Shown: piece by piece, positions 1 to 64,000 of the stretch | Position numbering within the stretch: the first letter of the stretch is position 1 | Layout of the letters: each line of letters opens with the position of its first letter | DNA from: Carcharhinus longimanus | Lineage: Eukaryota | Reading direction: 5' to 3' | Assembly: GCA_030264375.1 (NCBI GenBank) | Contig: JASCQW010000146.1 | Span: 21,386,290-21,450,289, forward strand | Length of the DNA: 64,000 nt | Program-made: the position numbers and the translations under genes | Notes under the pieces: generated by a model | The model's database searches: none | Told to the model about the DNA's origin: nothing | Seen by the model: only the letters and a program-made list of their open reading frames with translations

Positions 1-125
1 CTGTAACGCTACATTCTGCACTCTCTCGTTTCCTTCTCTATGAATGGTATGCTTTGTATAGCATGCAAGAAACAATACCTTTTACTGTATACTAATACAT
101 GTGACAGTAACAAATCAAGTCAAAT
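1..125 (+). mobile_element. Rex1/Babar 3' UTR end
   Basis: Close match by eye to 15008-15125. Confidence 0.8.
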
Positions 126-685
126 TTATCCCTGCAGGTGCATTTAAAACACTTTTAACATCTTCAGTAGGTCCAAAAATGCCTCACAGTCAATGACTTA
201 CTTGTGGAGTGTAGCCACAGTCTGAAGGAAAATATGGCAATCAGTTTGCTCACAGCAAGGTCCTAAAAACTATATTAAAAAAAAGATCAATAGAGTGGGA
301 CTTCTCACACACTCCACCCAACCAAACTCTCATGGCGTGTTTTACAGAGGCCACTGGCCAGCTAAAGGATCTTCAAGTTCTGCTGCTGTGAATGGGTTTT
401 CCAGTTGTTTGTACCCACTGCCACTAGTGAACCCATAACAGCATGGTCACCATCAGCAGGACCGGGAGATCTGTTTCAGTACTATTTGCTGAGGGATAAA
501 TGCTGACCACATTAAAATTGCTCTGCTCTTTTTCTAATGCGATGGGATCTTTTACCCTCTACCTGAGCAAGTAGGTGGGGTCTTATCTGAAAGGTACCAC
601 TTCTGATAATACAGCACTGTACTGAGATGTCAGCCCAGATAATGTGGTGGTGTCTCTAGAATGGATTTTGAACCCATAACCTATT

Positions 686-812
686 GGCTGGAATTTTACT
701 GCCCTGCTTGCCACGGGAATTGGAGTGGGTGAAGGGCAGACAATTGGAAGATCCATTGACCTTGGGTAAGATTTTATGGTTTTGGGACGAGCAAGACTAT
801 AAAATCCCTCCC
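686..812. mobile_element. ~125-bp MITE with GGCTGGAATTTTA/TAAAATCCCTCCC termini
   Basis: Imperfect TIRs. Same family in opposite orientation at 12713-12839, 19761-19877, 27429-27557, 39461-39582 and 39986-40096. Confidence 0.7.
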
Positions 813-1904
813 ATCGTTTCAGAAGGCAGAATGCGACCACTGACCTTATCTGAAGCAGTTTACCACGCATTCATTTTACAAAAATGTTTGCTTTTATCAA
901 AACAAATGAAGTTTTTCCCCTTAGTTTTTACTATTATAAGATGCTGTGCAAAGTGGAAAATAATTTATTCTCTGAGCAGCCCAAGTCTGCCATCAGGAGT
1001 CAATAGTCTGCCTCACCATCTGCAGTCTCTCTCTCTCTCATGCAACATGTCCATCAATGCTTGTCGAGCTTCCTTTATTATTTATATTTGGAGTGAAACA
1101 CCTCTGAATCAACAAAAGCCTTTAAGATTTTTCAGTCTATCAAAAGTCTGTCCTTAACACTGGCGAAAATCCTATTTCAATGAGCCAAGATCATAATTCC
1201 TCATGTTTGCCAAGCTGAAGTGCTTTGCCAAGCTATCATATGGTATCCCAGTGAGGACCTGATGGGATGCACCCAACTGAGACAAAGATGTTCAAATCCT
1301 GAAAACTGAACTCAGCCTGAACCATGGAGTTGTTACCCCAACCGGTAAACTGTTTAATTCATTAGGCTCCCATACTATATTTGCTCTTCTATTCTGTTGT
1401 CNNNNNNNNNNNNNNNNNNNNNNNNNNNNNNNNNNNNNNNNNNNNNNNNNNNCAAACCTACAGGTATATGGACCTTACAAGATTGAGTTCACTGTCCCTC
1501 CCCACCCCCCAACCCAGTAAATCTGAAATAGGAGCATACAAAAAGAACAGGGAGACACCAGCTGGTTCAGTGCATTTGTACTGCCTCAGTGCAAGTCGAC
1601 ACCAAGGCTGGAATTGTAGCCCAACCACACAATCTCTTGAGAGAAACACACAGAAAAAAGAGAAAGCAAAAATCTGGGCTGATTTAACAAAATAAAAAGT
1701 GTTGGGAATTCTTCTCCAAGCCTGGAGGTCATCAAACAATTTTCCAAAGACCATCGTGACCAAGTGACAATCACCCCCACCCCCCCACAATGTCCCACCT
1801 ATTCTGTTGTGTGTTGCAACATTGAATGCTTACAATAAAGCCATATTCAATGCATAAGCCCGCAGTCTGTTTCAAAGAAAACCCAACATATAATTGAAAT
1901 GCGA

Positions 1905-2032
1905 AATATTGAAGATGCTGGAAATCTGAAATAAAAGCAGAAAATCGTTTGGAAAAACTCAGCAGATCTGGCAGAGTCTGTGGAGAGAGAAACAGAGTTA
2001 ACGTTTCGAGTCTGTATGACTCTTCTTCAGAC
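1905..2032 (-). mobile_element. Penelope-like terminal repeat fragment with minimal hammerhead core
   Basis: Minus strand 2030-1997 reads CTGAAGA-A-GAGTC-ataca-GACTC-GAAA-CGTT-AAC: hammerhead boxes, perfect 5-bp helix II and a palindromic ACGT in place of helix III. Confidence 0.7.
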
Positions 2033-2045
2033 ATGTACACCAGTG

Positions 2046-2367
2046 GGGGCAGCACAGTAGTTAGCACTGCTGCTTCACAGTTCCAGGGACCTGGGTTCGA
2101 TTCTGGCTCAGGTCACTGTCTGTGTGGAGCTTGCACGTTCTCCTCATGTCTGCGTGGGTTTCCTTCGGGTGCTCCAGTTTCCTTCCCCACTCCAAAGATG
2201 TGCAGGTTAGGTTGATTGGCCATGCTAACATTGCCCCTCAGTGTCCTAAGATGCTTAGGTTAGAGGGATTAGTGGGTAACATCTGTAGGGATAGGGCCTG
2301 GGTGGGGTAGTGGTCGGTGCAGACTCGATGACCGAAGGGCCTCTTTCTGCACTGTAGGGTTCTATGG
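2046..2367 (+). mobile_element. HE1-type V-SINE, CR1-like tail (type A)
   Basis: tRNA-like head (GTTAGCACTGCTGC..GGGTTCGATTC), V-domain TGTCTGCGTGGGTTTCC, tail CTGCACTGTAGGGTTCTATG. Confidence 0.85.
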
Positions 2368-3411
2368 AATTCTCCAGCTGTTCATGCCCGTAGGATCTTC
2401 TTGACCCTCCCCTCATTTGCCACTACTCTCCACTCATTTTGAGTTTCAGGTTACCCTGTCAGTNNNNNNNNNNNNNNNNNNNNNNNNNNNNNNNNNNNNN
2501 NNNNNNNNNNNNNNNNNNNNNNNNNNNNNNNNNNNNNNNNNNNNNNNNNNNNNNNNNNNNNNNNNNNNNNNNNNNNNNNNNNNNNNNNNNNNNNNNNNNN
2601 NNNNNNNNNNNNNNNNNNNNNNNNNNNNNNNNNNNNNNNNNNNNNNNNNNNNNNNNNNNNNNNNNNNNNNNNNNNNNNNNNNNNNNNNNNNNNNNNNNNN
2701 NNNNNNNNNNNNNNNNNNNNNNNNNNNNNNNNNNNNNNNNNNNNNNNNNNNNNNNNNNNNNNNNNNNNNNNNNNNNNNNNNNNNNNNNNNNNNNNNNNNN
2801 NNNNNNNNNNNNNNNGGAGTTAGCTCTACCTTGCCGCTTGCCACCACTGCACTTGCAACCACCCACCACCACCTCCCCCCCACCCCCACCACATGAATTG
2901 TGACAGAATTATAGAAACCAATATCAAGGTAAGTATGCAAAGATCCTGTTACATCTGATACCCACCTTGATTTGATTTGCATAATAACACAGGCTGTAAG
3001 TTCTTTCCCTAAGGCCTCAAACCTTACAGGCAGCTGCTAGAGCTGTTTAAGTTGTTCCAAGAACTTACTGTTCCAATGGCGATGCTATATTCATGAAAAG
3101 ACTGCTGTTTGACTAACTCCATCGCTTCTGTCGTGCTCTGCTCACCTCTTGAACTCTGCTGGTTTCCTCCGGTGCTTTTACACCACCTTCGATCGTGTGA
3201 AATCAGTTCCATGAAGAATCAAGTAAACCCTGAATATATTTGCACATCCCCAGTCAACAAGAAAAAAAAATCTGTTAGTGCCATGTAACAGCTCAAACTC
3301 CCCCACCCCCCACTTCCCTCCTCCCACCCCCAAAACTTGATCTGGTATTCACAGCTTGACAACAGCTTCGGCAAGCAGACCGAGGCCATGAAACATGTGT
3401 CTGTATTCATT

Positions 3412-3468
3412 GTAAAAAGTCTGACAACACCAGGTTTTAGTCCAACCTACTAAAACCTGGTGTTGTCG
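3412..3468. repeat. 57-bp hairpin insertion related to the Penelope-like terminus, with 13-bp flanking direct repeat
   Basis: Perfect 19-bp stem GACAACACCAGGTTTTAGT / ACTAAAACCTGGTGTTGTC with 7-nt loop. GTCTGTATTCATT occurs at 3399-3411 and 3469-3481. Confidence 0.85.
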
Positions 3469-3502
3469 GTCTGTATTCATTACCATGGGCACCTTAGCAT
3501 GG

Positions 3503-3955
3503 TAAGAAGTCTGACGACACCAGGTTTAAATCCAACCGATTTATTTGATAGTAAACTCGCGAGCTTTCGGGGTTTGCCCCTTCGTGAGGCGAATGGAGAG
3601 GCCTGACGAAGGGGCAAACCCTGAAAGCTTGCGAGTTTACTATCAAATAAATCGGTTGGACTTAAACCTGGCGTTGTCAGACTTCTTAGTTGCGAGGGCA
3701 CTCGGGTCGCGTTTTTTTTTTCACCTACTATAAATTNNNNNNNNNNNNNNNNNNNNNNNNNNNNNNNNNNNNNNNNNNNNNNNNNNNNNNNNNNNNNNNN
3801 NNNNNNNNNNNNNNNNNNNNNNNNNNNNNNNNNNNNAGGTGTTGACGTGATCGGCGCAACTCGTGGGCCGAAGGGCCTGTTTGTGCTGTAGTGTTCTATG
3901 TTCTATGTTCTTACTGTGTTTACCCCAGTCCAACGCCGGCATCTGCACATCATCT
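3503..3955. mobile_element. Penelope-derived fold-back element (palindrome 3503-3688, tail ~3908-3955) interrupted by a CR1-type 3' end
   Basis: About 88-bp inverted arms. + strand core CTGACGA(3603)-A-GGGG-caaa-CCCT-GAAA(3623)-GCTT. Tail ACCCCAGTCCAACGCCGGCATC is shared with the copies at 51001 and ~52826. Confidence 0.75.
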
Positions 3956-4164
3956 TAGCATGTCCAGATTCAGCAACAAGGTCACTGATTCTGGTAAATA
4001 GACACCACCATATTCGCATGACAGTTTTGAAGCGGCAAAGTGTTCAGAAAATCACAGTATTTAAGGTTCTGTTTAAAGAAAAGTTAGATTATGATTCACT
4101 TGTCTAATTTTTCAGAGCCCTGATTGTGCTTATTTCATTGGTACTACTGACTAAAAGCATATTC

Positions 4165-5085
4165 GCCTCATTGAAGGCCTTCGTGAGAGGATTTGAGTAC
4201 AGGAATAGAGATGTTTTACTGCAATTGTACAGGGCATTGGTGAGGCCACAGCTAGAGTATTGTGTGCAGTTTTGATTTCCTTATCTGAGGAATGATGTCC
4301 TTGCCATAGAGGGAGTGCAGAGGAGGTTTACCAGGCTGATTCCGGGATGGCAGGTCTGTCGTATGAGAAGGCACTAAGTTAATTACAATTATCTTCATTG
4401 GAGCTTGGAAGAGTGAGAGGGGATATCATAGAAACTTATAAAATTCTAACAGGGTTAAACAGTGTAGGTTCAGAATGTTCTCGATGGTATGGGAGTACAG
4501 AACTAGGGACCATAATTTAAGGATAAGGTATAAACCTTTCAGGACTGAGCTTAGGAGAAATATCTTCACCCAGAGAGTGGTGTATCTGTGGAATTCACTA
4601 TCACAGAAAGTAGTTGAGGCCAAAACATTGTGTGATTTCAAGAAGAAATTAGATATAGCTCTTNNNNNNNNNNNNNNNNNNNNNNNNNNNNNNNNNNNNN
4701 NNNNNNNNNNNNNNNNNNNNNNNNNNNNNNNNNNNNNNNNNNNNNNNNNNNNNNNNNNNNNNNNNNNNNNNNNNNNNNNNNNNNNNNNNNNNNNNNNNNN
4801 NNNNNNNNNNNNNNNNNNNNNNNNNNNNNNNNNNNNNNNNNNNNNNNNNNNNNNNNNNNNNNNNNNNNNNNNNNNNNNNNNNNNNNCTCCCACAGAAAGT
4901 AGTTGAGGCCAAAACATTGTGTGATTTCAAGAAGAAATTAGATATAGCTCTTGGGGCTAAAGGGATCAAGGGAAATGAGAGAAGAGGGGTATTAAGATAT
5001 TGGATTTGATGATCAGCCATGATCATCAGTGATGATGATAATGAATGGTGGAGCAGGCTCGAGGGGCTGAATGGCCTACTGTTGC
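4165..5085 (+). mobile_element. CR1/HER1-type LINE 3' fragment (RT C-terminus and 3' UTR), gapped
   Basis: LYRALVRPQLEYCVQF, RTRDHNLRI...FRTELRRNIFTQRVVYLWNSL, tail GGGGCTGAATGGCCTACT. Confidence 0.9.
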
Positions 5086-5689
5086 TGTTTTGTTTGCCTC
5101 CAGAGGGTTAGAATCAAATACTCTTTCACAAGTCAATTGTGCTGCTGAAGGAAAATCCAGACACATCATTTATGGAGGACTAAATTCTGTCCCCTTACCC
5201 CACCCCAGACCAGCAAATAGTTTTAACAACGTGTACCTTTGATGGTATAACAATCACAGATGACAATCTGTTACCTGTCACCCCCTGTCAACAGGAAACG
5301 TTATAATTGTTATTGCTGTTTTTTCTTTCCGCACCCAGCAATGCACGAGGCAGACTTCCATCTGCTTTCATAGCAAGTTTTTTTTCCTGGAACAGGTTGT
5401 TAGTCTGTCACTAGAGGCTTATAGCTTGAGGAGTGCCATTCCACATCCAAGAATGGCTGGCCAGGAGAGTCTCCCACTCTTATTGCTTGCTGTTGGCCTG
5501 TTGGAAAGATTTTGTGGGTTAATACTCAATCTGCTGGCCACGTTATTCCTTGGCCATCAGGTCCTGGGATGGAACTCGAACCCAGATCTTCTGCCTCAGA
5601 GACAGTGACACTACCCACTGCAGCACAAGACCTCCTCCAAACTTATAATAGCATGGCATTAAAATTCATACTAGTAGCTGAAAGCAGTT

Positions 5690-5994
5690 GGCATGGTGGC
5701 ACAATGGTTAGCACTGCTGCCTCACAGACCAGGGACCCAGATTCAATTCTGGCTTTGGATCACTGTCTGTGTGGAATTTGCACATTCTCCCCATGTCCGA
5801 GTGAGCTTCCTCCAAGTGATCCGGTTTCCTCCCACAGTCCAAAAACATGTGAGTTAGGCTGATTGATCATGCTAAATTACCTCTTAGTGTCAGGGGACTA
5901 GCTAGGGATCATTGGGATAGGGTCTTTGTAGGATTGTGGTCGATGTAGCCTCAACGGGCCAAATGGCCTCTTGCACTGTCAGGATTCTATGATT
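5690..5994 (+). mobile_element. V-SINE type A
   Basis: Same head, core and GGCCAAATGGCCTC...GATTCTATGATT tail. Confidence 0.85.
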
Positions 5995-6394
5995 AATTAT
6001 TGTGATCTTGGACAAATAACTATATATATCCAATTCACCAAATGACTTGGTGTTGATCTTATATTGTAGCTGATAACTGTCACAATGTGAGAATGCTAAG
6101 TAACACAGGCAGCGCTGCAAAACAGGCTGAACTCAAATATTTTATTAGGGGGCTGCAGACTGGCTAATGATGGGAGGTCAGATTGTTTCCATTGCTGAAA
6201 ACTGAGGCAAATGCTCGAAGTTTGTTCTGTTGCCATTCCTTTGTTGCTAAAGGTGATGATACTTGCTAAAGTACTGTAGCATTACGTCAGATCATCACCC
6301 TTCATCTCAGAGCCTAAATAAAGAATATCTGCGCCTTATTTATCCTTGAAGGCTACAATAATCACAGTGTAATCTTATACAAATATAAACTTAT

Positions 6395-8158
6395 TCAAAT
6401 ACGTATATTCATTAGAAAAAATTTCAGCAGGCACCATTCAATTGAAATCAGCAACAGAAGCCTACCTTTCCTTTTCCCATTCCCCAGTTTTATTGCCCCC
6501 ATTCCATCCCAGTTGAAATCCAATAAATTAAACTGGAATAGGATGTGGAACCTTCCTACTGTGTGAGGTTCAAAGATCACACATGGGGTGCACTTACTGA
6601 GTGATCAGTATTGTGGTAATAATCAATCATAGAATCACAGAATCCCTACTGTGCAGAAAGAGGCCATTTGGTCCTTTGAGAATGCACCAACAACAATCCC
6701 AGCCAGGCCCTATCCAAACCCTATCCCCATAACCCCTCGTATTTACCCTGCTAATTTCCCTTACACTAAGGGGCAATTGAGCATGGCCAAACAACCTAAC
6801 CCGCACATCTTTGGACTGTGGGAGGAAACCAGAGCAGCGGGGGGAAACCCATGCAGACATGGGAAAAATGTGCAAACTCCATACAGCCACCCGAGTCCAG
6901 AATTGAACCCAGGTCCTTGGTGCTGTNNNNNNNNNNNNNNNNNNNNNNNNNNNNNNNNNNNNNNNNNNNNNNNNNNNNNNNNNNNNNNNNNNNNNNNNNN
7001 NNNNNNNNNNNNNNNNNNNNNNNNNNTGAGGCAGCAGTGCCAACCACTGTGCCACCGTACCACCCATTATCCATAATAATAATGATCCATTATAAATAAT
7101 ATTTAGAATATGGCTATTATCTTATGAAATCTGCACTTTAGTTAGGCAGGATATTTATTTTGTAAGGTATTGAGCTTGATTGCTAAATCCTTGGCAGTGA
7201 ATGAGGTGTTACATAATAGAGAGCACGATATTTGATAGTAGAAAGGGATTTGTTAATGTGTCGTGCTGATTAAAGACGTGGGGATAGATGTTATTCTTGG
7301 TGAATGGCAGAATTTTTCAGACACTAAGTAGCAGCACAGTGCGTTCTACTTTCCATCTGGCCTTAAACATTCATAAGAATGCAATGTTGCGAACTAAGAT
7401 ACAATAATGAGATACATCAAGCGTTCATCTGATGACAAAGATAAGCACAGAGGAATGAAATAAATTAATTATAAAGTGTCTAGAGACATATACAAGAAGG
7501 ATATAGGGAAAAACTTAATTGCAGTGAAACTGTACAATTGTTCCTTATATTTTCCCCCTTTTTTGTAGAAGACTAAATTGTTGCTAGCTAAAACCCTCTT
7601 CTCCATAAGAAATGGTTTATTCATACTGCCTAAAATTAAGTCTGTTACCTCCCATTCTGACATTTTCTACTCTCTGTTATTATAAACTTTGAAATTAAGA
7701 TGGAAGCTTTAAGATCAGACACCAGCAGCATATTTTATCATCTAGTTTTGTCATTTTTTTTTCTTAAAGTTACTGAGCTTATAAGTATGTCTGTGAACAT
7801 GTCTATTCTTGATTTCTACTCATTGGGCAAAATTTAGTGGAGTGGGCAAGATGGTGGGTGGACTCAGAGAATCACATGAGAGATGGTGAATCTGACTCCT
7901 GGCAGTGGTAATATTGTCCCAAAGAAGTGTGTGATTATTGCCACAATATTGATCACTCAGTAAGTGCACCTCATGTGTGATCTTTGAGCCTCACACAGCA
8001 GGTTCCACATTCTCCTCCAGTTTAATTCATTGGATTTCAACTAGGGTGGAATGGGGTCAATAAAACTGGGGAATGGGAAAAGGAGAGGTAGACTTCCATT
8101 GCTGATTTCAATTGAATGGTGCCTGCTGAAATTTTTTCAAATGAATATACGTATATGA
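6395..8158. repeat. ~230-bp inverted duplication (6395-6625 vs 7932-8158)
   Basis: ATACGTATATTCATT.GAAAAAATTTCAGCAGGCACCATTCAATTGAAATCAGCAA... and its reverse complement, high identity by eye. Confidence 0.9.
6626..7065 (-). mobile_element. V-SINE type A containing an N gap
   Basis: Reverse complement of the same consensus. Confidence 0.85.
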
Positions 8159-8949
8159 CATATGTATGAGAAGTATGTGGCTGATGTGGGAAAGTTGCCC
8201 ACTTGAGAGTCAGTTAGGCTTATTAGGGCACCATTTAAATTCAATTATCAGTAAACCCATTGGGATTTAATGCTGAATGAGCAATTAAATAATTAACAAC
8301 TGGGTCTCCTGTGCCTCCAGAACTTCACTGAGAAAACCCTGTCAGGTTTGCACATGACCAACAATGGAGGGCACTCAGTGCCTGATTGAAGGGCCGACAT
8401 TGGGAGAGGAGGTGCCCAGTGAAAGCCACTCTTTTGCTCTTGCTTCTAACCCCTCTCTGCCCACTTTTTTGGTGGCCCCTCCCCTTCCCCTGCCCTGTCA
8501 TGTCTCTAGCCCTCTCTATTTACCTCACACCAACAACAGGCAATGTTCCTGGTGATACTGTCCGCACTAATTAGAGAACTGTTAGCCTATGATTGCCTGA
8601 CGGCTCTGGGGAGTGGGATTTCCACTCTCCTGATAGGAGGCCTGGCCCTGTTCAGGTAAGGCCCTGGTTGCCTGGTAATTGCAGTGGGCCTCCTGGGGGA
8701 AAAAAAAATCAATGTGGGGTTTTCACCAGTTCCCCAACAGGTGGGCAAGATTCCAATCGCCAACATCAAATTCCACCCAAAATATTAGCAGTAAGATGGT
8801 CTCTGACAAAGGAAAACCAGGGCTAGAATTTTATGTTCCCTGTCCTGGAAGGTTCTGAGGCTAAGAGAGGGTATTGGGTAGCATGGGGGGTGTGAAATTG
8901 CAGAGGCCTGAATTTTTACCTCATCGGGCAAACGCAATTGGCCAAGCCA

Positions 8950-10420
8950 GAAGCCGATGTAAAATTTGGGTCCCTCATCCATCAGCTCCTGATGAAACTT
9001 TGACAAGGCAGAGCAAATGGAGACATATCTGCAATGCAGAGACAAGATAACCCTCAAAGATGGGGTGCTATTGTTGCAGATTGTACCGCCCTTGGGGCAA
9101 CAGCCTCAGCTCCAAGATTTACATGATGCCCATCCAGGTCAGAGCAGAATGAAAACGGAGGCCAGAAATTACATCTGATGGGCCTGTCATTGACAGAGAA
9201 ATTGCACAAATGATCGGGCAGTGCCAGCAAAAGTTACCAACACTATTGAACATGCACCCTGGGAGTAGCCGGGTTGTCTGTGACCACAGCTTCATGTAGA
9301 TTTTGCTGGACTATTTTTGTTCCTGACCATCATAGGTGCCCGTTCCAAGCGGCTGAACATTTAGCTAATGAGGTCCACCACAGTTACGTCTACAGTTGAG
9401 AAGCTGAAGCAGATCTTTGCGATCCATGGTCTTCACAGAGTGTTGGTGTCAGGCAATGGAACTGCATTCACAGCTGACAAATTTCAGACTTTCATCAAGT
9501 TAGATCATTCAGCATTCATCATGTTGGATCAGCCCTTTACCAACTGGCCTCAAATGGTTGGCAGAATGAGCCATGTAGACATTCAAGGCTTCCATGAAGC
9601 AGCAGGTTCATTGGCTTTTACCATTGTGATTGTCAAATTTTTGCTGTCCTACAACACTACATCTCAGACCAACACTGGGGTCACGCCTGCAAAATTGGTA
9701 ATGGGCTGGCACTTGCATACTTGTTTGGACTTAATTTCCCAAATTTGTAACACTGAAGGCCAGGCAAGCCTCTCAGAAAGGGAACAGGTCATTTAATGTG
9801 GAATTTTAGTGGCAGATCTGCTTGGTTACCAGGGAAAATTGTGGAGAAGACAGGGCCAGTCTTGTATGTGGTGGAGACACAGGGCTGTCGAGTAAAGAGG
9901 TATGTCAACCACTGACGCAAGAGAGTCAAGCCAGCTACAGGAGCCAAGTAAGTGTGCCCCACGTCCAGTTTGTATCAATCTCTGAAACAGAGATTCCAGT
10001 GCCAGTGATGGGGCCAAGGCTGCCCCTGGCTTCAGTGGCTGAGGCAGAGGAAGGGGCTGGCAAGGGCCTAGTTCCTGAGGAGATTAGCACGTCTGTTCCA
10101 TCAGTGGATCCTATGTCATGACTTGTTCCTCCCTGGTCTCCCTCCTGTAATATTGTTGTTTGCCTGCCTTTGTGTAACTGTTTTACTTTTAGTTTCAACA
10201 TAGGTAGTCCAAGATGTTGGGGGGAAGGAGTGTGGTCCCACTGGGCGATCATTTGCAGGGCCATGTGATCGCGCCAGAGCCAGTGGAGTGCAAGCATGCA
10301 AACCTGGGCCTGTCAGGAGTGAGGGCGTGCTTCCCTGGGGCTGGAAGGCTTCTGTTGGAGTAAAGGCATTGTTAGTAGACCTGCACAGTTGTGTCCTTAA
10401 ACCCATCATTGTATATCATT
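8950..10420 (+). mobile_element. Second Gypsy remnant: integrase region, polypurine tract and probable 3' LTR
   Basis: HPGQSRMKTEARNY, HVDFAG and STVEKLKQIFAIHGL...YNTTSQTNTGVTPAKLVMG. GGGGGGAAGGAG at 10219-10230 followed by TGTGG at 10231. Confidence 0.8.
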
Positions 10421-11040
10421 CTTCTTATTCAATAAATTCTTTAATTTGTTACTTGCCACATCGAGTAGCCTCAAGTTACCACAGTGGCTGAACTATTGGA
10501 AGCCATTTAGAGGGAAGTAGAAGTGTGCAAATGAGGACAGAAACATAAAGAAGCTCTCCAGATGCTTGGTATCTTTTTTGCATTTGAATTAAGAAAATAT
10601 TAATCACTTGTCTGTGTTTACCAAGCACATTGTTCAGTTTAAATAGTCTCTTTGTTAAATAGCCTCTCAAACTGCTATTGTTTTATCATTTTCACAATCC
10701 TGTAGTAATACCTTCATTTTTTTGCTTTTATTTTCATATTAAGTGATTCATGCTCTCAGCTTACATCAAGGGCCTTTCTAAAGTGATGTTCATAGCACTG
10801 ACTGCAGACAGTTACAGTGAGTAATGATGATGAACAGCTCACTGCCCCTTGGGATAATCTGGTGCAGCCTTTCGATTTGATTTTTTTAAAAATTCATTCA
10901 TGGGTCATGGGCATCACTAGCTGGCCAACATTTATCGCCCATCTTCTAGTTGCCCTTGGAGGTCATTTGAGAGTCAACCACACTGCTGTGGATCTGGAGT
11001 CACAAGTAGGTCAGACCAGGTAAGGACGACAGATTTCCTT

Positions 11041-11290
11041 GATTATGCTGGTTGCTTTTCCAAAGCTGTGGGACGTGTAGACAGAGTCAGTGAGAGAAGG
11101 CTGATTTGAGTGATGGACTAGGCTATATTCATGACCGTTTATAGTTTCTTGTGGTCTCGGACAGAACAGGAGTCATACCAAGCTGTGATACAACCAGAAT
11201 GAATGCTTTCTATGGTGCATCTGTAAAAGTTGCTGAGAGTCATAGCGGGCATGTCAAATTTCCTTGGCCTCCTGAGAAAGTAGGAGCTGA
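11041..11290 (-). mobile_element. Rex1/Babar internal fragment
   Basis: YFLRRPRKFDMPAMTLSNFYRCTIESIHSGCITAWYDSCS. Confidence 0.8.
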
Positions 11291-13787
11291 GACATGTAAG
11301 CGTAACAGAGGAGAAACAACCTTTGAAATTTAAGGATTCAAGGGGAAAAAAATGATGCATTGCCACGGAGGACATTGGCTGGGCTGGTATTCCTGAAAAA
11401 ATCACTGGAGAAACAGAAATTTGAGAATATGGACATCATTGGACCATTGTTGTTCAGACCAACCTGGAAAGACTCAGAATGGACTTTGACCAGGTCTCAC
11501 CCATGCTGGAGCAATTAGTGATACTTTCAAATAATCATGGAACCTAGTTTTAGGCAAAATAAACACAAGTGCATAGGCTCCATGATAAGCCTAAACACAG
11601 AATTCCATGTGTGAAAACAACTTTGGATTTTTTTTATTCATGGGAAATGGGCGTCACTGGCTGGCCAGCATTTATTGTCCATCCATAATTACCCTTGAAA
11701 CTGAGTGGCTTGCTAGGCCATTTCTGAGGACAGTTGAGAGTCAACCATATTGCTGTGGCTGTGGAGCCACATGTAGGCCAGACCGGGGTAAGAATGGCAG
11801 ATTTCCTTCCCTAAAGGATATTAGTGAACCAAATGGGTTTTTCTGACAATTGTTAACGCGGCTATTAGAGCTCCGAACTAAAGGAATTTTTGCTTCTCAC
11901 AAACTCGATGCATCAAACATCAAGGACCCCGGACATTCTCTCTTCCAGCTTCTTCCATCAGGAAAAAGATACACAAGTCTAAGGACACATACATGACTTT
12001 TTTTCCATTGGCAAGTGCACATCAGACAATAGTGAACTGCAAAAACAGAAGGTGAAATTTTCCATGAATTGCTGGCTGAAGTGTAAGAATGCAGTTCACA
12101 GACCACAGAGCCAGCTTTTCTCACTGTATTTTGCAGCACTCTGCACTGAAATAATCTCCCTGCATGGCCCATGCCACCACACTGACAGAACAGAGCCGAA
12201 CAGAGTGGGCAGAGATAAGGGTGCCCTCTTCCAATTTGCGATTTCAAAAAATACACCCCACGCGCCCCCCCCACCCACAGATAAGAGGAATCTGCTCCCC
12301 ACATTCAGAAAGGTAATTTTCCCCCCCCTCAACCCCGCAGCCCCCCACCATGGGTAAGGAGAACTCCCCATGTGNNNNNNNNNNNNNNNNNNNNNNNNNN
12401 NNNNNNNNNNNNNNNNNNNNNNNNNNNNNNNNNNNNNNNNNNNNNNNNNNNNNNNNNNNNNNNNNNNNNNNNNNNNNNNNNNNNNNNNNNNNNNNNNNNN
12501 NNNNNNNNNNNNNNNNNNNNNNNNNNNNNNNNNNNNNNNNNNNNNNNNNNNNNNNNNNNNNNNNNNNNNNNNNNNNNNNNNNNNNNNNNNNNNNNNNNNN
12601 NNNNNNNNNCTCTCACACTCATGGAGAACACGGGTGCTAAATCACCACCAGGGAATGCTGGAAAATCTCAACCGGTCTGGCAATAGCTGTAAGGAGAGAA
12701 AACAAAGCTAACGGGTGGGCTTTTATGGCTTCACTTGTCCCAAAACCACAAAAGTCCTGCCCAAAGTCAACAGACCTTCCCATTGTCTGCCCCTCACCTG
12801 CTCCGATCCCCGTGGCGGGTGGGGTGGTAAAATTCTGGTGAACATCTTGAGTCCATATTTCTCCTCTTCTGAACTAAAAGAGAGGGAGGAATGCTTATGT
12901 TTCAAATTCCAGTATTTTGCTTTTAGAATAATGAATTGCATTAACTTGTTACTGTCAACATGGGATACAGAACAGACAAATACTCAGATAAAACAGCAGG
13001 AAGATATAGAAATGATGTTTTTTGTTAAACTGTTTTTGCTATTAATGCTACTTTGTCCTTGTCCTCCTCTAGAATTGAATTGGAGTTTCTTCCTGGTGAT
13101 ATGAATGATTTTAATATTTTACATTGAGTGATTAGCTGTTAGATACTTCATCATGTACAATTCTGGCTGTTGCACCTCAAAGAACTTTCAGTTGCATTGC
13201 GTCGATTTTAATTCAAGCAGGATGCTCATTACAGCACCATGGACCTTAACTCCCACACAACATTTTTACAGCAAGATTTGATGGTACATGGTTTTATTCC
13301 ATCTTACTCTATGATCAAGTGATTAAATTGCTTGTAACTTCTGTCACCAGATTGTCATATCTTATCAACTTGTATAGCTGACATAGCTCCCTGAAATAGC
13401 TACTGTGATGCCATATAAAACAGTACTGTTGAATGGGGAAAGTATTGCATAGATTTTCTCAGAGGCACATTGAAAAGGGTCAGTTGAGATCTGTCAAAGC
13501 AGATAAGACACTTTGTCAACATGTGTGAGTTTTGATAACTGTGTAAATGGATCTGTGTGATCAATTGTATCCATAGTTGAAATGGTTATGACGATTAGTT
13601 AAGGAAGTGATTGTGTTTTGTAGCAGAATTGTTTTAAGAACTGAATGATTATCAGCCATGTTTGAGTAGCCACCTGTTCTTTGACAAGACATAATTGAGA
13701 CCCAGTCTGCATTGGCATCTTAAAAATACTGGCCAGAATTCTCTGATCTTGCCCACAGCTGGGATTATCCAGTCCCGCTACTATGAA

Positions 13788-14228
13788 TGGATTTGATTTA
13801 TTATTGTTGCTTGTGTTGGGATACAGTGAGAAGTATTGTTTCTTGCGTGCTTTATAGACAAAACATACTATTCATAGAGTACATAAGGGAGAAGGAAAGA
13901 AGTGCAGAATATAGTGCTAAAGTCATAGCGAGGGAGCGAAGAAAAATCAGCTTAGTATATGGTAGATCCATTCAAAAGTCTGATGGCAGCAGAGAAGAAG
14001 CTGTTCTTGAATCGGTTAGTTAATGATCTCAGACTTTTGTATCCTTTTCCTAATGGAAAAGAGTGTGTCCGGGTGTGTGGAGTCCTTGATTATGCTGGCT
14101 GCTTTTCCGAGACAGTGAGAAAGGTAAACAGAGTCAATAGATGGGAGGCTGGTTTACATGATGGACTGGGCTACATTCACAATCCTTTGTAGTTCCTTGC
14201 AGTCTTGGCTAGAGCAGGAGCTATGCCA
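13788..14228 (-). mobile_element. Rex1/Babar 3' fragment, inverted relative to the copy at 14495
   Basis: Reverse complement matches 14700-15125 (AAGAACAGCTTCTT...AAATCAAATC). Confidence 0.8.
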
Positions 14229-14494
14229 GAGCTAATTCAGATGCAGTTGAAATTTAATTTAATTTGCACCATTGTAAGAACACAACTGTCAGTGCACTAG
14301 TGAAGATGGTAGATTTTCTGCAGCTGATTAAATCCTAATCATAATCCAGTGAATTATGTTAAAACTCTGCAAGTTTAGCCCTTGACAATTTCCAATCAGC
14401 CAAATTTTGCAGAAATAACATTGAAGCATACAACTCCCACAATTATTGAAGAATAAATCAGGCAGCAACTTGTGGCGATTGTACATGTGCAGTT

Positions 14495-15125
14495 TATGGT
14501 AGAGAGCTTCAAGTTTCTAGGCGTGCAGATCACCAACAACCTGTCCTGGTCCCTGCATGCAGATGCTATAGATAAAAAAGCTCTCCAATGCCTCTACTTT
14601 CTCAGGAGACTCAGGAAATTTGGCACGTCTGCTACAACTCTCACCACCTTTTACAGATGCACCGTAGAAAGCATTCTTTCTGGTTGTATCACAGATTGTT
14701 ATGGCTCCTGCTCTGGCCAAGACCTCAAAATACTACAAGGGGTCAAGAATGAAGCCTAGTCCATCATGAAAATTAGCCTCCTATCTATTGATTCTGTCTA
14801 CACTTCCCGCTGCCTTGGAAAAGCAGCCAGCATCATCAGGGACCTCACACACCCTGGACATAACACTCTTCTACCTAATTTCACCGGGAGAAAGATACAA
14901 AAGCCTGAGGACATGTACCAACCAACTCAAGAACAGCTTCTTCCCTATCTCCATTAGACTTTTGAATGGACCTACCTCGCATTAAGTTGAACTTTCTCTT
15001 GCTATGACTGTAACACTACATTCTGTACTCTCTGCTTTCCTTCTCTATATATGATATGTTTTGTATAGTTGCAAGAAACAATACTTTTCATTGTATACTA
15101 ATACATGTGACAATAAATCAAATCA
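14495..15125 (+). mobile_element. Rex1/Babar-type LINE 3' fragment
   Basis: VESFKFLGVQITNNLSWS...LYFLRRLRKFG...FYRCTVESILSGCIT and KSLRTCTNQLKNSFFP. Ends CATGTGACAATAAATCAAATC. Confidence 0.85.
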
Positions 15126-15756
15126 AAAACATCAGAAAGTTGCTGTCTGAGTTGCCCTTCTTCTCAGAATAGAAATGGTTTCTCTACAGCAAAATCCCAT
15201 CAAAAGTTGGCAGGTGAGCACAAATGTAATGAACAATTTGTGTCATGTTTGATGACCCTTGCACTTTGGAAAAAAACCTGTATTTTCTTGTTGTGCAATG
15301 TGCTCTTTAGCACAAAGATGAAACTGAGATAATTCTGGCAATGTATCATTAAACTTTTAGGAAATGCTCATGTAAACTAGGTTGTTGTGGAGCTGAAACA
15401 AAAAGTAGATAGACAGCTAATCAGATATTGAATTGCAACTGGTCTCAGAAGCCAAAAAGTCATTTGTAGAACAGAATTTGCAGCTGAGAAGACAGGAGAC
15501 TTTGTTCAAGGAGTTGTATGTGCCATACAGTTCAGAAGAACAGAAAGCTAAAGGCAAAGTAAGCAGGAATTGTGGATTGGGCAAACCACACTGTGGCTGT
15601 TTCAGAGTCATTATTAAAAGAAAGCAAACTTAATTGTTTCTTGACTGCCTATTTAAACAAGGCACATGGAAATCCATGAGTCAAAAAATGTATTTATGTA
15701 GGTGTTAATCTGTCTGCTGGTTGCTACTAAGGATTTATTGGATGCACCATTGGAAG

Positions 15757-16091
15757 GGGAGGTGGTGGTGAAGTGGTATTGTCACTGACTAGAAATCCAG
15801 AGACCCAACGTAATGCATCTGGGTTGTGGGTTTGACTCCAGCCATGGCAGCTCGTGGAATTTGAATACAATAAAAGAATCTGTAATTAAAAAGGTAGATG
15901 ATGACCATGAAACCATCTGGTTCACCAGTGTTATTTCAGGAAGGAAATTTGTCTTCCTCACCCGTCCAGGCCTGCGTGTGACTCCAGATCCACAGCAATG
16001 TGATTGACTCTTAAATGCCTTTTGAAATGGCCCAGTAAGCCTCTCAGTTCAAAGGCAGTTATGGATGGACAATAAATGCCATTCCAGCCAG
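15757..16091 (+). mobile_element. SINE family 2 copy split by the Gypsy insertion (remainder ~21407-21428)
   Basis: Matches the 59861 copy up to AATAAATG..AGCCAG. The expected continuation CACATCCCACGAATAAAT follows the 3' LTR. Confidence 0.75.
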
Positions 16092-16320
16092 TGTGGTAGT
16101 GTGGCCCCTTTTAAGGGAGTGATCCCCAGGGGCCACATTATCAGGTCGGACCCTATGGAGTGTTGAGGCAGGAAGCCGAACCAAGCCAGTCGAGTGCTAG
16201 GAGGCGTATCCTGGGTCAGGGAGGAACCTCCGTTGGAGCCAGGAAGGAGTGGAAAATAGTCGCATTGTTAGGTCTGTCAGACACTTCGTTGTAACTAATT
16301 ATGTATCATCGGCAATAGAC
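16092..16320 (+). repeat. 5' LTR of the Gypsy element (3' end lost in N gap)
   Basis: TGTGGTAGTGTGGCCCCTTTTAAGGGAGT...GTCGCATTGTTAG...GTTGTAACTAATTAT aligns by eye with 21036-21406. Confidence 0.85.
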
Positions 16321-19300
16321 NNNNNNNNNNNNNNNNNNNNNNNNNNNNNNNNNNNNNNNNNNNNNNNNNNNNNNNNNNNNNNNNNNNNNNNNNNNNNNNN
16401 NNNNNNNNNNNNNNNNNNNNNNNNNNNNNNNNNNNNNNNNNNNNNNNNNNNNNNNNNNNNNNNNNNNNNNNNNNNNNNNNNNNNNNNNNNNNNNNNNNNN
16501 NNNNNNNNNNNNNNNNNNNNNNNNNNNNNNNNNNNNNNNNNNNNNNNNNNNNNNNNNNNNNNNNNNNNNNNNNNNNNNNNNNNNNNNNNNNNNNNNNNNN
16601 NNNNNNNNNNNNNNNNNNNNNNNNNNNNNNNNNNNNNNNNNNNNNNNNNNNNNNNNNNNNNNNNNNNNNNNNNNNNNNNNNNNNNNNNNNNNNNNNNNNN
16701 NNNNNNNACCCCGCCCCTCAATGATTATGTTGTGGTACAAATTTAATTCAGCAGTCTGGGAACTAGGGGGACAGCCTTGGGCTACATGGCCAGATTGACA
16801 GGGTTAGCAAAGCACAAATATGGCTCATCTTCAGGAGAAATGTTAAGAGACTGTTTGTTTGGTCTGTGGTTTAAACAGCTTCATCGTATTGAAGAAATTA
16901 GTAGTTGAGACCATAATCTCTTTTGAAAAAGTGGCGGAGGTAGCGCATGTGATTGAACACACTGAGCTGGGTGTAAGCAGGTTACAAGATGTGCCAAATG
17001 AAGTGAACCATTTGTGGTGGGAAACAGCTGTTGTGAAGAACAGCCCTAAGTGTGGGTGCAGCTGAGCTCAAAAAAGGGAATACAGCATTAAGGGCAGAAG
17101 CTTGCCTACGATGTGGGTGACAACATTCCCAAGAAACTTGTCAATGCAGGAATTATGTATTGTACAGGCGCAGTAGAAAAGGGTCATTTACAAGCGCAGT
17201 GCAGAGTGAAGCGGTCAGGACAGAATGTGCAAATAAAAACTACAACAGTTGGATTAACTCCTTTAAAAAATCTGGATGAGGAGCCGGACAAGGGACCCGA
17301 ATCATTTACCCTAAACTAGGTCCAACTAAATATCCCTCTAGAAATAGCCTTGATAGTAAATGGCTGATCTCTTAAAATGGAAGTCAGCGCAGGGGCTGCG
17401 GCTACAGTCATAGGGGAGCAGGCATTTTCTTATCTCCAACTATTGATGTTGAGTCAGGAGCCATATTGTCTAAAGAAGAGACAATTATAACCTAAGGGGC
17501 AATAAAAGTTGTTGTGTCCAACAAGAACCAAACAGCATAGCTACCTGTCCTGGTAATTGAAGGCTACAGAACTTGCCTAGTGGGCCATGATTGGTTTAAA
17601 TAGATAAAATAAAATTGGTTGGAAACATTAAAACTACGAGACAGAGGTTCTCTGGAGCTGGTGAGTAAAAATTCCGAAGTCTTCCAAAATGAGCTAAGGG
17701 GAGCTAACACGAAAATGTATCTGAATCCTGATGCACAACCTAAATTTTTTGAGCCTTATGGACTTCATCAATGACTGGAAGATTTGTATATCATAAAGCC
17801 CATACAGTTCTCCGGATTGGTTGCACCCATGGACCCTATCCTCAAACCAGATTGTACTGTAAGAATTTGTGGAAATTATAAAACGAGGAGCTCAGATAGA
17901 CAGAGACCCCATTCCCAGAATTGAGAACCACTGTGCCAAACTAGCCAGAGGTTTAAAATACATCAAGGTAGACATTAGTCATGCATATCAGGAGCTGGAG
18001 TTGGATGAAGATTCATAGAGGTTGGTTACCATCAACACCCACAAGGCTTTAAACCAATCTACACACCCACTTTTTGGAGTCACATTGGCCTGTGACATTT
18101 TCCAGCATATGATGGAGAGTTCATTTCAAGGCATCACTAATGTAATGGTTTATTTCGATGACGTTATAATGGCAGGAGCCTCACCTGAGGAACACAGATC
18201 AAACTTGGAGGGAGTTTTGAGAAGTTTTAAGGAGGCGGGTGTCAGGTTGAAGCACACTTTCCAGGCAAATGAAGTTACATATTTGGGTTTTAAGGTGGAC
18301 GCAGGTTTACATCCTTTGGAAGATAAAATTAAAGCCATTAAGGAGGTTCCACGGCCTAAAAACATATCACAGTTAAAGTCATTCCTCGGAATGGTGAATT
18401 ATTCTGGTAGATTTGTACAAAATGTGTGTGCCGCGATGGCCAGCTTTTAAAGAAACATCTGCAATGGAGATGGGGAGAAGAACTAAAAGAAGCGTTCACG
18501 AAAATAAAACAGGCTTTACAGTAGTTGGTGTACGTTGATCCAGCCAAGCCATTGGAGTAAGCTGCGATGCATCACCGTATGGAGTGGGAGCTGTTTTGTC
18601 CCACAGAATGGAGTAGAAAGACCAATTGCTTTTGCATTGAGAACATTATTAGATGCAGGGAAGAAAATATTCCTAGATAGATAAGGAAAGCATTGCGATC
18701 ATTTAAGCAGTCAAGAAATTCCATCAGTATATTTTCAGATGAGATTTCACAATAGTATCAGATCACAAATCATTGTTAGGTTTATTTGAAGATAAACTAG
18801 TGCTGCCATTTGACTCTGCATGGGTACAGAGGTGGGCTCTATTGTTTGCAGCATAAAGTTACATGTTCCAGCATCACCTAGCAACACAAGTATCAAATGC
18901 AGATGCACTCAGCCATTTGCCTTTGCCACAGAGAGTCACATCATTACAGGTCCCACAAGAGATAGTGCTGGCGCTTGCACCTGATTGAGACTTTGCCACG
19001 CTCAGTTAAACACATGTGGACAGAAAGAGATCCAGTGTTGTCGAAAGTTAAGAANNNNNNNNNNNNNNNNNNNNNNNNNNNNNNNNNNNNNNNNNNNNNN
19101 NNNNNNNNNNNNNNNNNNNNNNNNNNNNNNNNNNNNNNNNNNNNNNNNNNNNNTCATGGGGGGGCTAATGTGATAATCCCACTCCAAAGGATACAAGTTT
19201 TATTAAAGGAATTGAACGACTCACATCCAGGATGAAGTAGGATGAAAGCACTCACGCAAAGTTATGTTTGGTTGCCGGGCATCTATAGAGAAATTGAAAC

Positions 19301-19406
19301 AATGCTCAGTTAGTGCCCCAGTTGTGAAGCTCAAACAGGTATTTCCAACATCAATGAATATGCATCCTTAGGTTTGGCCAGGCAAGCCCTGGGCACGATA
19401 CATATG

Positions 19407-19752
19407 TAGAATGTAGAATCATAGAAACGCTACAGTGCAGAAAGAGGCCATTTGGCCCATCAAGTCTACACCGACCACAATTCCACCCAGGCCCTACCTC
19501 CATTTTCCTACACATTTACCCGCTAACCCCTCTAATCTATGCATCTCAGGACACTAATGGGCAATTTTAGCATGGCCAATCAACCTAACCCCCACATCTT
19601 TGGACTGTGGGAGGAAACCAGAGTACCCGGTGGAAACCCACACAGACATGGGGAGAACGTGCAAACTCCACATAGTGACCAAGCCGGGAATCGAACCCAC
19701 ATCCTTGGAGCTATGAAGCAGCAGTGCTAACCACTGTGCTACCGTGCTGCCC
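19407..19752 (-). mobile_element. V-SINE type A inserted in the Gypsy integrase
   Basis: Full-length copy between the WARxH-like and DFAGPF codons. Confidence 0.85.
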
Positions 19753-20094
19753 TGATAGATAGGGATTTTCCAGTCGCACTAGCCCTAAAACTGGAAAATC
19801 ACACCTGAGGTCAATGGACCATTTCATGGTCCACCCTCTACGAGTCCCGTGGCGGGCTGCATGGGCAAAGTCCCCCCATAGATTTTGCAGGGCCTTTTAT
19901 GGACCATATGTTTCTTATATTAGTAGATGCATATTCTAGGTGTTTGGATTGATAAAGTCCACAATGGCCACTGTCATCATAGAAAATATTTTTCTCAAAT
20001 TGTCAATCAATGACATCCCAGAGAACGGTACATCATTCACAGCAGAGGAGTTTAAAAAATTCACCCATCCAGAATCAACATGAAACAGACATGC

Positions 20095-20602
20095 ACAAAA
20101 AAAGTCTGATTCAGGTGCTCCAGTTAGTGAGAAGGTAGATGCCTAGTGTCCACTGCCACTCTGCCTCAGATCAATGGGGGGGAGGGTGGCTACACCGCCA
20201 CTCTGCCTGAGATCGGTGGAGGGGAAGTGGGAAAGGGGCCTGCGCTCAGTCTGGGTGGCGGAAGGGGCGGGGAGATTAGGGAGTCAGTAATGATTGGGGG
20301 GTGGGGCAGTCTGTGAGGGCCAGGGGAGGCGTTATCCGACCAGGGAAGGATGTGGCAGGGGAGCCGCATCCTATCATCTATTTTCCTGCTGTGCGTGGTT
20401 GGAGGTGCTAATCAGAGCTGCAGGGTTTCGGGTGCGTTAAGCCGCACCCACGGGCTTCTGCAGCGCCATTCAAAATCGCTGTTATTTTTTCAGGCAGAGT
20501 GCGTATGGGAGTGCCTGAGAATGGGTCTAAAAGTCGGATCTGAAAGTCTCCTGGTTTCAAGTCCGCCCAGCACTTAGAATCAAAATGGTAAAATAGTGCC
20601 CT
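20095..20602. mobile_element. GC-rich TIR-element fragment inside the Gypsy element
   Basis: Abrupt GC/CpG-rich block ending GGTAAAATAGTGCCC, like the MITE termini, where integrase sequence is expected. Confidence 0.5.
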
Positions 20603-21035
20603 CAGTGTTGTCATGTCAAGAAATATATGAATCATCTGAGACAGAGAGCAGGGCCTGATTCAGGGGACCAAACACCTGACACCCGCAGTAGGTCCGGGTT
20701 TACCAGGACTGGTTACTGGGATCCCAGTTGTAAATGTTGACCCAGAGCAGTCAGCATTTTCTGTAACTGATGCAATAGCAGCTTCTGAGGAGGATCTCAA
20801 CCCCAGACTGATGAGTTTGTCTTTCGTCACTGCTCAACCAGCTTTTTCATTTCAAGAAAAGCATGTCACAGCATTGAGATGTCCCACCAATCAATGTCCA
20901 GACTCCCCAGGCTAATTTAACATATGGTAAACTTTCTTGGGGTATTCCTGATGTCCTTTATAAATCACTTGCCTGTGTTAAGGATGTTCTTCTTCTTTTC
21001 ATCCAAAGATGATTTCAGGAATTAGGGGAATGGAA

Positions 21036-21406
21036 TGTGATAGCGTAGCCCCTTTAAGGGAGTAATTCCCGAGGGATACATGATTGGCATGTCAAGGTGG
21101 GAAGCTGAGCCAATCAGGTGCTAAGGGACATATCCTGGATTGGGGAGGATCCTCAGTTGGAGCCGGGAGGGGGGGGCAGTGGAGAAGTCGCATTGTTAGT
21201 TCCATCAGACACTATGGCCCTGATTTACCAGCACGGCCATCCTGAAATCTGGGTGGGCGAGGCTTGCAGAATGGCATTCCCCGTTTGCCTCAGACTCGAT
21301 CTTACGAGCCTCTGTGCCAGTAAAATCAGGGTCTGTTGTAACTAATTATTTATCGTCGGCAATGAACCATTTTATACTTTGAATCACATCAAGTTGATTT
21401 ATTACA
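21036..21406 (+). repeat. 3' LTR of the Gypsy element (TG...CA) containing a MITE
   Basis: TGTGATAGCGTAGCCCCTTTAAGGGAGT...TTATTACA, preceded by AGGGGAATGGAA. Confidence 0.85.
21216..21333. mobile_element. MITE inserted in the 3' LTR only
   Basis: TIRs GGCCCTGATTTAC / GTAAAATCAGGGTC. Absent from the equivalent position of the 5' LTR. Confidence 0.8.
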
Positions 21407-21683
21407 CTCACATCCCACGAATAAATTATACATCCTGGTTTTCAGAGAAATTAATTTTTCCACTTTTATATTGGTAACTTTTTTTTGGGGCGCTTTGCAC
21501 ATTAGCACCATTTTGTGAAAGTGGTTTGAAAATTGTGCATGATTTAACAATGCAGGATGAATGGGGATTTTAAGTTACGCTGTTTAGTCACAGCTTAGCA
21601 TGTCTAAAGATTCACCCAGACCCCAAAACAGCACTAAATCCACCAGGTGTGATTGATGTCTCTTTTTAACAGAAATGTAAGTG

Positions 21684-21954
21684 AAGTTTATTTATTAGTC
21701 ACAAGTAAAGTTTACATTAACACTGCAATGAAGTTAAAGTGAAATTCCCCGAGTTGCCACACTCCAGACACCTGTTCGGGTCAATGCACCTAACCAGCAC
21801 GTCCTTCAGGCTGTGGGAGGAAACCAGAGCAGCCCCACACAGACACGGGGAGGACATGCAGACTCTGCACAGACACTGACCCAAACTGAGAATCGAACCC
21901 GGGTCCCTGGCATTGTGAGGCAGCAGTGCTAACTACAGTGCCACTATGCTGCCC
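21684..21954 (-). mobile_element. V-SINE with alternative tail (type B)
   Basis: Same head and core as type A. Tail ...CTTCATTGCAGTGTTAATGTAA..ACTTGTGACTAATAAATAAACTT. Confidence 0.8.
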
Positions 21955-22845
21955 AGATAATGGACCCCATTCAGTTGAGATGTTTCTGGCTCCCAAGTTG
22001 ATATGTACGTGATAAAGTCAATGTCTCCGTCACTGTTGTTGGTGATTTGATTGTATATTGACTGTTTCTGGGGCCATCAGCTCTGCTAGTCTCCCAGTTT
22101 CTTTAATTGGATTGCCTGATGGATGCTGTCTTGAATTTGAGATGGTTAAAAAGTAGAGTGAAGTAAGTATGTATCGTCGAAAATAATTTCCATCACTTGT
22201 TAATTGGTGAATCACCTCTCTACAGTGATTTGAAAGCATTCACATGTTGTTCTACATAAGTCCATTCTGAGCTAGAATCGGATGGAAATTGTCTGAACCA
22301 TTTCTACCTCACTGTCACGGAAATATCACTTTGTTTGGATCACAAGGACTTACTCTGTGAATTACTGATCAGATGGTAATCTATAGGTTGTTTTGATACG
22401 GTCAGCAAGAACCCCAAACATATATCATTTTATACATTTATCTCTTGATAAATGAGATGTGCTTAGGAAGACTAAGTCAAATAAAAATTGCTTTCTGTAA
22501 GGACACTGACTTAGCAATTCTACTTGGAGTCTGACAGTGTGACAAATGAAAATGTCACACTATCACAGCAGAGGTGTTCTTTGAAGTCTAAGAGTAAGTT
22601 TAAGGGGAGTGTGTGATGTATTTGTCTTGCGCTGTACTTGACTTCGAAATTATTAATTCTCGAGCGCTGCCATCCCTCATTTTGGCAAGAATAGACAAGA
22701 AAACAAAAACATTTTTATTTTGATGGAGGTTTTGCAAATTAAAATTCCGGTGATCTGTGTCTGGGAAGCCGTTCCTTTAAAATGGATGTCAAGCAGGACA
22801 AGTGAAGAGATTTGTTTTTAATTTGGTTCTTTCCTCCAATTATAG

Positions 22846-22961
22846 ACATACCAGCAGCTCCCGTCAATGTCACAATCCGACATCTGCAGGCCAACTCAGC
22901 AGTGGTATCATGGGAGGTTCCTGATGGAGATTCTGTTATTGGCTATGTTATATCACAGCAG
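22846..22961 (+). CDS. FNDC5: FNDC5 coding exon A (N-terminal half of FNIII/irisin domain), 116 bp, phase 1 to 0
   Basis: Acceptor ttcctccaattatAG at 22844-45, donor CAG|GTATTA at 22962. Encodes (D)IPAAPVNVTIRHLQANSAVVSWEVPDGDSVIGYVISQQ, matching recalled vertebrate FNDC5 DSPSAPVNVTVRHLKANSAVVSW...IGFAISQQ. NVT glycosylation sequon retained. Confidence 0.95.
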
Positions 22962-23126
22962 GTATTATTGTGTTTGCTTCATCAATATTTTAGATTTTAA
23001 TTCTTTTGGATTTGCACCTGTTTCTCAATAACCTGGTTGTACAGTAAAAAAAATCAAGAAATATCAAAGTACCTCAAAAGACTTCAACTAGATTTTACTC
23101 CAACAAATGTGCGCACTGATATTCTG

Positions 23127-23445
23127 AAAGTTTTAAAGTTTGAAGTTTATTTATCAGTGTCACGGGTTGTCTTACATTAACGCTGCAATGAAGTTACTGT
23201 GAAAATCCCCATTCGCCACACTATGGCGCCTGTTCGGGTTTACCGAGGGAGAATTTAACATGGCCAATGCATCTAATCAGTATGTCTTTCAGATTGTGGG
23301 AGGAAACCACAGCACCCGGAGGAAACCCACGCAGACATGGGGAGAACATGCAGATTCCACACAGAGAGTAATGCACTCCAGGAATTGAACCCAGGTTGCT
23401 GTGGCTGTGAGGCAGCAGTGCTAACCACTGTGCCACCATGTCACC
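23127..23445 (-). mobile_element. V-SINE type B
   Basis: Same type B tail. Confidence 0.8.
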
Positions 23446-24366
23446 TGAAACCTCTGAATATTGAGAGTGCGATAGCAAAACATAACCCGGTGACATAATA
23501 GCATTTCCTTAACATTTTGTAAGAAAGAAAAATTGCAACTTGAGTACAGATTGAAAGTAAATTATGTTTGAGGATTGACACCAGTAGAGATGAGCATCGG
23601 AGATGGTGCTCCTATCCCATTTCAAATTGTTATTTCAGACATTGTCTCACTGAGGTTTCTATGAATTTTCATACGTTGCAACCTAGAAGTTCCACTAATC
23701 AACTGAATGTCCCCATGCTCTGGGGCAGAAAACATCAGCACCAATGATGAGCACGACTCCGAGTACCTCTAAGAACCTGCTAGACTTCAGAAAGATCTCA
23801 CTTTTAACATTAATAAGGGCCTTGTGTATGGGCAGCCTGGATGCCTATCAACTGAAATAATTAATGTTAAAAAGATGGCACAAATAGATTCTTTCCAGAC
23901 TCCTACTCAAAGCTTCAATGTTCTGATCATCCTGTGCAATATAACAAAAATATTAGCTCTGCTTTAGAATCCTACAAGACTTGTTTTGCTGTCAATATTA
24001 GTTTCAATCCTAAGGTGCAGTTTGATTTCAGGATGCTCTTTATAATAAAGTGAATAAAAATTAGTAACACAAGGTATGCTAGCTATAAGTCTTGCAAATG
24101 CTGGATAAACATGTTAAACCGAAGCAAGTTGAATTGTGGCCAAGGCTAACAATATGGAATTAGAATGTATTACAAATGTTGTTGGTCAAACTGGACACCA
24201 TTCAGCAAAGCGGATTCTCAATTCCAGTATTGAGAATACCCTTTTTATTATACTCATTGGATAAATTTTACCAGCACCCGAGCAGGCTTTGAGATAGTGA
24301 AGCATCATTACTGAGAGAGAAAGAGAAAATGTGAACCCATCTTGCTGCACCTTGTCCCTCGATTTG

Positions 24367-24712
24367 AATTTTTTTTTAGTCATTCACAGGACATGGGTGT
24401 CGCTAGCTGGCCAGCATTTATTGCCCATCCGCAGTTGCCCAAGGTCAGCTAAAAGTCAACCAAATTGCTGTGACTCAGGAGCCACATGTAGGCCAGACCA
24501 GATATGGATGGCAAATTTCCTAAAGGATATTAGTGAACCATATAGGTTTTTCAAACAATAGTTTCATGGTCAGCAGTAGATTCTTGATTCCAGATATTTT
24601 TTCTTGAATTCAAATTCCACCATCTGCCATGGCAGGATTCGAACCCAGGTCCCCAGAACATTAGTTGAGATTCTAGATTAATAGTCTAGTGATAACACAA
24701 CTAGGCCATCAT
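24367..24712 (-). mobile_element. SINE family 2, full length
   Basis: Reverse complement of the 59861 copy. Confidence 0.8.
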
Positions 24713-25642
24713 CCGTCTAGTAATGAATTGACAGTAGCATTAACTACATTACCTGGATCACCTATTTGACAAAGGAAAGTGTGGAGACAGAAGGAGTAAT
24801 GAATATTAAAAAAAAGATGCAGAAAGTTTAAGATTTGAGATGTTAAATGTCTGCCTTCTAGGAGGGCATCTTAATAACATTGGCAAGCATTTCAGTCAGT
24901 GCAGTCAAAGCAGTGACACATTCAATATGCCACGTTCTCTCTGAATCATTTGCAGTCCATAAAATAAGTGTGACATTTCTGCTCTGGTGCATTGATCACG
25001 CAAAGGCTTATATCATTCCTACTGAGAAGCTGAAATGTAATGTTTGCCCTTAGAAAATGTGATACACCATGAGCTAGTTCACATATATGGTGAACCTTCC
25101 CTGGAGAATTCCTTTAACTTTTTCTTTGTTCTTACTTCTTTCACATATGTGCTTTTGCTCCAATGAGTTTGCTCACTTTAGTCCAAAAATTTTATTTTTA
25201 ATTTACAGAGTGACAGCATAACTTAGCAAAATTCTCTTGACTCTGAAATGCCTTCAAGCCATCTCTCCTTTAATAAAAATACCATTCATTATATCACTGT
25301 GATAAAAACTCCCCTTATTTGTCATTTCTCCATATTGCTCTTCTTTAGCTATCCTTTATTATTCTAGGTCATGATTCTCCACATCAGGGGCAGCTCTGCA
25401 AATTTGACCCATCTCCTTATCTCAAGAGTTTAATCCAATTTCCAGTGAGATACACCAGTAGGGAATACATATTGATTGGTCGACCCATGTTGGACGCGGT
25501 GGGCTCGAGGAGGAGTTCTTGGAATGCTGCCGGGATAGTTTCNNNNNNNNNNNNNNNNNNNNNNNNNNNNNNNNNNNNNNNNNNNNNNNNNNNNNNNNNN
25601 NNNNNNNNNNNNNNNNNNNNNNNNNNNNNNNNNNNNNNNNNN

Positions 25643-25714
25643 TCTTATTGAATGGTGGGGCAGGCTCGAAGGGCTAGATGGCCTACTCCTGCTCCTATTT
25701 CTTATGTTCTTATG
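25643..25714 (+). mobile_element. CR1 3' terminus after an N gap
   Basis: GCAGGCTCGAAGGGCTAGATGGCCTACTCCTGCTCCTATTTCTTATGTTCTTATG. Confidence 0.75.
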
Positions 25715-25792
25715 AATATCAGTGGTGCTGTAATCAGGACTACCATTGAAGTACCGTAAGAGGCAACAATACCTTTGAAAAGCTATAAGAGC

Positions 25793-26090
25793 CATGGGCT
25801 CAGTAGTTAGCATTGCTGCCTCACAGCACCAGAGACCCAGGTTCAATTCCAGCCTCAAGTGACTGTGTGGAATTTGCATGTTCTCTCCATGTCTCTGTTT
25901 CCTATGCGTGCACAAGTTTCTTTCCATGCTCCAAAGATGTGCGGGTTAGGTTGATTGACAGTGCTAAATTTCCCCTTATTGTCAGATGGATTAACAGGAT
26001 AAATATGTGAGATTACAGAAATAGGGCCTGGTTGGGATTGTTGTTGGAACAGGCTTGATGGGCTGAATGGCTTCCTTCTGCAATGAAGAG
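25793..26090 (+). mobile_element. V-SINE type A (separate tail-only piece at 26385-26481)
   Basis: Consensus head, core and tail. Confidence 0.8.
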
Positions 26091-28410
26091 ATCCTATTAT
26101 TCCTCAACAGGGAGCAGGATCTATCAGACTTATTCATCTGGCTCTCCTATGGGATTTCCATTTTTTCTTGCCCCTTTAACATTGCTCCCACTCTTAATAC
26201 TTGGACTTCCTCCTCCTTGGTCTCTTCCAGCTGTCCCCACCAATGTTATGAGCAATGCAAATAGTGCCCCATAGGAAATTTTGACATTGAGAATGTCTTC
26301 ATGATGATGACCTCCAGATCATTCCAAACAAATTGCTTCCAAACATTTCCTATTTCCCACATCCACTCTCTAGATCACCAAGGATTGCGGGGTTGTGAGG
26401 ATAGGGCCTGGGTGGGATTGTAGTCGGCGCAGACTCAATGGATCGCGTGGCCTCCTTCTGCACTGTAAGATTCTATGATTCAGAACGTCATGTTGATGCG
26501 TAACCATATTTACACTGCAATGATAGTAATGCAGATTGATAACAAGCTAAATTTTAATGAATTGCATTGAACTGAAGGCAAGAGGCCTTGTGGTGCAGTG
26601 AAAAATGTCCCTTTCTGGGAACTAGAAACTCCAGTTTGAGTCCCACTTCAGCCACAGAAGGCACATTCACAGCATTGCCAAGCAGACTGAACACAAAGCT
26701 GCAAATCCTCCCTACACACCCATGGTGTGTGGTGAGAGTAGGGGAGTCTCCTAGTCAGCCATCTGCAGAAGGTTATTGCAAACTACTGCAATATCTTGCC
26801 AAATAAAACCATGGACCAAACACAAGTCCATGGCCATCAATGCCTTTTCAGGACATGGCTCTGAAACTGGATGGAAATCTCAACGATTAAATGTGAATGT
26901 AGTGATAATCATTAAAAGCCAAAATCTGCAGCAGCTCCTTCAATTGTTTCTTTTTCAGCTTATTTTATTTATCTACCGTAACAGGCGTTAAACAGTCAGG
27001 AAACAGATGCAAACCAATAAATCTCAGTCAGTTCCTGTATTGTCAGCCCCTCTGGAGAGTGATGATAACAATTATATCCCCATGAAACTGAAATTAAGCA
27101 GAACTCAAACTTAATGCAATCAAATATTTAAACCGATATGTCCCAATGTTTTGACATTTCAGAATATTCATGACTGTCTGTCACACTGTAATCTCAGGAG
27201 TCTTGTGTTCCCAGTGTGCAATACTGAAAGGTTTTGCACAAGAACATAAAGACGCTTCAATCTTCTTTAAAAAAAAGTACCTAAATATTTAACAGGACCA
27301 AGTTATAACTGCAAGTCAATGAAGAAAGATACAGTGACAGCCATAAGCTGTGACCATTCTTTAAGTTGAAATAAGTCACAGGATCTCTGGAGTGAATTGT
27401 TCTATTGATGAATTCCTATTTAACACATGGGGCGAAAGTGGGCTATAAATCCTGTCCAAAGCCTGGAAAATCTTGCCTGAGGTCGATGGGCCTTTGCATG
27501 GTCTGTGCCTCGCTCGCTATGGTTCCTGTGGGCGGGTGGGAGGGGAAAATTCCGCCCAATGTCTATCTGCACAATGTTCCAGATGATCTCACCCTGAAAA
27601 ACATTTATGAAAGAATTTCCTAAAACATAGCAACTACCAAAATGTTGAACCNNNNNNNNNNNNNNNNNNNNNNNNNNNNNNNNNNNNNNNNNNNNNNNNN
27701 NNNNNNNNNNNNNNNNNNNNNNNNNNNNNNNNNNNNNNNNNNNNNNNNNNNNNNNNNNNNNNNNNNNNNNNNNNNNNNNNNNNNNNNNNNNNNNNNNNNN
27801 NNNNNNNNNNNNNNNNNNNNNNNNNNNNNNNNNNNNNNNNNNNNNNNNNNNNNNNNNNNNNNNNNNNNNNNNNNNNNNNNNNNNNNNNNNNNNNNNNNNN
27901 NNNNNNNNNNNNNNNNNNNNNNNNNNNNNNNNNNNNNNNNNNNNNNNNNNNNNNNNNNNNNNNNNNNNNNNNNNNNNNNNNNNNNNNNNNNNNNNNNNNN
28001 NNNNNNNNNNNNNCCTTACTTGTGACTAATAAATAAACTTTAACTTTAAACTTCTTAACTTTGGATCCTAAATTGTGAGATTATTGTATTAAATGCACAG
28101 TAACCCCTCTGAAATTCTACGTATTGTTGATTACAATGACTTGAACAGAATTTGGATTAAAACTTTTCACAGAGGAAAAAGTTAGAACATTGTTCTGCTG
28201 CTGTGCCCCTTTATTGCAAGTTGACTTACTTCTTCAGGCTCAGTCTACCCAGTGGGTTAATTGCGGAATTGATATAGCAGTTTCTGCTATTAAGGGAATG
28301 TCGCTAAATTCTCAATCTAAATGGAGTGTATCATCCCATTGCTTTTGTTATAATTATCCAAAAATGTAAACTTTTCATTCAACCTTAACAAAAATACTTT
28401 TTATTCCCAG

Positions 28411-28603
28411 AAAAAGGATGTGCGAATGCTACGCCTTATCCAGGAAGTGAATACCACAACCCGTTCCTGTGTACTGTGGGATTTGGAGGAGAACACCGAG
28501 TACATTGTCCACGTCCAGTCAATTGGTCTGAGCGGTGTGAGCCCTGTGAGTGACGCTATCTCCTTCCGGACCCCAAAAGAAGCTGAGAAATCGGCCTCAA
28601 AAG
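28411..28603 (+). CDS. FNDC5: FNDC5 coding exon B (C-terminal half of FNIII/irisin domain), 193 bp, phase 0 to 1
   Basis: Acceptor ttttattcccAG at 28409-10, donor AAG|GTAACA at 28604. Encodes KKDVRMLRLIQEVNTTTRSCVLWDLEENTEYIVHVQSIGLSGVSPVSDAISFRTPKEAEKSASK, diagnostic of FNDC5. A weaker in-frame donor 6 nt downstream is possible. Confidence 0.95.
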
Positions 28604-28749
28604 GTAACAGTAGACCCAAGCGCTTTAATAGAATGGCTTCATGATCAAAACACGATGTGGATACTGGCTGCATCCTGTAACTGAATATTATAATTCTAAG
28701 TAAGCTGCAAAGATTTTTAATGTTGTTCTGTTTGTGTGATTATTGTTGA

Positions 28750-29030
28750 GGCCTTGTGGCATCTCTGCCTCTGAGCCAGAAGCTCCAGGTTTGAGTCCCA
28801 CCCCAGGATTTGATGCCAAGGACAACAGTTAAGTACCAACCTGCAAAATCCTTCCAATACACACCAATGGCAAGACGTAAGAGTGGTAGAGACTTCTGGT
28901 CAGCCATGCTGAATGTGAAGTAGCACCCCTCAAGCTATAAGTCTCTAGTGATAGACTAGCAACCTGTTCCAGCAAAAACCTCACTATGGGAACAGATTAA
29001 ATTCTGCCTTGCACGTCACCAGATGCGGAA
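28750..29030 (+). mobile_element. tRNA-derived SINE family 3 (other copies 5440-5640 -, 26585-26765 +, 29065-29200 +, 30248-30445 +)
   Basis: Shared GCCTCTGAGCCAGAAGCTCCAGGTTTGAGTCCCAC...GCAAATCCTTCC...GTAAGAGTGG.AGAGACT.CTGG.CAGCCAT. Confidence 0.65.
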
Positions 29031-29632
29031 AGAGAAACAACAACAAAGTGTGATTAATATGGAGGCATTGTTGTCCAAGGGGTAGCATCCCTGCCTCTGA
29101 GCTTGAAGCTCAGGACCCACTCGAGGACCTGATGACTAAGGAAGGAACAGATTGAGAATCAACTTGTAAATCTTTCTATGCCAATGACAGGCAGTAAGAA
29201 CAGATTGGAGCCCCGATCATCTGTTTTCATAGCTCTAAACTACAACACACATGCAACAGTGCAGAGAGTTGGACTCCCCAAGAAGTTCGATGCATTGTGA
29301 AACTGGCAGACGCTGTAGCTTAGGGATAATGTGTTAGTGGAATGATGCAAGACAGGATCTCGTCAGTAGAGTTTAGGATGAGCAGAAAGTTACAGAGTTT
29401 GAAGATGAAGGAATAGAGCTTTGTAATAGTCATATCTGGAGGTGACAAAGGCTTAGGTGTGGGATTCTGTATCTGATGGGTTGAGGCAGAGGCGATACAG
29501 GATGACATTACAGAAGTGAGAATCGATAGTATTAGCGGAAAACTAGGAGAGCTCTGCTTGAGATTAAGTAAGACGCTGAATTTGTAAACAGTCTTGTTTG
29601 GTCTGAGACTGGCTGATGAGGATGGGGCTTTG

Positions 29633-29731
29633 GTGTGCAAGTGTGTGCATGCATGTGTGTGCATGTGCATGTGCCATGTGTGTCTGTTTGTATGGGGGTG
29701 GGAGTAGGCAGTGAGTGAGAGAGAGAGAGAG
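29633..29731. repeat. (GT/GCAT)n and (GA)n microsatellite
   Basis: GTGTGCAAGTGTGTGCATGCATGTGTGTGCATG...GAGAGAGAGAGAGAG. Confidence 0.8.
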
Positions 29732-31145
29732 CTCCTGTGGCAATGATATACTGCTGGAGACATTCTGGTTATCATCAGATAGGTTATTGTAAAAGTAAGC
29801 AAGGACAATTCCATCAAGCTTGACTGGGAGAAAACACATCAAGGGAGGAAAGTGCCATTAACCTTCTCACTGATGCAGAGAATTCGAGGAGGATGCGTGA
29901 TAGAGAACCATGGTCACAGTCACAGACAATGCAAATTTGTGTCTTTGATTGGGACTGTAAGGTGTTGTGTCAGCACAAATATCAAATTGAAGAGACTGAA
30001 TTTACATAAGTGAGAATAAATTTGGGAGGTAGATTCATGGAGAGAATAGTAAGCTGGTGAATGGTTGAGAAATTACTGAGGGAAAAAGATTGAGGATGTG
30101 TTTTTGGAGATGTGAGTTATGATGATGACTCTTGGGTACTGACGAGGTAAGAGAAATTAGGTGTCCATACATTTAATAAAAGTAGGATAAAAGATGCAGA
30201 AGGTGAATCTTATTGAAGAGATGAACTGAGACATTGCTTGAGGGGGGAGTCTTATGGTGCAGTGGACAGCATCACTATAATGGAATCAGAAACTGTGGGT
30301 TTGAATCCCACTCCAGGACTTGACGGCCAAGGAGGATGTGTTCATAATACGGTCAAACAGATTGAGTATCAACTTATAAATCCTTCCAAACAGACACCAA
30401 TCAGCAGGCAGTAAGAGTGGGAGAGACTCCTGGCCAGCCATGTGAGGGAAAGAACTTTGGCATCACCGCTACTATTACTTTCCAGGCTATAACATGCATG
30501 TAAAAGTGTATGTTTGCTACAGCAACTTGACTTCTTGTGGGGGTTGGCTCAGTTGGCTAGCTGACTGGTATGGATCAGATTGGTGTCAACAGCATGGTGT
30601 TCAATCCCCATTCCAGTTGGGCTGGATTCAGTACTGGCCTCCTTACGCTACCTGTGGTGGAGAACATGTCAGGAGGTCCACAAGAAGGCAGCTTGAGGGA
30701 AAATGGAACAGGAGGTAGGAAGATGGAAACAGTTAAGAAGGAATGGCGCATTAAAATGTGTTCCATAGGTTAGTTATCTACCATGCATATATTTAATTCC
30801 ATATAAAATCAGTAGTGCAGATGGAAATTTTGACGAATATTTTATTCACATTTTTAAATAGCAAGTTAACTAATAAAACTACTGACTGCATGCATGTAGT
30901 TCAATATAATATCCAAAAATTAGACTTGCATGGATCCAATGTTCCTAGACAAATTGACTCACAATTAAATCCAAATTAGATTTGTGAATAAGCTGTGAAA
31001 ATTGACCATATATTAAACAAACCGAATATAACTTTATACTGCACAGTATATCCTTGATATGTACCCAAGTAACTACTGTTATGTAACATTTTTCTAGTTA
31101 AACATTAAATAATGAACTTCATTCATCATTGGCTAAGCCTGCCCA

Positions 31146-31433
31146 GGAGGCCATTCAGCCCATCGAGTCTGCACCAACCACAATCCTACCCAGGCCCTAC
31201 TCCTGTAACCTCTCATATTTGCCCTGCTAATCCCCCTGACACTAGGGTCATTTTAGCATGCCAATCAACCTAACCCACACATCTTTGGACTGTGGGAGGA
31301 AACTGGAACACCTGGAGGAAACCCACACAAACACTGGAAGAACGTGCAAACACAGACAGTGATCCGAGCTGGGAATCGAACATGGGTCCCTGGCGCTGTG
31401 TAGCAGCAGTGCTAACCACTGCGCCACCATGTC
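31146..31433 (-). mobile_element. V-SINE type A
   Basis: Consensus head, core and partial tail. Confidence 0.85.
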
Positions 31434-32062
31434 GTCCAGTGATGTCTTGCTTTTGTGGCTGTGTTCCATTGACACTATGCTGCAATGTCCCTGTGGATGG
31501 AATCATAAAATGGTTATAGCACAGAAGGGGGCCATTCAACTTGTTGCATTCAAGTTGGCTCTCTGTGAGAGAAATTCACCTAGTCCCATTTCCCTGCCTT
31601 TCCCAGCAACACAGCAAATCTTCTCTCTTCAGATAATTGTCTAATTTCTTTCTGAAAGCTGCAATTGAATCTGCCTCCACCACATTATCAGGCAGTGCAC
31701 TCCAGAACCTATTGCATAACGGTTATTCCTCATGATAGAGCAAATGGTCTCCTTCTGCACCATAATAATTTTGTGACCACTTCTATTTTGGCAATCACCT
31801 TTAAATTGGCATCCTCCATTTCTACTATAGGGACAGTTTCTTCCGACCCACTCTGTCCAAACCTCTCCTGGTCGTGAACACCTCTATCGTGCTACAATGA
31901 TGTACAGAACAATAGCATTTTCTTAATTTATATATGGGCTTTGAGTTTTGCTGAACAGGTCTNNNNNNNNNNNNNNNNNNNNNNNNNNNNNNNNNNNNNN
32001 NNNNNNNNNNNNNNNNNNNNNNNNNNNNNNNNNNNNNNNNNNNNNNNNNNNNNNNNNNNNNN

Positions 32063-32345
32063 TTTCTTAATTTATATATGGGATTTGAGTTTTGCTGAAC
32101 AGGTCTGCATTTGTTGCCCATCCCTAATTGCCCTTGAGAAGGTGATTGGTGAGCTGCTTTCTTCAATTGCTGCCGTCCAAATGCTGTAGGAACACCCAAG
32201 TTAGGGAGGGATTTTGACCCAGCGACAGCGAAGGAATGGCAATGTAGTTCCATGTCATGATGGTGAATTTGCAGGTGGTGGTATTCCCAGGTATCTGCTG
32301 CTCTTGTTCTTGCGGAGGTCACGGGTTTGGAAGTCACTGTCAAAG
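32063..32345 (-). mobile_element. 3' end of the same LINE family as 42495
   Basis: GCATTTGTTGCCCATCCCTAATTGCCCTTGAGAAGGTG...GCAGGTGGTGGTATTCCCAGGTATCTGCTG. Confidence 0.7.
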
Positions 32346-32717
32346 GATGATCAAATATGTAGCATATAATTTCCAATCAAACAGTGCTATTATTGATAGG
32401 TTATTACTTGTCAAAAAAGGTGCACTGATGTTTCACTGATGTTAAGCTGAGATCCTCATTTTACTATAACTGTTTTTAACTTTTTAATCCATGTTGTGTA
32501 CTTTTTCTTATGCTTGCCAATAAAGCTTCATACACGATCCATTTCATATCTAACTGGGTTGCATAATACAATTCTATATATGTGCCCATGAAAAATCTTG
32601 TAAAATAAATAACTGTTACCAAGAGGTGAGTGCAATAATAATATAACCATTCCTTACATAAAGACTAAAAGGAAAATGGTTACGTTGTTTAGATCTGCTA
32701 TAAATCCATTTCAAAAG

Positions 32718-33135
32718 AATGACTTGCATTTATACATTGCGATGGATGGCCACAGGATATCTCAAAGCATTTTAACAGCCGTGAAGGGCAGTCGCTCTTA
32801 TAATGTGGGAAATATGGGAGCAAATTTATGCAGAGCCAACTCCTCCAAACCTGGCCAATATCCTAATGGCCAGATAATTTATTTCAGGAATATTTTTTTT
32901 TGCCAGGCCACTGTTAATAACTCCCCTGCTCTTGTTCAGAATAGGATTGTGGAATCTTTTATCCCACATGAGAGGGCTGCTGTGGTTTCAGTTTAATGCC
33001 TCATCCAAAACTGTGAACCCAACAGTGCTGCACTACCTCAGTACTGCACTGAAGGATCTGACATGATTTTTGTTCACAATCCTTCATATACTATAACTTT
33101 GTGACTCAGTGCTATAAACCAAGTCATGACTGACA
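32718..33135 (-). mobile_element. DeuSINE-like element (related pieces at 490-682, 48815-48960, 49520-49720, 58820-58985)
   Basis: Reverse complement resembles the recalled Deu-domain (AGTACTGAGGGAGTGCTGCACTG...GATGAGAC.TTAAAC...AAAGATCCC...GAGCAGGGGAGTT), with tail TATAAATGCAAGTC. Confidence 0.6.
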
Positions 33136-33171
33136 TACTGGAAAAAGGAGGGGTGGGGGAGGGTTGGAGAT

Positions 33172-33480
33172 AAACATAATTAGTAATCCAGGGATTCAAC
33201 TAATAATCTGGGGATGTGGGTTCAAATCCCACCAAAGCTGCTGGTGGAACTTAGTAAATCTGGAATATAAAGCTAGTCTCAGTAACAGTGACCATGAAAC
33301 GATTGGCATAAAAAAACCCATCTGATTCACTAATGCCCTTTCAGGAAGGATATATGCCTGCCTTACCTCATAATGTGGTTGATTCTGAACTGCCTTTCTG
33401 AAATGGCCCAGTGAGTCACTCAGTTCAAGGGCAATTAGGGATGGGCAACAAATGACGCCCACATACCATAAAAGAATAAA
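33172..33480 (+). mobile_element. SINE family 2 (partial copies also at 10885-11041, 11630-11852 and 42040-42310 on -)
   Basis: GGGTTCAAATCCCACC...GACCATGAAAC...GGGCAATTAGGGATGGGCAACAAATG. Confidence 0.75.
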
Positions 33481-34517
33481 CCTTGTGAGCATTATATATT
33501 GGTTCAGATTGATCAAATAAATACAGACATCAAACAAAGTACAGACTGCAGATGGTGGGCTATAGCTGAATGAATACTGTTATTAACCTGATGGTTGCAT
33601 TGTAAACTTAAAATGAACAGAATAAGTTACCTTCAGGGTTTTTTTTGATGAAGGGTAGAATACGTCATTACTTCTGATTCATCTCACGCAATCACTTAGT
33701 TTCCTTAAATACATTTAAATGATCACAATTGAATATGTTAAATGTGCAATCAGCAGTAAAAGTATGGCTCACCTCTGCCTAGCAGCCTGCACTATTGTTC
33801 CTCTAATATCTCTGGTAATACTTTCCAAAATGCATGTCTTTCAGATTTCATTGAAGGGCAAGGCCTCGATACAATGAGTTCTTAATTTGAATTAGATATT
33901 GATTAATAATGAAGTAATAAATGCTGCTGACGCAGAGGCGATCTAAAATCTGACTTCGCTCCAAACCAGAATGGTGTTTACTGCTCCTCATTAAACTCAC
34001 AAGCCTTGAAATTTTGCTGTGGCACATTACAGTAGAAATACTTGACATCTTCATGAAATTTTGACTTGGTATCTTGTCCACAGAATTCCAATCAAACGCT
34101 ACCAAAATAACAACTGGCAAACTTTCAGACAAATGTATTAATTATTCATATCCAGATGGCCTGCAGCAGTACTTTAAGACATTTAAATAGAAGAACAAAG
34201 TTAATCCACTATTCTCACCTCAGTCATTCCACATGCATTTTGCCAGCGCAGGCAATGTGTGAGAGGCACCAGTTGAATTCCCACACACGACCTGTAATCT
34301 TGATGCATGTGGACTGATTGACAATCAATATAAAGCGTTATTATCTAAAGTGAATCCAAATCCCTGTTCGCTGTTAAAGAATGGTCCCAGTGCACGGATT
34401 GCATTACTGATTTCACATGAACAGAATTCTACAAATTAATAGCTATTCTGATGGAAGACTGAGTCATATTGCACCAAACCATACTGACCAGGTTCAATCT
34501 GTGTGCTGCCTTCCAGG

Positions 34518-35995
34518 AGCATAGGAACAGAAGTGGACCAGTTAGTCCCTTGCGCCCATTCTGCCATTCAATGTCATGATCTCTGACCTAACTCCATATG
34601 CCCTACCCTTGCCCCATGGCCTTTAGTTAACAAAAATCTATCAATTTATTATTAAATTTAGCAACTGATCGAGCTATTTGTCTTTGCGAAAGTAAGTTCC
34701 AAACTTCCACCTCCCTTTTGTGTGTACAAATGTTTTCTAATTTCATTCCTGAAGACTGGTCCTCATTTTTAGACTCTGACCCTAACCAGATCCCAACCAG
34801 TAGAAATAGTTGCTCTATCTGCCCTACCTGTTCCCCTTAATTGTTTGAAAACCTCAATTAAATCCCCCATTGACCTTCTACATTTCAGGGAATACAACCT
34901 AACTTTGTGCAATCTCACCTTCGAATTTAACCTAGTTCAGATACCATTCTGGTAAATCTATTCTGTATTCCCTTCAAGACCAGTATATCTTTCCTAAGGT
35001 GCAGTTGCAGGAATTACTCACAGTACTCTAGGTGTGGGCTGATCACAGTTTTGTATAACTGTGACATGACTTCTATCCCTTGGTCTTTTAGTCCTCTAGT
35101 TATAAAGGTCATAAGTTCATAAGATATAGGAGCAGAATTAGGCCATTTGGCCCATCGAGTCCGTTCTGCCATTTGATNNNNNNNNNNNNNNNNNNNNNNN
35201 NNNNNNNNNNNNNNNNNNNNNNNNNNNNNNNNNNNNNNNNNNNNNNNNNNNNNNNNNNNNNNNNNNNNNNNNNNNNNNNNNNNNNNNNNNNNNNNNNNNN
35301 NNNNNNNNNNNNNNNNNNNNNNNNNNNNNNNNNNNNNNNNNNNNNNNNNNNNNNNNNNNNNNNNNNNNNNNNNNNNNNNNNNNNNNNNNNNNNNNNNNNN
35401 NNNNNNNNNNNNNNNNNNNNNNNNNNNNNNNNNNNNNNNNNNNNNNNNNNNNNNNNNNNNNNNNNNNNNNNNNNNNNNNNNNNNNNNNNNNNNNNNNNNN
35501 NNNNACTCTTCAGTACGACAAATCCCTCATCTCTGGAATCAATCTAGTGAACCAACTCTGAACTGCCTCCAATGCCATTACATCTTTCCTCAAGTATGGG
35601 GACCAAAACTGTGCACAATACTCCAGCTGCAGCCTCACCAATGCCTTGTATAGTTGCAGCAATACTTCCTTACCTTTATATTCTATTCCTTTAGTTATAA
35701 ATGCCAATATTCTATTCACTTTCTTTATTGTCTGCTGTACCTGAATGCTAGTTTTCTGTGACTCATGAACAAGGACACCCAGATCCCTCTGCACCAGAGC
35801 ACCCCAAAGTCACTCCCCATTTAAATAATAAGTCACCTTCACATTTTTCCAAATAAAATGCATGACCTCGCACTTATCTACATTAAACTCCATCTGTCAC
35901 ATTTTAGCCCACTCTCTTAACCTAAGATCAGCATTCCATTAGGCCTTTTGATTACTTTCTGTACCTATTCTTGAGATTTTAATGGTCCGTGTAGC
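34518..35995 (-). mobile_element. Old CR1 fragment (34518-35110 and ~35929-35995) split by a younger CR1 (35111-~35928)
   Basis: ORF QRDLGVLVHES...LYKALVRLQLEYCAQFWSPYL. The older copy breaks at TATAAAGGTC and resumes at CAGCATTCCATTAGG. Confidence 0.85.
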
Positions 35996-36401
35996 TGGGT
36001 ACCAAATCTACACATTTTGACTCCTGACATAGATATGCCAGCAAGAAAGTGGCTATAATTAACCTCAGTTTCCCCAGGCTAGAGGGAGAAAACAACTGGC
36101 TTAAATATTCATTCCTAATTACCCTCCAATCACTGCTGCTGGAAGTCAACACAAGCATTTAAGTGGTAAGAACAGGATTGGGCTCAACAGTAATGTTCAC
36201 CATAGTTGCTGCCTCATTCACTGCCAGACCTCATATAGGAAGAATGGCCACCTTCACACTCAATTTCTTTTGCTGCACTATTGGCAACCATATTTTCAAC
36301 TGATTAGACCCCATGTTCTGGAATTCCATTTCTAATCCTCTGTGCCTCTCTTTCAAATCATTGCCCAAATCTAATTCTTTGAATATGTTTTTGCCCACCA
36401 G

Positions 36402-36709
36402 TCATAGAATCATCGATTCTCTACAATGCAAAAGGAGGCCATTTTGCCCATCAAGTCTGCATCGATTCTCCAACAGAGCATCCCACTCTGGCCCTATATC
36501 TGTAACCCCATGTACTTATCCTGTTAATCTCCTAACCTTCACATCTTAAGACACTAAGGGACAATTCAACATGGCCAATCTACTAAACCTGCACATCTTT
36601 GGACTGTGGGGGGAAACCGGAGCACCCAGAGTAAACCCATGCAGATATGGGGAGGACGTGCAACCTCTGCACAGACAGTGACCCAAGGCTGGAATTGAAC
36701 CTGGGTCCT
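36402..36709 (-). mobile_element. V-SINE type A, 5' end missing
   Basis: Tail and V-domain intact; ends just past the B-box. Confidence 0.8.
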
Positions 36710-36719
36710 GCATTTCTGA

Positions 36720-37640
36720 TCATTGTAGACTCCCTTTCTTGAAGTGTGTGGGAAAATGGGCCTTTCATTAATCACCCAAAAAACTAAAGTACTCTTCCAA
36801 GCAGCTCTCACAGCATAACTTTCCCCATCTTTTAAGATCAATGGCGAGCTTCCAGAAACATGGACCATTTTCCATATCTTGAAAGCCTCTTCTCAATGAA
36901 TCAGACAAAGGCTACAAAATTCATCAGCGCCTCCAATGTGTTGGCTCATCCTTCAGCCAACTGAGGAAAAGAGCATTTGAGGATCAGGATATCAAACCTG
37001 AGACAAAGGACATGTTTACTGATGATTCACCGTGCTTTTATGTACTCAGAAAGTTGGACTAACTTGCAGCAGGCACCTTAAAGCGCAAGAGAAGTATCAT
37101 CAGTTGTGCTTTTGCAAGATTTCCCAAGTCCATTATCCTAAGAAGCAGTGGTTCTTCCAAGCCACCATGCCCAGCACCGAGGTGCTAATCACTCAAATAG
37201 CTCCTTTGGGCTGGACATGCCTTTCATCTGCTTGATATCAGATGCCAGAAGTTAATGTTCCACTTGGAACTCAGTTATGGCATGAGACTCCCAGCAGTTC
37301 AGCGAACACTGGGATGCCCCCAAAGCATCCCTGAAGCAGTCAGACACCCCCATTAGCTCATAAGAGTCCCTGATTTGTGACTGACCAAAATGCAGAAGAT
37401 TTATTCGGGAAGGCACCAAACATATCAAAACAGTTCATCAGGAGCACACACAGGCGCCGTTGAGGGTGAGCACAAACCTCCAAACACCTCATCAGCCTGA
37501 ATCTTCTAGCACCACCTGCCCTGCATTTGCCAATAGTCACAAATCGTGCATTGGACTTATCAGCCATCTCAGAACTGATTGAACTGGAGGGGAAAGAAGT
37601 CACCCTTGATCCTAAAGGACTGCATAAGGGAAGAATATTA
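36720..37640 (+). mobile_element. Degenerate RTE-clade LINE 3' fragment
   Basis: Frame-shifted motifs DHFPYL.SL, IHQRLQC..FSQLRKRAFEDQDIKPETK, LKAQEKYHQLC and terminal IGLISHLR. Confidence 0.65.
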
Positions 37641-39302
37641 CATTGATGTGTCAGTCTTGATTTAAGTCTCTGGAGTGGAGTTTGAACCACTCAGCTGAGG
37701 CTAACCTCTTCAAGAAGCTAAAGAGAAAAAATTGTTCTCTGTGGCAATGGCTAGAGAGCCTTTTGCTCAAAGGTCTCTTTCACATGGCATTTATTTTCTC
37801 AAGGTTTCTTGCTAAGCTCTCTCAGAAATTCATTTTCTCAAGATCTACATTTTGGAAAATTATTTTGACCAACTTATTTGTACTTTGATCAGAAATACAC
37901 AGTTTTTGGATTATTGCAGATTTGTTTGCTACATTAAGTTTCGTATCTAAATATATTTAGGAAAACAGTTGCTTATTACAATTTAAGTGACTTAATTGAT
38001 TCGGAGTCATTTGAAATGAATCTCTTTTAGGTGGAGAATTGCTCAACTTAGTACTATTTGTTGAACCTTCTTCTCTCATTTGTGACAACAGTAAATCAAT
38101 TTACCAGGACGTGTGAGTGAGGCCTAGAAACAAAGTTAGTGGCAAAGCCAATCCATTGGGGAACTAAAGTTGGGAAAAGGAGACCCATAACGGGAAGAAC
38201 TCTGGTTTGAAAACTGAAGATGCATTTCAATCTTCTGCTAATGAGGCAAGATTGTAAAAGGCCAAAGAAAAGCAAAGACCTTTTAGTAAATACAATGTTA
38301 ATAACTCAGGAAAATAATTGGAAAGGAACTGCGTTTTATTTTACAAAGCAAAAATTTAAACCACAAGCCTGTGGTGTGTGTACACAGTCTGGGACGATAG
38401 AATAAAGGACCCACTTTATAAAGGGCTCAGGATTAGAGTTCCACCTATTTATGTCATTACCCATCACCATGGGTATTTGTATTCTGGAATTTCCTAGTGG
38501 AAGTTCAATCAGGCATTCCCCATGTAAGTCCTGGGAGTTATCACAACAATATAAGTTTGAGTGAGTAAATACAGGGACAGTGTCCCAGACAGTCTCTGCT
38601 TGAAAACTGAATATTCTGCATGTGCAACTCATTTGTTAAGTTCTGGTAGAGTCACTACAATGCTGGTATACAATTTACACATTTTGTTAGCTGCTGTAAC
38701 ATAATTATAAGCAAGAATTGGACAGTGAGATATTTTGCACCATTGCACCAGGTGGTTCCTGACAGTGCAAAAAGCTAGAAGAATTGGAAGGAGTTTCAAA
38801 GGGAGGAGTATGTGAGCAGTATGTGAAGCTTTGCTACTGACCTGTTTTGGAATACTGCAGCAGCTCTTGCAGTCAAGATCTGAATTGGAGACATGTGTGC
38901 TGGAAACCCTCGTGTTCCACTCTCTAAAGAGATTACAAAATTCCTAATAGATCTCTTTGAAAATCTAATTTAAGAAAGACATTAATCGATTTTATATCTT
39001 TGCTCAAATAGCAAAAAAATTACACAAATGCACTTGTGCATTTGTTAATAACATCACTACTTTAATGCTACTTTAACCACAACTTATTTGCACAACACAA
39101 TTTCCAGATCTTGTGGTGCTCCATAGCACTCACCACTGATGTTAGAGTTCTCACAGCCAGCCAACCAGGCAATAAATTGCATTAGCCCTGAGAGCAGAAA
39201 TTAAAATTGGGACAAGCACATCAGAAGCTGAAATATATTATATTAATAATTTTATTAGAATAATTGGAATCTTTATCATAATATGAATCTTTATCATAGT
39301 AT

Positions 39303-39625
39303 GAACACATGAGTTAGGAGTAGGTCGCTTGGCCCTTCAAGCCTGCTCTGCCATTCAATAAGATTGTGACTGATCTGACCATAACCTCTTGCTTACATCT
39401 GATAACCTCTCAACCCCTTGTATATCAAGAATCTATTTACCTCTGCCTTGAAAACATTCTGGGTGGGATTTTCCAGCTGCACACACCCCAAAGCTAAAGA
39501 GTCTCATACAAAGCCAGCGGACCTTTGCATGATACCTGTCTACTGTAATTCCCATGACAGGCAGGACTGGAAAATTCTGCCCTGTGTTTCCAATGCCTTT
39601 GAGGAAGGGAGTTCCAAAGTCTCAG
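39303..39625 (-). mobile_element. CR1 3' end interrupted by a MITE (39461-39582)
   Basis: GGCCCTTCAAGCCTGCTCTGCCATTCAATAAGAT...CTCTGCCTTGAAAACATTC, resuming after 39582. Confidence 0.7.
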
Positions 39626-40766
39626 AGCCACTCCACTCCTGCCAATACTTTTCCTGAGGAAATTCTTTCTTTTCTCATTGTCACAGTTGTCAGTGCAAAT
39701 AATTTATGAATTCATTCATGAATTCATTTTTTTTCTGATTACTTTGTTTTAGCTTTACAGTTTTCTATTGGAATTCAACAGAACTGGTGCATTCAAATGC
39801 TCCTACATAATTCATATTATCCAGGTTATGCCTCGTCACAGAGGAATGCATACATGTACTGGAAGACTATTGCATGCCCATGAATCCAATAACATATCAA
39901 AAACATTTGCAAGTAATTAAAGAAGCCTTCAGTCTCTAAATCAAAATCCTCCCTCACTCAGCAATGCTGCAGTGTCAAATAGACATGGCCTTTCTCGTCC
40001 CGAAACCGTAAAATCCTGCCCGAGGTCGAAGGATCTTCCCATTCTCCGCCCTCTCCGCTCTGATCCCCATGGCAGGCGGGACGGTAAAATTCCAGCAAAG
40101 GTGCCTCTCCAAAGTGAGGGAAGGGAAGTCACCATCACCTACTTCTGTGTTGATCCTATTTTGGTGCAATGTTTTAATGTCTATTGAATATCAAACAGTG
40201 TGTGGATCACTGACGCGTTCATTTGTGAAAGTGATCTCATAATTCACACTACCCCACAATGGGTTGCAAACCAAGGTTATTTCTCACTTGGAAGAACAAA
40301 GCTTAAGCATCTATATTATTATTAAGAGTGTAGAACATTTGGACATCAAATATACTTTACCCTCACTTTAAACCTTATGATTAATCCACTCCAGTTTAGT
40401 TTAGCAAATTACTAGTCAATTTCACGTAGCTTTTTATATTGGCCCCCCGATATTTATAGGGATGGAGAACATTTTCCCCATCATGGAGGGGATTAATATC
40501 AAGGCCTCAGACTTTGAAGGCTGAGAGTTGTCACAGCCCCTGTAGATGTTATCTATTAGAGTGAGGTTTGTGGAGGTATATAGTTTTATTTTTGGAATAG
40601 TGTGAAGAGTCATGTGAAACTCCCAGTGTGAATAACCAGCCCAGTTGTTGTGTAACAATTATTAAAGACTATTTATGAAATTAAAGACAAATGCACACAA
40701 ATAATACTCAAAGACAATTCAATATCTGAATTACTAAACACACGCACACAGTTTATATAGAAATTG

Positions 40767-40878
40767 CCATTGCCTCTCCTCCCACTCCTGGTGCTTCCAC
40801 TGCCTCTCCTCCCACTGCCAGTCTTCCCATGACTGCTCCTCCCACAGCCGCTCTTCCCACTCCTGATCCTCCCACTGT
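40767..40878. repeat. Degenerate 15-bp minisatellite, about 7 units
   Basis: Units of the form CCACTGCCTCTCCTC. Confidence 0.8.
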
Positions 40879-41164
40879 GATTTCTCCAGGGCTGCACTAA
40901 ATGAAGTAACTAAGAAACTAAGCTCCAATGCCAGGAATAACAAAAACTAAACATTGCCTATTAAATCAACTCCCACCTATTTGGCCTTTATCCAAAGATT
41001 TACATGACAAAATATGTTCTTTTTTTAATTCCTTTATTAATTTTCCAAACCCTTTTGGGGATTGAAACAGTCTTTGTCGCAATATTGAATAAACAGAGTC
41101 TCCTAGCACACACATTTTCCCATTCTGTACACATATCTATATCTGCATTAAAATGATAAAAATG

Positions 41165-41302
41165 AATTCAAGCAGTTATTGGATAGGCACATGGAGCACA
41201 TCAAAATGATAGGGAGTGGGATAGCTTGATCTTGGTTTTGGACAAAGCTCGGCACAACTTTGAGGGCCTGTACTGTGCTGTACTGTTCTATATTTCTATA
41301 TT
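41165..41302 (+). mobile_element. CR1-type 3' terminus
   Basis: TTCAAGCAGTTATTGGATAGGCACATGG...GAGGGCCTGTACTGTGCTGTACTGTTCTATATTTCTAT. Confidence 0.65.
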
Positions 41303-41621
41303 AGAATAAAATATGGTCCCACTCCCTCCCCTATGTTCTTTTACCATGTTTCATTATGCCTTGCTGAAATCCTCATCTTTCCCCTGCTGTCTCTCCCTAA
41401 ATTCAGAATAAGCAAGTTTTACATCACATGTAACTTGGCCTTGGCAGTGTTTTCTCCCTTATTTTCACTGAGAGATGAATGGAAACAAACTTGGAAGCAG
41501 ACATTATTAGGGACAGGTAGGCAGATGGTGTGGGACAAGAACACAGAGAGGAGGCAGGGAGAGGAAGACATTGGGAGAGGAATCTGATGTGGTACTAACT
41601 GTGAGAAGACATCCTGCACCT

Positions 41622-41935
41622 AAAGTTAAAGTTTATTTATTAGTGTCACAAGTAGGCTTACATTAATACTGCAATGAAGTTACTGTGAAAATCCCCTAGA
41701 CGCCATGCTCCGGCACCTGTTTGGGTATCCTGAGGGAGAATTTAGCATGGCCAGTGCACCTAAACTAGCACATCTTTCAGACTGTAGAAGGAAACTGGAG
41801 CACCTGGAGGAAACCCATGCAGAGACAGGGAGAACATGTAGGCTCCACACAGACAATGTTGCAATTTGGGAATCGAACCCAGATCCCTGATGCTTTCTGA
41901 GGCAGCAGTGCTGGCCAATGTGCCACCACACCACC
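41622..41935 (-). mobile_element. V-SINE type B
   Basis: Same type B tail. Confidence 0.8.
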
Positions 41936-42494
41936 GTAAGTATTGCAAAACCATGCCTATATTTACAATGTACATATTTAACCAAATCTGTGACACCAAT
42001 TGCACAGAAGAAATCTTCCTCCCTATATATGTATTTCTTTATTGTTTCATGGGATATGGCAAGGCCAGCATTTGTTGCCAATCTCTAATTTTCCTTGAAC
42101 TGAGTGTCATTTTAAGAGTCAACTACTTTGCTGTGGCTCTGGAGTCACATGTAGTCCAGACAAAGTAAGAATGGCAGATTTCCTCCATTAATGAATCAGA
42201 TAGGCTTTTACGACAATCAACAATGGTATCATGGTCACCGTTAGACTTTTAATCACAGGTTTTTAACTGAATTCAAATTTCATCATCTGCCGTGATGGGA
42301 TTCAAACCTCTCCAGTGACAATAACAATATATCATTGTCTCTCCTGAGGGAGTATATGCAGTAATGTAACTTATACTCTTTAACCCTACAACCTACATCC
42401 ATATGCAACACTAAAAATTTCAACCAGTAATTTTATTGCAATCATTATGTATTTGAGATTCTTAATGCTCCTTAATGTAAAAAGTAACTGAAGT

Positions 42495-43420
42495 CATTCC
42501 AATAAATCAACATCCTGGACTTACCATTGACCAGAAACTGAACTGGACTAGCCATATAAATACTATAGCTATAAGAACAGGTCAGAATTTAGGAATTCTG
42601 TGCCAAGTAATTCACCTCCTGGCTTCCCAAAGCCTGTCCACCATCCACAAGTCAGGATTGTGACGGAAAATATTCTCCACCTGCCTGGATGAGTGCAGCT
42701 CCAACAGCACTCCATGTCTTGGATGGTTTGACACCATCCAAGACAAAACAATCCATTTGATTGGCACTCCCTCCACCACCAACGTACAGTGACAGAAGTG
42801 TGTACCATCTACAAGGTGCACTGTCAGAACTCACCAAAGCTCCCTCGACAGCACCTTCCAAGCCCATGATCATGACCATCTAGAGCAACAAGCGCAGCAG
42901 ATACCTGGAAACACCACCACCTGGAAGTTTCTCTCCAACACAGTCACTATCCTGAAACTCCTTCACTATAAGCACTGAAGGTATACCTATACCACATGAA
43001 CAGCAAAGGTTCAAGAAGGCAGCTCATCACCACCTCCTCAAGGGAAATTAGGGATGGGCAATAAATAGAATCATACAATCCCTACAGTGCAGAAGGAGGC
43101 CATTCGGCCCATCAAGCCTGCACCAACAACAATCCCACGCTGGTCCTTTATCTGTAACCCCAAATATTTACCCTGCTAATCACCCTGACACTAATGGGCA
43201 ACTTAACATGGCCAGTCAACCTAACCCGCACATCTTTGGAGTGTTGGAGGAAACCGGAGCACCTGGAGGAAATCCACACAACCACAGAGAAAACATGCAA
43301 ACTCCACACAGACAGTGACCTGAGGCCAGAATTGAACCTGGGTCCCTGATGCTGTGAGGCAGTGGTACTGACCACTGTGCCACTACACTGACCTAGCCAG
43401 CAAAGCTCACATCCCTTAAA
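42495..43420 (+). mobile_element. CR1/L2-group LINE 3' fragment, tail split by a V-SINE
   Basis: CAACATCCTGG..ACCATTGACCAGAAACTGAACTGGACTAGCCATATAAATAC, ending AATTAGGGATGGGCAATAAAT and resuming CTAGCCAGC..CACATCCC after 43390. Confidence 0.75.
43066..43390 (-). mobile_element. V-SINE type A, about 150 bp upstream of FNDC5 exon C
   Basis: Full-length consensus match. Confidence 0.85.
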
Positions 43421-43542
43421 TACATTTTTTAAAAATCCCAGGCTAAGTTGACAGATAGTTTGTCAGCAGTTAGTTTACTAATTGACTCCTAATTGTATCC
43501 AATGTCCCTCACTGATTGAACTGTTTGATCTTTATCTTACAG

Positions 43543-43635
43543 ATGAGGTGACAGCAGAGACACTGCAGGAACGTAACGCACAGTTAAGGATGGGCGAGAT
43601 GATCATTATTGTGGTTGTTCTAGTTATGTGGGCAG
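43543..43635 (+). CDS. FNDC5: FNDC5 coding exon C (juxtamembrane linker and most of TM helix), 93 bp, phase 1 to 1
   Basis: Acceptor tttatcttacAG at 43541-42, donor CAG|GTGAGT at 43636. Encodes (D)EVTAETLQERNAQLRMGEMIIIVVVLVMWA(G). Confidence 0.95.
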
Positions 43636-45649
43636 GTGAGTGTTTGCTCTGCATTTGTTTTCTTCTTGTGTTATGGCAAGCTTTTGGTAAACACCAAGCT
43701 GCCCAAGTGCTAAAGGAAAACTTGAAACAGTTACCAAAATGTTTTTAGCAATTTGTGTAGTATGAGGAGATGTTCTGAACTCAAGAAATGATATTCCCGT
43801 CTACTTATGATGATTTTATTGTAAAGTAAATGTTCACTGAGAAAGAGAACAAATCAGAATTATACAGAAACACGAAAATGGCTTCACACCTTAAACACTA
43901 ATTTAAAATGGTTCCAAAAGGTACTAATTTAACTACCCTTGGAGCAAGCCTTCCCTGTTTCTGTTCAGCAACTATCCTTATATATTTTATAATCTAAGAA
44001 TTCTACTATTTTTTTACCACACAGTACCTTTGTTTCTTTTGGGATATCCTGCTCTGAGACTGACAGCAGCTGGTTCTTCAGGTTTGGCTTTGTTCACACA
44101 GTTTTCTGGGAGTTCTGACCAGTTAGCTACTGTTTTCTAGGAGGTCGAAACAGCTAGCCTATCACATAGACTTCAGTATTTCCTTAAATTTGTTCTTTCC
44201 CTTTGATGTCTCTATTGTCTAATCTTTAGAAATGCTTTCTTCCCAGAATTGATTCAATACATTTCCTTACTTTAGCTCTCAGGATGAAAAATGAAGTTAC
44301 CTTTACTTTGCATATTTACACTTTTCTTTTACCACGTATCTACCTGCCTTTGAACCAAAATAACCCATTCAAAACAACTCCTGTTATTGTCTTGTGTAGA
44401 ATCCTGATTGAAATACCTCCTGATTCATTAACTGATCAAAACCACTTCTTACTATTATATTAGACTCTTTCTACCATCCTGTCTGTTACTCCAATTACCA
44501 TAATCACAATCCCCCCAACAGCCTGCCTCCCTGTATGTAAGGAATATGACTGTAATACTAAGCAAAAGAAAAATATTACAATTTATTTTCTTGACACTTG
44601 GAACTTGCTGATTTTTTTTCTGGCTTACCCTGCTGTTCAGACTGACAAGGTGAGAAGCTGTTGTACAAATTGGAAAAAAAGAACTTAGGGAATGTCACAA
44701 ATAATGCTGCAAAATCACTTCATTCAGTATTTAACAGGCTTTTGTCATCTAATCAAGAAATATCAATACTTTGTGTATTAAATGTACGTCATAAACTTTT
44801 GTCATCTAGGAGTGAACTCTGACAATTAACAAATTCTTTATGTTTAGTGAGTTGCATCATTATTATTAGATGGTTATAAGATTCCACTGATAGCCCCCCT
44901 TTTCATTACTGTGGCTACTTAATTTAACATCCCCATTTCCCACCTCATTCCTACTCCCTCTCTGAGCCAAAATCTTTATCTATTCCATTGTCATCTCTAA
45001 GTTTTAATTCTGAAATGTTCTCCTTGTCAGTCCTCCACGATACCCTTTTACCTTCAGTATGGCCAAAATTCTACATCACCACTTACAAGTCCTGTACCGT
45101 CCCCCATCAATCCCGTCCTCACCAACCTTTGGATGTCTCAAACATTCTGAATTCACAATTCTCATCCTCTCCAGCATCTCTCCACACCCTAATTTCATGT
45201 TCTATACTGTTCCCCCAAAACCTTGTCTTCATCAGCTTTCACCCTATTTGTAGAACCTTCTCCAAGCCTATAGACCAACGTACTTCCAGTGCTGCGAAAT
45301 TCAGGACAAGAGATGCAAAGAAGGTCAATCTCTGAATTTTGGCAGAACCTCAAATAGTCTCGTCCCTATCTTCTGGAACTCTCTCCCTAAACTCATTCAC
45401 CTTTTTACCTTTTTCTATATCTTCAAAAGTCTCCTCAATATCTCTACCAATGCATTCCTTTGCCTTATCTAATTCTTTTTCACCTACTACCTATCCCACA
45501 TCTCTGAAATGCATTGGGACATTTACATTACAGGGGCCAATACAGGGGATGGTAAATTGTGACAAGTGTGTGACAGAACGCTAACCTTTTCCATCACATC
45601 ACTGGTGCTAATGGTCCAGGCGTATAATTCTAGGTTTCCTGATTATTAG

Positions 45650-46376
45650 ATTATTATCTAAATGGAGAGAGATGGCAGGTGAATGAAGTACAGAGGGTTC
45701 AAGATATTCTACTGCATGAATCACAAAAGGCTAGCATGCAGGTCCAACAAGTAGTTAAGAAGACAAATGGCCTTTATTGCAAAGGGGTTGGAGTTTAAAA
45801 ATAGGGAGGCTTTGCTGCAATTGTACAGGGTGTTGGTGAGGCTGAAACCTGGAATACTGTGCATAGTTTTGGTCTGCTTACCTAAAAAAGGATATAGTAA
45901 CATTGGAAGCAGTTCAAAGGAGATTAATTCCTGGGATGAGAGATTAGTCCTATCAACAGAAACTAATTAGCCTGAGTCTGTATTGCGTGGACTTTAGAAG
46001 AGTGAGGGGTAAACATATAAAATCCTGAGGGGGCTTGACAGGATAGATGATGAGATGTTTATATTAGAGGAGAGTCTCGAGCAAGGGAACATAGCTACAA
46101 AATAAAGGCTGTTCATTTAAAACTAAGATCATAGAAATTTTTTCTCGCAGAGGACAGTGAATCTCTGGAATTATCTGCCCCAAAGAGTGATGGAGATTAA
46201 ATCATTAGAGGTATCCAAAGTGGAGGTAGATAAATATTTTATAGATTGAGGAATAGAGGGCTTTGGGGAAATGGCACAGGAGTTGAGGCTGGTCTAGGTT
46301 AGCCATGATTACATTGAATGATGGGACAGGCTTGATGGGCCTGATGGCCTACTCTTGCTTTGATTTCTTGTGTTCT
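45650..46376 (+). mobile_element. CR1-type LINE 3' fragment
   Basis: AFIAKGLEFKNREALLQLYRVLVR and tail GGGCCTGATGGCCTACTCTTGCT. Confidence 0.85.
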
Positions 46377-46466
46377 GCTTTTATTTAGATGTCAATTTTT
46401 TTTCTATCTCTTGGACAGCTTCTGTCCATTAGCCAGTACATGTTCAGAAGGCACTGACTCAATGTT

Positions 46467-47157
46467 GAGTTGAAATTTTCCAAGTTTATTGGGAACCCTT
46501 TGCTGGGACCATATCTGGGTCCCCAGTCCACCCATTTTGAATTTTACAATCTGACAGGCAGTTCCCAATTGATAACTCCCCTCTATAAATGGTGCACATT
46601 AGGCACAGCAGACAGCCCATGAATGCAAGAGGACCAATTGAAGGGGTTGGCTGTAAGCATCACTAAGAAAAGTGGGTGCCGCTTAAGAAGCTGAAAAAGA
46701 GTGTGAGGGTGCCACAAAATGGAGGTGCTCACCTAAAGATCCAAACAGCATCCCTATAAATGGTGAGGGGAACAATCTTGCAGATCAGAGTGAAGGTAAA
46801 ACTGCTCCAAAATGCCTGCAGATGTGCTGCTTGCTGCCTTTCTGATTTTTTTATAAATGAATCTGCAAGATCAAACAATACCACTCCAACCTCCACTTGT
46901 AGTGTCACCTCTGATGCATTGCCAGGGAACCAGTAAGCCATTGGTAAAATGTCATTGCAGTGTCAGAAAAAGGAACTAATTGTTCTTTTAAATTCATTAA
47001 TTGTTCACTGTTAGCAGCCATTGCCGCTGGACACCTGCCTCCAGGAAAAGCGCACGGAGGCAGTGACGCCTTGGGGAACTGACCTAGCACTCCGTGTTCT
47101 AAATTTTCGTGCACCTCCTTCAAAGCCAACCCTTCGGGGCTTGGAAAATTCCAGACA
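46467..47157. mobile_element. Probable non-autonomous TIR DNA element
   Basis: Termini GTTGAAATTTTCCAAG and CTTGGAAAATTCCAGAC resemble each other and the MITE TIRs. Confidence 0.4.
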
Positions 47158-47626
47158 ATGTTGCAGACAGAATGACAATAGCATTTGTGAATCAAGTTAA
47201 CCAGCTTTATTTTCATTAATGTGGTCAATTAAACTTGATGTAGCAGGCTGAATGAGGTGCCCCCCTAACTTCCTTCCTGCCTTTGTCCGTGTGAGTCATA
47301 AAAAACAGCCTTCCCATTCCCACCTGACTACCCACACCAGCCGTATTATGGCATGGGAAGAGTATTATTCCTATTAATAGGCTTGCGAACAAGCTGAATT
47401 AACCTTTAAGTATTTATTTATATATATGGTGGGTGGAACTTTGATTTCAGCACCTAGCCAAAATGAGGGTGAGCTCAAGTGGTGGGCTAACCACCCAACA
47501 TATTTTATGTGACCCCCAACTCGACTACTCCAACACGAAAAATATCATTGGTGGGTTCATGTAAAATCTAACCCAATGTGTTAAATGAAGGTGGAGTGCC
47601 AATTTTCCTAACCTCTCCTAGGGAGG

Positions 47627-47877
47627 CCGTGTGGATTCTGCATGTTCTCCCCATGTCTGCATGGGTTTCCACCAGGTGCTCTGGCTTCTTCCCATAGTCC
47701 AAACATGTGTGGGCTAGGTTGATTAGCCATGCTAAATTGCCCCTTAGTGTCAGGGGCATTTGCAGGATAAATACATGGAGTTACAGGGATAGGGCCTAAG
47801 TGGGATTGTTGTCGGTGCAAATTTGATGGGCTGAATGGCCTCCTTCTGCCCTGCAGGAATGCTAAGATTCTATGATT
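47627..47877 (+). mobile_element. V-SINE type A, 5' truncated
   Basis: Starts at the V-domain GTGTGGATTCTGCATGTTCTCCCC. Confidence 0.8.
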
Positions 47878-48268
47878 CCTGTCATCCTATTTGAAATGTA
47901 GTGAAGAGACTCCAATCTAGCTGTTAAAAATGTCCTGAGATGCTGTCTTGGACTCTAGGTGTGGGACATGGTTAGTAGGCAGGCCAGACATACTCTGGTA
48001 TGTTTAACACATGTTTATTAATACTATATCTCAGCAGGTTAGAGAGTATGCATGTTTTTGTTCTAGGCAACCTCTCTATCTCTCTCAGAGACAGAGAATC
48101 TAAAACTTGACTGACTGATGTCAGTAACACATCATCATTATGTCATGCATTAGAATATCCCATCACTTTAACCCTTTATTGCTCAAAACGTGATAAATCA
48201 TAAACTTTAGTGACTAACATTGTATAAAATGAATTATGTGGACTGAATGATGTAGTTCCTACATTAAT

Positions 48269-48553
48269 GGGGGTAGCATAGTGGTTACCACTGGTGCCTC
48301 ACAGCGCCAGGGACCTGAGTTCGATTCTTGACTTAGGTCACTGTCTGTGCGGGGACAATATGTTCTCCCCATGTCTGCATGGATTTCCTCCGGGTGCTCC
48401 AGTTTCCTCCCACAGTCCGAAAGACATTCAGGTTTGGTGCATTGGCCGTGCTAAATTCTCTTTCAGGCGCTGGAGTGTGGCAACTAGGGGATTTTCAAGT
48501 AAATTCAGTGCAGTGTTAATGTAAGCTTATTTGTGACACTAATAAACAAACTT
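48269..48553 (+). mobile_element. V-SINE type B
   Basis: Same type B tail. Confidence 0.8.
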
Positions 48554-48995
48554 GAAAATTTAAATGTACTGACAATATAAAGTAGAATATCAAATCCATG
48601 GAACCAGACAGATTTCATTTTATAATGGGATGTTACAGAGACAAGGGAGGAAAACCATTTCAGCAATTTTGTGAAGAATGTGCAATTATAATTTTATTTT
48701 TGCATGGTTATCTATGATTCAACAGCCATCTGCAGAACTCTTAAAAGAGCACATCACCTCAGTTATGTTGAAGCAGTGACAAAGCAAAATGTGGCTTTGC
48801 TGTAACAAACAATAAAACTTAAACATATTTATATAAAACCTTTCTTGACCTCTTAATGTCCCTAAGTACTTTACAGCCAATGCTATCTTTTGGGGATGCT
48901 GTCACTATAATGTAGGAAAGGTAGTAACCAATTTACAGACAGCAAACTCTGACTTAAGATCCAGTTAACGAGAAGAAGTTTCTCAGAAATATTTT

Positions 48996-49130
48996 GGGGC
49001 CAGAATCTTACGGCCATTCATGCCGGCAAGATTTATCCATCCCACTGCAGGGAGCGGAGATTTGGCTGGGTGTCAAATACTCCGACTTTGCTGTAGCAAT
49101 TGTGGCGTGAAAGGCCGGTAAGGTCGTGCC
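48996..49130. mobile_element. MITE with GGGCCAGAATCTTACGGCC / GGCCGGTAAGGTCGTGCC termini
   Basis: Imperfect TIRs, ~135 bp. Confidence 0.55.
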
Positions 49131-49870
49131 TTAAATGTTGTTTCTTCAGCAAGGTAGGTGATGTTAATTTACAGCACCCTGTGTACTACAGAGGCCATAA
49201 TGTGAATCTCACCAGTCAGGGGAGGGGCGGACTCTCAGCTCACCTGGTAGCCTGCTGCTGAGCACCATTACGCAGGCGTCCTGATCTTCCAGTAGACTGT
49301 GTCCTTTGTGTACACAGTACACTGGGAGACCTGACACTCCATCCCCTGCCCACCCATCCCGCCCCCCAACCTTCCTGGGCAGAATGGGGGCAGCAAGATC
49401 ACAAGAGGCAAGAAATTGGGTGCGAACCAAATTTTTTGCCTCTCACCCTGTCTCACGGACTCACCATTGCAGGTCGCTCATTGTGGTAAGATCCCACCCA
49501 AGGTGTTTAGTGATGAGACTGGGATAAATCCTCTGTTCTTCTTTGAGATAGTGCCATGGGACTTTCACATCCACTTGAGAAGGCAGATGAGCTACGGTTA
49601 AAATTCTTATCTGAAAGACGGCACCTCCAGCAGTTCAGCTTTCCCTCGGTGCTGCACTGATGCATCAGCCTAGATTTTGTGCTCAAGGTTCTGGAGTGGG
49701 ACTTAAATCCTGAAACCTTTGAGTATTTGAGAACAGACAAAAATGACTAATTGATGTGGTAACCAAACGGCAAAGAATTCTGCTGATAATGCCACGCTCA
49801 TTGAATATTCAGTGACTTGTAGCTCTATTGGTTTCTTGGGATGTGTTCCCAGTGTGGTTTTATTATGCAT

Positions 49871-50586
49871 AGTAAGAAGTCTCACAACACCTGGTTCAAG
49901 TCCAACAGATTTGTTTGGTATTATGAATTTTCGAAGCACTCTCCTTCATCAGGTGAATGATGAAGGAGCAGTGCTGCAAAAGCTCGTGATACCAAANNNN
50001 NNNNNNNNNNNNNNNNNNNNNNNNNNNNNNNNNNNNNNNNNNNNNNNNNNNNNNNNNNNNNNNNNNNNNNNNNNNNNNNNNNNNNNNNNNNNNNNNNNNN
50101 NNNNNNNNNNNNNNNNNNNNNNNNNNNNNNNNNNNNNNNNNNNNNNNNNNNNNNNNNNNNNNNNNNNNNNNNNNNNNNNNNNNNNNNNNNNNNNNNNNNN
50201 NNNNNNNNNNNNNNNNNNNNNNNNNNNNNNNNNNNNNNNNNNNNNNNNNNNNNNNNNNNNNNNNNNNNNNNNNNNNNNNNNNNNNNNNNNNNNNNNNNNN
50301 NNNNNNNNNNNNNNNNNNNNNNNNNNNNNNNNNNNNNNNNNNNNNNNNNNNNNNNNNNNNNNNNNNNNNNNNNNNNNNNNNNNNNNNNNNNNNNNNNNNN
50401 NNNNNNNNNNNNNNNNNNNNNNNNNNNNNNNNNNNNNNNNNNNNNNNNNNNNNNNNNNNNNNNNNNNNNNNNNNNNNNNNNNNNNNNNNNNNNNNNNNNN
50501 NNNNNNNNNNNNNNNNNNNNNNNNNNNNNNNNNNNNNNNNNNNNNNNNNNNNNNNNNNNNNNNNNNNNNNNNNNNCTCCACAACAT
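49871..50586. mobile_element. Penelope-derived fold-back element, mostly in an N gap
   Basis: AGTAAGAAGTCTCACAACACC...CTCCTTCATCAGGTGA/ATGATGAAGGAGCAG...; CTCCACAACAT after the gap resembles the family tail. Confidence 0.7.
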
Positions 50587-50638
50587 TGTTATTCATATGC
50601 ATTGCTACTTATTGAACTCCTTCTCATCTGTTTGCCAG

Positions 50639-50772
50639 GTGTGATAGCCTTATTTTGTAGGCAATATGACATCATCAAAGACAATGAACCGAACAATAAT
50701 AAGGACAAAGCCAAGAGTTCTTCAGAGTACAGCACACCAGAGCACCCAACAGGAGGACTACTACGCAGCAAG
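50639..50772 (+). CDS. FNDC5: FNDC5 coding exon D (end of TM and cytoplasmic tail), 134 bp, phase 1 to 0
   Basis: Acceptor tctgtttgccAG at 50637-38, donor AAG|GTAAGA at 50773. Encodes (G)VIALFCRQYDIIKDNEPNNNKDKAKSSSEYSTPEHPTGGLLRSK. Confidence 0.95.
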
Positions 50773-50827
50773 GTAAGAGAAATTATTGGCTAATGTACAA
50801 GCAAAATCTAAGTATGTCTAAACTCTA

Positions 50828-51033
50828 TAAGAAGTCTCACAACATCAGGTTAAAGTCCAACAGGTTTATTTGGTAGCACAAGCTTTCAGAGCATTGCCCT
50901 TCCATCAAGTGACTCCACTCACCTGATGAAGGGGCAGCGCTCCGGAAGCTCGTGCTACCAAATAAACCTGTTGGACTATAACCTGGTGTTGTGAGACTTC
51001 ACCCCAGTCTAACACCAGCATCTCCACATCATG
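50828..51033. mobile_element. Penelope-derived fold-back element with two opposed, mutated hammerhead cores
   Basis: About 82-bp inverted arms over 50831-51000 with loop CTCCAC at 50913-18. CAC-CTGATGA(50923)-A-GGGGC-agc-GCTCC-GGAA-GCTC-GTG. Tail at 51001-51033. Confidence 0.8.
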
Positions 51034-51445
51034 TTTAAACTTGGTAATACACAGTGGCAAAAAAGCCATATGAACAGCTGAATGTACAATTAGTATCAAT
51101 GTGTATCGTGAAATTGTGAGTTTCTAACAAATTGCATTTATCAGGAAGTAATTCATGTTAGAATTGGATATAAAGTCAGGCTACTTTTGCTTGAATGTTT
51201 TATTCATTTAGCCCTGAGTTGAATGTCAATTGGTTCTCCAGTACCTTAAACAAATGGACTCTTTATTTCATTATTATGGTACCAGCTTCGACAGATTGTC
51301 TCTGTGGGCATATGTGTGTCTCTGCCATTGCTGGCTCCTTACTCTCTTATTTGCCTCCTGTTGAGCCCTGTATTAGAGCAATTGCAATGCCTATGGAGCT
51401 ACAGGGAGCATTCCTGCTCCTCTGCTTCCATGGGAAGGAGTTTCC

Positions 51446-51768
51446 ATAGAATAGAAGAATCCCGACAGTGCAGAAGGAGGGTGTTCGGCCCATTGAACCT
51501 GCACTGACAACAATCCCACCCAGGTGCTATCCCCATAACCCTACATATTTACCCTGCTAGTCCTTCTGACACTAAGGGGCAATTTAGCATAGCCAATCAA
51601 CCTAACCTGCACATCTTTGGATTGTGGGAGGAAACAGGGGGCATCTGGAGGAAACCCACATATACAAGGGGAGAATGTGCAAACTCCGCATAGTGACCCA
51701 AGACTGGAATTGAAGCCACGTACCTGGCACTGTAAGACAGCAGTGCTAAGCATTGGGCCACCATGCCA
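51446..51768 (-). mobile_element. V-SINE type A
   Basis: Full-length consensus match. Confidence 0.85.
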
Positions 51769-52707
51769 TCAAAGGAAACAATACTTTTCAATGAATGAGA
51801 CAACCCTAATGTTTCAAATGACTTGTCTCACTGTAACATTAATCACTTTACCATCACACCAATGAGTAAGTTTAATGAAGATGTCTTGAGGCTGACAATA
51901 AACAATATGATAGCTTGCACTGCTTTCAATCAATAAACCACTCTGCAGCTTGCAATGAATAACTTGAAAGCAGATGAGTTCAATAAACCCTTGAACAGAA
52001 TTATAAGAACAGCTGATGCTATCTAGAGCCGCTTCTAGTATCTCTGAGTGTACAGAATACTGTCTGTGCTTGATCAGTCGAGGTTAAGAATACTACATTT
52101 TCAGGTCAATATAAAATTTAAAATAAATATTCATGAATTGTTCACATTGTTATTTTGTCCAGTTACTCTTATTGGTGATATTGGATTGAACATCCACTAT
52201 GGTGAGAATAAGGAGGTGACACAGAAGTCAACTCTGTCAGACCTCATTCTGTTTACAAGACCTTCTCCGAGCTTTTGCATTTTCCTCTGGCTTCTCCTCT
52301 GTTGCACTTCCTTTAACACTCAATGTCCCACTACCCCCTCACCAGCTGCACCCTCCAAATTGCTCAGTTTCTCTTCATTTCCATGATGGATTCAGCTCCT
52401 CCATTGAAACATGGTACCTGCTCCCTCAACCCAACACCAGCCAGCTTCTGAGCAATCAATTTTCCTTTCTTAACCCCATACTTACTGATTATTCCTACTC
52501 CTTTTAAAAGCAGCACCATTACTTACCTTCTGAAAAGCCTATCCCTCACTCACTAACCTGAAAAAAGTCAACAGACAGGTCCAAATTTCTTTGCTTATTT
52601 TCATCCTGGCTGGAGTTCTGTCCTCCACAAACATGAGCCAATGAGTCTGAGGTCAGCCTTAGGGGTCAGTTAAATATTTTTGACTCTGTAGCCTCAACCA
52701 AAGATAC

Positions 52708-52857
52708 AGTAAGAAGTCTCACAACACCAGGTTAAAGTTCAACAGATTTATTTGGAAGCTTTCGGAACACTGCTCCTTCACCAGGTGACTTCATCTGGTG
52801 TTGTGAGACTTCTTACTCTGTCCATCCCAGTCTAACGCCGGTATCTCCATACCATGG
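52708..52857. mobile_element. Penelope-derived fold-back element with internal deletion
   Basis: AGTAAGAAGTCTCACAACACCAG...CTGGTGTTGTGAGACTTCTTACT plus the family tail. Confidence 0.75.
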
Positions 52858-53182
52858 CTACCAAAAATGGGAGCAGAGATTCGCTGTGGTAGTGGAATGC
52901 CAGCAACACATTAATGAAAGTAGGGAATTATCCCTGATAGTTTTAACTATGTATGAAGTGTTTATGTGACCCTAGGATGTATTGATCATTAAAAGAAAAC
53001 CATATACAGTTCAGTGTCAAAACAAAGGCATCACAGCTTTTAACTCTACTGGTTGGAGTTTTGACATTATTATACCTAATTGCTCTGCTTGCTGACAGAC
53101 AAAACTTTTCCAATGCAATTGTTATCCAGCAATGGCAATGGTACCATTTCTGGAGGTGTAAAAGCTGCCCCATTACAATTGG

Positions 53183-53402
53183 AGTTTGGTTTAGCTCAGC
53201 TGGGTGAACAGTTGGTTCCTGATGCAGAGTGATACCGACAGCATGAGTTCAGCTCCCATACCGGCTGAGGTTATTCATGAAGGCCCCACCTTGTCACCCT
53301 TGCTCCTTGCCTGAGGTGTGGTGATCCTCAGGTTAAATCACCACCAGTCAGCTCTCCCTCTCAAAGGGGCAAGCAGCCAGCCATCTGGGACTATGGTGAC
53401 AT
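53183..53402 (+). mobile_element. tRNA-derived SINE, unassigned family (related head at ~30540-30625)
   Basis: A-box TAGCTCAGCTGG, degenerate B-box GAGTTCAGCTCC, 3' part CCTCAGGTTAAATCACCACCAGTC. Confidence 0.5.
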
Positions 53403-54491
53403 TATTGTTACCTACTTCTTTAGCCAGGGGTTTTCTGCTTATGACAGTTTTCCTGATAGTTCCGACTTAACATAAAGTTATCATGGAGTCACCGCGAACA
53501 TTTGGTTTATCGTGCCTGTAGCAGCTCTTTGAGGGAGCTATCTAAGTAATCCCACTCTCCAACTCTTTCTCAAATTTCACCCCTTGTTCTAATATCTTTC
53601 TGTAAATTCAACTTTCCTGGGATGTGAATGTTGCTGGTATGGCCCATCCCTAATTAACCTTTCAGATAATGGATTACAAGTCATAACAACGCATTGCATG
53701 AAGCATTTTTATTGTCCCATCTGGCCCTTGTGTCAATTGATTTAAAATGTTTTTACTATAACCCATAAGTAATTTATGTGGATTATATATGTATTTACAC
53801 ACATATATTTTGGGTGAAGCCTGGTTCAAATTACACACATTAAATGCTGACAATTCTCTACATAGGGAAGAACATGCTGGCTTGATTTTCTCCCATGCAG
53901 TTGAGTTTGGACCTCAGCTGCATCACTGCACACAGGTTAGATGCCTCTCCACAAGCATTAATGAAAAGATAATTAAGGAGAGAGCTATTAATAGCTTGGT
54001 TTCATGCACTTTCTAGCAGCCTGGTATCAGAGCATCATTTGGGAAGACCTTGAAACAAATTTCTCCTGCCCTTTCCACAATAATTGCATCAATTAGGGAG
54101 CAGCAGAGAGGACGCAATGCCTTAAAGAGAAAGCCTTATGGGAAGCTTAACTCCGGTCTGGCTTTCAAAAATGGTGAACAAACTGTACAAGACTGCAAAA
54201 GAGGAGCTCCATCTGTTCGGTTCTGTACTTAAGTTAAACGACAGTACCCCTGATCTTCGCTCTGTGGGATATGACAGCATTGCTGACCCAAGGATTTCAA
54301 TAAGCAGACTGCAGTGCCTTCAATACATAAAAGGCCTGGCTTACAAATCGGATTGAATCACATCCATTTTCAGGTGGAAAATGGCAGCTAGTTCCTAAGC
54401 CCGCATCTTTAGGCCGTTGCCTCCAAAGATGAACAAAAATGATGCTTATGACTCTTAACCTTTTTGTTTGTCTTCAATTTAAGTGCAACGA

Positions 54492-54760
54492 GGTGACACA
54501 GTGGTTAGCACTGCTGCCTCACACTGCCGGGGACCTGAGTTTGATTCTTATGTCATTGTCTGTGTGGAGTTTGCACATTCTCCCCGTGTCTGTGTGGGTT
54601 TCCTCTGGGTGCTCCAGCTTCCTCCCATGTGCAGGTTAGATGAATTGGCCATGCCTAATTTTCCCTCAGTGTACCGAACAGGCGCTGGCATGTGGTGGCC
54701 AAGGGATTTTCACAGTAACTTTGTGTTAATGTAACACTACTTGTGACTAATAAATAAACT
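54492..54760 (+). mobile_element. V-SINE type B, followed by a V-SINE head fragment (54786-54893)
   Basis: Same type B tail. Confidence 0.8.
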
Positions 54761-55762
54761 ATAAGAATATTGGGTAAAATATAGCGGGCAGCACAGTGAC
54801 AGAGTGGTTAGCAGTGGGTTTGATTCCAGCCTCAGGTGAATATGTGGAGTTTGCCCATTCTCCCCATATCTGCCTGGGTTTCCTCCCCAGTCCAGAGAGC
54901 ATTGGCACATTTTACTAATTAAAAGATGATTTTAAAAATGCAGGTTGTTGTTTGCGGTCAGAATGAGAAGTACATTGAGGCTAATCCATATAAAGCATTG
55001 TCGTCATCTTGTGAGTCACGTACAGCAGTAAGTTTCCACAGGCTGCTAGAATAAACTAGATACATAACCAGACAAGCAGCTTCCCTTTTCTTAGCATTGT
55101 CATCCACTCAATATAAACAAAATGAGGTAATCGTTGTCTCTGCCATTCTGCACACTAATTACTAGTTACAGTGAATTAAAAATAATGGTTGTTGGATTTC
55201 TGATTTTTAAGCACAGAGGTTTATTTAACTTGTATGTAATTTTTTTTCTGGTACTGGAATCAGTGCTTTCCAGTATCTTACTTTGAATATCTTGAAAAGG
55301 TAAATTCAGTGCACTGCTTCATGTTAAATCATGAGGGTAGAACAAGAGACTCGGGTCCAAGTTAATGCAATGCAAGTTCAAGACTGGAAGAGTGATCAAC
55401 AAATGGAACAAATCTCCACATAGTGTAATGGAAGCAAAACCTCAGATTAGTTGTGTGAGTGCAATGCAGCAAATGTTATAACCAAAGATAAACAGCCAAA
55501 TTTACGGCAGTAGGTAGGCCCTGCTTCAGCAGCTGATGTTTATCAGCTATAAAAGTGGCTGGAGAAATAAGTAGCTGGTGTCATGGCGTCATGGCATATT
55601 GCTGGATGGGGTAAGTTGGCCCTAATGGCTTCCTTCATTCATATCCATACTAATATTTTTACCCATTGATGTGTGACCCTCTGGAATAACATGAACTGGG
55701 TGTTTGTTTCTATACTGTTTAATTCCATTCCCTTATCCTAAAGGTAAACCTGCACATCCATT

Positions 55763-56057
55763 GGGTGGCATGGTGCACAATGGTTAGCACTGCTGCCTCT
55801 CAGTGCTAGGGACCCAGGTTCGATTCCTGTCTTGGGTCACCTTCTGTGCAGAGTCTGCACATTGTCTGCATGGTTTCCTCCAGGTGCTCCAGTTTCCTCT
55901 CACAATCTGAAAGGCGTGCTGGTTACGTGCATTGGCCATGCTAAATTTTCCCTCAGCGTATCCAATCAGGTGTCGGAATGTGGTGATTAGGCAATTTTCA
56001 CAATAACTTCATTGCAGTGTTAATGTAAATCTACTTGTGACACTAATAAATAAACTT
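55763..56057 (+). mobile_element. V-SINE type B
   Basis: Same type B tail. Confidence 0.8.
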
Positions 56058-56094
56058 AATAGTAAAAGCGAAAGTTTGAGGAATTTTTTTCTAT

Positions 56095-56385
56095 TTCATC
56101 ATGGGACATGGGTTTCACCGACATGGCCAGCATTTATTGCCTTCTCGTAGCTGCCCTTCAGAAGGTGGCGGTGAGCGTGAGCTGCCTTCTTGAGCCCCTG
56201 TGGTCTGTGTGATGAATGTAAAAAAAGGAGAAAGTGCCAGGACTTTGACCCTGCAACGATGAAGGAATGGCAATATATCTCCAAGTCAGAATGGTGTGTG
56301 ATTTGGGTCAACTTGCAGGCATTGGTGCTCCCATGTGCCTGCAACCCTCATTCTTCTGGGTGATGGAGGTCATGGTTTTGGAAAA
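56095..56385 (-). mobile_element. 3' end of the same LINE family as 42495
   Basis: GGCCAGCATTTATTGCC...GAAGGTGGCGGTGAG...GACTTTGACCCTGCAACGATGAAGGAATGGC, matching 32063-32345. Confidence 0.7.
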
Positions 56386-58284
56386 CTCATTCATGCCTGT
56401 CTCTAGAATCTGAACTTATTAAGATTTTGTACCTTGTGATCTGGTAAAAAGGGTTTTAAACTAGAAACCATTTTTGCCTCAAAAACAAGGAATACCCAAA
56501 CTGATTTTATTCATGTAACAGCAGATTGTGTGCATGGAACATTAATGGCCACTCAAAATATTTCCATCTCCAATTTATACAGTGACTTTTAAGCATTTCT
56601 TTATCAAGGAACTTTGCAAATACTCATGTACCTCTTGTCCTAATTTCCAAATGACATCCCAGGAATATTCCCCAAGGCTTCTCCATCTTTGCTGGTGTTA
56701 ATTTCAGTGGAAATTCGATAGAAACCCCATGGAGGCCTATAGGTGGCAAACTTCCGCAGGGTAATAGTGGCAGAGTAGGGGGACCCGCAAGGAAATTTCC
56801 AGTGCTAATGGATGGTGCCCAAAGGGAAGCAGTGGTATCGCTGTCAAATCTTTTGTCGTACTGCATGAAGATGAAAGTAAATACCATGGTAAATCAGCGG
56901 ACGGATCAAACTTATTATGAGTGATATACCAGTCTCCACCAGTACAAAATAATGATCTCATAGATCCTCAATTGGACTTTACTTTGAAAACCTAAGAATA
57001 AGTATATTTCCATAAATGATATTTTAGACCTTTCAGCATTGCCATAGGATGTCTGAGCTGATTCTTCCAAAAGCCTAAAGCTGACATATCTAAGACAAAA
57101 CAGTGCGTCTTGGAAATTTGAAACAAGCAAAGTCAGGAATTCTTCCAAAAACATTCTTAGTGCCGAATTTGCATACAAACTAGAGTAAATCATGTTGTTT
57201 TTTTCAGCAGGATTTTCAAAATGAATGTCCCACACTCTGTGCATCACAATGTGAATCTCAATAAAAATCCAGGGGCGGAGCCTACTCCTGCTGAAAAGAC
57301 CGGCAGCATAGCATTGAGTGGGCCATTGCGCATGCGCCGATCTGTCAGAGTGGAGATCGGCACATGCGCAGTAGCCCTACTCTGCTGGAGACGTCAGTCC
57401 CAGGCCCGCTAATGAGATCGAAATCAGTATTATAATATTCAAATTAGCTCTGCGCCGATTTCTGGCACACAGCACAGCTCACAACACTGGAAATCCGGTG
57501 GCTGGAAACTCTCGGAGGTTGGGATGCCCAGTGGGAAGCCCACTACACGACCTCCACTTATGTCTCCCAGCCCACCATCAGGGCAGCAGGTCAGGAGAAT
57601 CACCCTCAAAATACTTCCAAAATGTATCATCAGAATTTAAAGAAAGAATAAGTTTACCATTTGGATAAATTCTTCAAATCAGGATGTAAAAAAGTAAATA
57701 TAGTAGCCAAAAGTCTTTTTTACTGTTTAGGAACACTGTAAGAGTGAACTATACAATACAAAAGATGACTTTGTGTTCCAAGCATTAAACTCTACAATGT
57801 TAATTACTACTAAAGACAGATGGCTAAACTGATGACTTATTGAATATGTAGGTAGTGTAAATATTGCTAATGTGACAGTCAAAATATTGTCAAAGGTATC
57901 ACGTCTCTTTGTCACCAAACAGAAGACAGGAGGATTTGTGTAAACAGTCAGTTTTTATTAAGTCTACCTTAAGTTGGATTTGAATCATCATTTTTATGGC
58001 AGGTTTAACATTAGGAGTTGTCTGTTGTACTCAGCTTAGTTAAGTGTAAAAACAAAATGGCAAAAAGCTGCCAGCTGGTGTGATTGATAGATAATGAGAT
58101 ACTGTAAAACACTCAAAGAAGCTGTGACTTGTACTCAGGAAATATGATTTTCTCAATGCTTCTGTCCTTGATCAGGGTATGAATCAACAGAATCAGTAGT
58201 TTGTCTTAAATACATGATGAGACTGTTAGAAGGAAGAGGTGATTCAGATCCCAAATCCTGGCAATCAGAAGTGGACCTCTTTTC

Positions 58285-58725
58285 CATAAGACAGTAAGGT
58301 ATTGGAGCAGAATTAGGCCATTTGGCCCATCAAATCTGCTCTGCCATTCAATCACGGCTGATAAGTTTCTCAAACCCATTCTCCCACTTTTTCCTGTAAC
58401 CTTTGATCCCCTTACCAATCAAGAACCTAGCTATCTCTGCCTTAAATACACTCAATGACCTGGCCTCCACAGCCTTCTGTGGCAATGAATTCCACAGATT
58501 CACCACCCTCTGGCTGAAGAAATTCCTCATCTCGGTTCTAAAGGGTCGTCCCTTTACTCTGAGGCTGTGCCCTCGGATCCTACTCTCGATTTCAAATAGA
58601 AACATCTTCCCCACGTACATTCTATCCAGACCTTTCCGTATTCTGTACATTTCAATGAGATCCACCCATCCATTCTTTTAAACTCCATTGAATACAGACA
58701 CAGAGTCCTCAAACGCTCCTCATGC
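58285..58725 (-). mobile_element. CR1-type LINE 3' fragment
   Basis: DLIEMYRIRKGLDR...RGHSLRVKGRPFRTEMRNFFSQRVVNLWNSLPQKAVEA. Confidence 0.9.
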
Positions 58726-59586
58726 ATCAAGATGAATGACCAACTTAAATTGTGTTGGCCGGGGTGGGTAGGAATGTTGGCCGGGAAGTCGGGTGAGCTC
58801 CTCGATTTCCTTTGAGGAGTATTGCAGGATCTTTCACGTCTGTCCAAAGCCCCAGTTTAGCCCCTGATCCAAAAGACTTTGCTCTCAGCACAGGGCATGA
58901 GACTGAATCGTGGGCTGAAGTCAGGAGTGGAGCTTAACCTTTCAAGCTTAAATGACTCAGGTGAGTGTACTACCAAGCTGACTCAAGAGGAACTGAAAAG
59001 ACAAAATAAATAGAGATAATGTTCCACAAACCTAGTCATTTTGTTTGAAAAGGATTTGGCAGCAGCTGGAAGGAGCATGGAGGCGCACCAGAAAAAAGAG
59101 AATTGGCCACTTGCTCACTCGGGTAAATAGGTTTATTTTACTGGTCAAGCGAGCTCCATAAAAATGGAATATTAAAAATTTTAGACACAAAGATTCTCTG
59201 TATTCCAATCTGCTTGAATGTTCCCAATAGGCTACTGTAGACTGGAATGATACCACTGCCCCTTCCAGCAAAACTGCTTGCAGCTAAGTGACATATTATA
59301 ACACTAATACAATGACAGCAGTATGGTCAGTACAGAGCAAAGTTACCTCGGTCATTAAGTACTATACAAGCAACTTATTCTTTTCTTGTTTGGGTAACTA
59401 TTAACTTATTAAATCTGATTAAATCTAATATTTCTAAGCATTCCCTATCCCTGCATGTCAATGGCCAAAACTGGCGAGATACAACATTCAATTCTTCTCT
59501 CTCCCCTGTCTAAAAGAACTGATTCAGATCATATAAACTGACTGCAAAAATACATTGTTCAAATAGCTAACTGGGTGTCACTATGA

Positions 59587-60348
59587 CTTAGCTGGTACCA
59601 CACTCGCATTCAAGTCAGAAGCTGATGGGTTCAAGTCCCACTTCAGATGCGCGATCACAAAAATCAAGGCTAACGTTCCAGTGAAGAACTGAGGGAGTGC
59701 TACACTGTCTGAGGTGCCATCATACAGGTAAGATACAAAAAAATCCCAAGGCACAGAAGAGCAAGAGTAGTTCAATCAACATTGTTAAAAAAAAACATTC
59801 TGATCATTTATTACTTTGCTGTTTATGGGACCACAAATTAGCTTTCATGTTTTCTATGAAGGGATGCAATGGCCTAGTGGTATTATCGCTAGACTATTAA
59901 TCCAGAAACACAGCTAATGTTCTGGGGACCCGGGTTCGAATCCCACCATGGCAGATGGTGGAATTTGAAATCAATTAACAATGCCTGGAATTAAGAATCT
60001 ATTGATGACCATGAAATCATTGTCGATTGTCGGAAAACCCCAACTGGTTCGCTAATGTCCTTTAGGAAAGGAAATCTGCCATCCTTACCTGGTTTGGCCT
60101 ACATGTGGCTCTGGAGCAATGTGGTTGACTCTCAACTGCCGTCAGGCAACTAGGGATGGGCAATAAAGGGTGGCCAACCAGTGACCCCATGTCCCATGTG
60201 AAAAAAAACCCAAAATTTCAAATGTAATTCATTGTCTACAGACAGAGAGCAACGAGGATATGGGCTGAATGGCCTCCTTCAATGATTCTACAACTCTATA
60301 AAGGACTTTAGCTCCGAGGTTATGGCAGGCATTATATAAATGCAAGTT
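59587..60348 (+). mobile_element. DeuSINE-like element interrupted by SINE family 2
   Basis: Head GGTTCAAGTCCCAC, core ACTGAGGGAGTGCTACACTGTCTGAGGTGCC, tail GGCATTATATAAATGCAAGT at ~60328-60347. Confidence 0.6.
59861..60208 (+). mobile_element. tRNA-derived SINE family 2 (best-preserved copy)
   Basis: A-box TGGCCTAGTGG, B-box GGTTCGAATCC, tail GGCAACTAGGGATGGGCAATAAA matching the LINE end at ~43040-43065. Confidence 0.8.
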
Positions 60349-61831
60349 TTTTTTTAATAATTCCTTTCTTTAAACATTCATAGAAAATCTCAACTTCTTT
60401 CACCTCAACGTGTTCAGAAATTACCCAGACAAGATTGAACGCTGAAATAAAATAGGGCCAAGCTGTTGAAGGTTAAATACAGTTAACCCCCACTGCCACG
60501 AATAGACTGGAGCTGTCAGGGAAATATCACTTTCGATCAAGCTGGAATTTCGAAACGGCAAAACATCCCGCCCTCCTTAAATACCTGGGGTGTTTGCATT
60601 CCATATCTCAGGGAGTGTTTCCCACATCTTCGTAAAGGTCTCTGCATCATAATCTTTAAAAGCAGTGTGTTTTGCAAGTTCAAAACCAACATTTTCAAGA
60701 CTCTCGTGGGAGGATTTAAAAGAAAATTAAAAGATACGCAGCGGCACGGTTCCAATGGACAGAAAAGAGACTGTTCCTTAGAGACTGACTTTGAGAAGAA
60801 CCAGAGGATCCACTGCAGCAAGATTCAAAAGGGCACTTGGTTTGCTGACTGGAGATGGGCCGGTGTGACTTCAGCAGAAACAGAACAAAGTAGGCTGAAA
60901 CAAGACTGGATTGTACAAGACAGGGCTACTAAATTCTTGACAAAATTACCAGACAAAATATCATCAATGCAGTTTAAATTGCAGCAAGCAACAGCAGGTC
61001 AATGGGTTTGTACAAAAGAGGATTTCTCCTCCTCTTTGGTTATTGATCATTCTCGGGCCATTTAACTTGTCTTTATGATCTTATTCCAACCCCCCACTTA
61101 CCCCGCCCCTGCCCACAATAGCTCACATTTTTATTTCCACATGAAATGAAACATGATTAAAGTCAGAGAGCCCAGGTTTATTTGGAAGGCAGGACAGGGA
61201 GGGGAAGATTTCGCCCTAAAAAGGTAAAACAACAAATTAAATTAAAAATAGACTGGGCTGCAACCCAGCGCCCTGCTGGTGACTTGTGGCGTCCAAGTGA
61301 TACCCAACACTCAGATCACGATCACAAGGGACATCAGGTGCCGGCACAGCCAGCCAGTCCCCAGCTTTGTGGACACTGACTGAACTGATACTGAATCGGC
61401 TTCTCTGTCCAGGCCTCAATCACAGAGACCTGAAGCCAATTTGGATCAAATAGGCCAACCATCAGCAAACATCCAAACTCACACTTCCCAACAGCAAGAC
61501 AAAGAGGACGTTGGTAGAGCTCTGGAAGGATATGACTAAAAGGGAGATTGAACCTTCCCGCTTAGTCATGAAGCTGTGTTTTTATAGCAATGTACTTACT
61601 GGCAGTAGTCACTGCCACTGTCAATATTCAACTTCAAATAAACACACCACTATGGATGGGAGTCACAGGTTTTGTTTGCAATTCAACAAACAGGGCTTTC
61701 TTCCCTTTGCTTTACCCTGGAGGTAACTCAATAATATACTGCCGACTCAATAAAATACCATAGGTCTCCAAGTTTACCTTCTGTCCAACAGCCTACATCA
61801 ATTCCGAAAGATGGAATTTCAATTCCTTTTT

Positions 61832-62480
61832 ATAAGTTCACAAGATATAGGAGCAGAATTAAGCCTTTCAGCCCATCGAGTCTGCTCCGCCATTCAATCA
61901 TGGTTGATATGCTCCTCATCTCCATTTTCCTGCCTTCTCCCCATAACCCTTCAACCCATTACCAATTAAAAATCTGTCTAACTCCTCCTNNNNNNNNNNN
62001 NNNNNNNNNNNNNNNNNNNNNNNNNNNNNNNNNNNNNNNNNNNNNNNNNNNNNNNNNNNNNNNNNNNNNNNNNNNNNNNNNNNNNNNNNCCTGGCCTCCA
62101 CAGCCTTCTGTGGCAATGAATTCCACAGATTCACCACCCTCTGGCTGAAGAAATTCCTCCTCATCTCAATTCTAAAGTGTCGTCCCTTTACTCTGAGGCT
62201 GTGCCCTTGGATCTTAGTCTCCCTTACTAATGGAAACATCTTCCTCAAGTCCACTCTACCCAGGCCTTTCATTATTTGTAAGTTTCAATGAGATTCCCCT
62301 TCACCCTTCTAAACTCCACTGAGTACAGACCCAGAATCCTCAGATGCTCCTCATATGTCAAGATTTTCATCCCCGGGATTATTGTTGTGAACTTCCTCTG
62401 GACTCTCGAAGGCCAGCACGTCCTTCCTCAGATACAGGGCTCACAAGATTCCAAATGTGGTCTCACCAGAACCTTATAAA
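61832..62480 (-). mobile_element. CR1-type LINE 3' fragment
   Basis: KGLGRVDLRKMFPLV...RRNFFSQRVVNLWNSLPQKAVEAR. Same 3' end as the copy at 35111. Confidence 0.9.
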
Positions 62481-62945
62481 ACCAACCAATCGCTAGGGGT
62501 AAACTAGGTTGCCTGACCCTTCAGGCAAGAAAAGAGAAAACATGGCAATTTGTTCGTAGCAGAACTGACCTAAAGGCAGAATAATATAACTTTAAAAAAG
62601 CCTTCTTTGTAATAAAAAGAAAACAACATTGAATGCTGGAAACCCAAAATAAAACAGTCAATTAACACCTGCAAAGGGAAAAGATAGGGGGATTAGCTAA
62701 ATCTTCAAAAGAACTTGCATAAGTTAAATAGGCTGAATGGCCTCCTTCGAACTTTGTAATATTTTATGATTCTGTCATAGATTGATATTTGTTGATGAAA
62801 TATTTCCTTACGAATGCTTGAGCTCTCCACTGAACAGGAATCATACAGATCATCCCCTCTCATAGAGCCAGACTTAACAATGTGTGGTCTGAAGTGCTGA
62901 TAATAAAAATATTGTTCTAAATAACAGTTTCATCCTTTTATTCAG

Positions 62946-62987
62946 TTTCCAAAGAACAAGCCTTCTGTAAATATCATTGAAGCTTGA
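62946..62987 (+). CDS. FNDC5: FNDC5 terminal coding exon, FPKNKPSVNIIEA-stop (too short for the ORF track)
   Basis: Acceptor catccttttattcAG at 62944-45, phase 0 matching exon D. Reads TTT CCA AAG AAC AAG CCT TCT GTA AAT ATC ATT GAA GCT TGA, resembling recalled FNDC5/FNDC4 C-termini (FNDC4 ...SPSINTIDV). Confidence 0.88.
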   Translation, partial: FPKNKPSVNIIEA

Positions 62988-64000
62988 CTGCTGTGCAGCT
63001 AAGAAGATGGTTTAATTAATCCATTAACCTGGTTTCTCTTGGGAGGGAGCTGTTGGCTTCTGAACTGAAGGACAGTCCTGCTTCATAAATAGATTTAAAA
63101 GCACACAACCATCAAGAATTATTGAAGTGATCAGCATCATCAGAGGACAAGGGGACCATCTCATTCCTCACCCATGAAAAAGAAGATCCCTAAAGTTTTG
63201 AGCATTTTTATATAATACGACAAAAAAAAGGTAATTTAATAAAGATTTTTATCTCCTGTTCTTGCAAAGGGGCTCACTAATGCAGAAATAAATGATTTAA
63301 GAAATGGTCACGTATATTCAAAGTTTTCTCACTGACAATTCATCGAATGAATCATAAATGGTTGACAAAAGAGTTTCAGAAATCCAAGCTACTGAAGACT
63401 GTCATGCGGACCTCAAACAACAGGCTATTATGCATATTTTACATATTCAATGTTTCTCTGAATGTGATTTTGGCAACATTTTCTAAAATGGTACCACTGG
63501 AGTGAGGTTTGCTCAGTTCAGACAGAGCTAGACCTGACAAGCTGTCTTTTGAAGTTTAAAAACATCTTTATTGCAAAAATTATGATGGTATTAGATCTTT
63601 ATCAGCACCTTTCAGTGACCCTAACTCTCAGTTTGGCTTATAAGAATAATTTTTTGGGTTTACAAGCTTTAAGGAAGCCTAGACAAAGAGGCAGCAGTTT
63701 CTTAATGAGTTTTATATTTCTTTCTTCCCATGAGCCATTAATTCTGAGCAGCCTTCTGGAAGTGTTTGTGTACACATTATAGCAGTTGTGTAGTTTCTGT
63801 TTTAGTTACTCTTGTAACCAAATATCATCCATACCAGTGATTATGTAGCAAGTGCACAGAAGGAGACTAACCCTTGGTTCAAACCTGGAGAGGTGGTGGA
63901 TTATCAGAACTGTGCCTAGGACTGGAGTGAATCATTCCACAATTGCATGGCTGAAGCATTCCAAATTGTCATCAGAAGTTTTATTTTCTAGTGGTTTCAC
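62988..64000 (+). other. FNDC5: Probable FNDC5 3' UTR, true end not determined
   Basis: Follows the stop codon, AT-rich, no recognisable repeat. AATAAA hexamers at 63238-63243 and 63287-63292. Confidence 0.55.

Follow-up and report, generated by a model that had tools for sequence, protein, structure and literature searches.

Minimal type I hammerhead ribozymes of Penelope-like elements (PLEs), as published, combine constant core boxes with an extra base between A9 and G10.1, a G10.1-C11.1 pair and a palindromic 15.2-16.2 stretch without helix III; they occur as thousands of dispersed truncated copies, with several covarying families per genome. The insertion unit of EN+ PLEs, as drawn for Pen2a_Av (PMC3846280; PMC8557442 Fig. 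2), consists of a direct pLTR, an inverted 5′-truncated copy, a 30-40-bp tail and a TSD, and a pLTR of the Pen2a_Av type is described as bearing a TATA-like box and an initiator-like sequence (PMC3846280, PMC8557442). In vitro work on the anole Poseidon element PAc (Frangieh et al. 2024, PMC11167929) reports that synthesis begins internally at two sites that bound the tail and that both strands are extended, with uncleaved RNA serving as the main template and a hammerhead assisted by protein; the accessible text of that study is silent on where insert 5′ ends lie. How PLE inverted repeats and tails form, and what the hammerhead does in vivo, are posed as questions in PMC8557442, PMC4209133 and PMC11167929. 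Our search of titles and abstract openings, outside subscription journals, Repbase/Dfam and supplements, found nothing on shark PLE hammerheads or on 5′-end clustering. The shark elements analyzed here share all of the published ribozyme, insertion-unit and pLTR features listed above. They differ in a helix II of 4-6 bp, unlike that of the published minimal motifs (sharks go unnamed in the consulted text of that work), and in the spacing of opposed hammerheads, which is 5-32 nt in a sample of 50 palindromes, against 100-700 bp for the dual opposite-strand motifs described. Compared with published EN+ PLE units, most inserts here lack an ORF and are reduced to stubs of 100-200 bp, whose ends could be counted against the ribozyme.

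The window, a 64,000-nt stretch of the Carcharhinus longimanus genome (GCA_030264375.1, JASCQW010000146.1, forward strand, 21,386,290-21,450,289), had been annotated with three hammerhead motifs, a, b and c, and a direct check found each of them as described. A strict pattern that demands the core, the extra base, a 4-bp helix II, G[AG]AA, a palindromic pair and UH matches the window four times, at these three motifs and at 49952 on the minus strand; 200 Markov controls gave 0.01 matches on average and never more than 1. An Rfam scan of the window matched no hammerhead family even at E 10; its top match, MIR7696 (27.5 bits, cut-off 83), was rejected, as it merely mirrors the hairpin of element d described below. 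The CUGANGA ... GAAA ... UH core is exact in a, in b and in the family majority, and c carries A13G. Assignment to the minimal type I class with palindromic helix III remnants, AGCU in b and c and ACGU in a, is borne out. The initial annotation had invoked at least three Penelope lineages; we find two PLE families instead, one with several subfamilies. Motifs b and c, which are homologous (70-74% over 185 nt, with common downstream pLTR sequence), represent subfamilies of one family, and a belongs to a second, with an endonuclease identity of 33% between the families. The motifs are decayed terminal stubs of these two very common Penelope-type families.

The suggested link to RT/GIY-YIG elements elsewhere in the genome is also present, with the b/c pLTR at 5 of 30 GIY-YIG loci. 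One near-full copy (L173) reads hammerhead–RT–GIY-YIG–hammerhead; a hammerhead pLTR bounds it on either side, and its frameshifted tblastn match to an RT-EN homologue spans residues 4-880. Four loci (L040, L049, L052, L055) have the hammerhead downstream of the ORF on the same strand, and in four others (L085, L090, L137, L309) the tail continues into the ORF start. The b/c order is a TATA-like box (at C3-35/-36; 31/39 loci), hammerhead, AATAAA, a 30-40-nt tail and the ATG of an RT-Cys linker-GIY-YIG ORF; this ATG, which stands at the tail end and some 100 nt beyond the cut site, contrasts with the PAc ORF, which begins inside the hammerhead (PMC11167929). In the single ORF a C-terminal GIY-YIG domain (PF01541) was detected, and homologues carry the RT domain PF00078. 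A Cys-rich linker, CxxxxCxxC, precedes GIY-YIG in both families, a criterion taken from PMC3846280 and PMC8557442, where such an RT-EN linker is described for Neptune. The b/c family further shows the EN+ PLE traits of an inverted 5′ copy, a 30-40-bp tail and a TSD. ORF, linker and layout would place the elements among EN+ PLEs, plausibly Neptune-like, with Nematis as another candidate.

Family a is represented by a stub, the 3′ part of a pLTR, on the minus strand at 1893..2031 (boundaries approximate), which has 83-90% matches at 39 other places. Its hammerhead (1997..2030, minus, C3 at 2030), recognized by pattern and family comparison, has the core, a 5-bp helix II, the ACGU palindrome and U17; the stub is truncated at its 5′ end 1-2 nt ahead of C3, and the 5′ strand of helix I is therefore missing. 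The family-a pLTR lies 332-394 nt downstream of the GIY-YIG ORF end in five of the six loci tested, a TATA-like box stands at -34/-35 in 7/12 loci, and the coding matches comprise GIY-YIG plus, in L054 only, a 28% match over homologue residues 411-842.

Motifs b and c each lie in one arm of a head-to-head palindrome of 170-190 bp with a tail and a TSD, an arrangement overlooked initially. Element b begins with a 9-bp left TSD (3494..3502, plus), followed by an inverted arm (3503..3591, minus; b/c-family mirror arm at about 3557-3591) that holds a second hammerhead with G5C (C3 at 3588). The direct arm (3598..3688, plus) contains hammerhead b (3601-3632; C3 at 3603, predicted cut after 3630), AATAAA and downstream pLTR. 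An unrelated insert at 3689..3907, partly N gap, separates the arm from its tail and is apparently younger, because it interrupts the pLTR and is flanked by a duplication; beyond it stand the pLTR end and tail (3908..3953, plus; 97.8% to the matching stretch in L047) and the right TSD (3954..3962, plus). Element c, intronic after an exon ending near 50773 and flanked by a duplication of about 10 bp on each side, comprises an inverted arm (50828..50912, minus) with a decayed hammerhead (C3U, A9G; b/c-family mirror arm at about 50876-50912, minus), and a direct arm (50914..51032, plus) with hammerhead c (50920-50954, C3 at 50923), AATAAA, pLTR and tail. Its GGAA at 50944-50947 is a point mutation, A13G, as had been proposed: position 50945 is G, whereas family copies from four public runs nearly all show A. 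The same family left element d (52710..52855), with a hammerhead in the inverted arm (C3 at 52784, A6G), an internally deleted direct arm and a tail; element e (49873..49996), an asymmetric c-subfamily palindrome with a minus-strand hammerhead (C3 at 49952) and its right end in an N gap; and a mini hairpin (3413..3468) lacking hammerhead and tail, with a 13-bp duplication on its flanks.

Across the b/c family an inverted arm adjoins 51 of 85 uncensored inserts; it lacks the tail and ends 28-48 nt before the 3′ end in 38/47. TSDs, 9-14 bp long in this family, reach 8 nt or more in 43/65 inserts (0-3 in 20 shuffles). In 121 tail-anchored copies the inserts' 5′ ends show an enrichment of about 4-fold immediately ahead of the ribozyme, roughly 30 nt past the TATA-like box: sample A, on which the hot window C3+9..C3-20 was picked after inspection, has 3.04 ends per 100 nt there versus 0.67 on either side, and the independent sample B has 3.28 versus 1.09 and 0.72 (p 0.006 each). 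We restricted these rates to the b/c family, as 30 family-a loci were too degenerate. The pile-up recurs in 35 inserts in which no inverted arm was detected (2.6 versus 0.63 and 0.41) and, with N gaps cutting 35/121 inserts, survives worst-case censoring. Around the cut site (±3) there is no excess (5 ends in 619 nt, p 0.62), and the stretch C3+10..+24, on the 3′ side of the fold or inside it, has 0.45 ends per 100 nt in sample A, no more than background. In both arms the ends gather around the front edge of the ribozyme rather than at the cut site; in 50 double-hammerhead palindromes, 36 of 100 arm ends peak at -6/-7. The tail-anchored peak is broad (-17 to +6), and 15/44 hot-window ends, at -12 to -17, precede the predicted start. 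The pile-up is unlikely to stem from a failing upstream reference: long, short and b-type copies align upstream where that sequence is present, and some ends abut their duplication. A search for genomic copies precisely spliced from the cut site to an acceptor before the tail found none, with two matches having other ends. Since ends gather upstream of the ribozyme and show no excess at the cut site, the template of the inserts was likely uncleaved RNA, reverse-transcribed as far as its start.

We posit that the stubs are inactive-looking, 5′-truncated pLTR remnants and that b and c probably arose from uncleaved RNA copied on both sides of a staggered cut. Transcription is predicted to start about 6 nt before C3; contigs from the four public runs yielded neither transcript starts nor transcript ends. 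The element protein would bind the leader/ORF junction and, by analogy with the anole element in vitro, RT could begin at two internal sites separated by the length of a tail. Each cDNA would run for about 100-135 nt before it reaches the RNA 5′ end, and joining of the two cDNA ends would yield the palindrome. The ribozyme itself may be under selection in rare master elements, cleaving weakly there as a dimer or with protein aid, and scattered copies in host transcripts would fold into long hairpins and not into ribozymes. Reading the TATA-like box as a promoter is an analogy only, because Penelope of D. virilis is described as having a TATA-less internal promoter (PMC2377424), and later deletion at hairpin centers could by itself yield arm asymmetry and a recurrent junction. 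We tentatively entertain a more specific version, which is possible though on balance doubtful, in which the stubs are a fossil map of PLE replication: arms would be full-length cDNAs of a ~135-nt mRNA leader, begun internally where leader and ORF meet and run off at the A six bases before the core; two cDNAs, from both cut strands, would anneal by their last three bases, with the central mismatch repaired either way to give the recurrent 9-nt junction, present at 56 loci in both orientations; and the hammerhead would be a switch at the mRNA start that removes RNA from the template pool and not a processing step of transposition.

The pile-up could instead reflect RT that stalls or drops off just past a folded, protein-bound or dimerized hammerhead within a longer transcript, which would leave the identity of the stubs unchanged. 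The breadth of the peak suits such a block, as does the ribozyme edge serving as the landmark in both arms despite starts about 38 nt apart; a block should, however, act at the 3′ side of the fold or inside it, where ends are scarce, and it leaves the conserved TATA spacing in two families unexplained. We regard it as unlikely. Slightly less probable still is formation of the palindromes by self-priming fold-back on one molecule, possibly from an antisense template (as discussed in PMC3846280), with later trimming of the hairpin center. Of 21 palindromes that could be classified, 19 have arms with concordant subfamily markers, as would be expected of two RNAs with a common source but equally of one molecule or of gene conversion; private variants of b are common to both its arms, and the commonest of the 23 junction length classes among the 50 palindromes is a hairpin with a 1-nt loop (8/50). 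Either arm may reach farther toward the 5′ end, the inverted arm in 26 of 51 palindromes and the direct arm in 14, which is not predicted by simple fold-back of the first cDNA; nor does fold-back sit well with the same pile-up in inserts without a detected inverted arm or with an anole protein that works from two sites separated by one tail and extends both strands (PMC11167929).

FNDC5 does lie on the plus strand, as annotated, with an irisin-domain exon at 28424..28610 (PDB 4lsd match, E 4.5e-23). Further exon-like stretches, marked by short motifs, lie near 22846-22960, 43560-43650 and 50640-50773. A motif and start-codon screen of 30 kb upstream and of the first 23 kb of the window, partly N, did not find exon 1, so the location of a and b inside the FNDC5 transcript is only putative. 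The claim that b keeps all core nucleotides in the FNDC5 sense orientation stands for the catalytic boxes and the orientation; intactness fails, as hammerhead b has a G10.1-U11.1 wobble, U17 and a helix I reduced to 2 bp. Its mirror arm carries C at both sites (11.1 and 17) where b has U, which indicates CpG decay of b. Folding predictions give helix pair probabilities of 0.09-0.32 for b in isolation and 0.000 in context, where an 85-bp hairpin abolishes the predicted pairing of helices I and II, and the reading of b as a candidate active ribozyme is unsupported; because the predicted hairpins would sequester the ribozyme fully, b and c are likely inactive here. That b nevertheless cleaves FNDC5 pre-mRNA, as a working or domesticated ribozyme, is very improbable: its intact boxes and sense orientation are set against these lesions and predicted pairings, a mirror arm that is antisense and thus provides no nearby sense partner for a dimer, the putative position and the reported failure of lone minimal motifs to cleave in vitro (PMC4209133). 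Lesions in all three copies likewise argue against domesticated intronic hammerheads of the kind described in amniotes (PMC6155905).

An autonomous mobile unit copied whole, MITE-like or retrozyme-like, is just as improbable: there are many similar-sized copies, and one 9-nt junction recurs at 56 loci, but several subfamilies carry that junction, and it can face either way with respect to the tail; other junctions are diverse, and arms may be as short as about 30 bp or exceed 1 kb, reaching into the ORF. In place of the symmetric terminal repeats and fixed interior of a MITE, the inserts have a one-sided tail, variable arms and junctions, and homology to an RT element. Non-LTR retrozymes (PMC7229834; bioRxiv 10.64898/2026.07.22.740005) are likewise described as non-coding, hammerhead-bearing, PLE-derived dispersed monomers; they are defined by head-to-tail tandem hammerhead units, whereas the copies in the window are single or head-to-head.

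Helix II covaries among subfamilies of the b/c family, as the initial annotation anticipated, with mutual information of 0.213 at pair 3 and of 0.098 and 0.082 at pairs 2 and 4 (p ≤ 0.001 by column shuffle, which treats copies that are not independent). The switch in helix I does not extend to the family: its G-C pair occurs in 2/30 b-type arms, both from the single insertion b, and family-wide covariation was not found at helix I pair 2 (p 0.17). The 41 family-a arms gave no convincing compensatory signal. Among 256 arms, the extra A between A9 and G10.1 is present in 241, pair 10.1-11.1 is G-C in 163 and G-U in 71 (b itself G-U), and 46 are fully intact; lesions include GAAA to AAAA in 66 and C11.1 to U in 71. 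We propose that dispersed copies decay neutrally.

As ribozymes these copies are ordinary, their class, variability and PLE link having been published in 2014. The palindromes of 170-190 bp are better annotated as PLE stubs than as MITEs, microRNA precursors or active intronic ribozymes. Their main value is mechanistic: the stubs begin just ahead of the ribozyme, likely at the start of the element RNA, and the b/c family provides a countable record in which ends gather at the predicted start site and not at the cut site.

All three minimal hammerhead motifs of the initial annotation, a (1997-2030, minus strand), b (3601-3632, plus) and c (50920-50954, plus), were located with exactly the sequences it gave; a strict hammerhead pattern matched the window four times, where 200 Markov controls averaged 0.01 matches, and an Rfam scan of the window returned no match to hammerhead families. 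The b/c family is also present as the mirror arms of b and c, as elements d (52710-52855) and e (49873-49996), and as a tailless 56-bp mini hairpin (3413-3468) that lies 35 bp from b and has a 13-bp duplication. A degenerate family-a fragment occupies 12659-12713 (75% over 55 nt). The host gene is FNDC5, on the plus strand: c sits about 55 nt beyond the donor of a coding exon and e within the intron preceding that of c; exon 1 was not found in a motif and start-codon screen of the 30 kb upstream and the first 23 kb of the window, partly N, which leaves a and b as putative parts of the transcript.

The motif copies are almost certainly stubs of Penelope-like elements (PLEs). Element b comprises a 186-bp palindrome (3503-3688) with arms 89% complementary and a tail (3908-3953), the whole, tail included, flanked by a 9-bp duplication; an unrelated insert (3689-3907), ending in a short tandem repeat, separates its terminal repeat (pLTR) from the tail. 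In element c a tail accompanies a 173-bp palindrome, and the duplication measures about 10 bp; in b as in c, each strand bears a single hammerhead and the two are oriented head to head. The predicted link to Penelope RT/GIY-YIG elements elsewhere in the genome is borne out by L173, a near-full but frameshifted copy whose ORF matches residues 4-880 of an RT-EN protein and whose order is inverted stub, partial direct copy (hammerhead and tail), ORF and second hammerhead. It is also borne out by a GIY-YIG search that gave 115 genomic matches: among 30 examined, 5 had a b/c pLTR and 9 an a pLTR, one of the 9 (L047) bearing both, and L052 has an additional, unlinked family-a match. First-look candidates for the b/c endonuclease number 28,265 in the genome, exact matches to two 32-nt variants of the tail number 2193 and 729, and at four loci the tail runs up to the ORF start codon.

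The proposal of at least three Penelope lineages reduces, on sequence comparison, to two families, one with several subfamilies, because their endonucleases are 33% identical (over 99 residues) and arms of the b type lead into the 3' region shared with the rest of the b/c family. The alignment of elements b and c spans 185 nt at 70-74%, and a and c share no alignment longer than 12 nt. Both families' endonuclease proteins have a CxxxxCxxC linker, a type of linker described as Neptune-like (PMC3846280, PMC8557442); the nearest named homologue is a shark protein (77% identity). Four small contigs (L031, L032, L039, L046) hold other GIY-YIG/RT elements with different minimal hammerheads, representing either further PLE families or sequence of another organism; in three of them the reading frame is open over 463-770 codons.

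The covariation claimed for the motifs holds for helix II and fails for the helix I switch. Among 256 b/c arms gathered by pattern, a few of them misparsed, helix II pairs 2-4 covary beyond column shuffles (MI 0.098, 0.213 and 0.082), and helix II stems and loops differ between subfamilies; no such signal appears at helix I pairs 1, 2 and 4, and pair 3 gives p 0.049. Because the copies are related, all these p values overstate support. The helix I G-C pair of b, found in 2/30 b-type arms, both its own, is one compensatory event in its source, and the 41 family-a arms show no convincing covariation. Fully intact arms are few (46/256 b/c, 1/41 family a), and CpG decay at essential positions is the loss seen most often, as expected under neutral decay. 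In the window, b has lesions at U11.1 and U17, each C in the mirror arm, and a 2-bp helix I; a is truncated 1-2 nt before the core nucleotide C3; and the GAAA to GGAA change noted in c is indeed A13G, the position being A in nearly all family copies (four public runs). In context, the predicted fold gives the helix I and II pairs of both b and c a probability of 0.000 throughout; folded alone, c does form its helix II (0.86) and b scarcely does (0.09). The window copies are likely inert in place. The motifs are real members of a known ribozyme class, of two families, and are probably inactive where they lie; the supplements of PMC4209133 and of a preprint that takes in one cartilaginous fish (bioRxiv 10.64898/2026.07.22.740005) may already contain them.

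The layout of b/c inserts matches that published for PLEs (PMC3846280, PMC8557442). We sampled 91 tail matches from the first 90 of 2193 places, on a single contig (sample A), and the first 30 of 729 places (sample B). An adjacent inverted arm accompanies 51/85 uncensored inserts, ending 28-48 nt before the 3' end in 38/47, and duplications of 9-14 nt flank 43/65 testable inserts versus 0-3 in shuffled pairs. N gaps interrupt 35 of the 121 inserts and the reference end one; because such gaps often start inside these elements, the best-preserved hairpins are probably under-assembled. Individual loci include a palindrome whose inverted arm, 1.1 kb long, takes in part of the ORF (L181), an insert bearing a tail at each end (L128), adjoining inserts of different subfamilies (L070), and double-hammerhead junctions 177 bp apart (G000:C122:38284107 and 38284284), a possible tandem of palindromes. 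The arms of one L052 insert (1200-1266 and 2004-2132) belong to different subfamilies, with short and long post-cut-site spacers, possibly a two-template event.

The 5' ends of inserts pile up directly before the ribozyme. In sample A, on which the C3+9 to C3-20 interval was chosen after inspection, ends per 100 nt traversed number 3.04 versus 0.67 and 0.67 flanking; in sample B the same interval gives 3.28 versus 1.09 and 0.72 (p 0.006 each). The cut site has no excess, its rate of 0.81 resembling neighbouring positions. The pile-up persists among 35 inserts in which no inverted arm was detected, and survives worst-case censoring. Double-hammerhead palindromes, collected with a pattern that allows spacers of at most 30 nt, number 637; in the first 50, 36/100 arms end 6 or 7 nt upstream of C3 and 3 beyond -11, with one more probably under-measured. 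In 31/39 b/c loci a TATA-like box precedes C3 by 35-36 nt, and in 7/12 family-a loci by 34-35 nt; given the general promoter spacing from TATA box to start, transcription would be predicted to begin near -6. One 9-nt junction, recurring at 56 loci, is the product expected if two cDNA ends halting at -6 were to anneal. Against run-off at the mRNA 5' end, however, stand a broad tail-anchored peak (15/44 ends at -12 to -17), the TATA-less promoter reported for D. virilis Penelope (PMC2377424), and the fact that hairpin-centre deletion can mimic the junction; subfamily markers are common to both arms in 19/21 classifiable cases of the 50 palindromes, but this fails to separate one template from two.

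Splice-like sequences and AATAAA motifs also occur in these elements. GT directly follows the scissile bond in most b/c copies, a perfect donor in 12/30 b-type arms (GC in b itself; 3631-3688 and 3908-3928), and family-wide the distance from there to a pyrimidine-rich acceptor is 67 or 73-74 nt, the acceptor preceding the ATG by 25 nt. The leader intron of D. virilis Penelope is 75 bp long; no precisely spliced genomic copy of the candidate intron was found. The antisense of the ribozyme's front edge reads as a consensus 5' splice donor, also family-wide (50917-50925, minus). AATAAA occurs on either strand in every full palindrome, in c one of them about 190 nt past an FNDC5 exon.

The protein of the anole element Poseidon PAc is described as initiating internally at two tail-bounding sites and extending both target strands on uncleaved RNA (PMC11167929). 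By analogy, we posit that the shark PLE protein most likely initiates at two internal sites that bracket the tail and elongates both target strands, with uncleaved RNA the most likely template; a signal near the mRNA 5' end would let both cDNAs run off directly before the ribozyme, whereupon they would be joined head to head. The ribozyme itself would be kept up in master copies; in vitro, single minimal motifs are reported not to cleave and dimers to cleave weakly (PMC4209133). We favor this full scheme of internal two-site initiation, run-off and head-to-head joining with moderate confidence, and the weight of the finding lies in this mechanistic hint.
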